DNA of 64,000 bases from an uncultured virus (IMG/VR IMGVR_UViG_3300031687_001114) (IMGVR_UViG_3300031687_001114:1-64000); one strand, 5' to 3'; positions 1 to 64,000 are shown, counted from the stretch's first letter. Translations and numbers: made by a program. The notes: generated by a model not told the origin, from the sequence alone.

Positions 1-215
1 TTTGTACACACTGTAATGCCGGAGGTGGTGTATTCAAAAAAAATTTAGCACAAGATTTTTCTATGCTACATATAGCCTGAAGTAACCGCGTGTAGCGTGT
101 ACGAAAGGCTGATGCGTACAGCATCTCTATGTATAGCTCTGTATGCCCACTATACATCATATATAAGTATTCGGCTAACACTATGCACTATAGTGGTTAC
201 ATGCATAAAAGTGTA

Positions 216-244
216 TTGACTTCTTACTCAATATACAGTATACT
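216..244 (+). promoter_or_regulatory. Sigma70-type (early) promoter TTGACT-N17-TATACT
   Basis: TTGACT at 216-221, 17-nt spacer, TATACT at 239-244; followed by AGGAG and an ATG at 273. Confidence 0.7.
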
Positions 245-272
245 ATAGTATATACTTTGCAGGAGAAACATT

Positions 273-440
273 ATGACTAAACAGGATAGACATGCTAAGA
301 GCGAAAGAGCTAGAACTCATAGGAAACATATTAAAGCTATTGTGAAGAACTCAAGACTACGCTTCTATGCTCACATGAAACATTTGCGAGAGAAGTATAA
401 TAAAATTAAATCGAGACATCATGATAACAAAGTTGATTAA
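273..440 (+). CDS. Small basic hypothetical protein (55 aa, MTKQDRHAKS...)
   Basis: Read manually (below ORF-track cutoff); AGGAG RBS at 261-265, sigma70 promoter upstream; K/R/H-rich. Confidence 0.6.
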   Translation: MTKQDRHAKSERARTHRKHIKAIVKNSRLRFYAHMKHLREKYNKIKSRHHDNKVD

Positions 441-503
441 TAAATGGAAGAGGAGTTTGTATAAGCATTGGATTGCTCCGTGGGGATTATAATAAATAGT
501 ATT

Positions 504-617
504 ATGAAAGATATAATTAATAAAATACTATATACCAGATTCCATGTGGGCTATTTTGTATGTGCTTTAATATTTGCTATGGGCTTATGTATTACAGCAC
601 TAGTAGAACTAATTTAG
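504..617 (+). CDS. Small membrane peptide (37 aa, MKDIINKILYTRFHVGYFVCALIFAMGLCITALVELI)
   Basis: Read manually; one hydrophobic segment; ATAAATA exactly 5 nt before ATG as for other late genes. Confidence 0.45.
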   Translation: MKDIINKILYTRFHVGYFVCALIFAMGLCITALVELI

Positions 618-707
618 TTTTGCTAAACTCTGATTTAGATTAAATAGGATCTCACCGCGAAGGCGCTTCGTTTCACTCGCACCTACTGAAGGTTCCGCCG
701 CCCTGGG

Positions 708-1382
708 CTATTTGTAACCTATTTGCATGTAGCGACTATATGCTGGAGTTACCATACTGCCCACGTACTTGGTATTGCTTAATGGGTATTTGCTTATCAT
801 ATCCTCTATGCTGTTGCATGTATTAATATGTCCATCAAAGGATTCGCTGTTATTAGTTTGCATTATAATTAATTGATCCGAGTCAACAGTATCAAACCAA
901 TCGCTATTCATATGTTCACAACTGGTATTAATAATCCAATCGGGTTTAACCGTAATTAATTCCCCTCCAGTTTCAAACTCACAGTTACTTAAATCTAAAT
1001 GTGTAGCATCAGCAACAACTCCTTTGTAACGCCAGCCTGCTAGATACTTTTGGTTCAGTCGTTCACTTAAATCTTGTGCAGTGGGATCAGCATCAACTCC
1101 GTATATACGTTCTATAGTTAATGCTCTGTGCAGTGGATCAACTAGACTGCCTATCCAACTGCCTAATATAATCACAGTGGCATTAGCTTGTAATGGAGAT
1201 ACTTTATACAGTTCGCCTAACAGCCAGCTCTTGGATGCTAACTGTCCTTTGCTGAATGCATGTTTAGGATACAAACTGCTGTGTTGTACTATATGCTCGA
1301 ACTGGCTCATGCTTACTTTCAAGAAGCCTGCATCGATATAATCGTTAACCGCTTCCCATGTGTCTAGTTTAATTTCATTCAT
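708..1382 (-). CDS. Class I SAM-dependent methyltransferase-like protein
   Basis: Gly-containing motif I (IILGSWIG), acidic motif II (YGVDAD), DWIINTSCEHM; start MNEIK chosen because it forms an ATGA overlap with the upstream small ORF. Confidence 0.7.
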   Translation of the reverse strand: MNEIKLDTWEAVNDYIDAGFLKVSMSQFEHIVQHSSLYPKHAFSKGQLASKSWLLGELYKVSPLQANATVIILGSWIGSLVDPLHRALTIERIYGVDADPTAQDLSERLNQKYLAGWRYKGVVADATHLDLSNCEFETGGELITVKPDWIINTSCEHMNSDWFDTVDSDQLIIMQTNNSESFDGHINTCNSIEDMISKYPLSNTKYVGSMVTPAYSRYMQIGYK

Positions 1383-1528
1383 TTTATTCTCTCTAACATT
1401 TCTAATACTGTGCATAGTTCAGCAACTGAGCTGTCTAACACCATGTGAGCAACTTCGTTATCGTTCTTGGCTCTCTCCTCACATAACATATCTATTCTTA
1501 CTCTGAGGTACTTTTCAATTTTATCCAT
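1379..1528 (-). CDS. Small hypothetical protein (49 aa, MDKIEKYLRVRIDML...)
   Basis: Read manually; fills the gap between flanking genes and overlaps the next start by ATGA. Confidence 0.55.
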   Translation of the reverse strand: MDKIEKYLRVRIDMLCEERAKNDNEVAHMVLDSSVAELCTVLEMLERIK

Positions 1529-1704
1529 TCCTCTATCCTCTCTAGTACTGCGTTCTTTTCTTCATCTGTGGCTGTGTACCAGTCACGCATCTCAGTAGCA
1601 GTTCTGTAACAGCCGATGCAGTACTCACTGTTCACATCAAACGTACATATTTTAATGCAAGGTGATGGTACCATACTGCGTGGTCTAGCTTTACCTCTTC
1701 TCAT
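1498..1704 (-). CDS. DUF1289/YdhL-like small cysteine-rich (predicted Fe-S) protein
   Basis: SPCIKIC-x8-CIGCYRT-x2-E-x3-W pattern characteristic of DUF1289. Confidence 0.8.
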   Translation of the reverse strand: MRRGKARPRSMVPSPCIKICTFDVNSEYCIGCYRTATEMRDWYTATDEEKNAVLERIEEWIKLKSTSE

Positions 1705-4700
1705 ACTGTGCCTCTAGCCATTCGTAATCATTAATTAATTCTAATGCAACTGTGTTCCCCCGGTTGCGTCCTGCATAGTCATTACCTGCGTTTGCTCCTG
1801 CTACAGCTTGATCACTGTAGTCTCCCTCAGTAGCGTTTAGCCATGCCCCTAATCTTTGTTGTGCGTCTGCGTCTGTGCTAGTTGCTAACTTAACGCACTC
1901 TCTGAATGCACTACGCCATGTGCTGTATGCATCAGTATTAAATCTTGTTGTACAAGCAACTTCAGGCATTACTTTAAATCGTTTGCCTAATCCAGTTGTA
2001 AAGTCTATGCCCCAAGTGGTTGCTCCTCTAACTGCGTTAGTGTTAAACAGTTTAACTCCGCCGTAGCCATAAGTATCACCAGTAACAGGGTTAGCACTAT
2101 TCCACACATGAGTAACGTCTTGGTCATATACATCTGGTATATAACTAAAGTCGAAGTCTGTGCTTACATCAGCATCACCGTCCACTACCCAGAACATACT
2201 ACTGCTCACTGAATTACTTGCTTGTTGGTGTGCTGTGAATATTCCGTCTACATCACTAACCAGTATAGACTCGTCTGGTAATGCCTCTAGCAGTTCATGT
2301 GCGTTGTTTTGTGCGTAAGTGATGAGTACTATGTCATATGGCTTATACACACTAGCAGTTGCTTTAACATACTGTAGTGTTCCACGTGGCATTTTGTTTA
2401 ACTGTATGTCATCTGATGTTAAACCTTCTATACCTTTGTGCCATAAACGTATGCCACCATATGAATGTGTTTTGTTTGTGCGTGGATTAACTCGTTGCCA
2501 TGTGTGTACTTTGTTTAATCCATCTAGTTGTGGAGTATAACTGTACTCGAATTCAGGTATTGGTGTTACATCTGGATCAATAGTATAGAAGTAATCACCT
2601 GTAGTAACATTTTTATAGTTGTTTAACTGCTTGAGTAACGGTGTTTCAGTGTTAAGAGCGAAACATTCCCACGTTGTAGGTGTGGTTGCTACCCGGTATA
2701 CTGGCTTTAAGTCTTTAAAACTGTTGTTAATTAACTGTTTAACAGTGAACTTGGTGTTGGTAAAGGTACCAGTGGGTACTAAACGAACGCCACGTTGGGC
2801 ATCTATGCTGTCAATCCACACGTGAACCACATGCTCTTCCCACTTAGTAGGCACATAATCAAACTTCCAATCGCTTACTAAGGTGCTATGAGGATCAACT
2901 ACCCAGTACATGTTGCTGTCTAAGTTCATTTCAAACAATAACAGTTGGTCTATTATGTCTTTATCACTGTTCAAGTAGCATATAGGATACTCTTTTTGCT
3001 CACCTGCTACAGCATTTAATATTAATTGGTCTGGTATACTGCAAGTTAATACTTGTTCATCAGTTAATTGACTAGCATTATACGTTGTGGGCCACAGTCT
3101 AAGACCGCCATGTCCTATAACTAACCCTTCTGCGTCTGTTCTTTTCCATACATGCACTACATTTGTATTGTTTACATGTGGTATAATGCTCTCTGCAATA
3201 ACAGTTTCGGTTAATTCAATGTCTGGATCTACTGTCCACACATAGCCTACGTCACTATGCTTGGCTAATACGTCCTGTATTTCCTTTGATGTCATGTGTT
3301 CTAACTGTTCAACGGGCCATATAGGATCTCTACTTGCTACCTTAGGCAGTTCTTTTAGTTTAACATAACTGTTTTCTTTAATTTGTTCTAGTGTGTAGTG
3401 GGCTACCGGCATTAGTTTAACGCCACTTTGCTTACTGCTACCTGCATGTTGCCACATGTGGACTACATCTTTATCATATTGTGTTGGGTAATAACTATAA
3501 TCGAAGTCTGCATCTACTTGTACATGTGCATCAACTACCCACATCATGCTTACGGTTGTTTGTAGTGCCAGAGCTTCGTAGACGCCGTCTAACGGCTGTA
3601 ACAGTTCTTCCGGCTGTATGTGGTACACTGGATACTTTTTCTGTGTACAAGCCGGCTCTCTAATATACTTTGGTCTACCTTTGCCTTCGTTCTTGTTCCT
3701 TAAACTAACTCCACCGTAATCGTATTGCTTACCTGTTACAGGATTTAGTTTTTGCCATACATGTTGCTTACCATCGTCGAACACATCAGGCTGGAAGTCA
3801 AAGTCAAATCCTACAAGTACATCAACGTCTGGATCAACTACCCAGAACCAAGCATGAGTACTCTTTGCTAATCCTTCTTGATATGAACTGTATGTTTCAA
3901 ACTCATACGTTAATGCTACAGGACTCATGTCGTGTACTTTAACATCACCATTCCAATCCTTTGGCATCCATATAAGTATGCCATTGAATATATGTTTAGT
4001 GTTACGTTCGAATGTTGTTGGGCTCCACGGTATATGACTTATGTCATTAAAGGCTGTGGGCAGTATCCAACAGTCAGCATCTACTCGATCCATTCCTTCA
4101 TCAGTGTATATGATCGGGTAGCTTCTACCTCCGACGGGGTTAGTGGCAATAAACTTGCTGTCCTCACTGCCAGATCTCGGAACAAGTTTAATACCTCCTG
4201 CTCTGTTGTCGCTGATATTTGTAATTGCTTTGGGGTATTTGTGTTCCAGGTCATCCGGAAACTTGAATATGTGTATGTACTTTGTGTCATGCTGTTGTGG
4301 AACATAGTTGAACTCCTCGTTAATTTGATGTTCGTTGTCTACTAACCAGAACATTTTAGTTCTGCTTTTCCTTGCAGGAGTATCATAGTCGCTGATATTA
4401 TCTGCATAGAATATATCATAACGTACAGGACAAATATCTTCTTGATACTTATGCTTGGTTACGTCAAAGTGTTTATTCATTAATCGTACGCCACCACATC
4501 GGGTATCCCATGCGTCTGTAAAGTCTGCCGGGTAACGTTCTTCTAGGTGACTGGGTATTTTAAATACATGTATATAATCTAATTCGTGACTTGCTGGAAC
4601 GTATAACAGTTTACCATTAAACTGAAACTCTCTATCCACAATCCAGAACCATTCTGTTTTACTACGCTCTGCATAGTCGCTGTATGTTTCTGCATTAAAG

Positions 4701-5575
4701 TCTTCGTTGTCTATATAGAACACATCATACGCTTCGTCCTCTACTGGACATGCAGGATGTATTTTAAGTTCCGCGTCTTTCCAATTCATAGGCACTAGTC
4801 TAATGCCACCCATACCCAACGGATACTTTTCTTTTAATTGGTATGGCATTTTAAAACTGTGTACAAAGTCTTTCTCAAAAGGATTAGGAACCCAGTCAAG
4901 TGTTTTAGTATTAATAGTATGTTCTTTATCTATTAACCAAACATATTCGTTTGTGTGTACATCACGCTGACTGTAATCGTCTACGTCGGTAACAAACATA
5001 AACGGTATGTCTAAGTCTGCATTTAAGAAGCCGTGGTATTTAATTTGTGCGTCTTTCCAATCACGTGGATATAATTTAATGCCACCTTCTTCTTTTGGAT
5101 ACTTATGTTCTAGTTGTCCCCTTAAATGAAAACTGTGTATGAAGTCTGGTTCAAAGTTCCCCGGTGCCCAATCGATGTTTTCAGTTATTTTATATTCAGG
5201 ATCAACGCACCAAACATGTGTGCTACTAGAGTTATCAAAGTAGTCCCCCGGTGTCGTGCTTGTTAGTACGTTGAATGTTTTTGTACATGCTACTGCATTG
5301 TGATGGAATGTTTCTGGAAACCCAATTGGCTTTTTAACTTTTAATGTTACTCCGCCATAGTTCAATTGGTTCCACTTCCAAACATGTTCGTAATTTTTTG
5401 TATGCGAGTCTGGCTTAAAGTCAAATATACTATAGTCGGTAACAGTAATGTCTTCTTCGATGAACCAATACATTGATGTATTGCTAGAGATAGCAGACAC
5501 GTTACTGACTTGTTGTGCAAAAGGTAACTGCTCTACTAGAGCTTCGTTCTCTCCTACATAAAAAATATCATACAT
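1691..5575 (-). CDS. 1,294-aa multi-module glycosyltransferase-like protein (~12 tandem GT-A-like repeats)
   Basis: Repeated [YF]D[IV]FY...W[FVI][VI]D...[YF]xP...H[VI][WF]...GG[VI][KR]L units; C-terminal unit has DGD and WRSAFRECVKL, matching the single-domain protein at 30616-31611. Confidence 0.65.
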   Translation of the reverse strand: MYDIFYVGENEALVEQLPFAQQVSNVSAISSNTSMYWFIEEDITVTDYSIFDFKPDSHTKNYEHVWKWNQLNYGGVTLKVKKPIGFPETFHHNAVACTKTFNVLTSTTPGDYFDNSSSTHVWCVDPEYKITENIDWAPGNFEPDFIHSFHLRGQLEHKYPKEEGGIKLYPRDWKDAQIKYHGFLNADLDIPFMFVTDVDDYSQRDVHTNEYVWLIDKEHTINTKTLDWVPNPFEKDFVHSFKMPYQLKEKYPLGMGGIRLVPMNWKDAELKIHPACPVEDEAYDVFYIDNEDFNAETYSDYAERSKTEWFWIVDREFQFNGKLLYVPASHELDYIHVFKIPSHLEERYPADFTDAWDTRCGGVRLMNKHFDVTKHKYQEDICPVRYDIFYADNISDYDTPARKSRTKMFWLVDNEHQINEEFNYVPQQHDTKYIHIFKFPDDLEHKYPKAITNISDNRAGGIKLVPRSGSEDSKFIATNPVGGRSYPIIYTDEGMDRVDADCWILPTAFNDISHIPWSPTTFERNTKHIFNGILIWMPKDWNGDVKVHDMSPVALTYEFETYSSYQEGLAKSTHAWFWVVDPDVDVLVGFDFDFQPDVFDDGKQHVWQKLNPVTGKQYDYGGVSLRNKNEGKGRPKYIREPACTQKKYPVYHIQPEELLQPLDGVYEALALQTTVSMMWVVDAHVQVDADFDYSYYPTQYDKDVVHMWQHAGSSKQSGVKLMPVAHYTLEQIKENSYVKLKELPKVASRDPIWPVEQLEHMTSKEIQDVLAKHSDVGYVWTVDPDIELTETVIAESIIPHVNNTNVVHVWKRTDAEGLVIGHGGLRLWPTTYNASQLTDEQVLTCSIPDQLILNAVAGEQKEYPICYLNSDKDIIDQLLLFEMNLDSNMYWVVDPHSTLVSDWKFDYVPTKWEEHVVHVWIDSIDAQRGVRLVPTGTFTNTKFTVKQLINNSFKDLKPVYRVATTPTTWECFALNTETPLLKQLNNYKNVTTGDYFYTIDPDVTPIPEFEYSYTPQLDGLNKVHTWQRVNPRTNKTHSYGGIRLWHKGIEGLTSDDIQLNKMPRGTLQYVKATASVYKPYDIVLITYAQNNAHELLEALPDESILVSDVDGIFTAHQQASNSVSSSMFWVVDGDADVSTDFDFSYIPDVYDQDVTHVWNSANPVTGDTYGYGGVKLFNTNAVRGATTWGIDFTTGLGKRFKVMPEVACTTRFNTDAYSTWRSAFRECVKLATSTDADAQQRLGAWLNATEGDYSDQAVAGANAGNDYAGRNRGNTVALELINDYEWLEAQYEKR

Positions 5576-5903
5576 CTATTTTGTGTCCTACTACTGCGTT
5601 TATATATTTATTGATATGGTCTAGTCCGTTGTCTAGGTTTTCTAATTCACGGAACATTAATTGGTTAGCACTAAAGCAACAATCGTCTCGGTGATGTCTT
5701 GCACTAATCTTACACACATGACAGTTCCCTTTTAGTTTCCAGAACATCATTTCCTCTGGAGTTAACAGTGGATCATATAGCCATGGGTTGCGTGATACTT
5801 CGGTAGGCGATAGTTCGCTATAGTCGTGGTCCGCAAGTAGTTCTTTAACGTAACCGTTTATGCCTATTGCTTCTATTCGTTCTTTAACTTTTTCGTTAGT
5901 CAC
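5568..5903 (-). CDS. Hypothetical protein with CxxC...CC motif
   Basis: ORF between carbamoyltransferase and the repeat protein; probable GTG start overlapping upstream stop; CHVC...DDCC. Confidence 0.5.
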   Translation of the reverse strand: MTNEKVKERIEAIGINGYVKELLADHDYSELSPTEVSRNPWLYDPLLTPEEMMFWKLKGNCHVCKISARHHRDDCCFSANQLMFRELENLDNGLDHINKYINAVVGHKIDV

Positions 5904-7440
5904 TTGTATGTACTCTGATGTTGTAATGGTTTGTAAAAGCAGTAGCATCTTCTTTAGTATTAACTATTGGCTGACCTTTAACATTGAGACTCGTATTGAG
6001 AACAATAGGACAACCTGATACTTTGTGCCATTCGGATAGTGCTTCATATAGTTCAGGGTGCTGTTTTCTATTAACAGTCTGAACCCTACTCGTTCCATCC
6101 CCATGTACGACAGCAGGTATTTCATCTGGACGTTTGCATTTTGCTACAAACTGCATGTATGGACTTTCGTTTAAACCGCCCGGCAGTTCAAACCAATCTT
6201 GTACATGTTCTTCTAAAATGATAGGAGCAAACGGTCTAAACTTTTGTCTACGTTTAATTTCATTTACTCTATCCTTAATCTCTTCCCCTCTAGGATCAGC
6301 AAATAAACTTCTGTTCCCTAATGCTCTAGGACCAAACTCTGCTCTGCCATTGGCAACTCCAAAGATTTCCCCATTGTTTAAACTCTCGACAAACTTCCTT
6401 ACGGGCCACTTGCCTTCTATTACAGTTCCTAAGTAAGGAGTTTTCCATTCTACTTTCTTTAATGTATCTGCAAAATGTAAGAATGCCGCGGCACCTAAAC
6501 TACTTCCAGCATCACCTGGGTTAGGCATTATGTGTACGTCATCGAATATATCAAACAGTTTACTATTAGCAACACAGTTTAATGCACAGCCACCCATGAA
6601 CACTAAGTTCTTACTATGAGTGTACTTGTAGGCTAACTCCGCGTATTCCATAATTCTTTCTTCACATACTAACTGAGCACTTGCGGCTAAGTCGTACTTA
6701 ATTTGTTCGTTACCCGGAATGTTTAAATTGTTTATTAAGAAGTCGTCTGGTAAGCCTCTACTCATATCAATGGTGTGTAGACACTCTCCTCTATTCTCTT
6801 TAGTAATCTTTTCATGCTTAAACAATTGCTTACGCATCTGTTTAGCGAATATCGGATTACCGTATGCCGCCATTCCCATTAGCACATATTCATCTTCCAT
6901 AGGCTTCAGTCCTACTCTGGCTGTTACAGCACTATAGAATAAACCTAGACTACTTGGGAAGTTTGTTTCGTGTACCAATTCAAACTTGCCACCTCGTTCT
7001 TCATACCTGTATATGGTTGCAGTCTGCACTTCGCCTATTGCATCGATAGTCATTATAGCACACTCGTCGAAGTCACTAGTAAGTACTCCTGCGGCGGCAT
7101 GACTTTGATGATGTAATGTATGCTGAACTGGAATACCGTCTAGCTGTGGATAAAATCTTTTAAGCCATTGCTCGGCAGTTGGTTCCGTGAACACAGCCTT
7201 AACTGCATCCATTCTCAGTTGTTTTAGTCTACGTTTAGACTTTAACTTACTATCCTCATGCATTACTATAACATCTGGCATGCCAAATGTCAATGCTTCT
7301 GCCATTAATTCTTTGTGTAAGAAAGGATCGTTCTTCTTTCTACTATAACGTTCGCTGTGACCAGCAAACATAATCTTGCCTTCGTCGACTACACAAACAG
7401 ACGCATCATGGAACATACAACTTATACCAAGTATTCTCAT
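5896..7440 (-). CDS. Carbamoyltransferase, CmcH/NodU family
   Basis: ILGIS..HDAS, ERYSRKK, HHQSHAA, IDAIGE, SLGLFY, GGCALNCVAN, EFGPRALGNRS, FRPFAP, VHGDGTSRVQTV, LNTSLN motifs. Confidence 0.95.
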   Translation of the reverse strand: MRILGISCMFHDASVCVVDEGKIMFAGHSERYSRKKNDPFLHKELMAEALTFGMPDVIVMHEDSKLKSKRRLKQLRMDAVKAVFTEPTAEQWLKRFYPQLDGIPVQHTLHHQSHAAAGVLTSDFDECAIMTIDAIGEVQTATIYRYEERGGKFELVHETNFPSSLGLFYSAVTARVGLKPMEDEYVLMGMAAYGNPIFAKQMRKQLFKHEKITKENRGECLHTIDMSRGLPDDFLINNLNIPGNEQIKYDLAASAQLVCEERIMEYAELAYKYTHSKNLVFMGGCALNCVANSKLFDIFDDVHIMPNPGDAGSSLGAAAFLHFADTLKKVEWKTPYLGTVIEGKWPVRKFVESLNNGEIFGVANGRAEFGPRALGNRSLFADPRGEEIKDRVNEIKRRQKFRPFAPIILEEHVQDWFELPGGLNESPYMQFVAKCKRPDEIPAVVHGDGTSRVQTVNRKQHPELYEALSEWHKVSGCPIVLNTSLNVKGQPIVNTKEDATAFTNHYNIRVHTSD

Positions 7441-7658
7441 CTATAAATAAATGGATCTGCTTTACGGATTTGTTCTAACTTATCCTTCAGCATCTCTTCT
7501 TCCTCATCAGTAAGATTTAATTCGGGTACATCGGGTACTTCAATTTCTGTAGGGCCTCTAAGTACTTCAGCTTTCTTACTTATTGGATTACCCTGCAAGT
7601 CACCGTGGTCGATAATCTCTGTTACCTCTTCGGCTAGTTCGTTTCTTTCTTCTGGCAT
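7437..7658 (-). CDS. Small acidic hypothetical protein ending ...KADPFIYR
   Basis: 73-aa ORF coupled by overlap to the carbamoyltransferase start. Confidence 0.6.
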   Translation of the reverse strand: MPEERNELAEEVTEIIDHGDLQGNPISKKAEVLRGPTEIEVPDVPELNLTDEEEEMLKDKLEQIRKADPFIYR

Positions 7659-8374
7659 TATAATTCCTCTATAAACTTTTTAACTTCATTTGCATATAGC
7701 GTGTGTAAATGCTTATCTGCGTGGTACCATTCTGAGAAGTGTGAAGCGTTTTCTTCTGTGTCGTACCTTTCTATAAAACTATCTTCACTCTCAAAGAACA
7801 CATCATGCGGGAACGTATGCATTAAATGTTTTAATCTTAAATGATCAAACGTCTCTGCTTTTATTGACGCACAATTATTTACCTGTATGTGATCAACTTC
7901 GTAAGATTTTAAGAACGAATCTAGCATAGTCATATAAGTTATTTTTTTAAACAGTCCAAAGTTATAGTCTGTGTGATATAACTGCAATGCTTTGAACCAT
8001 GTAGTGAAGTCGCCAGTGTTTTTGTATTGTTCTGCATCAGATCCGTTTGCCCAATGTATATGTTGATCTTCCCATGTAAACTCTACTCGTTCGTTAGTAG
8101 TCCAGCCTACACATACAAGTAACTCCTTTGGATCTCTTCCTTGATATACCCACTGACTAACATAGTCAATAGTGGATCGCATGATGTATTCATTACTGCC
8201 ACCCGGTGCTGAATGATTTGTGTAGTTAAGTTCAAACGCTCTAGCAAGTTGTCCGGGCCATGCATGGACAATATTTTGTTTAGTAGCCGCAGTTGTTCCT
8301 GGGCCACATATCTCACTACCTGCCATATGGCTACAACCGATTGCGTATAAGTGTGTTTTGTCTTTTAAATCCAT
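7658..8374 (-). CDS. SGNH/GDSL-like hydrolase or acyltransferase fold protein
   Basis: GCSHMAG block I, PGGSN block II, C-terminal WYH (DxxH-equivalent). Confidence 0.6.
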   Translation of the reverse strand: MDLKDKTHLYAIGCSHMAGSEICGPGTTAATKQNIVHAWPGQLARAFELNYTNHSAPGGSNEYIMRSTIDYVSQWVYQGRDPKELLVCVGWTTNERVEFTWEDQHIHWANGSDAEQYKNTGDFTTWFKALQLYHTDYNFGLFKKITYMTMLDSFLKSYEVDHIQVNNCASIKAETFDHLRLKHLMHTFPHDVFFESEDSFIERYDTEENASHFSEWYHADKHLHTLYANEVKKFIEEL

Positions 8375-9682
8375 TTACCAATCCAGTAATTTGTATAAGT
8401 CTGGCAGACTGTCTGCTAAACTTTGGTTACGTTTATCATCTAATAACAATGTGTAACGTTTGAATATTTCCATTTGCGTTTCAGCATCATCGTTAACTTG
8501 GTCATCGCCCAATGCATTAATAATTCCTAGCACTGTTTGTTTATTCCTTTCATCGTTAGCAAAGTATGTACTAGTATCAAGCCAGTGATGTAATCTACTC
8601 TTTGCTTCGTCTCTAATGTTCTTAGGCAAGTTACGAATGTCTAAGCATTTAGGATAGTTGTTCATTAAGAAACTAATGTCTATTCGTCTACCACTTAGTT
8701 CAGTGATCTCTTCAGCATAGTCTAGTAAGTCTGTTATATTTAATATGTTATATATTTGTACAACAGGACTAAACAACAAGTTACCTACAACTTTAGAATC
8801 AGCATACTCTTTAATATGCTTATCTACTATAGACCATTTGCTTCCACTTCTAATATATTCATTGGTGGTACTGTAGCCATCAACACTTAAACACATCAAC
8901 ACATCTCTAAACTTGACTACTAAGTCTAGGAACCTGGGTTGTATGTTAGTCATGTTAGAGTTGAACACTAAGTCAATGTCCTTAGCAATACCCATCTCTA
9001 CACATTTTTCTAGTATCCAATATACACGTTGTATAATAGTTGGCTCACCACCCGTAAAGTATAATCTATTTACATTAGGTAACCACTCCTCTACTGTTGC
9101 TAAGAAGTCTGGCTCATCGAACCAAGGGATAGTGTAATCGTCGAACTGCTCCCAATGAGTGTTCTCTATTACGAATGCACGTTCTTCTTCTGTGTATATA
9201 GTATCGTCTTTTAATTCTTTATATATAGCACTACTGTTTTGGCTCTGACACATTCTACATTTTAAGTTACATAGTGTGCCAAGTCTAAAGTCTAAGTATT
9301 GCGGTGACTCCTCTACGAAGTAATCGTTGTTAATACTCTTGTCTATTATCTTTTTAATCTCTGGAGCATTTCTATGGAAGCCCATCCAGTCTTTGATATA
9401 GTTTTCTCTGTAACTAGGTATGCCCAAGTCTTCTAATTGGTAGCAAGGCTCACACCCTTCTACTTGGTCGCCTTCTATCATTTGCTTTCTTATCTTACGA
9501 TAGTGTTTCCCATTCCAAACATCTTCAATCTTATCACCACGGTCTAACATAATAGGATGCTTGTCGTCATTGTCTCGTTTCACTTGCCCACTAGCAACAC
9601 AGCAAAAGTTAACTGTGCTTGTTGGCTGTGTCATTACATGTATCCAAGGATACGGACAAAATGTTTTACTATAGTCCGTCAT
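8375..9682 (-). CDS. Radical SAM protein with N-terminal SPASM/twitch-like domain (#1)
   Basis: CPYPW...FCC...CEPC N-terminal; CNLKCRMC (CxxxCxxC); TGGEPT; start MTDYSK. Confidence 0.92.
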   Translation of the reverse strand: MTDYSKTFCPYPWIHVMTQPTSTVNFCCVASGQVKRDNDDKHPIMLDRGDKIEDVWNGKHYRKIRKQMIEGDQVEGCEPCYQLEDLGIPSYRENYIKDWMGFHRNAPEIKKIIDKSINNDYFVEESPQYLDFRLGTLCNLKCRMCQSQNSSAIYKELKDDTIYTEEERAFVIENTHWEQFDDYTIPWFDEPDFLATVEEWLPNVNRLYFTGGEPTIIQRVYWILEKCVEMGIAKDIDLVFNSNMTNIQPRFLDLVVKFRDVLMCLSVDGYSTTNEYIRSGSKWSIVDKHIKEYADSKVVGNLLFSPVVQIYNILNITDLLDYAEEITELSGRRIDISFLMNNYPKCLDIRNLPKNIRDEAKSRLHHWLDTSTYFANDERNKQTVLGIINALGDDQVNDDAETQMEIFKRYTLLLDDKRNQSLADSLPDLYKLLDW

Positions 9683-10898
9683 GTTTATTGCCTGCTTTAA
9701 TTTGTTGCATGTCTGACATAAACTGCATTGTGTCACTCTGCTCAAAAAATGGTTTAAGGTGTTCCCATAACTCTGGGAATGTTTCTGCTATACTCTCATC
9801 TCTGTACTTGTCACTGAATGCTGTCTGTCTTACAAACTCGTCCATGTGTCCTAAGTAGTGCTCTTGGTTCATATACGATAACGTTGTTTGTATTCTAGGA
9901 TCATTATGTCCAGCAAACTTCTCTGTTATTGCTCTCTTAACAGACTTAGGTAATGCTTTAGGACTTACATGCTTAGGCTCGTATACCATATTAAAATGTA
10001 TGTTACAGTCTATGTCGTTCTCTAGTTGCCATGTGAGTATCTCATCCATGTACATAACATTAAACAACCCTACTGTATAAAAAATATTTAACTCTAAGAA
10101 GTCGTGTTGATTAAACTTGTGGAAGTTATCTACAACTTCATCAAACTGTTGTGGGTGACGTATGTATTCAAACTGTTTGCCTACACCATCAATACTAAAA
10201 AATATTTGTACTCGTTTAAACTCTTTCCAAAGTTCAATAGCATGTGCCGGATATATAGATCCGTTAGTGTTATAACTAATACTTATATCCTTAGCTCTGC
10301 CTTTATCAACTAACGATTGTAATATTTCAAAATGTCTTTTAATAAGGAAAGGTTCTCCACCAAAGAACTCCAAGCTCTCCACTTCCTCAATCTGAGATTC
10401 TAAGTCGTCCCAGAACGCTTCGTTCATCTCGGGCCACCGTCCTTGCTTCGCCATCATCTGTGCAAACAAGTTAGTCGAGTTGTCTCGTTCTATTTCTTCT
10501 GGTACCCATTGGCTACTTGCAAAACTTGTACATATTCTACACTTGGTGTTACATATATTGCCTAGTTTCAAATCCATGCTCTTTGGTTTTAGATGATCCA
10601 AGTCTTCTATGTGATGTGAAAACTTTATAAGTTCTCTTAAACGTTTACTTTCTATTCCAGCATCTTCTTCGTTCCAACAATTGAAACATGCTTTAGGTTT
10701 CTCTCCTGCTAGGAAGTCTGTCTTTAAGTCTGCTAGCCATTCGCTATCCCATGCTTGTTTTAATGTGCCACCGTCTGCTAAGTCGATACCAGGAACAGTT
10801 TCCTGCATAACACAACAAACAGCAACCGAGCCATCTGTTCGTGCTTCCTGATTAACCCATGGGAGTATACAAAAATGTTCTGGTGTAGCAGTTGACAT
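9669..10898 (-). CDS. Radical SAM protein with N-terminal SPASM/twitch-like domain (#2)
   Basis: CILPW...VCC...CFNC; CNTKCRIC; GGEPF; NTNG; SIDG. Confidence 0.92.
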   Translation of the reverse strand: MSTATPEHFCILPWVNQEARTDGSVAVCCVMQETVPGIDLADGGTLKQAWDSEWLADLKTDFLAGEKPKACFNCWNEEDAGIESKRLRELIKFSHHIEDLDHLKPKSMDLKLGNICNTKCRICTSFASSQWVPEEIERDNSTNLFAQMMAKQGRWPEMNEAFWDDLESQIEEVESLEFFGGEPFLIKRHFEILQSLVDKGRAKDISISYNTNGSIYPAHAIELWKEFKRVQIFFSIDGVGKQFEYIRHPQQFDEVVDNFHKFNQHDFLELNIFYTVGLFNVMYMDEILTWQLENDIDCNIHFNMVYEPKHVSPKALPKSVKRAITEKFAGHNDPRIQTTLSYMNQEHYLGHMDEFVRQTAFSDKYRDESIAETFPELWEHLKPFFEQSDTMQFMSDMQQIKAGNKHDGL

Positions 10899-10901
10899 TA
10901 C

Positions 10902-11063
10902 TTAATCCTTGTTCCCATAGATGATATCTACTAACGAGTCTTCGTCATTGTCATCCGGTGTAAAATTATCGTCGGGTGCAATCTCGGCATCAGCATTTGC
11001 AAATCGTCTGCGTTGTATGGCGTCCCAATTAATATCTAGCGCCTGTTTTTCTTTATCAGTCAT
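10902..11063 (-). CDS. Small acidic hypothetical peptide (~53 aa)
   Basis: ORF wedged between two radical SAM genes with overlapping start; Asp-rich with PDDN repeated twice. Confidence 0.5.
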   Translation of the reverse strand: MTDKEKQALDINWDAIQRRRFANADAEIAPDDNFTPDDNDEDSLVDIIYGNKD

Positions 11064-12414
11064 CTTCTCTCCATTGTGGATTTCTTTCAGCATCTCTTTC
11101 TACTCTACTCTTTGATAAGTCTACAGCATCATACTGTTCTCTATAAAGTTCAAACTCTGGATGCACATCAAAGAAATCTTCTTTTCTAAACCTGTCCATT
11201 TCTTTTACACTTTCTAAAAACTCTACAGTTAAGTGTGTATCGTCTCCATCTAGGAAACTTCTAAATGCTTTAAATGTATTTGTTGTTCTGCCTAACTTGT
11301 CCCAATCTTTTATTTCTTCTAGTAATACATCAATTTTGTGCTGTGCTTCTTCTCTTAAATGTTTAGGCATCACAGTTGCTCTTTGGAATGCTTGTCCTAG
11401 TAAAATGTTTACAGCGAAACCTTCTATAGTAATAAAGTTTGTGTCAACTAGTTCTCTAAAAAAGTCTGTAATGTTTAATGCATTAAAAATACTTACAGTA
11501 CAACTAACGTGGAAGTCTCGTATCTCAGGTGCTTCGTCATGTAGTCGCTGTCTGTTTGCAACTAAGTCTTTCCATATAGTTCCTTTACGCAGATACTCTC
11601 CACGTTTACCACTAGCATCTATACTAGCACCGATGCCAACAGACTCAAACTTCTTCCAAAGCTCAATAACATCTTGTCCCTTGTATGTGAGCTTACTAAA
11701 GTTTGTGTTATAGTAAATTCTCATAGGGGTATTTTCTTTTGTTCTTCCCATGTCAACTAACTTATTCATTATGTACCAATGCTCATCCATTATCAACGGC
11801 TCGCCACCTGCCCAGTATATTTTCTCTACTGTGTCTAGGTACGGATCGAATGTTTCTAGGAAGTCTGTTGATCCTTTTTTGATTTGGTGTATAGCCTGCG
11901 TTGGCGTTTTATTAAACTGACTGTCCGTTGCATCGTTAAACCATAAGCTACTTAAATCAGGCCCACATGATCTACATCTCATGTTGCAGATATTACTAAA
12001 GCGAATATCCATGTACGTCATGTTTACACCGTCAACACTACCATCTTCATGTGTGTTAAGTACTTCTTGGAACTGGTCCTTACCGTACGGGTTATGCTTT
12101 CCTTCAATAAACTCTTCGTTACTTCTTATTCTTAATGTCTGATGTCCATGTGACTCTTGCTCGTAACATCTATTACAGTTAGAAAGTTTTTTGTGGTTAA
12201 GCATATCCAGTCTAAACTTTTTCAATCCAGGACCATTCCATACGCTTTCTAATGTTGAGCCTTCTTCGTTTAGATCGCCTACCGGAGAATGCAGTTCACT
12301 TAAACAACAAGTAAACACTCTGCCATCGGGCCACGGGTGCATGTGTATCCACGGTATCACACAGAACGCTTCGCTTTCCATTAGTTCTTTTTTTGATAGA
12401 TCTTTAAAACTCAT
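11056..12414 (-). CDS. Radical SAM protein with N-terminal SPASM/twitch-like domain (#3)
   Basis: CVIPW...TCC...CNRC; CNMRCRSC; AGGEPL; NTN; start MSFKDL overlaps desaturase stop. Confidence 0.92.
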   Translation of the reverse strand: MSFKDLSKKELMESEAFCVIPWIHMHPWPDGRVFTCCLSELHSPVGDLNEEGSTLESVWNGPGLKKFRLDMLNHKKLSNCNRCYEQESHGHQTLRIRSNEEFIEGKHNPYGKDQFQEVLNTHEDGSVDGVNMTYMDIRFSNICNMRCRSCGPDLSSLWFNDATDSQFNKTPTQAIHQIKKGSTDFLETFDPYLDTVEKIYWAGGEPLIMDEHWYIMNKLVDMGRTKENTPMRIYYNTNFSKLTYKGQDVIELWKKFESVGIGASIDASGKRGEYLRKGTIWKDLVANRQRLHDEAPEIRDFHVSCTVSIFNALNITDFFRELVDTNFITIEGFAVNILLGQAFQRATVMPKHLREEAQHKIDVLLEEIKDWDKLGRTTNTFKAFRSFLDGDDTHLTVEFLESVKEMDRFRKEDFFDVHPEFELYREQYDAVDLSKSRVERDAERNPQWREDD

Positions 12415-13187
12415 TTGCTTATTACCTTTATTATCAATCCGTTTAAATCCCACTCCCACCATTTGTTTCCTTGGTATGCTAGACTAGGATCATTGTGATG
12501 ATTATTATGCCAACCCTCACCGAACGTTATTATATTTACCAGCCAATGGTTAGTACTCTTGTCGTTAGTGTCATACGTTCTGTAACCCATCCATGTAAGC
12601 CCTTTACCATGACCCCATGTATTAAACGCACCGGTGGCCCAAACACATAAACTTACAGGAGCCAAGTACGCATACAGCACTAGCAATGGATCTATTAATG
12701 CTAAAACTACAATGTATACTAGTATGTATCCAAAAAAGTAGTTATGCGAGTGTAATACTGCGTTGTTCTTTAGCCAATCTTTAGCAAGTCGTATGTTATA
12801 TTTTTCATCCTTTAACCCTAATGTCCAGCTCTTCCACAAGCTCATGTGGTGCGGACTATGAGGATCACTGTCGCTATCAGATGCTTTGTGGTGTTCTCTA
12901 TGCTTAACTATGTAACCAAACACACTACTTAAACTTGCTAAGGTGCCTGTTACGTTAAGTACATTTTCCCAAAACTTGTTAGTCTTGAAACTCCTATGTG
13001 CAAAGTATCTGTGTTGCCCAACGAATATTCCTATGCTACTAAACCAAAAGTAAACAATAGCAGTTACCCACAACAGTTCACTAGGACCTATAAGCAGTAC
13101 TGCTAGTAGTCCGGCATGAGCCAGCCATCTAAGACTGTCTCCTTTAGTTTTAGTATACGCTAGTATGTTCACTTTGCTCCACTGCAT
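12411..13187 (-). CDS. Membrane fatty-acid (delta-9 acyl-CoA/acyl-lipid type) desaturase
   Basis: Three His boxes HRYFAH, HREHH, GEGWHNNHH; DPHSP; hydrophobic segments; WWEWD tail. Confidence 0.93.
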   Translation of the reverse strand: MQWSKVNILAYTKTKGDSLRWLAHAGLLAVLLIGPSELLWVTAIVYFWFSSIGIFVGQHRYFAHRSFKTNKFWENVLNVTGTLASLSSVFGYIVKHREHHKASDSDSDPHSPHHMSLWKSWTLGLKDEKYNIRLAKDWLKNNAVLHSHNYFFGYILVYIVVLALIDPLLVLYAYLAPVSLCVWATGAFNTWGHGKGLTWMGYRTYDTNDKSTNHWLVNIITFGEGWHNNHHNDPSLAYQGNKWWEWDLNGLIIKVISK

Positions 13188-14394
13188 CTACTAACTTAGT
13201 AAATGTATTTCTCCATTCGCTGTTATCGTTGTTGTCTAGTAAATCGTTAAAGCGACAAAACTGTTCCCACTTTAATTCATTCCACTCATCGTTATTAAAC
13301 ATGCTAAGTAAAGTGCCTAATTTATGATCATTGCCCAACGCTTGTCTAAATTCTGTATGTATCAACTCTCTTGCCTTAACAGGTATAACTGCAGGACTTA
13401 GGTAATCAGGATCATACACGAAGTTCATATCAACTTCTATCCCAATGCTATCGGCCCATTTAAAAAATTCAGGCAATGTAGCATAATTGTAAGCACTCAC
13501 TGTTTGTGTAATTCTTAATGTTAATGTATCTTGTAATGGTAATAATGTATTAATAGTTTTTAATACGGCTTCCCATTTTGTATTAGTTCTTATAAAAGCA
13601 TTCCTATCTTCTAAGTCATCAATACTTAAACATATTCTTGCTTCTTTAAAGTGGGGCCATAGTTCTAATGCAATTGGAGGTAGCATAGTACAGTTAATGT
13701 TATACCACAGTATAATATCTTTTGCTCTGCCACTAGCTACTAATTTCTTTAAGTAAGTCCAATGCTGTTTAATCAATGTAGGCTCTCCACCATTGATATA
13801 AATTACTTCTAAGTTTGGAGCGGAGTTATATAGGTCGTCATAAAAATTATCATCCTCTGCCCATTTAAAATCTTCAGGAAAGTTAAGTCCTAAGTAACCT
13901 TTATTTACGAAGTCAGCTTTCTCCACAATGTCTTTATAGTCTTCAAGCCACTTTGAACTACTTGCCGGATTACATGTACGGCACCGAACGTTACATACAT
14001 TGCCAAGACGAAGCTCGACAAAGCGGAGATCCATATCAATATCGCCACCTTCCCTAGTAACCCCACTCGCCCAATCAAGGGTGTTCTGTGGAAAAACAGA
14101 TTGTTCATGTATTCGTTTGGACTTGATTCCGTTATCTTCTTCATTGTAACACCTCATGCAAGCCTTTGGCTTTTCATCGTTGAGCATCTGTAGGCGAACT
14201 TCTTTATAGTAGTCGCTGTTCATCTGCTCTTCGATATTGTTTTTGTTTAAGTCTAGGAACTCATCGTAATCATCCTTATAATTTCTAGCTCTGTTTTTGC
14301 CATCAGTGTGGTCACTGATGCAACACAATGTGATACCACCGTGAGGATGGGTGGCTAAGTGTTGCCAAGGTAGAGGACAATATGTAGAACTCAA
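13150..14394 (-). CDS. Radical SAM protein with N-terminal SPASM/twitch-like domain (#4)
   Basis: CPLPW...LCC...CMRC; CNVRCRTC; NGGEPT; TTG start overlapping upstream stop. Confidence 0.92.
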   Translation of the reverse strand: MSSTYCPLPWQHLATHPHGGITLCCISDHTDGKNRARNYKDDYDEFLDLNKNNIEEQMNSDYYKEVRLQMLNDEKPKACMRCYNEEDNGIKSKRIHEQSVFPQNTLDWASGVTREGGDIDMDLRFVELRLGNVCNVRCRTCNPASSSKWLEDYKDIVEKADFVNKGYLGLNFPEDFKWAEDDNFYDDLYNSAPNLEVIYINGGEPTLIKQHWTYLKKLVASGRAKDIILWYNINCTMLPPIALELWPHFKEARICLSIDDLEDRNAFIRTNTKWEAVLKTINTLLPLQDTLTLRITQTVSAYNYATLPEFFKWADSIGIEVDMNFVYDPDYLSPAVIPVKARELIHTEFRQALGNDHKLGTLLSMFNNDEWNELKWEQFCRFNDLLDNNDNSEWRNTFTKLVDAVEQSEHTSVY

Positions 14395-15755
14395 TTTATC
14401 AACTCCCTGGTGCTATGCTGTTTGTAACCATTTGTCAACACTTCCTCATATTCTTTCGTGTAATCGAAGTCTTGTTTTATCAACTCGTGTAACTCGGGAA
14501 AGACTTCTGTAAAGTTCTCTTCTCGATAATGGTCTCCTCCTGCTATTTGTGATTTAAATATTTTCCATTTGTTTTCTATACTTCGTTGGTCAAACATTAA
14601 TAGTTTATCCTCGGAAACTTTTGCTCGTAGTTTTTCATCTACGCTGGCACCATTCTCATATAACGGTGAGTTAAAGTATTTTAGTAATGCTACTACTTCA
14701 CTCTCATAGTCACCTGACCATGTGTGCTCTTGTAATTGTTGTGTGATTATTTTCTTAGCAAACGCTGGTAGTACATTACATGTAAGCCACTTAGGATAAT
14801 GTGCAATGTTATTCCATATTTTAAATGTAGGATAGTGTTTGTGGAAGTAATCGTGGAACTCAGGCAAGTACATTATATTTAATGCTGTAACAGTATGTGT
14901 TATTTGCATGTGTACTGGATAGTCGCCTGTGTGTAGTTCGTAAAAATAATCTAAGTTCTGTTTGACCTCGTCCCACTTACCAGGGTGCCTTAAGAATTCA
15001 AATCTGTCTCCGATGCCGTCTATACTAATACTAAACGATAACTCTTTAAAGTTACTTGCCATACGTTGCAAGAACACAGGGTCTGCTATTGTGCCGTTAG
15101 TACTTAACGTCATGCTAATGTTTTGTGAATAGTTCTCATTAATAAGTTTGTCAACAAACTTCTTGAACTCTTTCATATAGAAAGGTTCGCCACCCATAAT
15201 CTCTAATCGTCTTATGCCAGGTAGCCACTCATCCATTGTAGTCCAAAACTTACTGTTCTCCATATCGTTCATGGGAACCTTCGCACTAGTTTCCCAATAC
15301 GGTATGTGTCTCTCTTTAGCTTCTGCTAACCACTTACTACTGTAGTTTGCATTACAACTTCTACATGCTAAGTTACAAGTGTTATCAAATATTAATTGCA
15401 TGTCCATTACTGCTGTAGGTTTAGCAGTCCATTCGAATGTTTCCATCCAGTTAGGGCCATACCAGTTATCGTAGTAGTCATTGTATTGTTGGCGTTTACT
15501 GTATTTGCCATTGTCTTCATCGATCCAGCATGTTTCACAGTTAGCTGGCTTACCGCCATCGAGGATCTCATTTCTTATACGTTGATGGTTATGACTAGTA
15601 AATATATCTTGTACAGCATCATCGCCTAAGGTGTAGCTTGTACCATGGTGGTCCTGTAGTCTATCTTTTGCGATACAACATGTGCGGATACTTCCACCTG
15701 GCTCGTTGCTCAAGTGTGTCCATAGTAATGCACAATATTTTTTATCTTCGCTCAT
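14391..15755 (-). CDS. Radical SAM protein with N-terminal SPASM/twitch-like domain (#5)
   Basis: CALLW...TCC...CETC; CNLACRSC; MGGEPF; STNG; SIDG. Confidence 0.92.
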   Translation of the reverse strand: MSEDKKYCALLWTHLSNEPGGSIRTCCIAKDRLQDHHGTSYTLGDDAVQDIFTSHNHQRIRNEILDGGKPANCETCWIDEDNGKYSKRQQYNDYYDNWYGPNWMETFEWTAKPTAVMDMQLIFDNTCNLACRSCNANYSSKWLAEAKERHIPYWETSAKVPMNDMENSKFWTTMDEWLPGIRRLEIMGGEPFYMKEFKKFVDKLINENYSQNISMTLSTNGTIADPVFLQRMASNFKELSFSISIDGIGDRFEFLRHPGKWDEVKQNLDYFYELHTGDYPVHMQITHTVTALNIMYLPEFHDYFHKHYPTFKIWNNIAHYPKWLTCNVLPAFAKKIITQQLQEHTWSGDYESEVVALLKYFNSPLYENGASVDEKLRAKVSEDKLLMFDQRSIENKWKIFKSQIAGGDHYREENFTEVFPELHELIKQDFDYTKEYEEVLTNGYKQHSTRELIN

Positions 15756-16629
15756 ACTGGTCCTGTATTAATTTGCTGATACATAGTCTAGTAGTATCAT
15801 TGCCTCTGTTGTAGTCACTATACTTATCGTCATTGCTCGTAGCAAACAATATGCAGTTAGTGGCATCAACACCAAGGTCCTTGCACACTTGTTGCTGTAC
15901 GGCCCTGTACTTTGTTACTATGAAGTCTGCAGAGTATTGCTCTATGCAATGCAGTCCTACTAATGCTCCAAAGTTATTTACAATGCCATGCTGGTTAGCA
16001 AATGTTACAGCATCGTCTACTTCTGTTCTTTGGTATCTTACTCCGCACCTACTACCTATAATAGGAAACGTTTTCCCTAAACTGAATGTTACTTCTTCTA
16101 TACACTTATAATTTAAATCAATTTCCATACCGTAGCACATACCAAAGTATGCACAATCAATTAGTACTGGAACATTTAATGCTGAACATTTCTCTAGTAA
16201 CTTAATGTGCTGTGGGTGTGCTGTACCAAAGTCACTAAACGGTATGCTTATAATAACAGCATCGCCTACAGTAATTTCATTTGCATCATATATCCACTTC
16301 CAATTGTTACCCATAACATTGCTGGCAACCTTATGCATCATGAAGTCACCTTTTAAGAATCTAAAGTTCTTATCATGGTGTCTCATCATAAACATTTGGA
16401 ATGCTTCACTAGTACCATGTGTCATAGTACCATGCTGAAAGTTTTCTAAACCAGTGAGTGTATTTTCTGTACTGGACCAAATCCAGTTTCGCATTTTATC
16501 TACGAACTGTTTCTCTAATCCAGTTACACCGTCAGCAACAAAAAAGTTATTCCATACTTCTGGTTGAGTAACATACTGTTGTAAACTAGCAGTTATCTCT
16601 ATGTCTTGTATAGCGTAAGCACCCTTCAT
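15742..16629 (-). CDS. PLP-dependent fold-type I enzyme (aminotransferase/decarboxylase-like)
   Basis: GTSEAF phosphate-binding segment, LIDCAY (conserved Asp), FSLGK (Schiff-base Lys), RCG. Confidence 0.7.
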   Translation of the reverse strand: MKGAYAIQDIEITASLQQYVTQPEVWNNFFVADGVTGLEKQFVDKMRNWIWSSTENTLTGLENFQHGTMTHGTSEAFQMFMMRHHDKNFRFLKGDFMMHKVASNVMGNNWKWIYDANEITVGDAVIISIPFSDFGTAHPQHIKLLEKCSALNVPVLIDCAYFGMCYGMEIDLNYKCIEEVTFSLGKTFPIIGSRCGVRYQRTEVDDAVTFANQHGIVNNFGALVGLHCIEQYSADFIVTKYRAVQQQVCKDLGVDATNCILFATSNDDKYSDYNRGNDTTRLCISKLIQDQYERR

Positions 16630-17414
16630 TCGTCACCGTCCAATTTGCCATGCCCGTATTCATTTTCTAAATGGTATGGCTGATCAGCATCTTTATCATA
16701 CCAGTATAAACTTTTGTGTGGAGGATCTCTCCAATCATGTTTACTATCTGCTATGTAGTAAAATAATCTAAAGCCTACTCTAAACTTGTCATCGGGACAA
16801 GCAATTGGATTAGGATGTCCATGGAAGCCACGTTTGTGATATTTCCAAATGACAACGTTACCCATCTCTGGTAGATAACTTACTACCTTGCCTTGCTTAT
16901 CGAAATCCCAAAACTGTAAGTCGCCGTTCCATTCTTCTTCCCACTCAGGAGTAAAATATAATATTAAACTTAATGCTCTGTGTGTTTGACATTCTTCATT
17001 CCAGTTAAAGTCGGAATGTATTTTAAGACTATCTCCCTTATAACTTTTCATATACCCTGCACCAACTAAATACGGATCGGGTAGTAGGTGAGGAACGTCA
17101 CATACTTTTCGTAGCCATTCTAAAAACTCTGGACTATGTAAAGCACTAACAAGTTGTCTAGCCACCGGTGCATGTTTTAAATTCTTACACTCTTCCATAT
17201 AGCTATCGGCTCGGGTAAACGTAGTCCAATACTTTTCAGGTATCGTAATACTCTCTTCATACAATGCGTTTGGGAGACCGTCAGGAATAAAATCTTTTAA
17301 ATGCAAAGTAGGATAAGGAGGCGTATAACGATATTGTTCGTTAAGATTACGCATTTCCTTTTCGCTACCCCACTTGTCGTGTATGTAGTTTATTATCTTC
17401 TGGTCCCAGTTCAT
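16626..17414 (-). CDS. 2OG-Fe(II) oxygenase (prolyl-hydroxylase-like)
   Basis: PYP.L.L.DF, LKIHSD (HxD), LILY, WNGDL, FHGH, downstream Arg. Confidence 0.85.
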   Translation of the reverse strand: MNWDQKIINYIHDKWGSEKEMRNLNEQYRYTPPYPTLHLKDFIPDGLPNALYEESITIPEKYWTTFTRADSYMEECKNLKHAPVARQLVSALHSPEFLEWLRKVCDVPHLLPDPYLVGAGYMKSYKGDSLKIHSDFNWNEECQTHRALSLILYFTPEWEEEWNGDLQFWDFDKQGKVVSYLPEMGNVVIWKYHKRGFHGHPNPIACPDDKFRVGFRLFYYIADSKHDWRDPPHKSLYWYDKDADQPYHLENEYGHGKLDGDE

Positions 17415-18706
17415 TATTTCTTTACCCTAGTGTTACCATAGTGAACAACTTCAACGCCCTCTATGTCTGGAGTTTTTCTCCACGGATCAACAACTATACT
17501 ACCTAGTGCAAAACTAAGTTCAGTGCCATTACCCGTTCTAACACTTAATGCTTCATCGCATGATGAAGGAGAGTGCTGTTCGTACCACCCTGGTACTGTA
17601 TCTAATTGTTCGCCGTATGTAACTTGTGGATTATGTGCTAGTAAATATACTGCTGGATTGTTTAATACATACTCCGGTGGCATGTCACCAGTTTGTTCGT
17701 CATAGTAATACAATGGATGCCCTTGGGCAAGAACATAGTGACCTACCAGCATACTACTAGAACCACTTTCATATGGCACTAATGGTTTGTATGCTTTACC
17801 TACAATAACTATAGGTATGTCATTTGCTAAGTCTAGCAATCTCTTTGCCATGTTCTCTGCCTGCTTTTCTCTCGAAAGCATTACAGCATCAAACAAGTCG
17901 TAGCCTAAGTCTAGTTCTTCTGCCATCCAACGTAGTGCGATATTATCTCTTGGGTGACAAGCACCACCATCGCCCATGCCTGGCTTCATGTACCCAGGTC
18001 CCATAATACGCCTTCCAGAATTTGCCAAAGCATCACACACAACTTCTGCGTTAATGTTGCCTGACGCTTCTGCTACGTCTTGTATCATGTTAACTAAACT
18101 AACTTTTGCTGATATAAATGTATTGTAAAATACTTTAATGCATTCACATTCATCCCATGTACCTATAACATACTTGGGATCGTTCTGCATTATTGTTTTA
18201 TAAAAGTCTACAAGTTCCTTTGCGTCACCTGTTTCATTTCCATCTTCTGTTCCAATCATTACCATTTCTGGATTAACCATATCCCACTTCACAGTACCCA
18301 TAGCAATTAAGTATGGGTTGTATATAAAGCGAGTGTTGGGTAATAGTGGTACAAGTTCTTTTCGAACTGTGCCGGGTAAGACTGTGCTTATAAGAACAAC
18401 CAGTTGTTCCTTTGTTGCGACAGCATTTACTTGAGAAAGAACTTTCTTTACTATTGTGTAATCAAAGTCTTTGTTTGGTAAATGGCTGGTAGGTGCTTTG
18501 CCGTCATACTGTGGATCATGCGGAGTAGGTGCGGCTACAAAGATAATATCTTTGCCAACTACAGCTTCTTCCATCGTGTTAACCATTGCAAAGTTTTCAG
18601 GCTTTACATCGTTAATATCGTATCCAACAGTATAATGAACTTCAGCGACCATTTCGGCGCAGGCTTGCCCTAGCTTGCCTACCCCAATAAATCCGATTGA
18701 GGCCAT
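17414..18706 (-). CDS. UDP-glucose/GDP-mannose dehydrogenase family protein
   Basis: GFIGVGKLG Rossmann, PTP, STVLPGT, YNPY, IKVFYN, GDGGACHPRD (catalytic Cys), GKAYK; AGGAG RBS. Confidence 0.9.
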   Translation of the reverse strand: MASIGFIGVGKLGQACAEMVAEVHYTVGYDINDVKPENFAMVNTMEEAVVGKDIIFVAAPTPHDPQYDGKAPTSHLPNKDFDYTIVKKVLSQVNAVATKEQLVVLISTVLPGTVRKELVPLLPNTRFIYNPYLIAMGTVKWDMVNPEMVMIGTEDGNETGDAKELVDFYKTIMQNDPKYVIGTWDECECIKVFYNTFISAKVSLVNMIQDVAEASGNINAEVVCDALANSGRRIMGPGYMKPGMGDGGACHPRDNIALRWMAEELDLGYDLFDAVMLSREKQAENMAKRLLDLANDIPIVIVGKAYKPLVPYESGSSSMLVGHYVLAQGHPLYYYDEQTGDMPPEYVLNNPAVYLLAHNPQVTYGEQLDTVPGWYEQHSPSSCDEALSVRTGNGTELSFALGSIVVDPWRKTPDIEGVEVVHYGNTRVKK

Positions 18707-18747
18707 TATCTATCTCCTAATTTTATTGTGTGTATCGTATACTGTAC

Positions 18748-18754
18748 TATTTAT
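18748..18754 (-). promoter_or_regulatory. T4-late-like promoter element ATAAATA
   Basis: In the short intergenic gap upstream of the UDP-sugar dehydrogenase gene, ahead of an AGGAG RBS. Confidence 0.6.
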
Positions 18755-18765
18755 GCAAATTTCTA

Positions 18766-20097
18766 TCAGCTATTATAGAATTCTTGCATTTGTTTATACC
18801 GGTCAGTATCTTCGACTACCCATAAATAAGGATCTGTGTTAACTAATTCAAGGAATCGTGCCTTGTTACGTTTTAATTTTGCTTGTACATCTACACTATG
18901 ATATAGCTGATGTGTTTGTTCTATTGGTATTTGGGCTAATGCAGTAATGTTTTCTTTTACCATTCTCATGCGTTCGCCTGGGTGAGCTGTACTATCATAT
19001 GTTTCATCAAAGAACTCAGGGAATGTTTCAAAGCCTAAATCTTTAAATGCTTGGAGACACCCTGCATACCCAACAGATAATAACGGTAACTCGTAGTAAG
19101 CACTTTTTAAACTCTTCTCAGATACCCAGCCTGATAATGGCATAGTCATTGCCTCGAGTTCCCATTGGTCTATTGAAGTTTCAAATATAGTTGTGTTATT
19201 GTTTGGAGGGAATATTGAAAACCCAAACCTGAACTCTTGTGCCCAGTGTGTTTCTGTTGCTATGTAAGTATAGCAATTGTCTACTACATCAGTGTGTATA
19301 ATATCTTGCCACTCACCAATAGTAGTCATATGATGGTCACCGTCTGCTAGAATACATAAGTCTAAATCATTTGGTCTAAGATAACTTAGATGTGTATGTG
19401 GCAGAAGTTCTTTGCGATATTTTATAAATTTTACTATCTCAGTCCTATGTTCTTTCTCATAGTTATTTAAACATACGAATATTTTTTCTCTTCTAACTTC
19501 ACCGCCAGGACTAACATACAGTTTTAGTTTTGCTTCAATGTGCCTGCCTACAATTCTATTAGGATACACAGAGTAGTATTGGACATCTGCCGCCGGGAAT
19601 AGTTTCTTATGTATTTTTACTTCAGTAGTATTACCTAACCAGAAGTGCAATCGGTCACCGTAAATTTTCTTTAATTGTCGCTTGATTACTTTAGTTCGGT
19701 CATGAAGTAATTCCGGCATATCTGCAGAACCCTGGGTTTCGAATACTCTGCTACTATACATATCCCAACCACTTGAAAACAATAAATGTATATTTTTATA
19801 TTCCTCTATTGTTTCAACAACTTTCATTAACAGCGGACCGTCGTCTAAGTACGAGTTTACACTTAATCCTAATTCTAGTATGTGTGTTATACCACCGTCA
19901 CGTTTAGCACTAGCTATAACATCGTAAATATTATCGTAATGCACTACCAAAGGAGCTTGTCCAGGCTGTGTGCTTATAAGGTCAGGCATGCTATTAGACC
20001 TGCATGGTATGCCGAGTGGTCTGTCATTAGCAAACGTATCGAATGCATCTTCAGGAGAGAAGAGACATCGTACTATGCATAGCAATTTATTACTCAT
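18766..20097 (-). CDS. Putative glycosyltransferase-like protein (EK-motif family, paralog A)
   Basis: FVCLNN..KEHR, ATET, VSEKSLK, LGFETF..FFDETYD; resembles the C-terminal half of GT10-like GT-B enzymes; paralog of 20872-22113. Confidence 0.45.
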   Translation of the reverse strand: MSNKLLCIVRCLFSPEDAFDTFANDRPLGIPCRSNSMPDLISTQPGQAPLVVHYDNIYDVIASAKRDGGITHILELGLSVNSYLDDGPLLMKVVETIEEYKNIHLLFSSGWDMYSSRVFETQGSADMPELLHDRTKVIKRQLKKIYGDRLHFWLGNTTEVKIHKKLFPAADVQYYSVYPNRIVGRHIEAKLKLYVSPGGEVRREKIFVCLNNYEKEHRTEIVKFIKYRKELLPHTHLSYLRPNDLDLCILADGDHHMTTIGEWQDIIHTDVVDNCYTYIATETHWAQEFRFGFSIFPPNNNTTIFETSIDQWELEAMTMPLSGWVSEKSLKSAYYELPLLSVGYAGCLQAFKDLGFETFPEFFDETYDSTAHPGERMRMVKENITALAQIPIEQTHQLYHSVDVQAKLKRNKARFLELVNTDPYLWVVEDTDRYKQMQEFYNS

Positions 20098-20875
20098 AAT
20101 GGTTTCCTCCAAATGAGCTCATAGGATGCGGATAAGCCGCTCGATCCACTTCGCCCACACTAGTAAGTTTCATCTCTATAATCATTTTCCAAACATCTGC
20201 AATATCGGCAAACCTGTTTCTGTACCAAGCATAATCAGAACCAAGTAAATTCATATATGCCAGTGTAACTAGCCGCACTTCATCTGTGAGTGCTTGATTT
20301 ATTCTAAGCATTGAATATACAAACGTATCATTTGCTTCATATGGTATGGGTTTTTCTGTGGGAGTAGAATCGCCGGCAGTCTTATCACTAATGTCTAATA
20401 TATTATGCATCATGACTATTGAATTAGCAACTACCCTTTCATTATTGTCACCTTGCTCTGCAAAACAATTTAAAATTGATATGCACCATCTAGGTGTTAT
20501 GTTATAAATTATATCGTTCCAGTCCGTTGAAATTAGTTGTCGTAGTACATCAATGTCCCATTCCTCTCTCCTGAGGTCGAAATGTAATCCATTACTATTT
20601 CTGGACAAAATAATACATGCTTTAGTACGCACAATTGAGTTAGGGTGATTAATTGCTACATAACTTAATATTTCGATTCGAGTAGAATTCCAGTCTTTAA
20701 ATCTTGGATTGCTATAATAGTTATAAAAGTACTTAGGCAATACTAGTGAATTGCGTGAGGATCCATGCTCGGCGGTTTCATCATATGCGTCTTTGAACTG
20801 CGTGGCGATGCTAGTATGTAAAATTTCATCCCAATTGGTTAAGTCCGGCTTGTTAACATGATTCATGCCGGTCAT
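20090..20875 (-). CDS. Hypothetical protein (261 aa)
   Basis: Long ORF coupled by overlaps on both sides; no recognisable motif. Confidence 0.7.
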   Translation of the reverse strand: MTGMNHVNKPDLTNWDEILHTSIATQFKDAYDETAEHGSSRNSLVLPKYFYNYYSNPRFKDWNSTRIEILSYVAINHPNSIVRTKACIILSRNSNGLHFDLRREEWDIDVLRQLISTDWNDIIYNITPRWCISILNCFAEQGDNNERVVANSIVMMHNILDISDKTAGDSTPTEKPIPYEANDTFVYSMLRINQALTDEVRLVTLAYMNLLGSDYAWYRNRFADIADVWKMIIEMKLTSVGEVDRAAYPHPMSSFGGNHYE

Positions 20876-22113
20876 AAGCTAAATTCTGGTGTGTTGTTTA
20901 CTACTGTGTTGTATTTAGTTATTAATTCTTGCGTGGGGATAAAACAATGTGTTCCATATACTGCTAAGTTATGGTCTATAATGCTTTGACATTCGGTGCT
21001 ATTGTAATAAGAATGTATGTCTGCTATATCGATATCTGTTAATCGTTTTATTTCTACATACAGTTTCTTTAAACGTAATAACGGATCAGGTTCAGAATCA
21101 AACGAATAGTTTATGAAGTTATCAAACAATTTAAATCCTAAGTCTTGCATTAGTTTATTAGCACCCGCAATCCCTGATATTAAAAACAGTTGTCTAAAGT
21201 AAACTGGTTTAAAACTTTTTTCAGTAACATGTCCTTGCATCGATAGTCTCTCGCCATCTAGTTCTATTACTGATCTAACATCGTAGCCATGCATAGTTTC
21301 ATTCACAATATTAATGTAACTATCATTATAATAATTCTGAGGCAATGAATCTTGCCATATGGCTATGTCGGTTTGTGATAGCGTTATGTCTTGTTGTAAC
21401 TTAATGTCTTTACCTAAGTACGACACATAACTACTGTCTGGAGGCATTCGGTCTACAATAAATGTTCTGTGTTTCTTCTCTAAATTATTTAAACATAAAA
21501 AATGTTTTGTACGTTGATTCGAATGGTGTTCAATTTGTTCTCTATTAAACTGTTTTATTCTATTGAAGTAAACAGCCATGAACTTTGCATCTACATCAGG
21601 GCGTTTAGTTTTAATAGCATCTACAACATATTTGTTACACAGGTAAAAATTAAGTCTCTCATTATCAATGTCTTTTACACTATCCAATATATAATCTACA
21701 GCATTAAATCCTGCATGTTCATAGTGCCCCAGGTCCCATGTGTTTGAAAACATAAAGTTAACTTGTGGGAAAGGCTCGAATGTTTTTATTAGTTTATGTA
21801 ATGTATTAGCATCATCTTTAATAGCATGTATGTATATAGGAAATAGTAATAGTATAACAGGCGTACCATTAATTCTTCTTAACTGTTTTTTAATAGGCAA
21901 GTTTAAATCAATGGTTTCAGTACGATGGCCCACTGGTGTATAAGTAGGATATGTTCCATCTGCTCCTACATTTTGTGTATCATCATCATGGTTTGTGTGC
22001 CAATCTGCGTTAGCAAACTTTGGCCCGGGCGGCTGACTGTCGTTCCAAACATTAGAAAGCTTCGGCCCCATTTCGTAATTACCTAAATTTTTAAATTGTA
22101 GAAATACTATCAT
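20872..22113 (-). CDS. Putative glycosyltransferase-like protein (EK-motif family, paralog B)
   Basis: FLCLNN..KKHR, IVNET, VTEKSFKP, LGFKLF..FINYSFD. Confidence 0.45.
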   Translation of the reverse strand: MIVFLQFKNLGNYEMGPKLSNVWNDSQPPGPKFANADWHTNHDDDTQNVGADGTYPTYTPVGHRTETIDLNLPIKKQLRRINGTPVILLLFPIYIHAIKDDANTLHKLIKTFEPFPQVNFMFSNTWDLGHYEHAGFNAVDYILDSVKDIDNERLNFYLCNKYVVDAIKTKRPDVDAKFMAVYFNRIKQFNREQIEHHSNQRTKHFLCLNNLEKKHRTFIVDRMPPDSSYVSYLGKDIKLQQDITLSQTDIAIWQDSLPQNYYNDSYINIVNETMHGYDVRSVIELDGERLSMQGHVTEKSFKPVYFRQLFLISGIAGANKLMQDLGFKLFDNFINYSFDSEPDPLLRLKKLYVEIKRLTDIDIADIHSYYNSTECQSIIDHNLAVYGTHCFIPTQELITKYNTVVNNTPEFSL

Positions 22114-22115
22114 TG

Positions 22116-23534
22116 CTATCTCGAGTTATGTTTCGGATCAGGGCGTGTGTACCAATTGTATAATTCCTCGTCTGCTTTATAAATTTCTTCTATTGTTAAT
22201 GCTTCGCCTTCAGCGCCATCGTTTCTAATAGTAGCAATAGTTTGTTGCCATTGTCTGCCATTAAAGAACTGATCCTCATGTGTATCTGGAAACTGTTCGG
22301 CGAACGTAGGAGTGTTTAGTATTGTTTCTAGTTGAGTTATTACTGTGCTTTGTTTCTCAGTTACAATAGGACGCAAATCATCTAACAAACTGTTTACTAT
22401 TCTATCTAGTATATGTCTGGGCCAACTCATAAATGTAAATACTACGTCAGGATGGAATGCAAACATATTCTTAGTTTCAATTTTAACATTAAGGTCTAGT
22501 GAGTACTGTACGAAGTCACGTAAGCCAAATAGTCCAGGACCTGTTAGTGTTAAGTCCATAAGCATTTTACTATCGCCACCAGGACATGCAACACCTTCTC
22601 TAAAGTTCTTATCCCACTCTTCCCATACTAAACCTGTGCGTATGAACTCGCCTATCTTTCCTATGCCGTCGATACTAGCACACATAGTCCAGTCCTTTGC
22701 TTGTGGCAACCAGTCGTACAAGTAGTGCTTACCAAAACGTACTCTACTTAGGTTACTGTTATAACGTAAGTGTACTTTGCGTAAGTTATCATCTTCGGAT
22801 AGTCTAGCCATGCTCTTCCAATGTATATCATACATAAGTGGCTCACCGCCAACCCAGTATATTTCTTCCACCGTGCCTGACTTAATTGCTTCCCAAAATT
22901 CTTCTTCTACTACTTCCTTTTGAAACTTTTGTATAATCTTTTTATTTTCTGGAACCATGAACGGTTGGCTCTCTGGAGTCCAGTGGTCGTTCTGTCTCTT
23001 CTCTGTTTCCCATGCTGAACTAAGTTGCTCACCGCACATACGACATTTGAAGTTACATAAGTTACTAACCCTGTAATCAAAACTAATAGGATTCATTGTA
23101 GTAAAGCCATCGTCGTCTGTACTATCGAAGCACTCGTCTATTTTATCTTCAAATAAGAAACCAGTAAACCATTGACGGTATGTACTTTGACTTAGTACAC
23201 TATCGTTGCACACATTACATTGTGGTATCTCTTCACCTGCCATTAACTTCTTACGGATGTCCATCATATATGGACTGTTCCAATGTTCTTTTAAACTAAT
23301 AGGCTTATAGTCATCGATGGTCCCGCTCTCTTTAAACTTGCCAGTACTTTCATCATTACTTGCATCGATGTATTGCTTTTGGAATTGGTGTTCTTCTCTA
23401 CTAGCACAACACATACGTCTCTCTGACTGCGGACTAATATAAGTATGTGTCCATGGAGCAGTACAGAAAACTTTGTTCTCTGAGTCTTCGACCATACTGC
23501 CATGAGCCCATTTAGGCTTAATTCTATTACTCAT
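22116..23534 (-). CDS. Radical SAM protein with N-terminal SPASM/twitch-like domain (#6)
   Basis: CTAPW...MCC...CNVC; CNFKCRMC; VGGEPL; NSN; SIDG. Confidence 0.92.
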   Translation of the reverse strand: MSNRIKPKWAHGSMVEDSENKVFCTAPWTHTYISPQSERRMCCASREEHQFQKQYIDASNDESTGKFKESGTIDDYKPISLKEHWNSPYMMDIRKKLMAGEEIPQCNVCNDSVLSQSTYRQWFTGFLFEDKIDECFDSTDDDGFTTMNPISFDYRVSNLCNFKCRMCGEQLSSAWETEKRQNDHWTPESQPFMVPENKKIIQKFQKEVVEEEFWEAIKSGTVEEIYWVGGEPLMYDIHWKSMARLSEDDNLRKVHLRYNSNLSRVRFGKHYLYDWLPQAKDWTMCASIDGIGKIGEFIRTGLVWEEWDKNFREGVACPGGDSKMLMDLTLTGPGLFGLRDFVQYSLDLNVKIETKNMFAFHPDVVFTFMSWPRHILDRIVNSLLDDLRPIVTEKQSTVITQLETILNTPTFAEQFPDTHEDQFFNGRQWQQTIATIRNDGAEGEALTIEEIYKADEELYNWYTRPDPKHNSR

Positions 23535-24519
23535 CGTCTTCCCATACAGCGATATCGCTAATGTAAGGACATGCTTCTAATTTGGTTATAATACTTTCGA
23601 ACGTTTCATTTTGTAACGCTCCTAGTTTAGCTCTGCCTATGGCATGTTTAGGCTCTGTGTGGTCAATGCCATATTTAGAAACTTCGTTGGCTTCACACCA
23701 TTGATGCAATCTTCTATTTAAATGTGTTTCAACCTCAGCATCAAATACTTGAAACGAGGCTTGATTCAAACCAATACATGCACTACCGGATATTAATGTT
23801 TGAGGTTTAACCTCTTTACGTTTTATTAATTCTAAATCTTTTGATGCATAAGCATGACCTAAATCTTTGCCTACGGTAAAGAAGTCTAAAAACAAATCAC
23901 CTGTATAGTATTGACTTTGGAATTGTGCGTAGTCGTCATCTGTTAATTCTATATATTCTGCTTCTGCATTAGGACTAAAATGTCTTGCTACTATAAAGTA
24001 TTGCTTCTCATCTAATTCTTCTACTGCAAAGAAACGAGATATGTTTGCTTCTATTTCGTGTACCGTTTTATTTAAACGTTCCAATATCTCTACTTCCGGA
24101 TGAGATTCTTCTGTATAAACAAAGCCTGAAACTTCTGTTAACTCTACTAATTGTTTTTCAAAAATAAAATGTACTTCGTTTAATTTGTCGTGCATTTCTT
24201 TTGTAGTATCTGTTATAGATAACTTTAGATCCGGATCGGCTCCTTGCGAATCTATATCAGTATTTAAACTATTAATTAGTAGTTGCATGTTTACACTTTG
24301 ATTAGCGTCATACAAATTCCAATGTAGCCATCTATATTCATCAGCTATTGCTGTTTTTGTAATGTTATAAAACTGATTACCAATATGCGTGTCTGCTAGT
24401 TTCCAAACAAGTTCTTGGTTGCCACCTTTAAAACTACTCTTGCCTATTACATTAGTGCCACCACTATCCATTACACCTACGGGTGTTGGACTTAAACTCA
24501 GTTTGTAGTACTTACTCAC
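23527..24519 (-). CDS. Hypothetical protein (330 aa)
   Basis: Long ORF translationally coupled between two radical SAM genes. Confidence 0.75.
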   Translation of the reverse strand: MSKYYKLSLSPTPVGVMDSGGTNVIGKSSFKGGNQELVWKLADTHIGNQFYNITKTAIADEYRWLHWNLYDANQSVNMQLLINSLNTDIDSQGADPDLKLSITDTTKEMHDKLNEVHFIFEKQLVELTEVSGFVYTEESHPEVEILERLNKTVHEIEANISRFFAVEELDEKQYFIVARHFSPNAEAEYIELTDDDYAQFQSQYYTGDLFLDFFTVGKDLGHAYASKDLELIKRKEVKPQTLISGSACIGLNQASFQVFDAEVETHLNRRLHQWCEANEVSKYGIDHTEPKHAIGRAKLGALQNETFESIITKLEACPYISDIAVWEDDE

Positions 24520-26192
24520 TCGTCTACTGCTCCGCCAAGTCCATCAGTGTCTGTGTCCCAACCAATGCTACTACCAGCACGTTTTTTAATATTAGGATTA
24601 ACTCCTTCTATTTCATTTTCGTATTTGGTATCATCATAGTCATCGTCGCTCTCACCTGTTTGGCGCCCACGTACTTTCATTTCTACAACTTTAACTTCGC
24701 CGTCCTCTGTAACAATACGTTTGGCATACAATGTATTAGTTACACCTACACTATCTGGTGCTTGTATGTCGTGGTCATCGCTAATGTCTAATACATCAAT
24801 GCTGTCGTACCAGTCTACTAGCCTAGGGAATGTTGTTCTAAAATTATGTCCACGTCTCGAATCGTACTGCTCGTAAAACACTTTGAAGTCATGGTCTAAC
24901 AAGTATTGCTCTGCTGTATTCCTGTGTGGAGTTTTAACAACATCTAAATATTCTATTAGTCTGCTTATTTGATCTTGTTCCCATGCTTGGAGTAATTCTA
25001 CGCCATGCATATCTCTCTCGCCTTTATTTCGAGTATCATCTAACCACTCGCTAAGTTCATCATGATACATTTTACGCAAGTCATCTGGCAATGTTAATGG
25101 ACTTTGGAAACTAGGGAAACGTAATATGTTTACACTAATACCCGGAACGTGATGTCCGTATTTTCTCTTCATAGACAATGTCCAATCTAAGAATTGACAA
25201 ATAGTATCTAAGCATAATGCATTGACAGTCATCATCATGTGTACGCCTTCGTATCTTGCCTCTGTGGCAAAACGTTCAAACTGTGCTGTCCATATTTCCC
25301 AATCTAATCCGTCTCTGATATATTCTGCTTGGGCACCAAAGGCTTCACAACTTGTATACACATGGAAGTGGTCAATGTGTTGTGTAGCATCAATAAACTT
25401 GTTTAGTAACCCAGGCTTAGCCATTAAGTTACTGTTAATAGCCAAACGCATCTTCTTAGCATTGGGCTCGTCTGTTTCTTTAAACCAATCGAACAGTTTG
25501 TAGATACTAGGAGTCATTAATGGCTCACCGCCAGTAACACGAATCTCTTCTAGCTCTTTACTTAGCTCGGGCCACCATCTCCAAAATGCATCTACATAAG
25601 GATTGGCTGTACCGGCATCGTACGGTTCGGCATACGGAGCATCATCGATAAAGTGACCTCTTGCATCTGACTTAATACCTTGATACCCACCATTGGTTCT
25701 AATATCTTTAACCCATGTACTACTAAACGCAGGATTGCAATAACTACATGCTAACTGGCATGTTCTATCAAATGCAACCTCACAGGTTTTTAAATTAACA
25801 TCAGCGTTAGGATCTAACGTTGCAATGTGTTGTAAGTCTCTATCTTCATATATAACTGTTTTATATACTCTGTCGGACACAGCTTCATTGCCGTCCGAGT
25901 CTTGCCCCATGTCTTCAATCTTCCAACAGTACTCACACTCTTTGGGCCGTGTGCCTTCCTGCATCATTTGACGCATCTTCTTTTTGTGTCTGCTGTTGTG
26001 AATAGCACTAGGGTTTTCTTTAATGTCTTCTAAATCTATTTGGTGTGCTGGGGGATGATGACAACTAGTTGTTCCACCATGGCCCAACCATATAGTAGCA
26101 TTGTACCATTTGGCGCCGCAAAAGGAATCTGATACTGGATCTATCATCCTTGCTTTAAATTCTCTGTGAGTCTCGTCTACCTTCCTAACCAT
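24516..26192 (-). CDS. Radical SAM protein, C.AKW/SCHHP N-terminal subtype (#7), acidic C-terminal tail
   Basis: CGAKW...SCHHP...CEYCW; CQLACSYC; TGGEPLM; NSN. Confidence 0.92.
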   Translation of the reverse strand: MVRKVDETHREFKARMIDPVSDSFCGAKWYNATIWLGHGGTTSCHHPPAHQIDLEDIKENPSAIHNSRHKKKMRQMMQEGTRPKECEYCWKIEDMGQDSDGNEAVSDRVYKTVIYEDRDLQHIATLDPNADVNLKTCEVAFDRTCQLACSYCNPAFSSTWVKDIRTNGGYQGIKSDARGHFIDDAPYAEPYDAGTANPYVDAFWRWWPELSKELEEIRVTGGEPLMTPSIYKLFDWFKETDEPNAKKMRLAINSNLMAKPGLLNKFIDATQHIDHFHVYTSCEAFGAQAEYIRDGLDWEIWTAQFERFATEARYEGVHMMMTVNALCLDTICQFLDWTLSMKRKYGHHVPGISVNILRFPSFQSPLTLPDDLRKMYHDELSEWLDDTRNKGERDMHGVELLQAWEQDQISRLIEYLDVVKTPHRNTAEQYLLDHDFKVFYEQYDSRRGHNFRTTFPRLVDWYDSIDVLDISDDHDIQAPDSVGVTNTLYAKRIVTEDGEVKVVEMKVRGRQTGESDDDYDDTKYENEIEGVNPNIKKRAGSSIGWDTDTDGLGGAVDE

Positions 26193-26787
26193 TATAATTT
26201 CCTACGTCGAAGCTCAAGCTTCTTACCTGTACCTGATTATTTAGTCCTATTATCCATTCTAACATCTCCGCTACACTATCAGCAGTCATCATATAATCTT
26301 CTGCAAAATCTTTAAGCCATGCTGTGCTATCAGTGTCAACCATGCCTGGCTTAATGTTCGTTACTCTGCACTTACCTTTCTGGAACTGATTACTTAGTTG
26401 TAAACTTGCCCAGTCGAGTCTTGCTTTGTCACTAACATACGGAGTCCAGTCTTTGTTGTAACCCATCTGTGCAAAGTTATGTATACTGTCGCTACTTGTT
26501 GCACCCATATTAATTATTTGCCTAGGCTTGTTTTCCCATGCTTCATAGAACAGGTATAGTAGTCTGACTTGGCTACCGGGTGCGTATGCGTTGTTAACGA
26601 ATATATCAGCTTTCCATTCTAATGCTTCTTTAACAATACGTTTGCAAGTACTCTCTTTCATAATATTGTAGCCATTGCTTTTACTAAAGCCCATGACTTC
26701 AATACCCTGAGCTTCTAGCCTTTCAACTAGATACTTTCCGATGCCCCTTGTGTGTCCTGTTATTGCAACTCTTTTTGTGTGTGCCAT
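26185..26787 (-). CDS. Short-chain dehydrogenase/reductase (SDR)
   Basis: ITGHTRGIG, VNNA, YxxxK (YVSDK), IKPGMVDT. Confidence 0.85.
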   Translation of the reverse strand: MAHTKRVAITGHTRGIGKYLVERLEAQGIEVMGFSKSNGYNIMKESTCKRIVKEALEWKADIFVNNAYAPGSQVRLLYLFYEAWENKPRQIINMGATSSDSIHNFAQMGYNKDWTPYVSDKARLDWASLQLSNQFQKGKCRVTNIKPGMVDTDSTAWLKDFAEDYMMTADSVAEMLEWIIGLNNQVQVRSLSFDVGNYNG

Positions 26788-26792
26788 ACTAC

Positions 26793-26798
26793 TATTTA
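26793..26798 (-). promoter_or_regulatory. T4-late-like element TAAATA, 5 nt before SDR ATG
   Basis: Minus strand reads TAAATA-GTAGT-ATG. Confidence 0.6.
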
Positions 26799-26809
26799 CC
26801 TGCTTTTTT

Positions 26810-27910
26810 CTAGTTATTAAACAAATCTACGCTTTCCCAAGGTAAATCATCTTTACCGAAGTGCCCGTAGTTAGTTGTCCTTGTTAAGTCTAGATTAAAC
26901 AAATCAAAACGTTTAATAATTCCTAGTGGTGTTAAGTCAACATTATCACGGAAGTAGTCTTCAAACTCCTTTCTAACAATGCCATCTGCGTACACATATA
27001 TACTAGTAGGTTCTTTAACACCGATAGCATAACTTAGTTGCACTACACAGTTTTTAGCCTTGCCACTAGCAACAACATTCTTTGCTAAGTAACGTGCCAT
27101 GTAAGCACCGCTTCTGTCTACTTTAGTACAATCCTTGCCACTAAATGCTCCGCCGCCATGTGGGGCATAGCCACCGTATGTGTCTACAATAATCTTACGT
27201 CCTGTAAGTCCTGTGTCTCCATCTGGTCCACCTATAACAAATTTACCTGTAGGGTTAATATGCCATACTGTTTTTAGTACGTCTACTTTATCTTTGATAA
27301 CCGGCAATATAATGCCTAGTACACGTTCTCTTACTTCGTCTATGCTTAGTTCGTCGCTATGTTGAGTACTACATACAACTGTCTTAATGTATGAAGGCTC
27401 TCCTAGTTTTTTGTATGCAAATGTTACTTGACTCTTTGCATCCGGTCCTAACCAATCTGCACCGTTGCGTCTTGCTTCTTCTAGTGCTTGTAGTATTTTA
27501 TGACTGTAATGTATTGTGCTAGGCATAAAGTTATCTGTTTCGTCACATGCGTAACCAAACATAATACCTTGATCTCCTGCTCCAAAGTCGTCAGTGCCTA
27601 AGGCAATGTCTGAACTTTGTCCATGCAGTTCGTTGTATACCACTAATCTTTCCCAATGGAATCCGTCTTGTTCGTAACCAATCTCTTTTACTACGTTGCG
27701 TATTAGTGATTCAACTTCCTCTTTACTAATGAGTTTGTCTGACTTATATTCGCCTGCTACTGTAACCATGTTAGTTGTAACTAATGTTTCAACTGCCGCT
27801 CTATTATTAATGTTACCATCGATAATAAATGTTGCTACTGTATCAGAGATTAAGTCGGCTATTTTATCCGGATGTCCGTTACTCACGCTTTCGCTTGTGA
27901 ATTCGTACAT
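26810..27910 (-). CDS. metK: S-adenosylmethionine synthetase
   Basis: FTSESVSNGHPDK, GAGDQG, PDAKSQV, NPTGKFVIGGPDGDTGLTGRKIIVDTYGG, GGGAFSGKD, YGHFG; AGGAGAGG RBS. Confidence 0.97.
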   Translation of the reverse strand: MYEFTSESVSNGHPDKIADLISDTVATFIIDGNINNRAAVETLVTTNMVTVAGEYKSDKLISKEEVESLIRNVVKEIGYEQDGFHWERLVVYNELHGQSSDIALGTDDFGAGDQGIMFGYACDETDNFMPSTIHYSHKILQALEEARRNGADWLGPDAKSQVTFAYKKLGEPSYIKTVVCSTQHSDELSIDEVRERVLGIILPVIKDKVDVLKTVWHINPTGKFVIGGPDGDTGLTGRKIIVDTYGGYAPHGGGAFSGKDCTKVDRSGAYMARYLAKNVVASGKAKNCVVQLSYAIGVKEPTSIYVYADGIVRKEFEDYFRDNVDLTPLGIIKRFDLFNLDLTRTTNYGHFGKDDLPWESVDLFNN

Positions 27911-27947
27911 AATCCTCTCCTGTTGTTTACTTCATATAGAAGTGTTC

Positions 27948-27983
27948 TATTTATATTATAACATGAATTGCTTAATAAATCAA
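27948..27983 (-). promoter_or_regulatory. Overlapping sigma70 promoter (TTGATT-N17-TATAAT) and perfect T4-late TATAAATA upstream of metK
   Basis: Minus strand reads TTGATT TATTAAGCAATTCATGT TATAAT ATAAATA. Confidence 0.65.
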
Positions 27984-28303
27984 GCAACAAATAATCCTTT
28001 CATGCTTTTACCTTTTGACATATCACCGTTGAATGTCATTTTGCCACCCATAACTAATTTAACTGGGTCAGCGCCTTTAGTAAACATCTCAATCATTGTA
28101 TCTTTGCTAACAAATCCTACAGTGATGTCTGCTTTATCTAAATGCTCGTTACACAGAATACATTTCTTATCGTGTACACTAATAGAAAACTTACCATTAG
28201 TTTCACTAATAACATTAACGTTAATATCAATATCAATGCCTTCTGATTTTTCTTTCTGAAATTTACCTTCTAAGTCTGTTTTAATTGTGCCAAAGTCTAA
28301 CAT
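27980..28303 (-). CDS. SCP2 sterol/lipid-binding domain protein
   Basis: ADITV...MFTKGADPVKLVMGGKMTFNGDM signature; start MLDFG with AGGAGG RBS. Confidence 0.8.
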   Translation of the reverse strand: MLDFGTIKTDLEGKFQKEKSEGIDIDINVNVISETNGKFSISVHDKKCILCNEHLDKADITVGFVSKDTMIEMFTKGADPVKLVMGGKMTFNGDMSKGKSMKGLFVA

Positions 28304-28331
28304 ATTATCCTCCTTTTGGATATTAAGTTTT

Positions 28332-29966
28332 TCATAGCAATGCTTCTGCCTCTTCACATTGTTGCCAAAATTGATGCATCTCTGGAAATGTTGCTAAGAA
28401 ATTTGTGTCTCTTCTTGCGTCATGTTCGCTAAAGAATTTAAAAAAGTCTGCTCTGTCTCTTCTTAACTTATCACTATCGATGTCTTGTTTCATTATATCT
28501 AAGTTACGTTTTGCTTTAGCAATTTCAAAATCTTTAAAACCTCTGTAGTCTACATAGTCTTCAGTTGCTTTGTTATCTTCCATAAATTGAATTGCTTCCT
28601 GCATGTAGTCACAATACTCGCTAGGTAGTACATGTATACTTTGCCATGCTGGTGCTCTAAGCAATGGAATGTCAAACCATATACGTTGCTCCGGAACTTC
28701 CCAACCCATTGCAAACTGGTTCTCTTTACTCCACTTATCTCTAAGGTCTAATATTCCTTGTAGGAATTCTGTAAAACTTGTAACACTTAAACAGTTAAAC
28801 GTGTTAATAAAATTAATACTAGTAAATCTAGTTTCGTCTAAAAACCTATGACAGTTATTCCACACAGTATCAAATACCATACCATTACGCATATACTCTG
28901 CTTGTTCGCCCCAACCATCTAAACTACAAAACACACTAAAGTTATGATATGCTTTGTCGTTGTATTCGTAAATATATGTGAAACTATTGTTATCCTGTTC
29001 TTCGCATTGTCCAACTTGCATAAACGTTTGCGGTATCTCTTCTCGTTCTATTACTGCTAAGTTGCTGTCGTGATAACGTTTTGCATCAGCGCCAATTATA
29101 GCATGATCCCATGTTTGCCAATCTGTGCCGTCTAGTGGATCTGCTACATATACTTCTGCACCATGTTGTACATTATCTAATCTCTTAACTGAATCTAAAA
29201 ACTTTACAAACAATGCATCGTTGGCAGGACACATGTTTGTTGTTATACTTAATTCTAAATCTTTATTTGGATTTGCTAATACATAATCTAATACTTTAAA
29301 AGTATTCTTATCCATTAATGGCTCACCACCAGTCATACGAAACACACGAAGTGTTTTATACATCTCGGGCCACCACTTCCAAAACGCTGTAACGTATGGA
29401 TTAAGATCCTGTTTTACTTTTAATGGCATTAAGTTTTTTAGTGCAAGACTGTCAATATTATTATGTGGAGCAGTAGTTGGATATTCCCCAAACTCGTCTA
29501 TCTCTTCTTGCCATGCTGTACTTAAATGTGGAGAACAATAACTGCACTTGAAGTTACATGCTTGATTAAAGTTTACTTCTACATAACGTGGATTGATGTT
29601 GCCACTAGCACCAGCATCTAAAATATCTTCTTTACTTTCTTGTGCCCAATACTCGCCACTGCGATATACTCTGTCACTTCTTGCACCCGTATCTTCTATG
29701 TCCCAACAATAACTACAGCCATCTGGTCTCTCGCCTTTAAGCATTTGTCTGCGTTGTTCTTTCTTTTCTTTTGTGTTATGTAGTGCTGTTGGATTATCTT
29801 TTAACTCATCTAACGGAATTGAATGTGTAGGCGGATGATAGCAACTGTGTGTTTGACCATTTGTTAAGTGCATAGATACCTGAGACCATTTAGCATAACA
29901 CATGCTAGGACTAATATTATCTAGTTGCTCTTTAGCCTTATCAGCGGCTTGGTCGTATATGCTCAT
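28332..29966 (-). CDS. Radical SAM protein, C.AKW/SCYHP N-terminal subtype (#8), internal insertion
   Basis: CYAKW...SCYHP...CSYCW; CNFKCSYC; TGGEPLM; TTN; SLDG. Confidence 0.92.
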   Translation of the reverse strand: MSIYDQAADKAKEQLDNISPSMCYAKWSQVSMHLTNGQTHSCYHPPTHSIPLDELKDNPTALHNTKEKKEQRRQMLKGERPDGCSYCWDIEDTGARSDRVYRSGEYWAQESKEDILDAGASGNINPRYVEVNFNQACNFKCSYCSPHLSTAWQEEIDEFGEYPTTAPHNNIDSLALKNLMPLKVKQDLNPYVTAFWKWWPEMYKTLRVFRMTGGEPLMDKNTFKVLDYVLANPNKDLELSITTNMCPANDALFVKFLDSVKRLDNVQHGAEVYVADPLDGTDWQTWDHAIIGADAKRYHDSNLAVIEREEIPQTFMQVGQCEEQDNNSFTYIYEYNDKAYHNFSVFCSLDGWGEQAEYMRNGMVFDTVWNNCHRFLDETRFTSINFINTFNCLSVTSFTEFLQGILDLRDKWSKENQFAMGWEVPEQRIWFDIPLLRAPAWQSIHVLPSEYCDYMQEAIQFMEDNKATEDYVDYRGFKDFEIAKAKRNLDIMKQDIDSDKLRRDRADFFKFFSEHDARRDTNFLATFPEMHQFWQQCEEAEALL

Positions 29967-30610
29967 ACGGTAATTCCGTGCGTTTTGAAGAACGATTTCA
30001 TGAGATGGCTGATTAATGTTACTTCACCATTCATAGTTTCGTATTCGGAGTCATCCAGATCTCCATTGATAATTCTAGCAGTTGCCTCAGCCCAGAGCTC
30101 TGGTGCCTGGTCCATGCCGCCAGGACATATTCCGTATGCGTTGTTGTTAGGCTCGATTGCAATACATTTCATTAGTTGTTGCTCTGCCGATCTAAGATAC
30201 CTGTATGAAAGGTTCTCGAAGCCATACTCTCTTCTACCCAAAGTAACAGAACTAGTGATAAAAATAAATTGTTTACAATGACTTAAGATATCATATATAG
30301 CTAATTTGCCATACATTGTTTGTTGTAGGTTGTCGTCATTTTCCTTTTTAAAAGTTTCAACATGATCTAAGTAATATGTGTCGGCAACATTCCTACGCTT
30401 ATATTTTGGTGTAGCACCACCAACAACTCTCTGATTAAATACTACCACATCTGGATCAGGGTATTTACTAAACTCTGTTTCCATCTGTGCCGGGTCAGTA
30501 TAGTCGAGAGTATCTCTACCTAATTTAATAACGTTGTGTCCGGAACCCGTTAGATAGCCAGCAATTGACAAAGGATATTGTGTTGTGGATCCTATTAAGT
30601 ATATAACCAT
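29963..30610 (-). CDS. Divergent SDR/Rossmann-fold protein
   Basis: YLIGST, DVVVFN, FITSS, YLRSAE, ICPGG; catalytic YxxxK not intact. Confidence 0.5.
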   Translation of the reverse strand: MVIYLIGSTTQYPLSIAGYLTGSGHNVIKLGRDTLDYTDPAQMETEFSKYPDPDVVVFNQRVVGGATPKYKRRNVADTYYLDHVETFKKENDDNLQQTMYGKLAIYDILSHCKQFIFITSSVTLGRREYGFENLSYRYLRSAEQQLMKCIAIEPNNNAYGICPGGMDQAPELWAEATARIINGDLDDSEYETMNGEVTLISHLMKSFFKTHGITV

Positions 30611-30615
30611 GTTAG

Positions 30616-31611
30616 TTACAGCAATCCTTTTTCTAAAAGTTCTTGTATTTGTTTTTCTCTAACCATTGCACCCCAACGTTTAGGATTAACAAAAGTCTTC
30701 TTAAAGAATTTACACATGTTAGGATTTGGATCGAACAACATCATATCATTAATTTCTTCGTTTAATGTTACACCGATATCCTTGATTGCTATCTCTAACA
30801 TCTCAGGATTATGTGATACTTTAGTGTAAGGGCAAACGACATTGCCTGGGAAACGTGGTAGCACTTGGTTACTAAAGAAATCACTAAACCAGTCATAGTC
30901 TGATATTAAATTAGTATCCCATTCAGTTAATACAGTCATTTGGCATCCAAGCCTTGCTCCGTATATAGCCCACATGCCGTTGTCTATATCACTTCCAATG
31001 TTACACCATGTTTGTAATCTGTTATAGTTCTGCCACCATATCTTATCTTTAAATTCATCTGGCTTTACACGAACACCTTGGTCGGTACTCATTTTAACGC
31101 CTTCTCTAAAGCCTGCTCTGAAGGCTTGAAACGGACTTGCTGTTTGATGTACTTCACTGAATGTGTCGTTAAGTTGTATGTAATCTAGCTTCCAACAAAA
31201 CTCCATACCCTCACCATCTTGTGCGGACTCATGAGTGTTAATTGTTTTAGTATATTCTGTGGGCCAACATTTAAGTCCACCATTACCGTACACTAAACCG
31301 TTTAGAATGTTTTTAGCATTCCAACTAAAAATACATTTACTGATATCATTACCATCATGATCTGTCTCAGGAACATCTAATACTTGTTCGAAGAAATCAT
31401 CCATAACAATATTGTCACCGTCTACTGTGATAAATCGTTCTGTTTCTGATTGGTTAGCACATGCCTTGTGAGCGGCATCGAATCCTGTAACTCCGTGTAC
31501 TCGTTTAGCCCATGGGACCTTGTTTAACAAGTCTGCCCAATGTTCTTCTGCATTTGGCTCGTCATAGCTGATGTAAAAGATATCTAATTCTGTTACGTCT
31601 ATTTTCGCCAT
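30616..31611 (-). CDS. Phage glycosyltransferase (GT-A fold, GT2-like)
   Basis: DIFYISYDEPNAE, GVTGFDAAH, TVDGD (DxD), YGNGGLK, AFRAGFREGVKM. Confidence 0.7.
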   Translation of the reverse strand: MAKIDVTELDIFYISYDEPNAEEHWADLLNKVPWAKRVHGVTGFDAAHKACANQSETERFITVDGDNIVMDDFFEQVLDVPETDHDGNDISKCIFSWNAKNILNGLVYGNGGLKCWPTEYTKTINTHESAQDGEGMEFCWKLDYIQLNDTFSEVHQTASPFQAFRAGFREGVKMSTDQGVRVKPDEFKDKIWWQNYNRLQTWCNIGSDIDNGMWAIYGARLGCQMTVLTEWDTNLISDYDWFSDFFSNQVLPRFPGNVVCPYTKVSHNPEMLEIAIKDIGVTLNEEINDMMLFDPNPNMCKFFKKTFVNPKRWGAMVREKQIQELLEKGLL

Positions 31612-31636
31612 ATGATGTATCCTGTGTTAGTGTAGT

Positions 31637-32254
31637 TTATACTCTAACGTATTTATCATATATTTTGGAGGTGTATATACTAATGTCGGTAAAATTAGCA
31701 AGTGTATGGGGTAATGTAACTGTTTTATCTTTGTGTAATGCAATACCGTCGACTATAAATTTCTCTATTACAAAATGCGGGTCGCCTTTTTCTGTTGCAT
31801 AAAATTTTAAATTATGCTTTGTTTTATTCTTTTTAATTGTGTTAGCATGTATCTTTACTGTAATCTCTTTTGCAGTCAGGCTTACTTTTACATCAAACGC
31901 ACTACCATTAAAGCCTACGTAGGATTTAACTTCAGTTAAAAAGTTTCCGTTAGTAGTAACTTTGTCACTAGTGTAAGTCTTTAATATAATATGGCAAACA
32001 CCATGTTCATCTCGTTCTATACTGAACTGGGCCATTCCCTTTTTACGTTCATCAATAATTTTACAATCAATAGTTTTAAGTTCTGCAACAGCATTGTCAC
32101 CGATAGATTTTGCTTCAGGCGGCTTAGTACTTTTATATAATATGTCACCATCATCATTGTATACCAAATAAGTAGTATCGTTTTCTGATGCAATTACTTT
32201 TGCTAAACTACCTTTCTCTTGTTTAAGTAGAGCTAATCGTTCACCTGGAGTCAT
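31637..32254 (-). CDS. Hypothetical protein (205 aa)
   Basis: ORF with AGGA RBS; no recognisable motif. Confidence 0.7.
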   Translation of the reverse strand: MTPGERLALLKQEKGSLAKVIASENDTTYLVYNDDGDILYKSTKPPEAKSIGDNAVAELKTIDCKIIDERKKGMAQFSIERDEHGVCHIILKTYTSDKVTTNGNFLTEVKSYVGFNGSAFDVKVSLTAKEITVKIHANTIKKNKTKHNLKFYATEKGDPHFVIEKFIVDGIALHKDKTVTLPHTLANFTDISIYTSKIYDKYVRV

Positions 32255-32263
32255 AATGTTTTC

Positions 32264-33127
32264 CTATTGGAGATAGTCGCTTTCTAGCTGTGCAACCATA
32301 TCCTTTGTTAGCCATTCCTTTGAAACATAATGAAACGGGTGTGTTATTTGGAAATTGCCTATCTTAAAATCTTTGTAAGACTTATAATATGTAGGCAATG
32401 TTTCAGTCCAATCGGTGTGTACTAAACTTGTTGGAATATTTTGTACTTCGCTTTTCATGTGTATAAACGTAGGTAGTTCTGTCATGTGGTCTGCTGTACA
32501 CTTATCTTTTATTCCTAAGATATGCATAGCAAGGCTGAATGCCACATCTGCACTTAGCCAGTCTGGTTTTCCTTTTGGCATATACTTAAAGTACATACGT
32601 TCCCAATTATGGAATATAATCTCTACCATCTTGAAAAACTCTGTTGCAAGGTCTGACTTTTTAAAATAAAAGAATGCTGTATAAACATTTGGCATATCAT
32701 TTAGTTTTAAGGACTGCCTGTAGTGTGTATCGTATACATGTTCGTCTCTATATGTTTTTACATTAGTACAAGACCATATATCCTTTTGTGCTAAAATATC
32801 CCACCACTGACTTACATCTGTAGGGAACAACATATCCGTGTCTAGTATTACTGTCTCATCATACGGAGTCATGTAATAGTATTTCCACTTGTTATTAATT
32901 TTCCATTCTTTATCTTCAGCATCATCTTCCCAAGGTATATCCACAATGTGATCAAATACTTTTTTGTGTTTTGCTGTAATAAGTTTTTTAGTCCTAGCGT
33001 CAATACACACCGTAAGATTGTTTACAATGCCCTGTGTTAGCTTTAAGTTCATTGCGAGTGCATACGCCTGCTCTAGATAATCTACAGTGCCGTTGTTTTG
33101 TGCTATTACAATGTAACCCTTACTCAT
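32264..33127 (-). CDS. Glycosyltransferase (GT-A, GT8/mannosyltransferase-like), paralog A
   Basis: TPYDETVILDTD (DxD), YTAFFYFKK, SADVAF, FIHMK. Confidence 0.7.
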   Translation of the reverse strand: MSKGYIVIAQNNGTVDYLEQAYALAMNLKLTQGIVNNLTVCIDARTKKLITAKHKKVFDHIVDIPWEDDAEDKEWKINNKWKYYYMTPYDETVILDTDMLFPTDVSQWWDILAQKDIWSCTNVKTYRDEHVYDTHYRQSLKLNDMPNVYTAFFYFKKSDLATEFFKMVEIIFHNWERMYFKYMPKGKPDWLSADVAFSLAMHILGIKDKCTADHMTELPTFIHMKSEVQNIPTSLVHTDWTETLPTYYKSYKDFKIGNFQITHPFHYVSKEWLTKDMVAQLESDYLQ

Positions 33128-33806
33128 TTTCTAATAATCTCTGTGTGTCTTTCCAGTTTGTAACTGCGAACACTTGTTCTGGTTGTAGTTGTACTGCTAG
33201 AGGATAATCATTTCCTGCAGGGTCAACTCTGTCGCCATAAAATTTAATTGAGTCTATGTCGAAGTCTTTTAATATTTGAGACTTATCACATCCCTTTTTA
33301 AATATATCTATACCTGTCTCACCGCCAACTTTTGCACTTAGCTCTGGGAAACGTGTATTAAATCTTTCAGCAATAGCAGTTCTTTCTTGCACTATTAAAT
33401 CGTATTGATAGTAGTGTTCTCTTTGTTGTTTGTTTGCATGTCTACCCACAACACTAAAGTTAACCATGCCGGTTCTCTCTTCTATGTGTAAGCCTGTTTG
33501 TGTTTGCCATTTGCTGTTATCTAATTCGTTTACTAGAAAGAAGCCTGATTCAGCTGGCAACTTCCAATCATTATGACTAAGTTGCTCGTCTTTAGCATAC
33601 ACATCATTACCACTACAGTTATAAACTCTCATACATGCGTTGTAAACTTCATCGCCAATTTGTTCTATTGTCTTTGGTCGGTCACTGCCTGTTACTAAAA
33701 TTACACTATGGGTTTTAGCAAACTCTAAAAACTGTTGTTTAAACTCAGCGTCTATTGTTCCTCTACTAGGAGTTAGTGTGCCATCTACATCAAAGATATA
33801 ATTCAT
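33120..33806 (-). CDS. Phosphomannomutase, eukaryote-type HAD-IIB family
   Basis: FDVDGTLT, VTGSD, IEERTGMVNFS, GGETGIDIF, DK, FYGDR, GNDY; start MNYIFD. Confidence 0.85.
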   Translation of the reverse strand: MNYIFDVDGTLTPSRGTIDAEFKQQFLEFAKTHSVILVTGSDRPKTIEQIGDEVYNACMRVYNCSGNDVYAKDEQLSHNDWKLPAESGFFLVNELDNSKWQTQTGLHIEERTGMVNFSVVGRHANKQQREHYYQYDLIVQERTAIAERFNTRFPELSAKVGGETGIDIFKKGCDKSQILKDFDIDSIKFYGDRVDPAGNDYPLAVQLQPEQVFAVTNWKDTQRLLENE

Positions 33807-33910
33807 GTGTGTGTTACTTCTTTTTTCTTTTATTGAACTGTTTATTAGCATTACGTTGCCAACTCCATTCGAAGAATTTACTAATTGCGTTGCTTATCAT
33901 TCGTTGTAAT

Positions 33911-34153
33911 TCAAACATCTTTCTTCCACGTTGAGGGATCGCCCCAACTAATTAAATCGTTTATAGCAGACTGGCATCCGTGAATGTAATCTCTATCTTC
34001 TTCGCTTAGTACTGACCAAGCGTAGGTAACTTTGTCTATCATCGCTGTTACTTCTTCTGGATGATCCAGGTGATAGTTGCTTTCCATACATGCTTGAATC
34101 TCATCCATTCGCTTGTCTAGTTTTTCTCGTAACTTCACTTTACTGGTTTCCAA
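33911..34153 (-). CDS. Hypothetical protein (80 aa)
   Basis: ORF track; start uncertain. Confidence 0.55.
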   Translation of the reverse strand: METSKVKLREKLDKRMDEIQACMESNYHLDHPEEVTAMIDKVTYAWSVLSEEDRDYIHGCQSAINDLISWGDPSTWKKDV

Positions 34154-34302
34154 TCTTCTTTAAATAAACAAAATCTAGTTTGCCCATCCTTTGTTTCGTA
34201 CACAAACTGTGTTGCTAATAGTTGTACAACTTTGCCCGTGTTAGTTCTATTAAACCCAGACTCGTGATGCACTATAACATCTTTAAGATTTGGCTTTTTC
34301 AT
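34135..34302 (-). CDS. Small hypothetical protein (55 aa, MKKPNLKDVIVHHESG...)
   Basis: Read manually; GAGG RBS; fills the gap between ORFs. Confidence 0.55.
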   Translation of the reverse strand: MKKPNLKDVIVHHESGFNRTNTGKVVQLLATQFVYETKDGQTRFCLFKEDWKPVK

Positions 34303-34420
34303 CTTGTTCCTCTTCTCGTAAGTCTTCGCCTTCCTTACCTCTAGTGCGATTACCGTCCGAATTTAATTCTGTTAAATCTTGTTGCTTGTTTTTTTGATTG
34401 TGTTCTTCTTCACATGACAT
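34283..34420 (-). CDS. Small charged hypothetical peptide (45 aa, MSCEEEHNQK...)
   Basis: Read manually; overlaps both neighbours. Confidence 0.35.
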   Translation of the reverse strand: MSCEEEHNQKNKQQDLTELNSDGNRTRGKEGEDLREEEQDEKAKS

Positions 34421-35309
34421 GGCTTAGTAACTCCTTACTTACTCTATTTATCGCCCACTTGTTCATAACATGTATATCTACGCCACGCCATCTACATAAC
34501 ATAAAGTCGCCTAGACTTTTTGGCTTCTCTAAGTAGAATATTAATTCATTTTTCTCTGGAGAGGAATGTACATCGTCGGTATCAAATGTTTTATAAAGTG
34601 CAGGCACCGGAAGTTGTGGAACTCCTTTCTCTACAAATCCGGATAGCATGTGTGCGGCTACACTAAAACTGTAATCATTACGATATAAGCCACCGGGCCA
34701 TCTGTACAGTTCTTGGTAGTATTGAGTGTTGTCTCGTACATGTCGTACGGTATTAAAAAACTGTTGTGCATAGTTAGACTTTTTAAAGTAAACTACTGTA
34801 GCCCAATACATAGTGATGCCAACAGGACTCAAACGTTTAAGTGAATCGTCATTACGTTCTGACATAATGTCTTCGTAGTTCCAGTTCATCATTAATTCGT
34901 TGTCGTGTCCCCAACACTGATTTAATACATCACTCATAACTAAGTAGTCTGCATCTATTAGTATTGTTTCATCATATGGACTTAGGTCGTAAGCATCACA
35001 TCTATCTATGTTATAAAACGGAAGTGATGTACTTTTGTGGCTCGTATCTTTGTATGAGCGTCTGTTAATGTTCTTGAATGCTTTGTCTTTAGTTGTTATA
35101 ACAATATTTGATATAGCATTGTGTATGAAATCGTAACCCATTTCATCTAAGTTATAATCATAACTGTATTGGTTTGTAACAACTGTGATATTATCTATAC
35201 CTAAGTTTTCTTTGATATAGTATGCATTTATAGTTGCTAACTTTAGATAATCTATTTCCTCATTGTTATGAGCAAATATTAATATGCCTTTACTTGGAGT
35301 TGTCATCAA
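34410..35309 (-). CDS. Glycosyltransferase (GT-A, GT8/mannosyltransferase-like), paralog B
   Basis: SPYDETILIDAD (DxD), WATVVYFKK, RNDYSFS, HVMNK; clear paralog of 32264-33127. Confidence 0.7.
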   Translation of the reverse strand: MMTTPSKGILIFAHNNEEIDYLKLATINAYYIKENLGIDNITVVTNQYSYDYNLDEMGYDFIHNAISNIVITTKDKAFKNINRRSYKDTSHKSTSLPFYNIDRCDAYDLSPYDETILIDADYLVMSDVLNQCWGHDNELMMNWNYEDIMSERNDDSLKRLSPVGITMYWATVVYFKKSNYAQQFFNTVRHVRDNTQYYQELYRWPGGLYRNDYSFSVAAHMLSGFVEKGVPQLPVPALYKTFDTDDVHSSPEKNELIFYLEKPKSLGDFMLCRWRGVDIHVMNKWAINRVSKELLSHVM

Positions 35310-35658
35310 GTTCCATATCCACCAGCTTATGAACTTTTCTGCTTTTCTTTATTTTGGAATATTCGTAATGATATTCGTTGGTAGCTTCAAAGTACCTTGA
35401 TAGAATCTCTTCTAAGAAATCATCTAGCCCGACAATTTCAATTGGATTGTTATACACATCTAACAGTACTGCTTTAGTGTGCCCTTGTGTTATTAATGTC
35501 TGTACAAACGATATAAGCATTTGAGAAATCTCAAACGTACCACCGTTAGTACTGTAACTTAATAGTGTTTGCACTTTAGATCGAAGTGCGTTGTGTTGTA
35601 CGTTTAGAGTTAATCTATAGTTCGCGAACTCTAATGCTTTGGTTAATTTAGAAGTCAT
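35290..35658 (-). CDS. Hypothetical phage protein (122 aa)
   Basis: First gene after the terminator; ATAAATA 5 nt upstream of ATG. Confidence 0.75.
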   Translation of the reverse strand: MTSKLTKALEFANYRLTLNVQHNALRSKVQTLLSYSTNGGTFEISQMLISFVQTLITQGHTKAVLLDVYNNPIEIVGLDDFLEEILSRYFEATNEYHYEYSKIKKSRKVHKLVDMELDDNSK

Positions 35659-35663
35659 AGCTA

Positions 35664-35670
35664 TATTTAT
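35664..35670 (-). promoter_or_regulatory. T4-late-like element ATAAATA heading the enzyme cluster
   Basis: Minus strand ATAAATA-TAGCT-ATG immediately after the terminator U-tract. Confidence 0.65.
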
Positions 35671-35675
35671 CAGTC

Positions 35676-35707
35676 AAAAAAAAGCCAGTTACTGTGAACT
35701 GGCTTTT
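35676..35707 (-). terminator. Rho-independent terminator after structural genes
   Basis: Minus strand AAAAGCCAGTT-CACAGT-AACTGGC-TTTTTTTT: perfect stem followed by U8. Confidence 0.85.
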
Positions 35708-35721
35708 AAATTTATATCTTA

Positions 35722-36768
35722 TTACAAGTTACTTATTGCTGATGTACCAGGTTGTGCTAATGTTATACCATTGTTTGCTCGTTTAGTAGTACAAGTACTT
35801 GAAACTGTACCGTCTACACTATCAACATAACCGACTGAGTCATCACTGTTACCGTCAACACCATCCGCTCCAATACCATCGCCTAATGCGTGATCATCTC
35901 TAAGTGTTGCTTTGAATGTTATAGCTGTTGGGTTAGTAGTGCTGTTAACTTTAGCAACTAATTGGTAGTAGTTACTTGCATATGAACTAGAACCATACTT
36001 GATATACATCTGTACATACGAAGTAGTCAATTCATAAAAGCCTTTACCGGCACTTGTACCTGTTGAACCTGAACTAGTTAAGTTGTTCAAGTTAAAAGTA
36101 AGTGTGCCCATTGCACTTAATAGTGCTGTCCAGTTACTATTCTGTGAACCAATTGTTCCTGCGGCTGAACCTGATGTTCCTCCTGACCTTGAAGAAGAAA
36201 AATTAATTTCTCCACCTGCATTAAAGAACGCTCTACATTGTGCTTCACTGGCAAAGCTCACTGAAAATTCATGTGTTACTTCTGGTGTTGATGAGCTTCC
36301 CCATCCTGATGTTCTACTTGAGGTTGCTAACGATTCTGAAGTTAAACTTCCACTTGGTACACTAAATCTGCTATCAAAACATGATTTAGCATCTGCCATT
36401 AAGTTAGACCAGTCAGTTGATGAAATACCATCACCTGCCGCTGAATCTGAAGTACTTGAAGAATTTAATGTTAAGCCAAGGAATGTACCTACCGCTTGAA
36501 TCTCATCCTGTAAATTTTTATATCCATTGTCTGTGCTACTTGCTCGGATAAGCTCTCCGCCTGCCGCATCCAACGAACCAATTGATTGGTCGTAACCATA
36601 AATTGAACTTGCTGTGTATGTGCCCAATGTATGATCTGCAGGAGTACTTAACTGCCTGTAGACATTGTTTTTCATTCCATCGTAATCAGCGTTACCGATT
36701 ACATCACCAGCGACCACTTGGGTCATTGTGTGTCCACCGGATACTGTTAAAGTGCTTCCACTTGCCAT
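35722..36768 (-). CDS. Ser/Thr/Gly-rich virion structural protein (348 aa)
   Basis: Composition, RAFFNAGG motif, position after tail fibre, ATAAATA (36796-36802) and GGAG RBS upstream. Confidence 0.65.
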   Translation of the reverse strand: MASGSTLTVSGGHTMTQVVAGDVIGNADYDGMKNNVYRQLSTPADHTLGTYTASSIYGYDQSIGSLDAAGGELIRASSTDNGYKNLQDEIQAVGTFLGLTLNSSSTSDSAAGDGISSTDWSNLMADAKSCFDSRFSVPSGSLTSESLATSSRTSGWGSSSTPEVTHEFSVSFASEAQCRAFFNAGGEINFSSSRSGGTSGSAAGTIGSQNSNWTALLSAMGTLTFNLNNLTSSGSTGTSAGKGFYELTTSYVQMYIKYGSSSYASNYYQLVAKVNSTTNPTAITFKATLRDDHALGDGIGADGVDGNSDDSVGYVDSVDGTVSSTCTTKRANNGITLAQPGTSAISNL

Positions 36769-36802
36769 ATTAAACTCCTACTAGTTTCTTACTTATATTT
36801 AT

Positions 36803-38968
36803 CTATCTAACACCGATAACTGCTTCTACTATGCCTTCACCGCCGTCATTTTTATCTTCTAAACTTCTTCCTACAATAGCCCTTGTGTCATACTCATCTT
36901 CCATACTTGCCCATGCAACTCCTGGAACATCACTAGAAACTAAACGTTGTCCTTTCTTAATTTTGCCAATTACTTTAACAGGTACTCTTCCTGCTAATGC
37001 TACTGGTAAACCTTCTGCTTCACTGTTCATTAAGTAAGCAGGGTTTGTTGATATAACACCAAACACATCTGTGTCTGCATGTTCTAAAGTCATTGTAATT
37101 TCAGCATCGCCACCAATTTTAACTACTGTGCCTGCCTCGTAAGTTGCGTCAGCTGAGTATATCTCCGCCATATCCGCGTACTTAGCCGAACTTGCCACAC
37201 CAGTAAATGTTGTTGCAAATACTTCTGCGTATTTGAGACTTGCTGAACCTAAGCTAACTGCATTATCTGTTGCTGGTGTAATATTATGTGTATGCGTGTC
37301 TGCCGCATCGCTTCTTAAGAAACTTGCACTACTAATACTATCTAATGTATCAGCGTCTACGTTTAAAGCATCGATTACAGACTTAGTTACTTGACTGTCT
37401 ACATACCCTTTAACTGATTGTTGAGTTGGAATAAGTGTAGCACTATTGCTAGACATATTATCTTCGTCAACGAATGCTGTTGCAGTAATTGTACCATCAG
37501 ATAATGAACCAAACTTAACAGTAGTTGAACCTGCATCAACACCTGCTGTTGCGAGTAGCTCAGATGTAAATGATTTTGCACCACCTAATGTTTGCGTACC
37601 TGTTGTTCTAATAACTGTGTTGTCTACAGCAACTGAACCAACTACTCCGCCGTTGTATGTAAAGTCTGCAATACCATCGCCGTCTGTTAGTGCATTGCTT
37701 AACGATGTATTCTGTAAGTTACCTGTACTAGCATCAAAAATAACTGTGCCATCTGTTGCTTTTAAGTCAAATCCTTTAACACCGTTAGTAGTAATATTCT
37801 GTGTAGCTGTTACTGATACATTACTTAAATGTGCTGTATCCATCGGGTTAGCTGTAGAACCAATTGTTTCAATTGTGTCTGCTCCAAATCCTATAATACT
37901 TCCCGACATGTGAATGTCGTCTACATATAATGTTTTAACAGGCTTTGATGTTGTACCAACTGAAAGTTTTGATTGACCGCCAGCATCAGTAATAGTATGT
38001 ATAACTTGATCAGCCGCTGATGAACTACCAATTGTAATCGATCCGCCTAAAAATGCATTATTAAATCGTTGTGTTGAAGTACCTAACGAAGCAGTATCTG
38101 TATTAGTTGGAATAAGATTTGTACTACCTGTGTGGTAGAAGCCTGCTGATGGAGTTATGGATCCGGAAATTAGTAATGCATTAGCCGAGGTAGCCGAAGT
38201 GGCTAAGTCCGCTAATGGTACTGATGTATCACTATATGCTCGTCTTAAATTCATACCTGGCTTAATAACTAAGCCAATACCTAAACCGCCCGAGTCATTA
38301 AATTCGCTGGATAAATCTACAGATGCACTGTCGTTATCTCTATAACTCGTTCCTAATGTAGCGTCTGTTACAGTGAACTCTACGTTATCACTAAAGATAG
38401 CCATAACAGTTTCAAGTCCTGACGGAGTACCAAAAGCGGTACCACTGTCATTAACATATACTAAGGCTATAACTGCTCTTTTAATACTGTTGTTGTCTGT
38501 TAAATATAGTGTTCTTAATCTTGTTCCAAAGTTAGGACCGCCTGACTCTGATTGCCATCTACTTGTTACAGTACCTGGGTATGAAACTTCACGCCATGCT
38601 GTACCGTCATATAATTTTTCTTTGTTGTCAACTGTATCGAAGTAAGTTGTGCCGGCGGCTAAGTCTGATGTCGGGGCCGAAGAAGCAATGAGAGGAGTTT
38701 GCCTTCTCCATGCCGTGCCATCATATACACGCATAGTGTTGTCAGATGTATTATACCAATGCTGACCTACTAATGCTGTTTTGCCTCTAGCAACTGGATT
38801 ACTAGTAGAAGCAAAGTTCTCTAGCATCCATAAAGTGTTTTGTACGAAAAATTGACCATAGCCTGATACGTTCCTGCCTACAAGTGCTACACCATACTTA
38901 GTGCTTACCTCACCTGTTGCGACGGTAATAGTACTGCCTTCGTCTGTCGTTTTTACTGAATACGTCAT
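36803..38968 (-). CDS. Tail fibre-like protein with C-terminal autoprocessing/chaperone-like domain
   Basis: N-terminal LVGRNVSGYG..QN...MLENFA, GQHWYN..., C-terminal YADMAEIY...GVISTNPAYLMN...VALAGRVPVKV (peptidase G2/IMC-like). Confidence 0.75.
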   Translation of the reverse strand: MTYSVKTTDEGSTITVATGEVSTKYGVALVGRNVSGYGQFFVQNTLWMLENFASTSNPVARGKTALVGQHWYNTSDNTMRVYDGTAWRRQTPLIASSAPTSDLAAGTTYFDTVDNKEKLYDGTAWREVSYPGTVTSRWQSESGGPNFGTRLRTLYLTDNNSIKRAVIALVYVNDSGTAFGTPSGLETVMAIFSDNVEFTVTDATLGTSYRDNDSASVDLSSEFNDSGGLGIGLVIKPGMNLRRAYSDTSVPLADLATSATSANALLISGSITPSAGFYHTGSTNLIPTNTDTASLGTSTQRFNNAFLGGSITIGSSSAADQVIHTITDAGGQSKLSVGTTSKPVKTLYVDDIHMSGSIIGFGADTIETIGSTANPMDTAHLSNVSVTATQNITTNGVKGFDLKATDGTVIFDASTGNLQNTSLSNALTDGDGIADFTYNGGVVGSVAVDNTVIRTTGTQTLGGAKSFTSELLATAGVDAGSTTVKFGSLSDGTITATAFVDEDNMSSNSATLIPTQQSVKGYVDSQVTKSVIDALNVDADTLDSISSASFLRSDAADTHTHNITPATDNAVSLGSASLKYAEVFATTFTGVASSAKYADMAEIYSADATYEAGTVVKIGGDAEITMTLEHADTDVFGVISTNPAYLMNSEAEGLPVALAGRVPVKVIGKIKKGQRLVSSDVPGVAWASMEDEYDTRAIVGRSLEDKNDGGEGIVEAVIGVR

Positions 38969-38981
38969 TTCTTAAATTCCT

Positions 38982-39602
38982 CTAATTTAATTGAACTCGA
39001 ACCGTATAAACGATTTCAATTTCTCTGTTTTTACTTTTTTGTACTGGGTGAAATATAACATGTGTCAGTAATATACTGTCGTCAATATCATCAGCATAAG
39101 ATAATAATCCTAACTCGTCGAATACATACGATCCATCTTGTGTTGTGCTGGTGTCAAATGCATCAGCATCACTTGGTTCGTTGTACCCCAATGTACAAGT
39201 AATTTTTAAGTCAGTGTAACTCGGTCCTGGGATAACTTCGATTTTATCCGTTGTCGTGTTATTACTAACTACTTTTTGGTAAGTCCTTGAGTACAATGTT
39301 CCACTGCTCTCATAACTTTCGCTAACTCTTGGAGATTTGTAAATTACTTTACCTGCTGTGTCGACACTGGTTGCTCCGTTGCCAAAGCCCATCCATTGAA
39401 CATAGTAATTACCTAATTTATCTGTAATTGCCCTAGCAATCATATTCGCCATGTTGCCATAGTGAATAGCATTACGTTTGTTTACTAGTTCTTCGCCAGT
39501 TTCTTTATCCTTAATAAGGATATGACCTGACATTTTTAGACCCATTGTATCATCCACAGGACTCTCCGCTTGTTCTTGGTTAATTATCTCTTTATCTTCC
39601 AT
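38982..39602 (-). CDS. Tail collar/baseplate-associated structural protein
   Basis: GFGNG, FDELGL, LLTHVIFHPVQKS..R.IEIVYT resemble tail-collar fibre proteins; start MEDKE is 5 nt after ATAAATA. Confidence 0.6.
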   Translation of the reverse strand: MEDKEIINQEQAESPVDDTMGLKMSGHILIKDKETGEELVNKRNAIHYGNMANMIARAITDKLGNYYVQWMGFGNGATSVDTAGKVIYKSPRVSESYESSGTLYSRTYQKVVSNNTTTDKIEVIPGPSYTDLKITCTLGYNEPSDADAFDTSTTQDGSYVFDELGLLSYADDIDDSILLTHVIFHPVQKSKNREIEIVYTVRVQLN

Positions 39603-39639
39603 GCTGTTATTTATCACTTTTCTTTAAAAATAGTTTTAA

Positions 39640-42600
39640 TTAAGTACCTTGTATGAATCCTACTATACTATTAACGTCAGTTGAGCCCGATGTATCACTT
39701 AAACTTGTAGTAACATAGGAACTATCACTGTCATCTGCTAACCAGTTCAGGTCTTGTGGATCTCTATAACCAGCCAATTTAATATTTTGTGTTTCTTCAC
39801 CGTTGTATACTTTACTGCTTACTGCAATAATTGGGTTAGCCGTTGTACCTCTAGTACCACGTATAATGCCTAGCAACTTATTACTTATTGAGTCAATGCC
39901 TGTATACTCTATTCTTTCTGAGTTAATCCATATAACACCTTTATTACTAGCGGATGCGTTTGGTAAAACATCAGCATCTGCTACTGTAATGGTAGTATCC
40001 CACTCATTAACTATTGCTGTAACTGTTGTTAATCCTGATGTCGAACTTCTATAAAAGTCTGTTCTTCCAAATAGATCCATAAACACAGTATGTCTAACTG
40101 GTTTAGAACTTGCTGTTCCTATTGCAATATTGCCATGTGAAACGTTACTTGTATAAACATTCATAACTAATGTTTCAAATGGTTGTATAACAATAAGTTC
40201 TTCTGGTCTGTCTGGTCCGTATCCTGACTTAGTAAATGTTACTGCATCAAATCCGTATACTGTTTCGTTGTTAACTCTATAGTTTACAGCGCCTTGACTA
40301 TCGGTATCAAACACACCGTGGAAGTTATTAACTGTTACATCTTTATCCCAAACTTCTTCATCCCATGCAAAGAAGTCAAAGCCTCTTGTATTAGTGTAGA
40401 ATGTAGTTGGGTGTGTGCCTGGAACAATATCCATAAACACATTAGCATCTAATATCTCGCCGTTAAAGTCTCCGCCAACTGCTGTCTTAACTAAACTTAA
40501 TGTATAGTTTAGGTTGCCATCGTTAACCATGTTAGTCATAATAGCTTTATTAGTTGTTATAGTTGTATTTGCTCCTGCGCCAGTGCCGTGTGCTGAATCC
40601 ATAGCATGTACAAATGCTGTTCTAATATGTGTATTGAACTTAAACTCTCTGTCACTTGCTCTCCAATTAACACTAGTGTTGCCCATTGCGGCTTCTGTTG
40701 TGCCTTCAATACTTATAATGTTTTTAGCAATACTTTCTTTTAATGTTTCTTTAGCAGGGTTAAAGCCGTGTACTGATTCAAAGTCAAGTACATCACCTAC
40801 TTGTATTCCACCTAATGTTGGATTGTCTGTGTATGCTTTATTAAACACAATTTTGTTATCTGCAACATTATATGTCCAGTTAGTAACTGCGCCGGCTAGT
40901 AACGTACTAGCACTAACGTTTGGTACTACTACGTCATTATGCCTAACTGTTAAACTAGAAACATCACTTGCATCAGTAATGTAAGGTATGAAGTTAAATG
41001 GTACTTCAGTTAAGTTACTGGATGCTATTACTCGCTGTGTCTTTGTTGTAAGCGAATTTTGATACAAGTCTGAATTAACTCTATCAATTATAATCTTAGT
41101 GTTTATTTTTCTTACTGGAGCATTACTACTTACAAATCCTGCGTATGCTGTATCGCTGTTAAGTATAGTTGCATCAGCTGTAATACTTGCATCTAGTATA
41201 CGAACAGATGTTGCATCCTCATCAAAGTATGGAGGTCTATCAAAGTCACTAGTTGATCCCTTCAATATTTCTACTGGAGCTTTCTTAATATCTCTATAGT
41301 TTCTAATCTTACTACTGTAAGGTTTAACTTCATTGAAGTATTCAACTGCTTTGCTAAAGTTATCAACTTTTAATCCTTTAAATTGGATTAAGTCAGTTTC
41401 TTCTTTTTGTACATTTAAGTATGTAGATTTAAACGCCCAACTCAATTCTATTTGTTCGCCTATTGCAAACTTAACCATACTAAAGAATAACTTGTTCCAG
41501 TAAAGTTTATGTGTGCCTATGAATACTTTAGTGTACAAGTGATGTAGTATTTGTCTAATCTCTTTTCCGATTTCAAGTTGTTGCTTATCAGTGTATACCT
41601 TTTTATTCCACTGTACCGTTTCGTTTTCCATAGCAATCAGTGTAAACTTGTTATCTGTTTTAGTGTATTCGAATAACTTATATTTAGAAGTAGCAGTATC
41701 TTGTACTTGTATAATACTCTTGTCTAGTAAGTTTTTTATTAACTTTAATTGCTTTTCAGTTTTAACTCGTCTAAGTGGTCTATAATCTTCGTTATAATAA
41801 ATTTTAGTATTTTTTACTTTGTTAGTTCGTAGTAACTTAAACCAGTTAGAAGTTATTAAATGAGGAGTTGAAGTTGGTAGCCCAACTCTCCAATCTGTAA
41901 ATACTGTGTCCATTTGTAGTTCTGAGAATATGTCGTTCATTGTTTCGAACATTTGCTTTCTAGCCGCTAAAATATCCTTAAACATTGTTTGTCTAGGTCT
42001 AAACTGTGAACCGTATCTCTCGCCTTCACTAAGTCCTGCAACAGGAACAATTTCGTTTATAGCATTGTATCCTGCTAAACTGTCCATAACCTTAATACTT
42101 AGGTTGTGCGGAATAGTTGCATTAGTATTGCCTTCACCTGCTAAAGTCCAGCTGGTGTGCTTCTGCGATAATCCAGATTCTTTTCTTCTAAAGTTTAAAC
42201 TTACAATAGAGTCTTCAGTTTTAATTAAATCGCCTAACTTATTAATTGTCATTGCTTCCGGAGAAACAAGTGCAAAATAAGGCATTCTGTTTCCTTCAGG
42301 ATTATCTAACAACTGTTCAAGCTCTTGTGTACTTTTGTTTCTATTGTATTTCATCATAGCATCGTTGGATACTTCACTTATGCCTCTAACCCAATAGTAG
42401 TACGAAGTTATTGTTTTGCCTCGTTTGTTTATTGCTTTCTCATCAATGTATGCACCACTGTCTATTGCTGTTCCAGGTCCTGCATATTCTATTGGTGGTA
42501 CAGTATTTCGTGTCCACTCGTAAATTACAATTTCACTTCCTGGGAATTTAGAACCCCAATCATTGTTTCGTTGCATATTATTGTAAGCAAATTGTCCGTA

Positions 42601-45600
42601 TGTTCCTTTACCTTGCTCGTACCAGTTATATCGTACTTTACTAGTATCCCACCAAGTTTGTCCTACTTGCTCTTCGCCAAACTTAGTATACGCTGGATCA
42701 TACACAATAGGATCATTCTCTACTTTGTAAGTAATGTCCTTATCTATGAATCCTGGTATAATACCTTTGAATGGATCGTATAAGTTAATATCAAATTCTT
42801 TTACAGCCGTATCAGCATCGTAAGTAATTACGTCATCTATGAATGCAATGTCTGTTAATGTTTCTTGCTTTCTTATTACTGTACCGCTTTCTAAATATGC
42901 CCAGCCGTTACCACCGTAGTTATCAATCCATACATTGGCATGGTCGGCTAATGTTAATCCTGCTTCAGTGTCATATCTCATGCTCTGTAACAATAATGGT
43001 TTAACGTCTTGCCTTGTGAGGTTCGTGTTAGTAAACACAACAGGGCTAGTGCCGTCTACTCCTCTAAGTTCGTATTCATACAAGTTTGCTATTGTACTAG
43101 CATTACCTAATCCCATTCCTAAAGTAAAGCCTTGCGTCCATGGAAGGTTACCTTGCCAACCGCCGCCACGTCCTAATAATCCTGCTGTACTGTTAGCGCC
43201 TGTTAATGCAGAACCAGTAACGTCTAATTGAGGATCAATGCCAGTGGAGTCGATGTTCTCAAAGTTTGGATAAGTTCCACACACATAGTCACCATCTGTA
43301 ATGCCTAATAACTGTAGTAGTCCTGGGTTAAGTTCATCACTTAGTCTTATACCACTAATGTTTGGTCCGCCCATAAGTAGTTCGCCGAAACTAGCAAGGT
43401 CGCCACCGGTTCCGTCACCGCCGCCACCAGGGCCGCCATTTGCTCCGGTTAATCCTCTGCTACCGTTTCTGCCGTCTCCGTTATTATCTCCATCTGGATT
43501 TAAAGGTCGTCCGTCCGGTCCGTATTGTACTTCGTCTGCTCCGAACCAAGGGTTACCATTTTCGTCTAATGGACTCCATAAAGTAATGTCATCTGCTAAT
43601 TGTCCTAATGGGGAACGCGGAAGAATCATGCCATTTGGCAGTCCTAAATCGTTGAGTGCATTACCGGCTTCGCTACAGCTAGGAATATCTCTTGCTGTTA
43701 AGAATACTCTACCGCCTGAACCTGCACCGGGCTTATTCAATGTGCCCAAAGTATCACTGTCAAGTACACCTGTTGTTTTACGTTTAATATCGTACTGTAT
43801 TGGTACGCCAGCGTCTAAGTCACTTGGGAATATTTTGTATATGCCTCTATCAATAACTTGTATATCTGTTATGCCGCCATAGCCGTCAACGCCTGTAATA
43901 ACAAACTTAGCAGGTCTCTCAACAGCTGGCTGAGGTTTAAGTCTCGCGGACACTTCCGCATCTCTACCTTGTCCTCTAACGGTAATAGTTGGAGGATTAT
44001 CTATGCTATAGCCAGAGCCTTCTAGTTTCAAGCCTACTGAAGCTATTCCGCCATTTGAATCGTAAGTGATTGCGTCATAGTCTACTAATGCTCCACCACC
44101 TGGTTCGCCACGTTGTCCAATCTTAAACGTTATAGGTGTAGCCATTCCATTTGTAAGGTAGCCACTGCCTGGGTTATTAACTGTGAATGCAAGAATGCCA
44201 CTAGTACCTTGACTTACTACAGGTGTACCACCCATAAGTCTCATTATGGCTCCGACTTCGTAACCTGTACCTGCTGTAATACAAATACTGCTTTTAACAA
44301 GAGCTTGTCTGTTTTGTTCTGCTGTTACAGTATTAGTAGTATATGATGTAACATGTGTAGCAACATCCAACGTACTTGACGTGCCGCTGACAGTATGTCT
44401 AGTTGCGCCTGCGCCAGTTGTAGTTGGTGTTAGTGTTGTTTCTTTATTAAAGCATACTTGATTATCTTGCTTAATAGAATAGTCTAACACTTCTTTATAT
44501 ATTCCGCCTGCACAACCATTTCTAATTATCATTGGATCTGATAACTTGTTTCTAATCATTAAGCACTTTTCTTTAGTTGCTGAATCTACAGTAATAAGAA
44601 CGTTAACTGATGTTGTTTGACTTAGTATCTCTTTCTTAATTGCTGTTAAGTTAGTTGAGCCACTTAGCGATATGCTATCACCGTTAATAAAGAACGAGTC
44701 ACCGGCGCCAACCATTTTAGTTTGTCCACATATTTTAACTCTAGCTTTAGGCTTACAAATTGGTACATTAACTGTTCCACTTACTGGAGCAACTGTGCCT
44801 GATGTTGAATTCTTCTGTAAAGCTGTTAATGAAAGATAGCTAGTACTTGCTGTATTGTTCTGTTTCTGATTAAGACCTACACCAGATACTAAACCAGTTC
44901 CGCCAAATATTGCTCCGCTGGTCATATTGCCGTTAACACCGAACTGAGGAACTCCTGATGGTGCTTGGTTAATAGGGTATGTTTTGTATATTGGGAGATT
45001 AATAGATCCCATTCCACCATAGCCGCCTGAGCCTCCTAGGTGTATCATGTTCTGTCCTACGTTTAATCTGCTATTAGAATAGCCACCTATAAAGTTATGC
45101 GCCATGCCTGCTATGGGTGGGTATAAAGGAAAGCCGTGTATCTGTGTTTGGTTTGCCAATGTTACCAAATTAGTATTCTGATTTCCGTTTGGAGGAGGAT
45201 TACCAACTCCAACTGATCCCTTACTTGGGTAGCCGGCTCCGTTAACATCGTCTGCTGGATGTTCCATGTAATATTTAAATGCTGTACTTGTCTTCGAATC
45301 TTTGTCTAGAGTAATAGTAATATATCTGCCTTTACTAGCATCATATGTAAATGATATTTTGCCATTTTCTTTAACAAAGCCGTTACCATGTTCTGTATAA
45401 CCTTGATTTATTAACTGACCAGGGCCAACATTATTTTGTTGCCACGGTGTCATTCCAGCTGATATTTGCCATTTAACACCTGACCATGCATGTATATCTA
45501 CTTTGTCTATAGGACTTAATGTACTTGCAACGCCTGTGCCTGCAATCTTAGATCCAGTCGATCCTGCATGAGTACTTTGGTAAACTGTTAGTCTATCTTT

Positions 45601-48600
45601 AGCACTATACATATCAAACAATATTCTAACTGGATATGTTTGAGAAGTGTCTTCCGCAAACTTGTACTTAAATGTTTCTGTTTGTCCTCTGCCCTGCGTG
45701 TTCATCTCATTTACAAATACAGATGTAACTGGTGGTACCGGAGGTTTTGGTGGTACCGGAGGAGGTGGAGGACACGGATCATCGTGCTGTGTAAGAGATA
45801 TTAACGGTGTCCAGTCAATTACAGTTGTGCCTGTAGTTGCCACACTTGCACCTGGGCCTGTCTGTCCCTTGCTAATTGTTGATGGTGGAACAATTGTTTG
45901 AATCGGTTGTGGCGGTAGTGGGTTGCCAGCTGGATCAGTAAAAGGCCACCCTTTGTTTGGTGGTGGTGTCGGTATCGGATTCGCTATCACCGGAATACTA
46001 ACGCCTGGAGCAGGTGGATTCGATGGCATCTGAGGATAACCAAGTCCTGTATGTACAAGCTGTTGCTGTAAAGTATTATATGCTACACCTCTGCCTACTG
46101 CAGAAGGTATAGGATTTTGTGTTGTTATGTTAGGAATAATATTATTTACTAGAGGTGTTCCACTCACAAATGGAAGCACTGGTAAAGAATGACCTATACT
46201 TGAATTTGGTTTACCGGCACCGCCCATGCCTGCGCCGCCTTGTTGGAAATAAGGTGTGCCGCCCTTCGCCGCTGAACCGCCCCTCATCAGTTTATTTACT
46301 TGGTTCATTATTCCAGTAATTCCTGTTAAGGACATATACATGGAATCACATTGTACTAATGCTCCCGACTTAATAGCCATCTGTCTATTAATCTCATCTG
46401 CATATTCTTGTGAGGTATGCATTGGGAACGCTGTTGCAACTTTGGCTCCATTAACCATAATATCGCCATCATGTTTTGATATTAAGTATGCTTCTGAATC
46501 TGCGCCACCTGTTGTTGGCAATGTATCTGTGCCGTGTACTTTATATTCTTTTTCTGAAACATATCTAATTCCGCCTGTTGCGTACGGATGGTCAAACCCA
46601 AATCCTTCTAAACGTATAACAGTAGAGCTAGGTACAGATTCAACTTTCCATGCCCAGTTATAATAGTTCGGTTCCATGTCAACAATGTTTATAACTTTGT
46701 TTACAATTGTGTCTGTTCCATCTGTGTCTAAAGTATGTGCTTCTTTTAAAGTAACTTCTACCTGGTCTGTCATCATAGTTGCATTGCCAAATGCATTATC
46801 CTGGAATGTAAGACTTGCTGTGCCTGTCGCTGTTGCATTTTGAGATAGTACCACTCCTGTTACTGTAACTTCTGCAACTGTTGTGCCTCCAGTAATGCCT
46901 GCGCCACTTACTAGCATACCGGATGTTACTACTGCATTCGGTGAAGCGATAGTTGCCGTTGTACTGCCACTAGTTGTACCTACTGAAACTACAACACTTG
47001 TAGGCTCTACAAAATCTCCGTACACACTAATTGTAGTTGCTGATTTCCCAACAACTCTGTATACACCTGAATAGTAACCTGCGTTGTTAATTTTAACAAC
47101 TCCTAAGTTTGCAACTGTTGAAGTGTTCATGTCTGTTGTAAATACTAAACCGTTATTAACTGCTAAACTTAATGCACTTGAACTAACATTTGAACTAAAA
47201 GTACTTTCAGTAACTGTGAATGTTGTTATAATAGAATTTGCTGTACTGTAATTATTTGTTCTCTTAGAGAACTGTATAGTCGCACCGTTTGACATTGTAA
47301 CTGCTGTGTCTACTACCATTGTAACTGCATCAGTTATAGCAGTAACTTTAGTGTTAGCTGGTATCCCAGAGCCACTTACAACATGTCCAACTTGAATAGT
47401 GTTATCGCCTGCTGTAATGATTATAGTAGTTGCACTAGATAATGCACCATTAATTGTTGTGGAATAAATTCCTGTATCAGTTGTATCAACTAATGTTGTT
47501 GCCATTGTAGACGGACTTACTGTAACATTACTTGCTTTATAAGTATTACCGTTTAAGGCACCTGTACTTGAATCTGTGAACGTTATATACGAGCCTTCTT
47601 CAAAGTCGTTCATTGAAGTAGTGCCTGTATAAGTTAAGTTAACTGTGTTGCTAGTACCAACGTTGGCATCTAGAGCAAACGTTTCTGAAGTATTAATATA
47701 ATAGTTTACTGCTGAAACATTACCACTTACTGTTGGCTCAATTTTTTCTATTAACAATCTTAACGGCTCTTTATATCCAATGCCTGAAATTGTTACAGAA
47801 TTTTTAACAACTTGATCTTCATTTAAGAAGTATCCAACCGGAGTATTAACTTCCATAATAGTGTTATCAAACATCTTGTCACCATCAGCAAGTTCGATAT
47901 TTGCATAATAACTATCTAGTGCAATGCCTTCACGTTTTAATGCTATAACATTATCGTAATAGTTTGTAATGTTTGCTTCGTCTGTTAAGTAGTTTGAGTT
48001 AGCATAAGCATCTAAACTTATGTCAGTGTACAACATTGTTGTACCTAAATTATCGTTGAATTTAATATAAGCAACATTACTAGTAGCATCAAATCCTGTG
48101 GGTTGAACTAACTTGTATGCATTAAAGTCTGAATGCTCACTAACAGCAAAATGTACTACATCATTTTCTTGAGGTATCTTATTAGCTGGACGAGAATCAA
48201 TATCAAATAATCCTGTAAAATCATTTAAGTTCATTGCTTGGTATGCCACGTTGTACGAGGATATGTAACCTGCGTTTGGTAGTGGGGTATACTTGCTGTC
48301 AGTAATACCTGTGAAGTCAACATTTTTAGTAGTGGGCCACAAGTCTTTAGTTTTCATATCTGTTGGTCTATGAATAAATCTTGTGCTATCATCTACGTCA
48401 ATTAATATAGTCGAGTCCGATAAGTCGTCTGGTGTTATTTCTAATGTTCGTTGTTGTTTTAGTCTTGCCGCTAATGCATCCTCGGCTTTAACTTTAATAT
48501 TTAATGTGCTACCAGGTAAGTCACCTTGATATGCTTCTGCAAAATCTACTGTTGCTCTTTCAATAATTGTGATAGGAGTATTTTCGTTTAACTCTCCACC

Positions 48601-51600
48601 CGGTAGTTTAGTTACATCATAAAATGTAATAGTAGAATTATGAGTACCAGCATTATTATCTATTGCAAAACCGTTTGTTCCGTCTGTCTCTAAAGCATCA
48701 CTTATTAGTGTGCCGTTAATAAGCACTTCTATATGCGGATAGTTACCGTTTATAATTTGTAAGTTGTCTATTGCAATGTTACCTGCTTCCGGAGTTGCTT
48801 GACTAGTTACGTTGCCTGACTCAGGAGCAAAAGTAAATGCTAATGATCCAGATGTTGTTCTTTCAGTAGGAACAATAGTTGATCTGCTACCAGAATCGAA
48901 TTCCCAATTAACAGTATTGTCTTCTTCTACGGCTACTACTGTTGTGCCATTGATATTAACAATAACGTTAGTGTTCGTTGTGGCGTTTGCAGTTTCAAAA
49001 CTGTATCGCTGTCTAGGTTGGAAACGCTTAGAGCCAGTATTAAGAATAATATCTGCTGAGTTATCTAATTTTAATTTGTTTACAAGGTCATCTTTTTGTG
49101 CATCGTTGGCACTACTTACAGTAAAGTCGTTACCTGAAAGTTGTAACTTGTAGTTAGTGGACGCCGCTGTGCCCAGTGTAAGTACTGATGCTGTAACGTT
49201 AGCGTTGGTATTAGCGTTGGTGTTAATTGCTTCTGCAACAAGTGTAACATTACTAGACGAACTGAGGTCAATGAACGATGCCGCATTTGCGGAGAAGTTA
49301 TCTGTTATGCTTATACCAGTTAACACATTAGCACTAAAGGATCCTGAGCTATCTAAGAATGCATTACTAACAGCATACGGCTTACTGAAGTAAGTTGTAA
49401 TATTTGCAGTAAGTAACTGTGCCGCTACAACTGTTACACTAGGATTAATAGTATAACCATATCCTGGTTCAGTAACTGTAACATCTTTAATAGTACCGTC
49501 TGTGTTCAAGTTAACAGTTGCTTCAGCAGTTGTTCCACCTGCGTACATAAATGATCCTGGGATCTCTGCTGGTGGTCCTTCAATTTCTAAAACAGGTACA
49601 CTATAGAATTTAGTAGTTGCACCTAGTAGTTCCACTTCACTAATTACACTAACAATATCTTCCGGATAAACAATTTGTATTAATTGATTTTCGCTTGTAA
49701 TTTCTGAATCTTGTATTTTAATATCTAGTCTCTGGTTGTTTTGAACGTCACCAAAATCTCCAGACTTAAGAGCCCACTCGTCGTATACTGCTATACTACC
49801 AGGAACTAATACTTTATCACTGTTAAGTAATTTTTCAATACTTGCCTTAGTACCCTTGTCTCTAATCATACCATTGTAGAAATCGAATTGGTTATCGTCT
49901 ACAAGTTCAAACTCTCTTAGATATTTTCTTTCGGTGTAACCATACTGTCGTCTACTTGCTTCGTATACTTGTCTTTCAACTGGTACATGACCGATCTCAT
50001 TGTATCTACCCATGTCTTGTGCAAGTGTATCGTAGTTTGGCTTTAAGCCATCTTCAGTAATTAAGAAACCTTCACTCATTAACGAGCCTGTCCAGTTTGC
50101 TGTTCTCTTACCTTTAACTTTTAATCTTTTTTGTCTATGCCCAAACACTGTGTCGTAAATTGTATCTCCAAACACAGTCTTATTATTAATAAGCATAGCA
50201 TGTTCTATACTATTTGTATGGATAATAATTCCAAAAATCTGCGAGTTAGTTGGTGGAGTAACTTCAATAGTACTTCCTTCTCTAACAATTAAACAGTCTG
50301 TTGGTAAAATCTTTTTACCAGTTTCGTCTAATATACTAAACTGTCCTTTAAATGATTCTGCAATCTCGCTTATTCTACCTTCAATGGAAGTGAACTTAAT
50401 TTTTCTTGCCATTGGACTTAGGCTTAATGTATTACCAGTTGCCCACTTACCTAAACTCCAGAATAAAAATTGCTTGCCTGAATATACCCAGTCACTAACA
50501 TCATTTATTTCGTTGTTGAAGTCGTTAAAGTCGTAGCCTTGTGTTTTCTGCTTTCTTCCTAACTCAGTTAAGAACTCAAATACTTCGCCTATAGTTTTAT
50601 AAACTGTGCCGTATTCTACACGTTCTGTTACGCCAGTTCCTTCTAAGTAGTAAGTTGCTTCAGCGGCATTAACCATTGGCAATGAGCTGAGCCTTTGATA
50701 AAATTCTGTATTAGTTACTGCTGTTGCTTTTGCAACTGCACTTTTTGCCTGGTAGTAGTTGTATCCAGACTTAACAATATCGCCTGCGTTGTATGAGAGT
50801 GTAGCCCCGTAATTTGAAAAGTCTGCTGGTTCGCCTCCAACACTTACTTCTGTACGTTGCCCTTCTTTATTAGAAGGCTCAACTTCAAAGAATCTCTTAG
50901 TACTGCTGTATCCTGAAAGTTTGTAATACCCGTCTGCTGTAAGCTCAACTATTACACCAGTGTATTGGTTTGTAGTTGTGTAAGGTCCAACGTGAACACT
51001 TACTTGAATATCTTCATGTGGAAGAATTAAACTTGAACTATTACCTGTTATGCTGTAGCTATCGCTGAATACTGTCATAGTATCTTTGTCAACAAAGCCA
51101 GCAAACTTATGTCCTAGTTTACCGTTAACTGATTTAAACGGAGTAGCAAATTCTGTTTTGGTGTTTATACCATGGAATCGTAAGTACGAATCAATAAATT
51201 GTGTATACCCTGTGTTAGTAAGTAATGTTTTATTGTCAGCGGCAGTATTACCGTGTACAATTGCATCTTTAACTTGGTAACGTTTAAATGTTGTTTTGTC
51301 AAGTAGTTGTAAAGGGTTTGCTGAACTTCTAATAATTTTTTCTGGCTCTGCAAACACACTAGCAAACTTACCTGGCTTTGTGAGGAATAATGCTTCTGCT
51401 ATTGCAAAAGGATATTGCTCTGACATCTTCCAAGCATTCTCTACTGGAGCTCCATCGCCAAATTTCCATTCATTAGCAACCTTTGTAACGTCACTAGTGT
51501 ATGTAGTTGTCTGTGTATTAACTAATGAGTAATTCTCTGTGCCTGCTGTAGCAAATGTGCCTGCACCTAATATGTTGTTTGCAAGGTCAGTTGTAGTAAA

Positions 51601-54600
51601 TCTAAACTTAGGACCTACGGTGTACGGATATGCTGGAGCGCCAGCAGTATCTATTGTGGCAACATACGCCCATACGCCACTTGGAAACTCTGGAGTTACC
51701 ATAAAGCGTCCATTAAATTCGTCTAAGTCACCTGTTGCAGTATCGAACACATAGTCCTCTATGAACTCGCCTGTAGGTATTCCGCCTACTCCTAGTGCAT
51801 AAGTATCTCTTGCGTTTGTTTTTAAACTATAACTAGATACTAAACGTTTAATATCACTAGTATCGTTTAATCTGTCTGTATATCCATATGGCCCGTAAAT
51901 TGGCAAACCATCAAATGCCCAACCAATTATTGGACTATGCGTTGATGTACTCCATGCACTAAGCCCAACTGTTTTTGGACTAGGCTGTACATAACCATAG
52001 CGGTTATTTGCATCTGGGTTTCCACCTGCTGTATCTCTGCCTACTTCGTTTCTGTACATAGCATTGTAATGCCAATTGCTAGTAGTATCAATAGTAACAC
52101 CTGTGTTGCCGTTAAATACTAAACCTCCGTTAACTGCAATACCTGTATGCGTTTTAGCAGTAGTTGTGGCTGTAACAAATTGTGCCGCGGTAGATGTACT
52201 TGCATCTGAGTAATGATTGGCGTCGGTAGCATCTGCTATAACTTTTATTGTATATTTCGATGTCTTGTCTTCTACAAAAGCAGTACTATTACTAATAGGG
52301 AATGTTCCAATAACATGATTTAATAAGTTACTTGTTGTTACATTAATGTGCGTAGTGGTGCCGTCTGTTCTTTCGTTTATATGTAAACCGTCTGTAGTTC
52401 CTACAAACGAAGTTGCACTAGCTGTTGCTGTGCCAAGCTCTGCTTGAGTCCATACTGTGGTTCTAGTTGTGGACGCTGTGCTTGAAATATTTGCTGGTGC
52501 TAATAACTTAGCATCTGCGTCTACTGGTAACATACTCTTTAATCCAATACGTCTGTAAGGATTATTAATTTTGTATGCTGAATTATCTACATTCTTTGTG
52601 GTGCCTTGCCTAATGATACCGTTTTCAATATCACTCCACATTGGTTTGTTGCCACTACCATAATTAGTGTTTGTTGTTGTAATATATTGAGTGTCCCACC
52701 AGCTTGGCTTTTTAACAAGTCCCAACATTTCCCATGGATGCGTATGTGGTCTAGCAGTATCAAAACTATCTTCAAAAATGCCTCTCCAGTACCCAGCGTT
52801 TGCTGTGCCTGAGTTATAGTTCCATGTAAACGGTTTATCAACATCGTAATATTCGTTTTCAACAAAGTCCGCTTCGTTTCTTGCAATAAATTTGTTAAAG
52901 TTTTCTCTTAAAATGTTGTAGTATGCAGTTCTAGAAATACCAGTATTTCTAAATGTTCCTGGTCTAATATCGTGTACATTTAAATCTGGATAATTTAGTT
53001 TGTCTCTATAAACTTGTTGTATGCTGTTGTAAACTCTCTTTTCAAATTCTAATAAAATCTCATCTTGCTTATCGTTGTCTGCAACTGTTCTACTGCCGTC
53101 ATGTCCAACTATAACGTTAATTGCTTCTGCAAATGATGTATCAGACATAATTTTTGGTAACTGTACAGGTGTAATACCCATAGCAGATGTAGTTGGAGGA
53201 CATTGAGCACTTTCTCTATTTTTGTTAAAGAATCTAACTTTAATAGTATTGCCTAATGTTAACGTATATTCTGTTGTAAATGATAGAGTACACACGCCGA
53301 GTTTGCCAGCCATTGTATAATCTTTATCTATTAATAATAATACATCATTGCCTTTAGCATCTTGATCATAAACATGAATAGCATTTTCTATTTTATCTAA
53401 ATTTAAGAAGTTAGATAGTGTGTATTCTTTTTGTACAATATTATTAATAAGAAGTAATTCTTCATCATACCTGTCGCCTAATGCTAACATGTAACTGTAG
53501 TCAAATACTAGTTTACCTGGATTGTATGCTATGACGTTTTGTAGAACGTCTTCCAATATTGCATGGTCAGTCATTACTGTTGTATCGTTAGCATCGATAT
53601 AGCGTTTAATTTCTTTCTTTAATCTGTTTTTATATTTTAGATACTCATCGCCGTTAAACTTCATTGCATCTACAATGTTAAATTTATCGTTGCTTATAAG
53701 GAATCCTGCCATCTGCAAATCGTCGTCTGTTTGCACAATTTTGTTTGCAAGAGTTTTATCGTCATCTAGGCTAGCAAAATTGTTATCACCTAAAGCATTA
53801 CCAACTATGTTTGTTTGCTCTTGGATATAGTCCTTAACATGTTCTAAGTACTGCGGTTCACTAATAGTTAATACATCAGATTTTTCAGTATTAGCATACC
53901 AGCCTAACGGTAATTCATATCGCCCGGTTCGTTTCTTGTCTTGTATTATTCCAGTAGTTGTTGGAGTAGTAATTCTAATAGTATCATTCTTTACTACATT
54001 GAATGTTGTAAACTCTATTGCTTTTAACGTAGTGTTGTATGTCCAGTCTGCTCTACGAATTCCATTTACTTTTACTCTAATTTTAGTAGCATCAGACGGT
54101 ACAGTAGTAAGGTTCCAGAGTGTGCGTTTATTGTCGATGTCAAGTTGCGATACTTCAAAATCGTCTTCCACTTTCTGTTTAAATGAGTCTTTATGTCCAC
54201 GCCATGCTGTGTCGTAAGTAATTACTCCGTCAGTATCTGTCTTCTTATAATAACTATAACCTTTTACAAAGCTAGTAGTTGTGCCGCCGAAAGGTGTGTA
54301 ACTAATTACATCACTAGACATGTTATTATCAAACACAATTTCACTAAAGTTATTAAAGTTTTTATATTCTAATGGGAATCCTAATACACTGTCGTTAGTT
54401 GAACTAGTAAGTGCGTCCTTATAGGAAAATAACTTAGTTCCTTTGAATGATGAACTTGGATACGTTACTTCGTTGCCAACAGATTTTTTACTAGAGTCGT
54501 ATGCCGCAAATAATGGCGCTGAATTAACTTTTGTCTTTCTTTGACCAACAATCCATTTTGTTCCAGACCAGTAGTATTCTTTACCTTGATGTTGCACTCC

Positions 54601-56250
54601 AAACAGAACAGCTACAATGTCGCCTGTTACTGGAGTCCACGGAACAAAGTTTGAGTCACCGTCAACTGCTCCAACTGGATTAGTTGTTGGATGTGGCATC
54701 CTTGTTAATTTTATTCTGTTATTAAAAGTTAATGCTACACCGTCTGCAATAGTTTCTGCTTGACTTAATGTAATAGTAAGTGTGCTAGTATTAATTGTTT
54801 TTACTGTTGTATCGACACCACTAATGCCTGTGCCTTTAACTAAAGCACCAACGTAAACATCTGCCATACTATCTAGTACAACAGTAGTGGAACTAGAAAC
54901 AGCACCGTTAACAGTTTGTGTTTGCGTATCCTCTACAACATAAATGTATTTTGATATGGTTGCATCTTCGTCTGGTAATAGCAGTTTGTTAGCAAGTTTT
55001 AATCCTTGATTATCTAGTAAAGCACTAACGGCTCTGCCTTGCACTTCATTTTTAGTATAGCCTGTGCCACTTAAATCAGCACTGAATGTTGTTCCTTTAC
55101 TTCCAAAGTTATATAATTCTAAATTTCTATCAAATTCTAGGATCGGTCTTTTTGCTCTGTAAGCCTTATCAGGCAATGCAGTAGCCGATTCTGTAAATCT
55201 ATCTTTGTGATGCCAAAAGTTAATCCTACTCCAAGTATTGTTATCTTCAGCGGCCCTTTGCATAATCAAGTAGTCGGGTACTATCTGGGTGTTGCCGCCA
55301 TCCCATGGATCAGCATCAAAGCCTGCAGTACCTGTGTTCATGTATGAAAGAAACTTGCCAGTGCCTGTAACATATCCTTTCCAGTAAGTTTCACCAGTTA
55401 ATGTTATATCATCTAATCCAATAAAGAATTCGTTGTCAATTTTCTTTCCTAGTGCGTCATAGTATTGTCTAGCAGTGCCGTTGTCTTCTAATAATAATGC
55501 GGCGGCTGTAATTGCGCCTGATGGTATGTCAGATGCTATAAGCGTTGATTCCGCCGTTATAACTTCATCGTCCCACGGTGTAAATGCTGGTGTTGAAAAT
55601 ATAGCACTAAAGTTTTGATCCTTAGCATATAACACTATGCTATCGCCTACACCTTCTACGATGTATCTGATTCCTAAGTACGTTGCTGGAATAACATGTG
55701 TGCCTGCAAATTCTATAACAGCGCCGTTTTTAAGTTCTATGCCATTAGGTGAAGTATAAAACTTCTTGCCTATTATATCTTTTAAAACATTAATAGTTGT
55801 TGCACTAGTTCCGTTAACTGTAATCTTGTTTGGGCCGTCTGTGCTCCAGAAATATTCCTGGAAGTTAACTAGCTTGTCGTAATCAATTGGAGGTAAAAAA
55901 CTATAAAAATTTGTGTCAAACAATACATTTTCGTTTTTAGTATCTACGCCATAACTCGATAATTGGTTAACAAAGTCTTCGTAGAATAATACATTTGTTG
56001 CTTCGCCGGTAGATCCATCAATTGTGTTTACTACTGGCTCTAAACTGTATTTTTGTCTGCTTGGATTTGGTTCAACAATGTAGTGGTCTTGGCTGGAGTT
56101 AAATTGATCTGGCTCCTTACGTCCAATGTATGCGGAAATTGTTTCAATGTTACTTTTACTGAATAACTGTTCTACGGTACTTTCAAAAAAGTTCTTTAAT
56201 ACCGTGGTCTGTAATGCACCGGGTAACTTACTTATTTGCTTATCAGCCAT
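39640..56250 (-). CDS. Giant (5,536 aa) virion/baseplate structural protein with degenerate YHYH domain and Pro/Gly-rich linkers
   Basis: Uninterrupted 16.6-kb ORF directly after gp6-like gene; beta-rich repeats (VSGxGI...T.V, V.V..PG.GY...P.V.V); YHYH-like block ~51600-52330; C-terminal VKPYSSKIR and ERIEY..RGTRGT. Confidence 0.75.
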   Translation of the reverse strand: MADKQISKLPGALQTTVLKNFFESTVEQLFSKSNIETISAYIGRKEPDQFNSSQDHYIVEPNPSRQKYSLEPVVNTIDGSTGEATNVLFYEDFVNQLSSYGVDTKNENVLFDTNFYSFLPPIDYDKLVNFQEYFWSTDGPNKITVNGTSATTINVLKDIIGKKFYTSPNGIELKNGAVIEFAGTHVIPATYLGIRYIVEGVGDSIVLYAKDQNFSAIFSTPAFTPWDDEVITAESTLIASDIPSGAITAAALLLEDNGTARQYYDALGKKIDNEFFIGLDDITLTGETYWKGYVTGTGKFLSYMNTGTAGFDADPWDGGNTQIVPDYLIMQRAAEDNNTWSRINFWHHKDRFTESATALPDKAYRAKRPILEFDRNLELYNFGSKGTTFSADLSGTGYTKNEVQGRAVSALLDNQGLKLANKLLLPDEDATISKYIYVVEDTQTQTVNGAVSSSTTVVLDSMADVYVGALVKGTGISGVDTTVKTINTSTLTITLSQAETIADGVALTFNNRIKLTRMPHPTTNPVGAVDGDSNFVPWTPVTGDIVAVLFGVQHQGKEYYWSGTKWIVGQRKTKVNSAPLFAAYDSSKKSVGNEVTYPSSSFKGTKLFSYKDALTSSTNDSVLGFPLEYKNFNNFSEIVFDNNMSSDVISYTPFGGTTTSFVKGYSYYKKTDTDGVITYDTAWRGHKDSFKQKVEDDFEVSQLDIDNKRTLWNLTTVPSDATKIRVKVNGIRRADWTYNTTLKAIEFTTFNVVKNDTIRITTPTTTGIIQDKKRTGRYELPLGWYANTEKSDVLTISEPQYLEHVKDYIQEQTNIVGNALGDNNFASLDDDKTLANKIVQTDDDLQMAGFLISNDKFNIVDAMKFNGDEYLKYKNRLKKEIKRYIDANDTTVMTDHAILEDVLQNVIAYNPGKLVFDYSYMLALGDRYDEELLLINNIVQKEYTLSNFLNLDKIENAIHVYDQDAKGNDVLLLIDKDYTMAGKLGVCTLSFTTEYTLTLGNTIKVRFFNKNRESAQCPPTTSAMGITPVQLPKIMSDTSFAEAINVIVGHDGSRTVADNDKQDEILLEFEKRVYNSIQQVYRDKLNYPDLNVHDIRPGTFRNTGISRTAYYNILRENFNKFIARNEADFVENEYYDVDKPFTWNYNSGTANAGYWRGIFEDSFDTARPHTHPWEMLGLVKKPSWWDTQYITTTNTNYGSGNKPMWSDIENGIIRQGTTKNVDNSAYKINNPYRRIGLKSMLPVDADAKLLAPANISSTASTTRTTVWTQAELGTATASATSFVGTTDGLHINERTDGTTTHINVTTSNLLNHVIGTFPISNSTAFVEDKTSKYTIKVIADATDANHYSDASTSTAAQFVTATTTAKTHTGIAVNGGLVFNGNTGVTIDTTSNWHYNAMYRNEVGRDTAGGNPDANNRYGYVQPSPKTVGLSAWSTSTHSPIIGWAFDGLPIYGPYGYTDRLNDTSDIKRLVSSYSLKTNARDTYALGVGGIPTGEFIEDYVFDTATGDLDEFNGRFMVTPEFPSGVWAYVATIDTAGAPAYPYTVGPKFRFTTTDLANNILGAGTFATAGTENYSLVNTQTTTYTSDVTKVANEWKFGDGAPVENAWKMSEQYPFAIAEALFLTKPGKFASVFAEPEKIIRSSANPLQLLDKTTFKRYQVKDAIVHGNTAADNKTLLTNTGYTQFIDSYLRFHGINTKTEFATPFKSVNGKLGHKFAGFVDKDTMTVFSDSYSITGNSSSLILPHEDIQVSVHVGPYTTTNQYTGVIVELTADGYYKLSGYSSTKRFFEVEPSNKEGQRTEVSVGGEPADFSNYGATLSYNAGDIVKSGYNYYQAKSAVAKATAVTNTEFYQRLSSLPMVNAAEATYYLEGTGVTERVEYGTVYKTIGEVFEFLTELGRKQKTQGYDFNDFNNEINDVSDWVYSGKQFLFWSLGKWATGNTLSLSPMARKIKFTSIEGRISEIAESFKGQFSILDETGKKILPTDCLIVREGSTIEVTPPTNSQIFGIIIHTNSIEHAMLINNKTVFGDTIYDTVFGHRQKRLKVKGKRTANWTGSLMSEGFLITEDGLKPNYDTLAQDMGRYNEIGHVPVERQVYEASRRQYGYTERKYLREFELVDDNQFDFYNGMIRDKGTKASIEKLLNSDKVLVPGSIAVYDEWALKSGDFGDVQNNQRLDIKIQDSEITSENQLIQIVYPEDIVSVISEVELLGATTKFYSVPVLEIEGPPAEIPGSFMYAGGTTAEATVNLNTDGTIKDVTVTEPGYGYTINPSVTVVAAQLLTANITTYFSKPYAVSNAFLDSSGSFSANVLTGISITDNFSANAASFIDLSSSSNVTLVAEAINTNANTNANVTASVLTLGTAASTNYKLQLSGNDFTVSSANDAQKDDLVNKLKLDNSADIILNTGSKRFQPRQRYSFETANATTNTNVIVNINGTTVVAVEEDNTVNWEFDSGSRSTIVPTERTTSGSLAFTFAPESGNVTSQATPEAGNIAIDNLQIINGNYPHIEVLINGTLISDALETDGTNGFAIDNNAGTHNSTITFYDVTKLPGGELNENTPITIIERATVDFAEAYQGDLPGSTLNIKVKAEDALAARLKQQRTLEITPDDLSDSTILIDVDDSTRFIHRPTDMKTKDLWPTTKNVDFTGITDSKYTPLPNAGYISSYNVAYQAMNLNDFTGLFDIDSRPANKIPQENDVVHFAVSEHSDFNAYKLVQPTGFDATSNVAYIKFNDNLGTTMLYTDISLDAYANSNYLTDEANITNYYDNVIALKREGIALDSYYANIELADGDKMFDNTIMEVNTPVGYFLNEDQVVKNSVTISGIGYKEPLRLLIEKIEPTVSGNVSAVNYYINTSETFALDANVGTSNTVNLTYTGTTSMNDFEEGSYITFTDSSTGALNGNTYKASNVTVSPSTMATTLVDTTDTGIYSTTINGALSSATTIIITAGDNTIQVGHVVSGSGIPANTKVTAITDAVTMVVDTAVTMSNGATIQFSKRTNNYSTANSIITTFTVTESTFSSNVSSSALSLAVNNGLVFTTDMNTSTVANLGVVKINNAGYYSGVYRVVGKSATTISVYGDFVEPTSVVVSVGTTSGSTTATIASPNAVVTSGMLVSGAGITGGTTVAEVTVTGVVLSQNATATGTASLTFQDNAFGNATMMTDQVEVTLKEAHTLDTDGTDTIVNKVINIVDMEPNYYNWAWKVESVPSSTVIRLEGFGFDHPYATGGIRYVSEKEYKVHGTDTLPTTGGADSEAYLISKHDGDIMVNGAKVATAFPMHTSQEYADEINRQMAIKSGALVQCDSMYMSLTGITGIMNQVNKLMRGGSAAKGGTPYFQQGGAGMGGAGKPNSSIGHSLPVLPFVSGTPLVNNIIPNITTQNPIPSAVGRGVAYNTLQQQLVHTGLGYPQMPSNPPAPGVSIPVIANPIPTPPPNKGWPFTDPAGNPLPPQPIQTIVPPSTISKGQTGPGASVATTGTTVIDWTPLISLTQHDDPCPPPPPVPPKPPVPPVTSVFVNEMNTQGRGQTETFKYKFAEDTSQTYPVRILFDMYSAKDRLTVYQSTHAGSTGSKIAGTGVASTLSPIDKVDIHAWSGVKWQISAGMTPWQQNNVGPGQLINQGYTEHGNGFVKENGKISFTYDASKGRYITITLDKDSKTSTAFKYYMEHPADDVNGAGYPSKGSVGVGNPPPNGNQNTNLVTLANQTQIHGFPLYPPIAGMAHNFIGGYSNSRLNVGQNMIHLGGSGGYGGMGSINLPIYKTYPINQAPSGVPQFGVNGNMTSGAIFGGTGLVSGVGLNQKQNNTASTSYLSLTALQKNSTSGTVAPVSGTVNVPICKPKARVKICGQTKMVGAGDSFFINGDSISLSGSTNLTAIKKEILSQTTSVNVLITVDSATKEKCLMIRNKLSDPMIIRNGCAGGIYKEVLDYSIKQDNQVCFNKETTLTPTTTGAGATRHTVSGTSSTLDVATHVTSYTTNTVTAEQNRQALVKSSICITAGTGYEVGAIMRLMGGTPVVSQGTSGILAFTVNNPGSGYLTNGMATPITFKIGQRGEPGGGALVDYDAITYDSNGGIASVGLKLEGSGYSIDNPPTITVRGQGRDAEVSARLKPQPAVERPAKFVITGVDGYGGITDIQVIDRGIYKIFPSDLDAGVPIQYDIKRKTTGVLDSDTLGTLNKPGAGSGGRVFLTARDIPSCSEAGNALNDLGLPNGMILPRSPLGQLADDITLWSPLDENGNPWFGADEVQYGPDGRPLNPDGDNNGDGRNGSRGLTGANGGPGGGGDGTGGDLASFGELLMGGPNISGIRLSDELNPGLLQLLGITDGDYVCGTYPNFENIDSTGIDPQLDVTGSALTGANSTAGLLGRGGGWQGNLPWTQGFTLGMGLGNASTIANLYEYELRGVDGTSPVVFTNTNLTRQDVKPLLLQSMRYDTEAGLTLADHANVWIDNYGGNGWAYLESGTVIRKQETLTDIAFIDDVITYDADTAVKEFDINLYDPFKGIIPGFIDKDITYKVENDPIVYDPAYTKFGEEQVGQTWWDTSKVRYNWYEQGKGTYGQFAYNNMQRNNDWGSKFPGSEIVIYEWTRNTVPPIEYAGPGTAIDSGAYIDEKAINKRGKTITSYYYWVRGISEVSNDAMMKYNRNKSTQELEQLLDNPEGNRMPYFALVSPEAMTINKLGDLIKTEDSIVSLNFRRKESGLSQKHTSWTLAGEGNTNATIPHNLSIKVMDSLAGYNAINEIVPVAGLSEGERYGSQFRPRQTMFKDILAARKQMFETMNDIFSELQMDTVFTDWRVGLPTSTPHLITSNWFKLLRTNKVKNTKIYYNEDYRPLRRVKTEKQLKLIKNLLDKSIIQVQDTATSKYKLFEYTKTDNKFTLIAMENETVQWNKKVYTDKQQLEIGKEIRQILHHLYTKVFIGTHKLYWNKLFFSMVKFAIGEQIELSWAFKSTYLNVQKEETDLIQFKGLKVDNFSKAVEYFNEVKPYSSKIRNYRDIKKAPVEILKGSTSDFDRPPYFDEDATSVRILDASITADATILNSDTAYAGFVSSNAPVRKINTKIIIDRVNSDLYQNSLTTKTQRVIASSNLTEVPFNFIPYITDASDVSSLTVRHNDVVVPNVSASTLLAGAVTNWTYNVADNKIVFNKAYTDNPTLGGIQVGDVLDFESVHGFNPAKETLKESIAKNIISIEGTTEAAMGNTSVNWRASDREFKFNTHIRTAFVHAMDSAHGTGAGANTTITTNKAIMTNMVNDGNLNYTLSLVKTAVGGDFNGEILDANVFMDIVPGTHPTTFYTNTRGFDFFAWDEEVWDKDVTVNNFHGVFDTDSQGAVNYRVNNETVYGFDAVTFTKSGYGPDRPEELIVIQPFETLVMNVYTSNVSHGNIAIGTASSKPVRHTVFMDLFGRTDFYRSSTSGLTTVTAIVNEWDTTITVADADVLPNASASNKGVIWINSERIEYTGIDSISNKLLGIIRGTRGTTANPIIAVSSKVYNGEETQNIKLAGYRDPQDLNWLADDSDSSYVTTSLSDTSGSTDVNSIVGFIQGT

Positions 56251-56258
56251 GTTTTTTC

Positions 56259-59200
56259 CTAATATCCGCTGTTGTCTGTTGAGCTACTAGAGTTGCCCAC
56301 AGAATTATTTAGGGTAATTGTATTACCCAATGTAGTGTTTGCTACACTTTGATCCAGTACATAAGTACCATGGTAGTATGTTACACTGTTAGGCATGTAA
56401 AATACTTGCCCAAAGAATGTGTGCGTCATACTTGTTCCGTCACCTGCAAAGTTTGCCGCTTCAGCTGAAGCATATAACGGATAGTAACCATTAATAGCAT
56501 AAGGACCCACAGAGCTGTCAACACCATTGTATGTTGTTAATAGTCCGCTACTAGTCTTGTTAGGCTTAATGTTACCATGTGTTAATTTGTCTACAACATC
56601 AATTTCGTCAATGCCGGCTGTACTTAAAAATAGTTCGTCTGCATCTGCTTTAACTTGGAATAAGTCTCCAAAAACACCACTTGCTTTTGTAGGCACAATA
56701 ACAATACTGCCTATAGCATTTCCAACTTGCTGATGTATATAACTGCTTAGTTCTGTGAAGTAAAAAGTATCGCCGAAGTCCCAATTATCTACATTGAAAT
56801 ATTGGTTAATTGCGCCAATAACTTTTGTTTTAATTTCGTTATCACTTAAACTTGTTCCAGGCAATCGAACAACTTTGAATTTTGCTTGTAGCTCATCAGT
56901 TGCATCATCGCCAAATATTAATTTAAATCTTCCACTCTTGAATACTAATTGGTCACTAGCAGATTTAAAGTCTTGTAAAATAGCAAATTCGTTTTCTAAT
57001 TCTGAACTAGTAGGTGCTGTTGGGAAATCTGTTCCTGGCACTTTAATATAAGATTGCATGTCTTCCCAGTACGAAGAAGTAAGTACAAAGAATTCATGTA
57101 CGTTACTAACACTAGGATCGATTCGCATACTATTGTCTGCAACGTGAGTCCATTTAAATACTACACCGTTTTGTCTGAGTGACTTAGAATTCTGTGTAAA
57201 ACTTCTGCCTTTTTTAGCAAAGTGACTTGAACTTTCGTAGTTGCTAACACTTGCTAAGTTTGTGCTACTCTTAGTTAAAATAAATACCTTCCCAGTGTCT
57301 TTAGAATAAATCTTTTTATTATGCATGCCACCAGTAGTTTCATTTTTACCTTGCTGGTTATTAAATAAATCAACAACAGTTTTGTTTCTAACTAAGTAGA
57401 ATTCGTAATCAGCAGTATTATACGGCACACCAGCGGCGCCTGTCACAGTTGATCTATCTCCAGCAAACGTTAGTGTTGTTTCTTTTCTTAAATCTAATAT
57501 GCCTGTTTTAACTGGTCTAGTATAAGTGTAGCCATCAAAGTCTTCATAGTTTTCAAATAATATAATGTCGTCTGCGCCAACAAAATGTTCAAACTGGATT
57601 GGATTATCTGGACTATCTGATGATGCTGTATTAACAGGAGTAACTTTAACCTTCTTAGGATCAGTATATCCGTCTGGGTAACTAAAGTTTCCTATAGCAC
57701 TATATACTATCGGAGCATCAAGTCTAGAGTTGTCGTTAACATACTTAACTGCAATAGTATCACTTCTGTTATTTCTAGCAGAGTTGTCTATGGCATAGTG
57801 ATGTCTTGCTTCAAAGTCAACTACAAGTGTTCCTGTCTGTGCCGCATAGTTACTAGTAGCTAATTGGAAAGAAGCGCCAGCTACTGTACATGAACCGCCT
57901 GCCGCCAGTGTTAAGTTCTGATTATTATATCTGTATGCAATGCCGCCTGTAGCATTTAAAATTGGTCCACCGAATGTGGTACCATCAAACGCTATAGTTA
58001 TTTTTGGCAACTTATAAATTACGCCAGTGTCTGCAACTACTACTACTTTGTCAGTAACAGTTGTTGATGCCGATGTGCCTAATTCAATTGATGTTGGTTG
58101 TACAAAAGCCCCTATGGCTCCATTTTGATAAATTCCTAAGTTAGATATAACTGAAACTGCTATATCGTAATGCTTAACATTTCTGGAAATCAACGGTATA
58201 TTAGAAAAGTAAGATCCTGTAGTACCTAAATACCACTTGTCTCCAATTATTACACCGTCTTCGTCAACCCATGTAAATGATTCTGTGAAACTAGGCTTAA
58301 TGTTTAATGTTGGTAATTCAATTGAATCGTATTTTGCTAAACCTGTTGCGTTATCCTGTAACCTGTTTTCATTGACATTATAAAATCTAACATCGTCTAA
58401 ACTTTCGAACACAAATTGTGTTCCTCTAATTTCAATATCATATCTGTATGATAATGTATCTACATTAACATATTTAAATTTTAATATCCAACTTGCATCT
58501 AATCCTGTTCCTGATGAATCTCCGGTATACGAAGCACTAAAGTCTTTAGCAGTACTTAAATTATTATTCTCTATAATATAGAATCTATTTTCGCTAGGCA
58601 TAAATCTTACGCCAAATGTTCTTCTAGAAGCCATTGCCGATTTTAATTGCTGTTCTTCTAATGCAAATAATGTTTTTCTTAAAATAACAATTACTTCATC
58701 ACATTTCCAACCATTTGTAATTTTCTTATTAAGTTTAACTGGGCCATTTGATGTACTACTAGCCGAGTTTCTAACACCGTTGTTATCCATACTAACAATC
58801 TTAGCCCATTCATATTTTGTTTTATCAGTGGGATCATAGAATTTTAACATATAGCCAGGCTGTATAATTTTAAACAGCGTATTAGCTACATTAACGTCAG
58901 TAGGTGTTCCACCAGCTGTATATGTCTCAGACATATACCCAAACACACCTGTAGCAATTCTTGGCAATGTATTCCATGTTATGCCGAATAATGAAATATC
59001 AAACATATCAGTATAAGCAGGAACTTCTTTAACTTTAGTTCTAAATGTGCTGTAAATAAAATCATTAAGTTTTAAGTTCTTAATAATAGTTGGAAACTTT
59101 GTGTTAATAAAATCTTGTGTAGTATTCGTAGTTGTTACTTTAAATGCATCACTAGAGTTACTAGGCTCTTCATACAATGCGCCATCTTCTGCGATACTAG

Positions 59201-60632
59201 TTGTGGTCTGGAAAGTACTAGTAGGATCTGTAATATCAATATATCTACTGTGTCCAGCATGTGTTTTGTTAGTAACTTTTAATTTTTTAATGTTTGTGCT
59301 TTTAGCTAAAGGAAGTACTTGGTAGTCTTGAGCTGTAACCATTCTGTCTTGAGCATAATATGCCTGTGGTGCTCTTTCCTTAATGCCAGCAAGTGTTTCT
59401 GCAGGTAAACTGTTTGATACCTTGCTTTCTAGTTTTGATGTAATTGTTAACTGATGCGATTTACCATCTCCTGTAAAGTATGGTATAGTTGTTACAACAG
59501 TTCTAACATCATCTGGCTGTAGTGCAAATCTTTCGTTGTCACTAACTCTGTACTGAGCTTTAAATGATCCCATAGGTACGTTTGCAAAGTTACCGTCTGC
59601 AAACTGTAGTCTAATACCACCTTGTCCTACATTTTGTACAGCATATAATAACGGAGTATTTTTAGCCTTAGTGTTATACATTAAAGTCTGTCCAACAGTG
59701 TTTGGAACTTTAACCCACTTAGTTAATACTTTATCATTACTATCTACTTCTGACAAATATACATCTGTTTCATTAATATTATCAACAGCAATTGCTTGTT
59801 GTCTGTTTTCAATTGGTGTAGTAAAATCGAAATTTGATGATCGCAATGTGCCTTGCTTAAACATCATAAAGAATCCAGTATTTTTACTTAATGATCCTAG
59901 TCCGTCATTTCTATGAAGTATTGAAAAGTTGTTTGTGCTGTCTGGATGCTTTTCTGCAAACACACCGGCATCTTCAAAATCAACATTCACAAATTCAAAT
60001 GCTCTGTCAACTCCGTTAACATTTACATCAAAGCCGTATGTTTGCGATGCAGTGATTGGAGTGTTAATATCGTATCTGTCTGTTATGATTCCACCGACAG
60101 TTCCTGTTTTTACAGGCTTACTAAATCTGTTAACATTACCAAATGCACTATTCATTATAGTTAAAAATTGTTCGTAACTGTCTGGATTGTTTGCATCGTT
60201 CCAGCTAATAGTTTTATCGTTTATACTTGCACCCGAACTATCTGTTAACGCCTCTGAAGTTGACACGCTTACAATTTTCATTAATCCACTTGCAGGCATA
60301 TTTCGTTTTGGATTGTATCCAAGTTGTCTAGCAAGTTTAAATACCGAGTCTCTTCGCTCAGCAGTTTCTAAAAAGTTTTCTCTTGTATTAACATCCATTC
60401 TGAATGCAATACTTTGCCCGAGGTAGGCAAGCAATTCTATGATTGCTATGAATTCTGAACTTTCAATATAATCATTGAAGTTTTCTGGAAAATTAGATTT
60501 GATATATTCGACCATTGCATTTCTAATAGTGTCAAAGTCGTATGCTTGAAAGTCTACTTGACTATATGCCTGATAGGCTACTGACCAATCTTCTGCCGCG
60601 AATAAATTATTTTGTCTGCTATTAACTGCCAT
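56259..60632 (-). CDS. Baseplate wedge protein (T4 gp6-like / baseplate J-related, extended)
   Basis: DFDTIR..M..YI....PENFNDY.ESS...IELLAY...RENFLETAERRDSV..LA..LGYNP; FADG.F; DRMVTAQDY; WDFGDTFY. Confidence 0.85.
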   Translation of the reverse strand: MAVNSRQNNLFAAEDWSVAYQAYSQVDFQAYDFDTIRNAMVEYIKSNFPENFNDYIESSEFIAIIELLAYLGQSIAFRMDVNTRENFLETAERRDSVFKLARQLGYNPKRNMPASGLMKIVSVSTSEALTDSSGASINDKTISWNDANNPDSYEQFLTIMNSAFGNVNRFSKPVKTGTVGGIITDRYDINTPITASQTYGFDVNVNGVDRAFEFVNVDFEDAGVFAEKHPDSTNNFSILHRNDGLGSLSKNTGFFMMFKQGTLRSSNFDFTTPIENRQQAIAVDNINETDVYLSEVDSNDKVLTKWVKVPNTVGQTLMYNTKAKNTPLLYAVQNVGQGGIRLQFADGNFANVPMGSFKAQYRVSDNERFALQPDDVRTVVTTIPYFTGDGKSHQLTITSKLESKVSNSLPAETLAGIKERAPQAYYAQDRMVTAQDYQVLPLAKSTNIKKLKVTNKTHAGHSRYIDITDPTSTFQTTTSIAEDGALYEEPSNSSDAFKVTTTNTTQDFINTKFPTIIKNLKLNDFIYSTFRTKVKEVPAYTDMFDISLFGITWNTLPRIATGVFGYMSETYTAGGTPTDVNVANTLFKIIQPGYMLKFYDPTDKTKYEWAKIVSMDNNGVRNSASSTSNGPVKLNKKITNGWKCDEVIVILRKTLFALEEQQLKSAMASRRTFGVRFMPSENRFYIIENNNLSTAKDFSASYTGDSSGTGLDASWILKFKYVNVDTLSYRYDIEIRGTQFVFESLDDVRFYNVNENRLQDNATGLAKYDSIELPTLNIKPSFTESFTWVDEDGVIIGDKWYLGTTGSYFSNIPLISRNVKHYDIAVSVISNLGIYQNGAIGAFVQPTSIELGTSASTTVTDKVVVVADTGVIYKLPKITIAFDGTTFGGPILNATGGIAYRYNNQNLTLAAGGSCTVAGASFQLATSNYAAQTGTLVVDFEARHHYAIDNSARNNRSDTIAVKYVNDNSRLDAPIVYSAIGNFSYPDGYTDPKKVKVTPVNTASSDSPDNPIQFEHFVGADDIILFENYEDFDGYTYTRPVKTGILDLRKETTLTFAGDRSTVTGAAGVPYNTADYEFYLVRNKTVVDLFNNQQGKNETTGGMHNKKIYSKDTGKVFILTKSSTNLASVSNYESSSHFAKKGRSFTQNSKSLRQNGVVFKWTHVADNSMRIDPSVSNVHEFFVLTSSYWEDMQSYIKVPGTDFPTAPTSSELENEFAILQDFKSASDQLVFKSGRFKLIFGDDATDELQAKFKVVRLPGTSLSDNEIKTKVIGAINQYFNVDNWDFGDTFYFTELSSYIHQQVGNAIGSIVIVPTKASGVFGDLFQVKADADELFLSTAGIDEIDVVDKLTHGNIKPNKTSSGLLTTYNGVDSSVGPYAINGYYPLYASAEAANFAGDGTSMTHTFFGQVFYMPNSVTYYHGTYVLDQSVANTTLGNTITLNNSVGNSSSSTDNSGY

Positions 60633-60633
60633 G

Positions 60634-61005
60634 TTATATCTCTACGTTTTCCCTAGCATACTCTACAAATAGTGTGTCTTCCGATAAAAACGGTTTAAAC
60701 TTTAAGTGTAATGTTATGCGAATTGTGTGGTCTAATACATCAGTGAACATATCGGTCATTTCTACCCTGCTGTCCTTCGATACAATACGCTCTATATCTT
60801 CTTTGATTTCTGCAACAACGTATTGGTCTAGAGGGTTCATTATAATATCCCAAATTCTAGTACCATATGTAGGTCTCATTACTCGCTCACCTCTTTTGGT
60901 ATAAAGTTCGTTAAGTAAGTCAGCTTTTATAAGTTCACCATCAATTAGCGTATAAGGTGCCCTTACCTTGCCTGTTGTGCTGAATCCTCTGTATATATTT
61001 GCCAT
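60634..61005 (-). CDS. Baseplate wedge subunit, gp25/GPW-like
   Basis: YRGFST, IKADLLN..TKRGERVMRPTYGT.IWD, DSRV. Confidence 0.9.
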   Translation of the reverse strand: MANIYRGFSTTGKVRAPYTLIDGELIKADLLNELYTKRGERVMRPTYGTRIWDIIMNPLDQYVVAEIKEDIERIVSKDSRVEMTDMFTDVLDHTIRITLHLKFKPFLSEDTLFVEYARENVEI

Positions 61006-61010
61006 ACAAC

Positions 61011-61017
61011 TATTTAT
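61011..61017 (-). promoter_or_regulatory. T4-late-like element ATAAATA, 5 nt before gp25 ATG
   Basis: Minus strand ATAAATA-GTTGT-ATG. Confidence 0.65.
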
Positions 61018-61070
61018 CCTAAAGGATTAAAACTAGTTATAATAAACACCATAATAAGCCTAAAAAAATG

Positions 61071-61099
61071 TTGACTTTTCAATAGAATGGATACATAAT
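61071..61099 (+). promoter_or_regulatory. Sigma70-type promoter TTGACT-N17-CATAAT
   Basis: TTGACT 61071-61076 preceded by an A-tract, CATAAT 61094-61099; upstream of plus-strand cassette. Confidence 0.65.
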
Positions 61100-61148
61100 A
61101 ACATAGTAGGAATTATCTTGCTAATTTTATAAATTTATAGGAATAACA

Positions 61149-61424
61149 ATGAGAAATATCATTGAACGATTCGACAGCATTTGCAAAAAAGCAGACGCAG
61201 TTAACAAGCAGTTAAAATTAACTGATCAGTCTTCTGGGTACGGACCTCGTTTCCAAAAGATGATGTCGAAAAAACAGAATCGTCTACATTCCGTAGGCAT
61301 TTACGATTACCACACTAAGGGCTATGTATTGTTCGAAATGGTTAATCTTGTAGGTCAGAAGGGCAAAGTACCACAGGAATTCTATGACATGGAATCTATG
61401 CTCAAGAATGCCGTTACCGCCTAA
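61149..61424 (+). CDS. Hypothetical protein (91 aa)
   Basis: AGGA RBS; first gene after sigma70 promoter. Confidence 0.7.
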   Translation: MRNIIERFDSICKKADAVNKQLKLTDQSSGYGPRFQKMMSKKQNRLHSVGIYDYHTKGYVLFEMVNLVGQKGKVPQEFYDMESMLKNAVTA

Positions 61425-62034
61425 CAAAAATATTGTTTTTATACATGGTAGTGGCGCCTCCACGTTAAGTTTTAACTTTTTACAAATATTCTTGCCAGAA
61501 CATAACGTACTTTATATAGAGTACGACACGCAAGAGCTACCGGAAACATTAGTAACTCGTATCAAAATGGAAATACTCGATGAGTTTGGGCATGAACCAT
61601 TCTCCGTAATAGCACATAGTTACGGGTGTTTGCTAGGATTAAAAGCGGTACAGGCATTTGCTAACTGTGAAGTATTTTTAGCCATGAGTGCTCCGTGGGG
61701 CGGTAGTAGAACAGCAAAATGGTTATCGTATGCATTCAGACACAGCAAACTTTTTACAGCACTAAATCCAAAGAGTACGTTTATCACTGCATTACAAACT
61801 GTAAACAATGATTTTAAGATAATTAACATAGTAACAACAGGAACTAGAGGAGCCGGAAATGCTCTTGCTGGTATGGGTGAATCTAACGATGGCACTCTAA
61901 CTGTTAAAACACAGAAATCTGTTCCTAGTAATTTTAATAATTTGAAACAGATTGAAATGGGTACTAGTCACAACGAAGTGCTAGTTAATTTTGAAACGGT
62001 TGAAATTATAAAAAGGGAGATGTTTGGTGAATAA
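61408..62034 (+). CDS. Alpha/beta hydrolase (lipase/esterase-like)
   Basis: VFIHG oxyanion motif, AHSYG nucleophile elbow, APWGGS, NDG (Asp), SHNE (His). Confidence 0.85.
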   Translation: MPLPPNKNIVFIHGSGASTLSFNFLQIFLPEHNVLYIEYDTQELPETLVTRIKMEILDEFGHEPFSVIAHSYGCLLGLKAVQAFANCEVFLAMSAPWGGSRTAKWLSYAFRHSKLFTALNPKSTFITALQTVNNDFKIINIVTTGTRGAGNALAGMGESNDGTLTVKTQKSVPSNFNNLKQIEMGTSHNEVLVNFETVEIIKREMFGE

Positions 62035-62239
62035 TAACCATAGCTTAAACGATACCTTAGAAGAAGAACTTCGTCTTATGCTTGTTGACAAGAACAACGA
62101 ATGTAATCAACTAAGAGCCGAAATTAAAACTTTAAGAAGATCAGTTGCTGAAGAACAAGAAGGCAAATATAGAGCCTATATCAAGTTTGCTGATTTACAA
62201 CAACAAATACATACAAATAAGAATAACGAAACAGCTTAA
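62024..62239 (+). CDS. Small coiled-coil hypothetical protein (71 aa)
   Basis: GGGAG RBS; heptad-like helix; stop overlaps convergent gp5-like stop. Confidence 0.65.
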   Translation: MVNNNHSLNDTLEEELRLMLVDKNNECNQLRAEIKTLRRSVAEEQEGKYRAYIKFADLQQQIHTNKNNETA

Positions 62240-63780
62240 CTAGTTGGATTGTCTTTGTCTGCATGGCCTATATAAGGCTCTCGAGTCAGTAATGGCTCTA
62301 TAATACTAGTAACAGTATCTTTATTACCATCTCTCTCACCGTCAGTGGTCAACGGATTATCTTCGCTAGTTGCTTGAAAGTCATATTCCCACCCTGGTGT
62401 TTCTATTGGCTGGTCTTCATGTGCTATTGTCGGTATAGCCAAAGCGGCTTTACTGTTTTCTGCCTGTGTTGCACTACCACCATCATTGAGATGCACTGTA
62501 CTGCCCACTACGTTTACTTTATTACCTGCTTGTATATTTGTCTCACCGCCTGCCTTAATATGCTGAGTTTCTGACGCTGTACTAAACATGTTAGACTTAG
62601 CATTTAAATGCATGTCAGTGCCAGCGGTTGCAAGTAGTGATTGTCTGGCAGTTAAATGCATACTGCCTAACTCGTCTACTTCTAACACAAAGTCTTTCAT
62701 AACTTTCATAGTAGCTTCTGCGCCAGCGTTAATGTTGAGTACGCCACGTTGATTGCCGTCCTCGTCTTGTTGTCCATGTGCTTCGCCATAAACACCTGCA
62801 TTAATATTTACAGATGTGTTGCCTTCTAGATTTAAATTTTTGTCTGCACGAATATTGATGTTACCTTTAGCTCTATACGAAATATCTTTTTCACTATATA
62901 TTTGTATGTCGCCGTCTCCACTCATCTCTACCCACGCAGTACCTTTTGCATTTATTATATAAATTAGTCCGTTAGTGTCGTCCATTAATACTTGGTTGCC
63001 ACCTGCTGTTCTAATTCTTATATTTTTACTGTCGCCGTTGATGTCGCCATCGTCCATCACAAAACTGTGTCCACCTGTTCTGTGTGTGCCGTCTTTTTTA
63101 CCTGTAGTTAAATTTACATCTTCTGCACCAGGAGTAGATATACCAAATACTGCACTAGGTGATTCTCTTCTTGCACTAGATGACGATAAGCCTCTGAGCT
63201 TGTCATTTATTAAGCCTTGGTCAAGAATAGGTTTTGTTATATATGGGTTAACTGGTCGTGTAGCATTAACACCGTGATTTATTTGGTCTGTTTGTCTATT
63301 AACTTCTGCAACTGGCAATTTTTGGTCTGTGCCAAAAGTTCTGCCTGCGGCATTACCAGGTACCATGTTAGCCATTTGATCTGGTAGTAAACATCCTAGT
63401 ACAAATGGTAATTTAGATTTGCCGTCAGCAAAACATACTAATACCCAGTTACCTACATCAGGCGGTACCATCCACATGCCATATGTTTTTTGTGTTTCGA
63501 CATACGATGCTAAATTGTCTCCAATTCTGTTAGCCGGGGTACTTCCACCAAACGGAGTACTCCAGAATGCATTAACCCAATTACTCGGATTATCTCTATC
63601 TTTGCCTAACGATGGAATATACACTGTTAGTCTGCCACTGTTAGTATCGTCTTTAGGTCTAACAATAACTTCGCCTAAATATACACCGAAATCTAAATCA
63701 GCATTTTTAGTCATTTCCGCAGTGGGATTATTTCTACTAACTTTAAACTTATCTGCTCTATAATTTCCGCGTAAACTCAT
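62236..63780 (-). CDS. Baseplate hub/spike protein, gp5/VgrG-like (N-terminal OB fold, beta-helix)
   Basis: GEV...D....GRL.VYIP, YGMWMVPPDVGN.VLV.F.DG, GGHSFVMDDG, IRTAGGNQ, repeated short beta-strands. Confidence 0.85.
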   Translation of the reverse strand: MSLRGNYRADKFKVSRNNPTAEMTKNADLDFGVYLGEVIVRPKDDTNSGRLTVYIPSLGKDRDNPSNWVNAFWSTPFGGSTPANRIGDNLASYVETQKTYGMWMVPPDVGNWVLVCFADGKSKLPFVLGCLLPDQMANMVPGNAAGRTFGTDQKLPVAEVNRQTDQINHGVNATRPVNPYITKPILDQGLINDKLRGLSSSSARRESPSAVFGISTPGAEDVNLTTGKKDGTHRTGGHSFVMDDGDINGDSKNIRIRTAGGNQVLMDDTNGLIYIINAKGTAWVEMSGDGDIQIYSEKDISYRAKGNINIRADKNLNLEGNTSVNINAGVYGEAHGQQDEDGNQRGVLNINAGAEATMKVMKDFVLEVDELGSMHLTARQSLLATAGTDMHLNAKSNMFSTASETQHIKAGGETNIQAGNKVNVVGSTVHLNDGGSATQAENSKAALAIPTIAHEDQPIETPGWEYDFQATSEDNPLTTDGERDGNKDTVTSIIEPLLTREPYIGHADKDNPTS

Positions 63781-64000
63781 CCGCCTGTACTCCTGTCCGC
63801 TTTGGACTCATTAAATGTTTCTAGTTGTCGTGCGTTGACGGCGTCTGCTTCTGCATTAGGATCAAATCCATCATCTGCTGGACCGGCTAAGTAGCCATCT
63901 CCGTAATCTATATCTACTATGTCGTACTCAGATAAATTTAGTGCTGTATTCTTTTTAGCATTTACTTCTATTTCAAACATGCCATTACTAAATGTACATG
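63777..64000 (-). CDS. C-terminal part of an upstream structural gene (probable tail/baseplate hub), truncated by window edge
   Basis: Frame stays open to the window end (...CTFSNGMFEIEVNAKK), so the Met at 63980 is internal; stop overlaps gp5-like start. Confidence 0.55.
   Translation of the reverse strand, partial: CTFSNGMFEIEVNAKKNTALNLSEYDIVDIDYGDGYLAGPADDGFDPNAEADAVNARQLETFNESKADRSTGG

Follow-up and report, generated by a model that had tools for sequence, protein, structure and literature searches.

The window analysed here, a stretch of 64,000 nucleotides, is a fragment of an uncultured marine jumbo myovirus, and all of its long ORFs lie on the minus strand. Positions 708-35670 (minus strand) form one enzyme unit of about 35 genes (Table 1). 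The stretch 708-35658 contains 33 ORFs of at least 80 aa, besides two conserved small ORFs encoding a 73-aa peptide and a 68-aa DUF1289 protein, and successive ORFs overlap or abut at 21 of 33 junctions. A 45-aa ORF (34283-34420) was dropped because it matched only acidic low-complexity stretches of the relatives. An earlier, sequence-only reading had described about 35 co-oriented, mostly overlapping genes that start right after the fibre block, and this layout was borne out, as the enzyme genes directly follow the fibre genes. The families that it had named fared less evenly. Pfam, NCBIfam and PHROGs confirmed eight radical SAM proteins, MetK, a carbamoyltransferase, a PLP enzyme (PF00155, 24.5 bits, cut-off 19.7), a 2OG oxygenase (PF13640), an NDP-sugar dehydrogenase, a phosphomannomutase (PMM), a fatty-acid-desaturase-like protein, SCP2 and one short-chain dehydrogenase (SDR). 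GT-A-like, GT8-like and methyltransferase-like proteins can be added to this list, while the GT-B-like pair, the second SDR and the SGNH protein were not confirmed. The GT-B-like proteins are paralogues for which the Atlas pointed to GT10 (0.78-0.79); neither they nor the DUF6071 protein had a PDB profile match, and the supposed second SDR had no PDB sequence match. The methyltransferase-like protein gave weak matches, the nearest being the protein/peptide types PCMT and BamL/BpumL. The genes for the desaturase-like protein, SCP2, MetK, SDR, PLP enzyme and 2OG oxygenase are accessory, each being absent from at least some relatives. An Rfam search gave no match at gathering scores, and megablast of 20 kb against phages gave no match. 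Three features had escaped the earlier reading: the membership of all eight radical SAM proteins in one uncharacterised family, a 12-unit GT-A-derived array and a conserved peptide before the carbamoyltransferase.

Table 1. Features of the enzyme block and its upstream flank, in window coordinates.
Feature	Position	Strand	Remarks
Class I methyltransferase-like protein, last gene of block	708..1415	-	
68-aa DUF1289 four-Cys protein	1498..1704	-	
1294-aa protein, 12 tandem GT-A-derived units of ~90 aa	1691..5575	-	Last unit inside a complete domain like that of 30616..31611
126-aa protein, no family	5568..5948	-	In closer relatives only
TobZ/NodU/CmcH-type ATP-dependent carbamoyltransferase	5896..7440	-	PF02543 + PF16861
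73-aa ORF, last 28 residues conserved (..LK.KLE..RK.DPFIYR)	7437..7658	-	Stop overlaps carbamoyltransferase start
DUF6071 protein, SGNH-like candidate	7658..8374	-	Invariant G-C-S-H
Five N-twitch radical SAM genes, orthogroups 1-5	8375..15755	-	8375-9745, 9669-10898, 11056-12462, 13150-14394, 14391-15755
Membrane desaturase-like gene	12411-13187	-	PF00487; among orthogroups 1-5
PLP-fold enzyme and prolyl-hydroxylase-type 2OG oxygenase	15742..17414	-	Closer relatives only
NDP-sugar 6-dehydrogenase	17414..18706	-	PF00984/PF03721; ~80% identity in all relatives
Two paralogous 413/448-aa proteins flanking a 261-aa protein without assignment	18766..22113	-	GT-B-like pair, 18766-20112 and 20872-22113
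N-twitch radical SAM, orthogroup 6	22116..23534	-	
330-aa acidic protein, no family	23527..24519	-	
N-twitch radical SAM, orthogroup 7	24516..26192	-	71-93% identity in relatives, 50% in RsoM2USA
Short-chain dehydrogenase, accessory	26185..26787	-	PF00106
MetK, SAM synthetase, accessory	26810..27910	-	TIGR01034, 435 bits; window and G001 only
SCP2-like protein, accessory	27980..28357	-	Window and G001 only
N-twitch radical SAM, orthogroup 8	28332..29966	-	Long form with insert
215-aa protein	29963..30610	-	Second SDR of the sequence-only reading
GT-A-fold protein, large unnamed family	30616..31611	-	D64-x-D66; 80-83% identity in relatives
205-aa basic protein, no family	31637..32254	-	Position conserved
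Second GT8-like candidate	32264..33127	-	Paralogue of 34410..35309
Eukaryote-type PMM, accessory	33120..33851	-	PF03332
GT8 (glycogenin)-like GT-A candidate	34410..35309	-	Invariant D-x-D
First gene of block, 122 aa, no family	35290..35658	-	Kept in G001, G002, G003, G005 and RsoM2USA
ATAAATA late-promoter-like motif opening the block	35664..35670	-	
Intrinsic terminator closing the fibre-gene unit	35680..35707	-	11-bp stem + T-run
Fibre-region genes immediately upstream of block	35722..39617	-	Ser/Thr/Gly-rich 348-aa protein, tail-fibre protein (phrog_19602), 211-aa protein
Further ATAAATA copies	31650, 27948, 18748, 5605; 61011, 39608, 36796		First four in block, last three before structural genes

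The sequence-only reading had also placed the same short element, TAAATA, before structural and enzyme genes. The exact T4-late element TATAAATA is present in two copies only, and the 7-mer ATAAATA is the informative form. ATAAATA occurs 13 times in total against 30.9 expected. Nine copies lie on the coding strand, eight of them at most 50 nt ahead of a start codon (binomial P 1e-11; seven of nine without one alternative start that was chosen afterwards), and this placement marks the element as real. The genes that follow it include enzyme genes, gp25 (baseplate) and genes of the fibre region. A gp55 homologue was found in all five records (E 4e-8 to 4e-6), and sigma-70-like promoters were no more frequent than in shuffles (49 versus 70, 53 versus 62). 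Based on these sequence features, the block is probably a late-transcribed unit of a T4-late-like kind; the late control claimed earlier is supported by the shared motif and the gp55 homologue, and the timing of expression itself is a prediction.

All eight radical SAM proteins called in that reading proved to be members of NCBIfam NF033640 (N_Twi_rSAM), scoring 294-353 bits over the full model against a curated cut-off of 170 bits. The CxxxCxxC cysteines (C159, C163 and C166) and the GGEP SAM-binding motif (G232-G233-E234-P235) are invariant in all eight, as are four N-terminal cysteines ahead of the core (C30, C49, C98 and C101), and Pfam gave an N-terminal SPASM match in six. Alignment to the twitch domain of BtrN was weak (E 0.049). 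The best PDB profile match was the peptide enzyme SkfB, followed by the sugar-nucleoside enzyme BlsE (E 1.4e-6), and the nearest solved enzymes are a mixed group that also includes viperin and MoaA, which act on nucleotides. The eight proteins represent eight separate orthogroups, which three diverged relatives (G001, G002 and G003) have in unchanged order; in each of these, every protein has one orthologue with 46-93% identity, compared with 20-37% to its paralogues. Judged by their sequences, the copies are old, non-redundant paralogues. One of them matches 964 protein clusters at E 1e-10 or better, and none of 14 control cellular genomes encodes an NF033640 member above the cut-off. A pattern search of genome contigs with a single radical SAM protein gave 18 pattern matches and no relative. 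In the literature, as far as its text was available, we found no characterised member of NF033640 and no known substrate.

No Pfam, NCBIfam or PHROG family covers the GT-A-fold protein, and PDB sequence searches with single or profile queries gave no match. The top structure matches (VIA) to its AlphaFold model (pLDDT 91.8) are GT-A transferases, with Z 10.0-8.0, rmsd 3.2-3.7 and ~140 residues aligned, and Foldseek gave matches at E 2.5e-4 to 1e-2; the fold matches, some of them to enzymes that glycosylate virus capsids or peptides, include PBCV-1 A64R, Mimivirus R699/R655 and the peptide S-glycosyltransferase SunS. Across 45 sequences D64 of the DxD motif is nearly invariant and D66 invariant, and among 14 longer homologues that were scanned, six carry this domain joined to a GT-B domain of GT1/GT28 type. 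As it lacks a curated GT family or a PDB sequence match, we name it by its fold only, as a GT-A-fold member of an unnamed family. Its DxD core is homologous to the repeat units of the 1294-aa protein (HMM, iE 1.6e-15), which keep D-x-[D/E/H] in 10 of 12 cases. Three of these units fold confidently into compact alpha/beta domains, so it is less likely that the repeat protein serves as an unfolded substrate of the radical SAM proteins. The units matched GT-A folds at Z 2.7-3.8 (VIA) and the repeat segment had no Foldseek match at E 0.001 or better; the assignment of GT-A ancestry therefore rests on the HMM match, and the units may lack catalysis. The two GT8-like proteins, in which D119 and D121 are invariant, matched glycogenin weakly by profile (E 0.0024-0.036 over residues 16-125). 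The GT-A-like calls of the sequence-only reading are thus backed by fold in one case, by homology in the repeat protein and by a weak profile match in the GT8-like pair.

In the carbamoyltransferase, Carbam_trans_N and Carbam_trans_C both scored above their cut-offs (143.9 and 188.6 bits), with phrog_1601 matched at E 5e-102. It reached 153 bits with the NodU model NF041651, for which the cut-off is 1000, and is therefore a member of the family and not NodU. H110, H114, D133 and D310 do not vary across 23 sequences, and they may be the metal ligands of the Kae1-like domain, as in TobZ.

Synteny, which had been proposed as a check, is kept across the relatives: in G001, G002, G003 and G005 the block keeps its gene order and follows genes for the baseplate, a giant protein and fibres. 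The cultured Ralstonia phage RsoM2USA carries a mini-version with two N-twitch radical SAM proteins. This lies next to the tail sheath gene and immediately follows ORF356 and ORF359, both described in the RsoM2USA paper as virion proteins, with ORF359 as the tail sheath. ORFs 347-354 and 199-203 of this phage are syntenic with the block, with 33-50% identity in nine genes. Compared with the block, the repeat protein of RsoM2USA has a single unit, the DPFIYR peptide is missing, and neither MetK nor the dehydrogenase is present in the stretches compared. Because its genes are split between two separate loci, the earlier view of the block as one pathway is uncertain. These genes carry hypothetical annotations only, and the paper passes over them, with 0 occurrences of 'radical SAM' and 'carbamoyl'. 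We found no description of such an operon in the literature, and the available text of the Moraphage paper (PMC12619734) does not contain radical SAM, so no link to the operon was found there.

Our best explanation, in which belief and doubt are evenly balanced, is that the enzymes of the block build a glycan in the cytoplasm late in infection and edit it by radical chemistry, with virion proteins as its probable acceptors. PMM and the strongly conserved NDP-sugar 6-dehydrogenase would supply activated sugars, uronic acid included, and the soluble GT-A-fold and glycogenin-like transferases, together with the 12-unit array, would link sugars into a chain on a soluble acceptor. The likeliest acceptor would be a fibre or baseplate protein encoded immediately upstream, and the products of the fibre-region genes are candidates; gene position is circumstantial evidence for a target. 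Each of the eight N-twitch radical SAM proteins, for which we infer a sugar substrate, would initiate an edit at its own position by abstracting hydrogen; BtrN, NeoN, AprD4 and BlsE suggest by analogy that these edits would be oxidation, epimerisation, deoxygenation or decarboxylation. The methyltransferase-like, SGNH-like and TobZ-type carbamoyltransferase proteins would finish the presumably carbamoylated product, and MetK would replenish the SAM consumed. The sugar-directed logic of the sequence-only reading is thereby retained, with the GT-A fold, the GT8-like proteins, the NDP-sugar dehydrogenase, PMM and the carbamoyltransferase all pointing this way. A wider claim is possible, and is made tentatively: the N-twitch family may be a new glycan-editing class, its eight copies editing single sugar positions of a chain that soluble viral transferases, the 12-unit array among them, would build on the phage's own fibres with no lipid carrier. 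Giant aquatic phages would then have a carbamoylated surface coat of unprecedented chemistry. In a bolder variant, the DPFIYR peptide would be a primer or carrier for the product.

An alternative that we consider unlikely is radical chemistry directed at a peptide or protein, in which the peptide would be a precursor, primer or carrier, with sugar, methyl and carbamoyl groups added afterwards. At least 81 viral contigs encode a peptide ending DPF[IV]YR ahead of the carbamoyltransferase gene (60 distinct C-terminal sequences), and 11 of its residues are invariant across 21 sequences. This reading would also suit the SkfB match of the radical SAM proteins, the PCMT and BamL/BpumL likeness of the methyltransferase-like protein, the presence of SunS among the fold matches and the resemblance of the GT8 candidates to glycogenin, which glucosylates its own Tyr. 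Its logic recalls mycofactocin, where a short peptide whose C-terminal Tyr region is conserved, an auxiliary-cluster radical SAM enzyme, a GT-A transferase and a methyltransferase also share one locus. Unlike in mycofactocin, however, Pfam recognised no RRE chaperone domain or peptidase in any block protein, and the peptide gene is coupled to the carbamoyltransferase rather than to a radical SAM gene, overlapping it or lying at most 8 nt away in 21 of 22 orthologous loci. Moreover, RsoM2USA has radical SAM proteins and a carbamoyltransferase without the peptide, and a six-residue core is small for eight radical SAM enzymes.

It is quite unlikely that the product is a small, soluble compound resembling aminoglycosides or sugar nucleosides, made in the infected cell, for example for use against the host or competitors, and not attached to the virion. 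Twitch radical SAM enzymes, a carbamoyltransferase, a PLP enzyme, dehydrogenases, transferases and a methyltransferase are typical of aminoglycoside and nucleoside antibiotic clusters, the core enzymes of the block are all soluble, and BlsE is the second-best PDB match of the radical SAM proteins. Against this, Pfam, NCBIfam and PHROGs recognised no transporter or self-resistance gene in the block, distant relatives consistently keep the link to fibre or sheath genes, the block carries late-type promoters, and a 12-unit transferase-like array would be unusual for such a pathway.

Remodelling of the host envelope by a glycolipid or a modified surface polysaccharide, which the sequence-only reading had entertained, is weakened and now appears distinctly improbable. 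The phage does encode a desaturase-like membrane protein, SCP2 and SDRs; carbamoyltransferase homologues are present in 142 phage records, and cyanophages carry carbamoyltransferases in regions read as LPS-related. The lipid-type genes are nevertheless accessory and confined to the window and its closest relatives, the desaturase-like protein is the only one of 33 block proteins (708-35658; 39 scanned in all) with membrane-like segments, and neither Pfam nor NCBIfam recognised a lipid-carrier transferase, flippase, polymerase or ligase family in the block. The least probable reading, and a very unlikely one, is that the phage DNA is hypermodified by an edited sugar bearing a carbamoyl group: GT-A/GT-B-fold phage enzymes do glycosylate DNA, and the block includes a 2OG oxygenase and a methyltransferase-like gene, but the DNA transferases described in the available text of 10.1101/2023.12.21.572611 co-occur with a C5-methyltransferase and TET-like oxygenase or with a ThyS-type hydroxymethylase, whereas a ThyA-family gene (PF00303) is absent from all five records, a 91%-complete relative included (control found in 10 of 14 genomes), the 2OG oxygenase is accessory and of prolyl-hydroxylase type, and the block lies among late structural genes, not replication genes.

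Sugar-editing radical SAM enzymes are rare and chemically rich wherever they have been studied, and here eight non-redundant copies share one operon, in a family that is common in aquatic viruses. If the edited glycan does decorate virions, radical chemistry would for the first time be seen to build a phage coat, and this would bear on how abundant marine phages recognise their hosts, are grazed and decay. If the product acts off the virion, the operon would be a large viral natural-product pathway. Either way, it points to novel enzymology and to tandem transferase-like scaffolds of a new kind, and since two cultured phages carry reduced versions, the question is testable.

The virion-glycosylation systems of chlorovirus PBCV-1 (A64R), Mimivirus (fibril glycans) and mycobacteriophages (capsid and tail-tube glycans) are not known to include a radical SAM enzyme or a carbamoyltransferase. 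They share with the block soluble virus-encoded GT-A transferases and sugar-nucleotide enzymes. Glycans on mycobacteriophage virions are cited in PMC12619734. The aminoglycoside and sugar-nucleoside sets (BtrN, NeoN, AprD4, BlsE and TobZ) have, like the block, twitch-type radical SAM enzymes, which in these sets act on sugars, and a TobZ-type carbamoyltransferase. In these sets the twitch domain is C-terminal, whereas that of the block is N-terminal, and the block, a phage late operon, has no recognised cyclitol synthase, export or resistance genes. With other NF033640 proteins the block shares the four-Cys N-terminal domain ahead of CxxxCxxC, and it differs from them in bringing eight paralogues together in one phage operon.

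The high-coordinate end of the window encodes a VgrG-like spike, gp25, a gp6-like wedge of 1457 aa, a tail-fibre protein and an ORF of 5536 aa that includes a YHYH domain. The wedge shares 36% identity with its counterparts in the jumbo phages PA5oct, SCTP-2 and Atu_ph07, and a megablast search with 20 kb of the window returned no match among 50,697 phage records. By its structural genes, the wedge similarity and the megablast result, the window is part of the genome of an uncultured jumbo myovirus. It covers the first 64,000 of the 74,129 bases of its IMG/VR record (21% complete by CheckV); the GC content of the window is 33–41% and its minus strand holds all long ORFs. Downstream of the fibre genes lies a real and well-delimited operon of 33 minus-strand ORFs of at least 80 aa, running from 35658 down to 708, where 21 of 33 junctions overlap or abut. 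For its reactions, product and target, we infer as the likeliest function late, cytoplasmic glycan assembly with radical editing, with the glycan ending on virion proteins, a reading to which we would give an even chance; the fibre-region genes 35722-36768 and 36803-38968 encode candidate acceptors. No description of such an operon turned up in the literature searches.

Pfam, NCBIfam and PHROGs searches bore out enzyme families named in the sequence-only reading, namely eight radical SAM (rSAM) proteins, MetK (435 bits), a carbamoyltransferase with both of its domains, a PLP-fold enzyme, a 2OG oxygenase of the prolyl-hydroxylase type, an NDP-sugar dehydrogenase, a PMM of eukaryote type, a desaturase-like protein that has three His boxes, and SCP2. 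One of the two SDRs proposed there was recovered, the second SDR and the SGNH assignment were not confirmed, and the two proteins called GT-B-like in that reading gave no more than a weak GT10 lead. Among 39 proteins scanned for membrane-like segments, the desaturase-like protein was the only one in the block to contain any, and the giant fibre-region ORF had a single weak one.

All eight rSAM proteins match NCBIfam NF033640 ('twitch domain-containing radical SAM protein') at 294–353 bits, against a cut-off of 170; in this N-twitch family, the auxiliary-cluster domain precedes the core. Their mutual identity is only 20–28%, and four N-terminal Cys residues, CxxxCxxC and GGEP are kept in every one. 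Each has exactly one orthologue in each of the related viral records G001, G002 and G003, with 46–93% identity versus 20–37% to paralogues. By this combination of single orthologues and low paralogue identity, the eight are old, non-redundant enzymes. About 8 to 10 matches above the cut-off were found in each of G001–G004 and at least five in the incomplete record G005, while none was found in 14 control cellular genomes. G001 and G003 contain additional copies, and copy number is still changing among relatives. With one paralogue as query, 964 relatives were retrieved at a threshold of E 1e-10, almost all of them unnamed marine metagenome proteins. A profile of the eight matched the solved enzymes SkfB (3.5e-7), BlsE (1.4e-6), viperin and MoaA, and the BtrN twitch domain at only 0.049; with such mixed matches, homology does not assign a substrate class. 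No literature on the N-twitch family was found, and papers containing the NF033640 name string treat other subjects, as far as their accessible text goes.

The GT-A-like protein is 80–83% identical in relatives and belongs to a family with 1197 representatives at E 0.001 or better, yielding no family in Pfam, NCBIfam or PHROGs and no sequence match in the PDB. The best Foldseek matches of its predicted fold (pLDDT 91.8, pTM 0.90; 45-sequence alignment) are all GT-A: hyaluronan synthase, SunS, PBCV-1 A64R and WrtF (E 2.5e-4 to 1e-2). An independent structure aligner gave Z scores of 10.0–8.0 over ~140 residues, with B4GALNT1, STIV A197, SunS, SpsA, Mimivirus R699 and A64R among the matches. The protein has a conserved DxD at D64 and D66, and among 14 longer homologues scanned, six fuse a domain of this type to a GT1/GT28-type GT-B domain. 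The 1294-aa repeat protein consists of 12 units of ~90 aa (11 at iE 1e-18 to 1e-27), with 10–14 units in orthologues. The repeat-unit HMM matches residues 35–130 of the GT-A-like protein (iE 1.6e-15), and the last unit lies within a complete copy of the GT-A-like domain (27% identity over 246 residues). Across 107 units, W-x-V-D, a Pro, a His and GG..L.P are conserved, and 10 of the 12 window units have D-x-[D/E/H] at the DxD position. A three-unit segment gave a predicted fold with pLDDT 90.1 and pTM 0.85, for which Foldseek found no match at E 0.001 or better; single units align at only Z 2.7–3.8, where the best 50 matches listed are all GT-A or nucleotidyltransferase folds. We read the units as miniaturised GT-A-derived modules, which may not be catalytic.

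Features of the window and related records (window coordinates unless a record is named)
Feature	Coordinates	Strand	Observation
235-aa protein, last gene of block	708-1415	-	class I methyltransferase-like; PDB profile matches BpumL, BamL, PIMT, E 0.04-0.3; Atlas: Methyltransf_31 0.95 (21% of cluster members), PCMT 0.88
Repeat protein	1691-5575	-	
DUF1289 four-Cys protein, 68 aa			E 8e-18; ORF overlaps end of repeat-protein gene
73-aa peptide ORF	7437-7658		
Weak GT10 leads	18766-20112; 20872-22113	-	paralogous to each other
330-aa protein	23527-24519	-	
Second copy of 330-aa protein	G001:C1:31108-32145	-	32% identity; off-operon, opposite strand
GT-A-like protein	30616-31611	-	
Glycogenin-like pair	32264-33127; 34410-35309	-	paralogous; joint profile matches glycogenin, E 0.0024
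Gap of 256 nt	34154-34409		short unconserved ORFs only; matches no Rfam family; downstream of ATAAATA copy 34445-34451
Strong terminator	35707-35680		between Ser/Thr/Gly-rich fibre-region gene and first enzyme gene
ORF (longest form) with internal motif	38982-39617	-	ATAAATA within first codons; site 39602-39617
5536-aa ORF	39640-56250	-	between gp6-like wedge and fibre genes; sole named domain YHYH, residues 1360-1535; counterparts in relatives 3015-4077 aa, 25-37% identity
Hydrolase-like ORF	61384-62034	+	alpha/beta-hydrolase or thioesterase-like, PF12697 at cut-off; only sizeable plus-strand ORF in window; in 1.2-kb gap from gp25 to VgrG-like spike gene
gp55 homologue	G000:C1:67948-68175	+	window's own record, just past window
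Extra N-twitch rSAM	G001:C1:5954-7276		duplicate of 14391 type, 47%
Extra N-twitch rSAM	G003:C1:54067-55164		divergent, 365 aa

The block had been proposed to be under late control. Sigma-70-like sites in the window were not above their frequency in shuffled sequence. ATAAATA is depleted (13 copies versus 30.9 expected). Of its nine copies on the coding strand, eight are found no more than 50 nt upstream of a start codon (seven of nine without one alternative start chosen post hoc), although such positions make up just 3.3% of the window (binomial P 1e-11). The genes behind these copies encode gp25, two fibre-region proteins, the first enzyme of the block, the GT-A-like protein, MetK, the dehydrogenase and the repeat protein. 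The exact T4 late promoter consensus, TATAAATA, occurs twice in the window against 9.5 copies expected, and the depletion of both motifs looks as if they were counter-selected outside promoters. Translation of ORF 38982-39617 probably begins at the ATG at 39602, which lies 5 nt past the motif, a distance also seen at gp25 and 35658. A homologue of T4 gp55 was found in all five records (E 4e-8 to 4e-6); that of the window's record, in a 293-aa frame, shows 33% identity over residues 40–117. Taken together, motif placement and the gp55 homologue support late control of the enzyme block.

When viral contigs were scanned with one rSAM as query, 30 loci were returned, whose gene content was determined by tblastn. 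Nearly all encode five or six rSAMs together with the 235-aa and 1294-aa proteins, the carbamoyltransferase and the dehydrogenase; the last is ~80% identical across all loci. Gene order is fixed across longer stretches of four diverged records: gp25, gp6 and a giant protein of 3015–5536 aa; three fibre-region genes; a 122-aa protein, GT8-like genes and the GT-A-like gene; rSAMs, the dehydrogenase and further rSAMs; and finally the carbamoyltransferase, a repeat protein of 1017–1953 aa and the 235-aa protein, after which the gene strand switches. Seven proteins are accessory, each being absent from some relatives: MetK, SCP2, PMM, the SDR, the PLP enzyme, the desaturase-like protein and the 2OG oxygenase.

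The 73-aa ORF fills the gap ahead of the carbamoyltransferase gene, its start overlapping the preceding stop and its stop the next start. Conservation is concentrated in the last 28 residues (11 invariant in 21 sequences). At 21 of the 22 orthologous loci, the peptide end either overlaps the carbamoyltransferase start or is separated from it by no more than 8 nt. Scanning viral contigs for a degenerate peptide end with an ATGA overlap matched at least 81 stretches; 76 of the 81 listed contain a basic helix, which was not part of the search pattern, and 60 C-terminal sequences are distinct. At least 63 of the 81 ORFs lead straight into a carbamoyltransferase N-terminus and four into the start of an SGNH-like protein. 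The ORFs are between 17 and 138 aa long, with the final ~20 residues nearly constant, and N-terminal classes include acidic, 'LLDHYKTFDHEHPEVQFQ' and Trp-rich 'IWEWLSWP' types. The peptide may be a small carbamoyltransferase subunit, or it may be a carrier or precursor. By analogy, it may also be a regulatory nascent peptide, a role that fits the confinement of conservation to the C-terminal end directly before the stop codon. The same pattern is known from arrest peptides, among them TnaC and SpeFL. A peptide-directed pathway has a small probability in our estimate; its DPFIYR end was not found in Ralstonia phage RsoM2USA, which carries a smaller version of the operon.

We consider it improbable that the block makes a soluble natural product. 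Remodelling of the host envelope is weakened as an explanation, since the core of the block contains no membrane enzymes. Glycan hypermodification of phage DNA is highly improbable, as the ThyA family is absent from all five records, including the 91%-complete G001, with the control positive in 10 of 14 genomes; the control of the TET-like oxygenase search was silent. According to the accessible text of a preprint on DNA transferases, these accompany a C5-methyltransferase and a TET-like oxygenase, or a ThyS-type enzyme, and 'Radical SAM' and 'carbamoyl' have no occurrences in that text (10.1101/2023.12.21.572611).

Cultured phages provide a point of comparison. Vibrio phages K566 and K567 are cultured carriers; for K566, two NF033640 copies exceed the cut-off and three others score lower. 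The 344-kb genome of RsoM2USA encodes two N-twitch rSAMs and a syntenic mini-version of the operon split over two loci. Locus A starts with a 35290-like gene and a pair of GT8-like genes, followed by an unnamed gene, the GT-A-like gene (49%), an rSAM of the 28332 type, a single-unit form of the C-terminal domain of the repeat protein (35%, E 8e-30) and a methyltransferase-like gene. Locus B comprises an SGNH-like gene, a 24516-type rSAM (50%), a second SGNH-like gene and the carbamoyltransferase (44%). By comparison with the single-unit form, the 11 extra repeat units are an expansion in the aquatic clade. Neither radical SAM nor carbamoyl is mentioned in the accessible text of the RsoM2USA paper, which reports ORF356 and ORF359 as virion proteins by mass spectrometry (PMC8504454). 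Locus A lies directly after ORF356 and a few genes downstream of ORF359, the tail sheath, and the association of the operon with tail genes is old.
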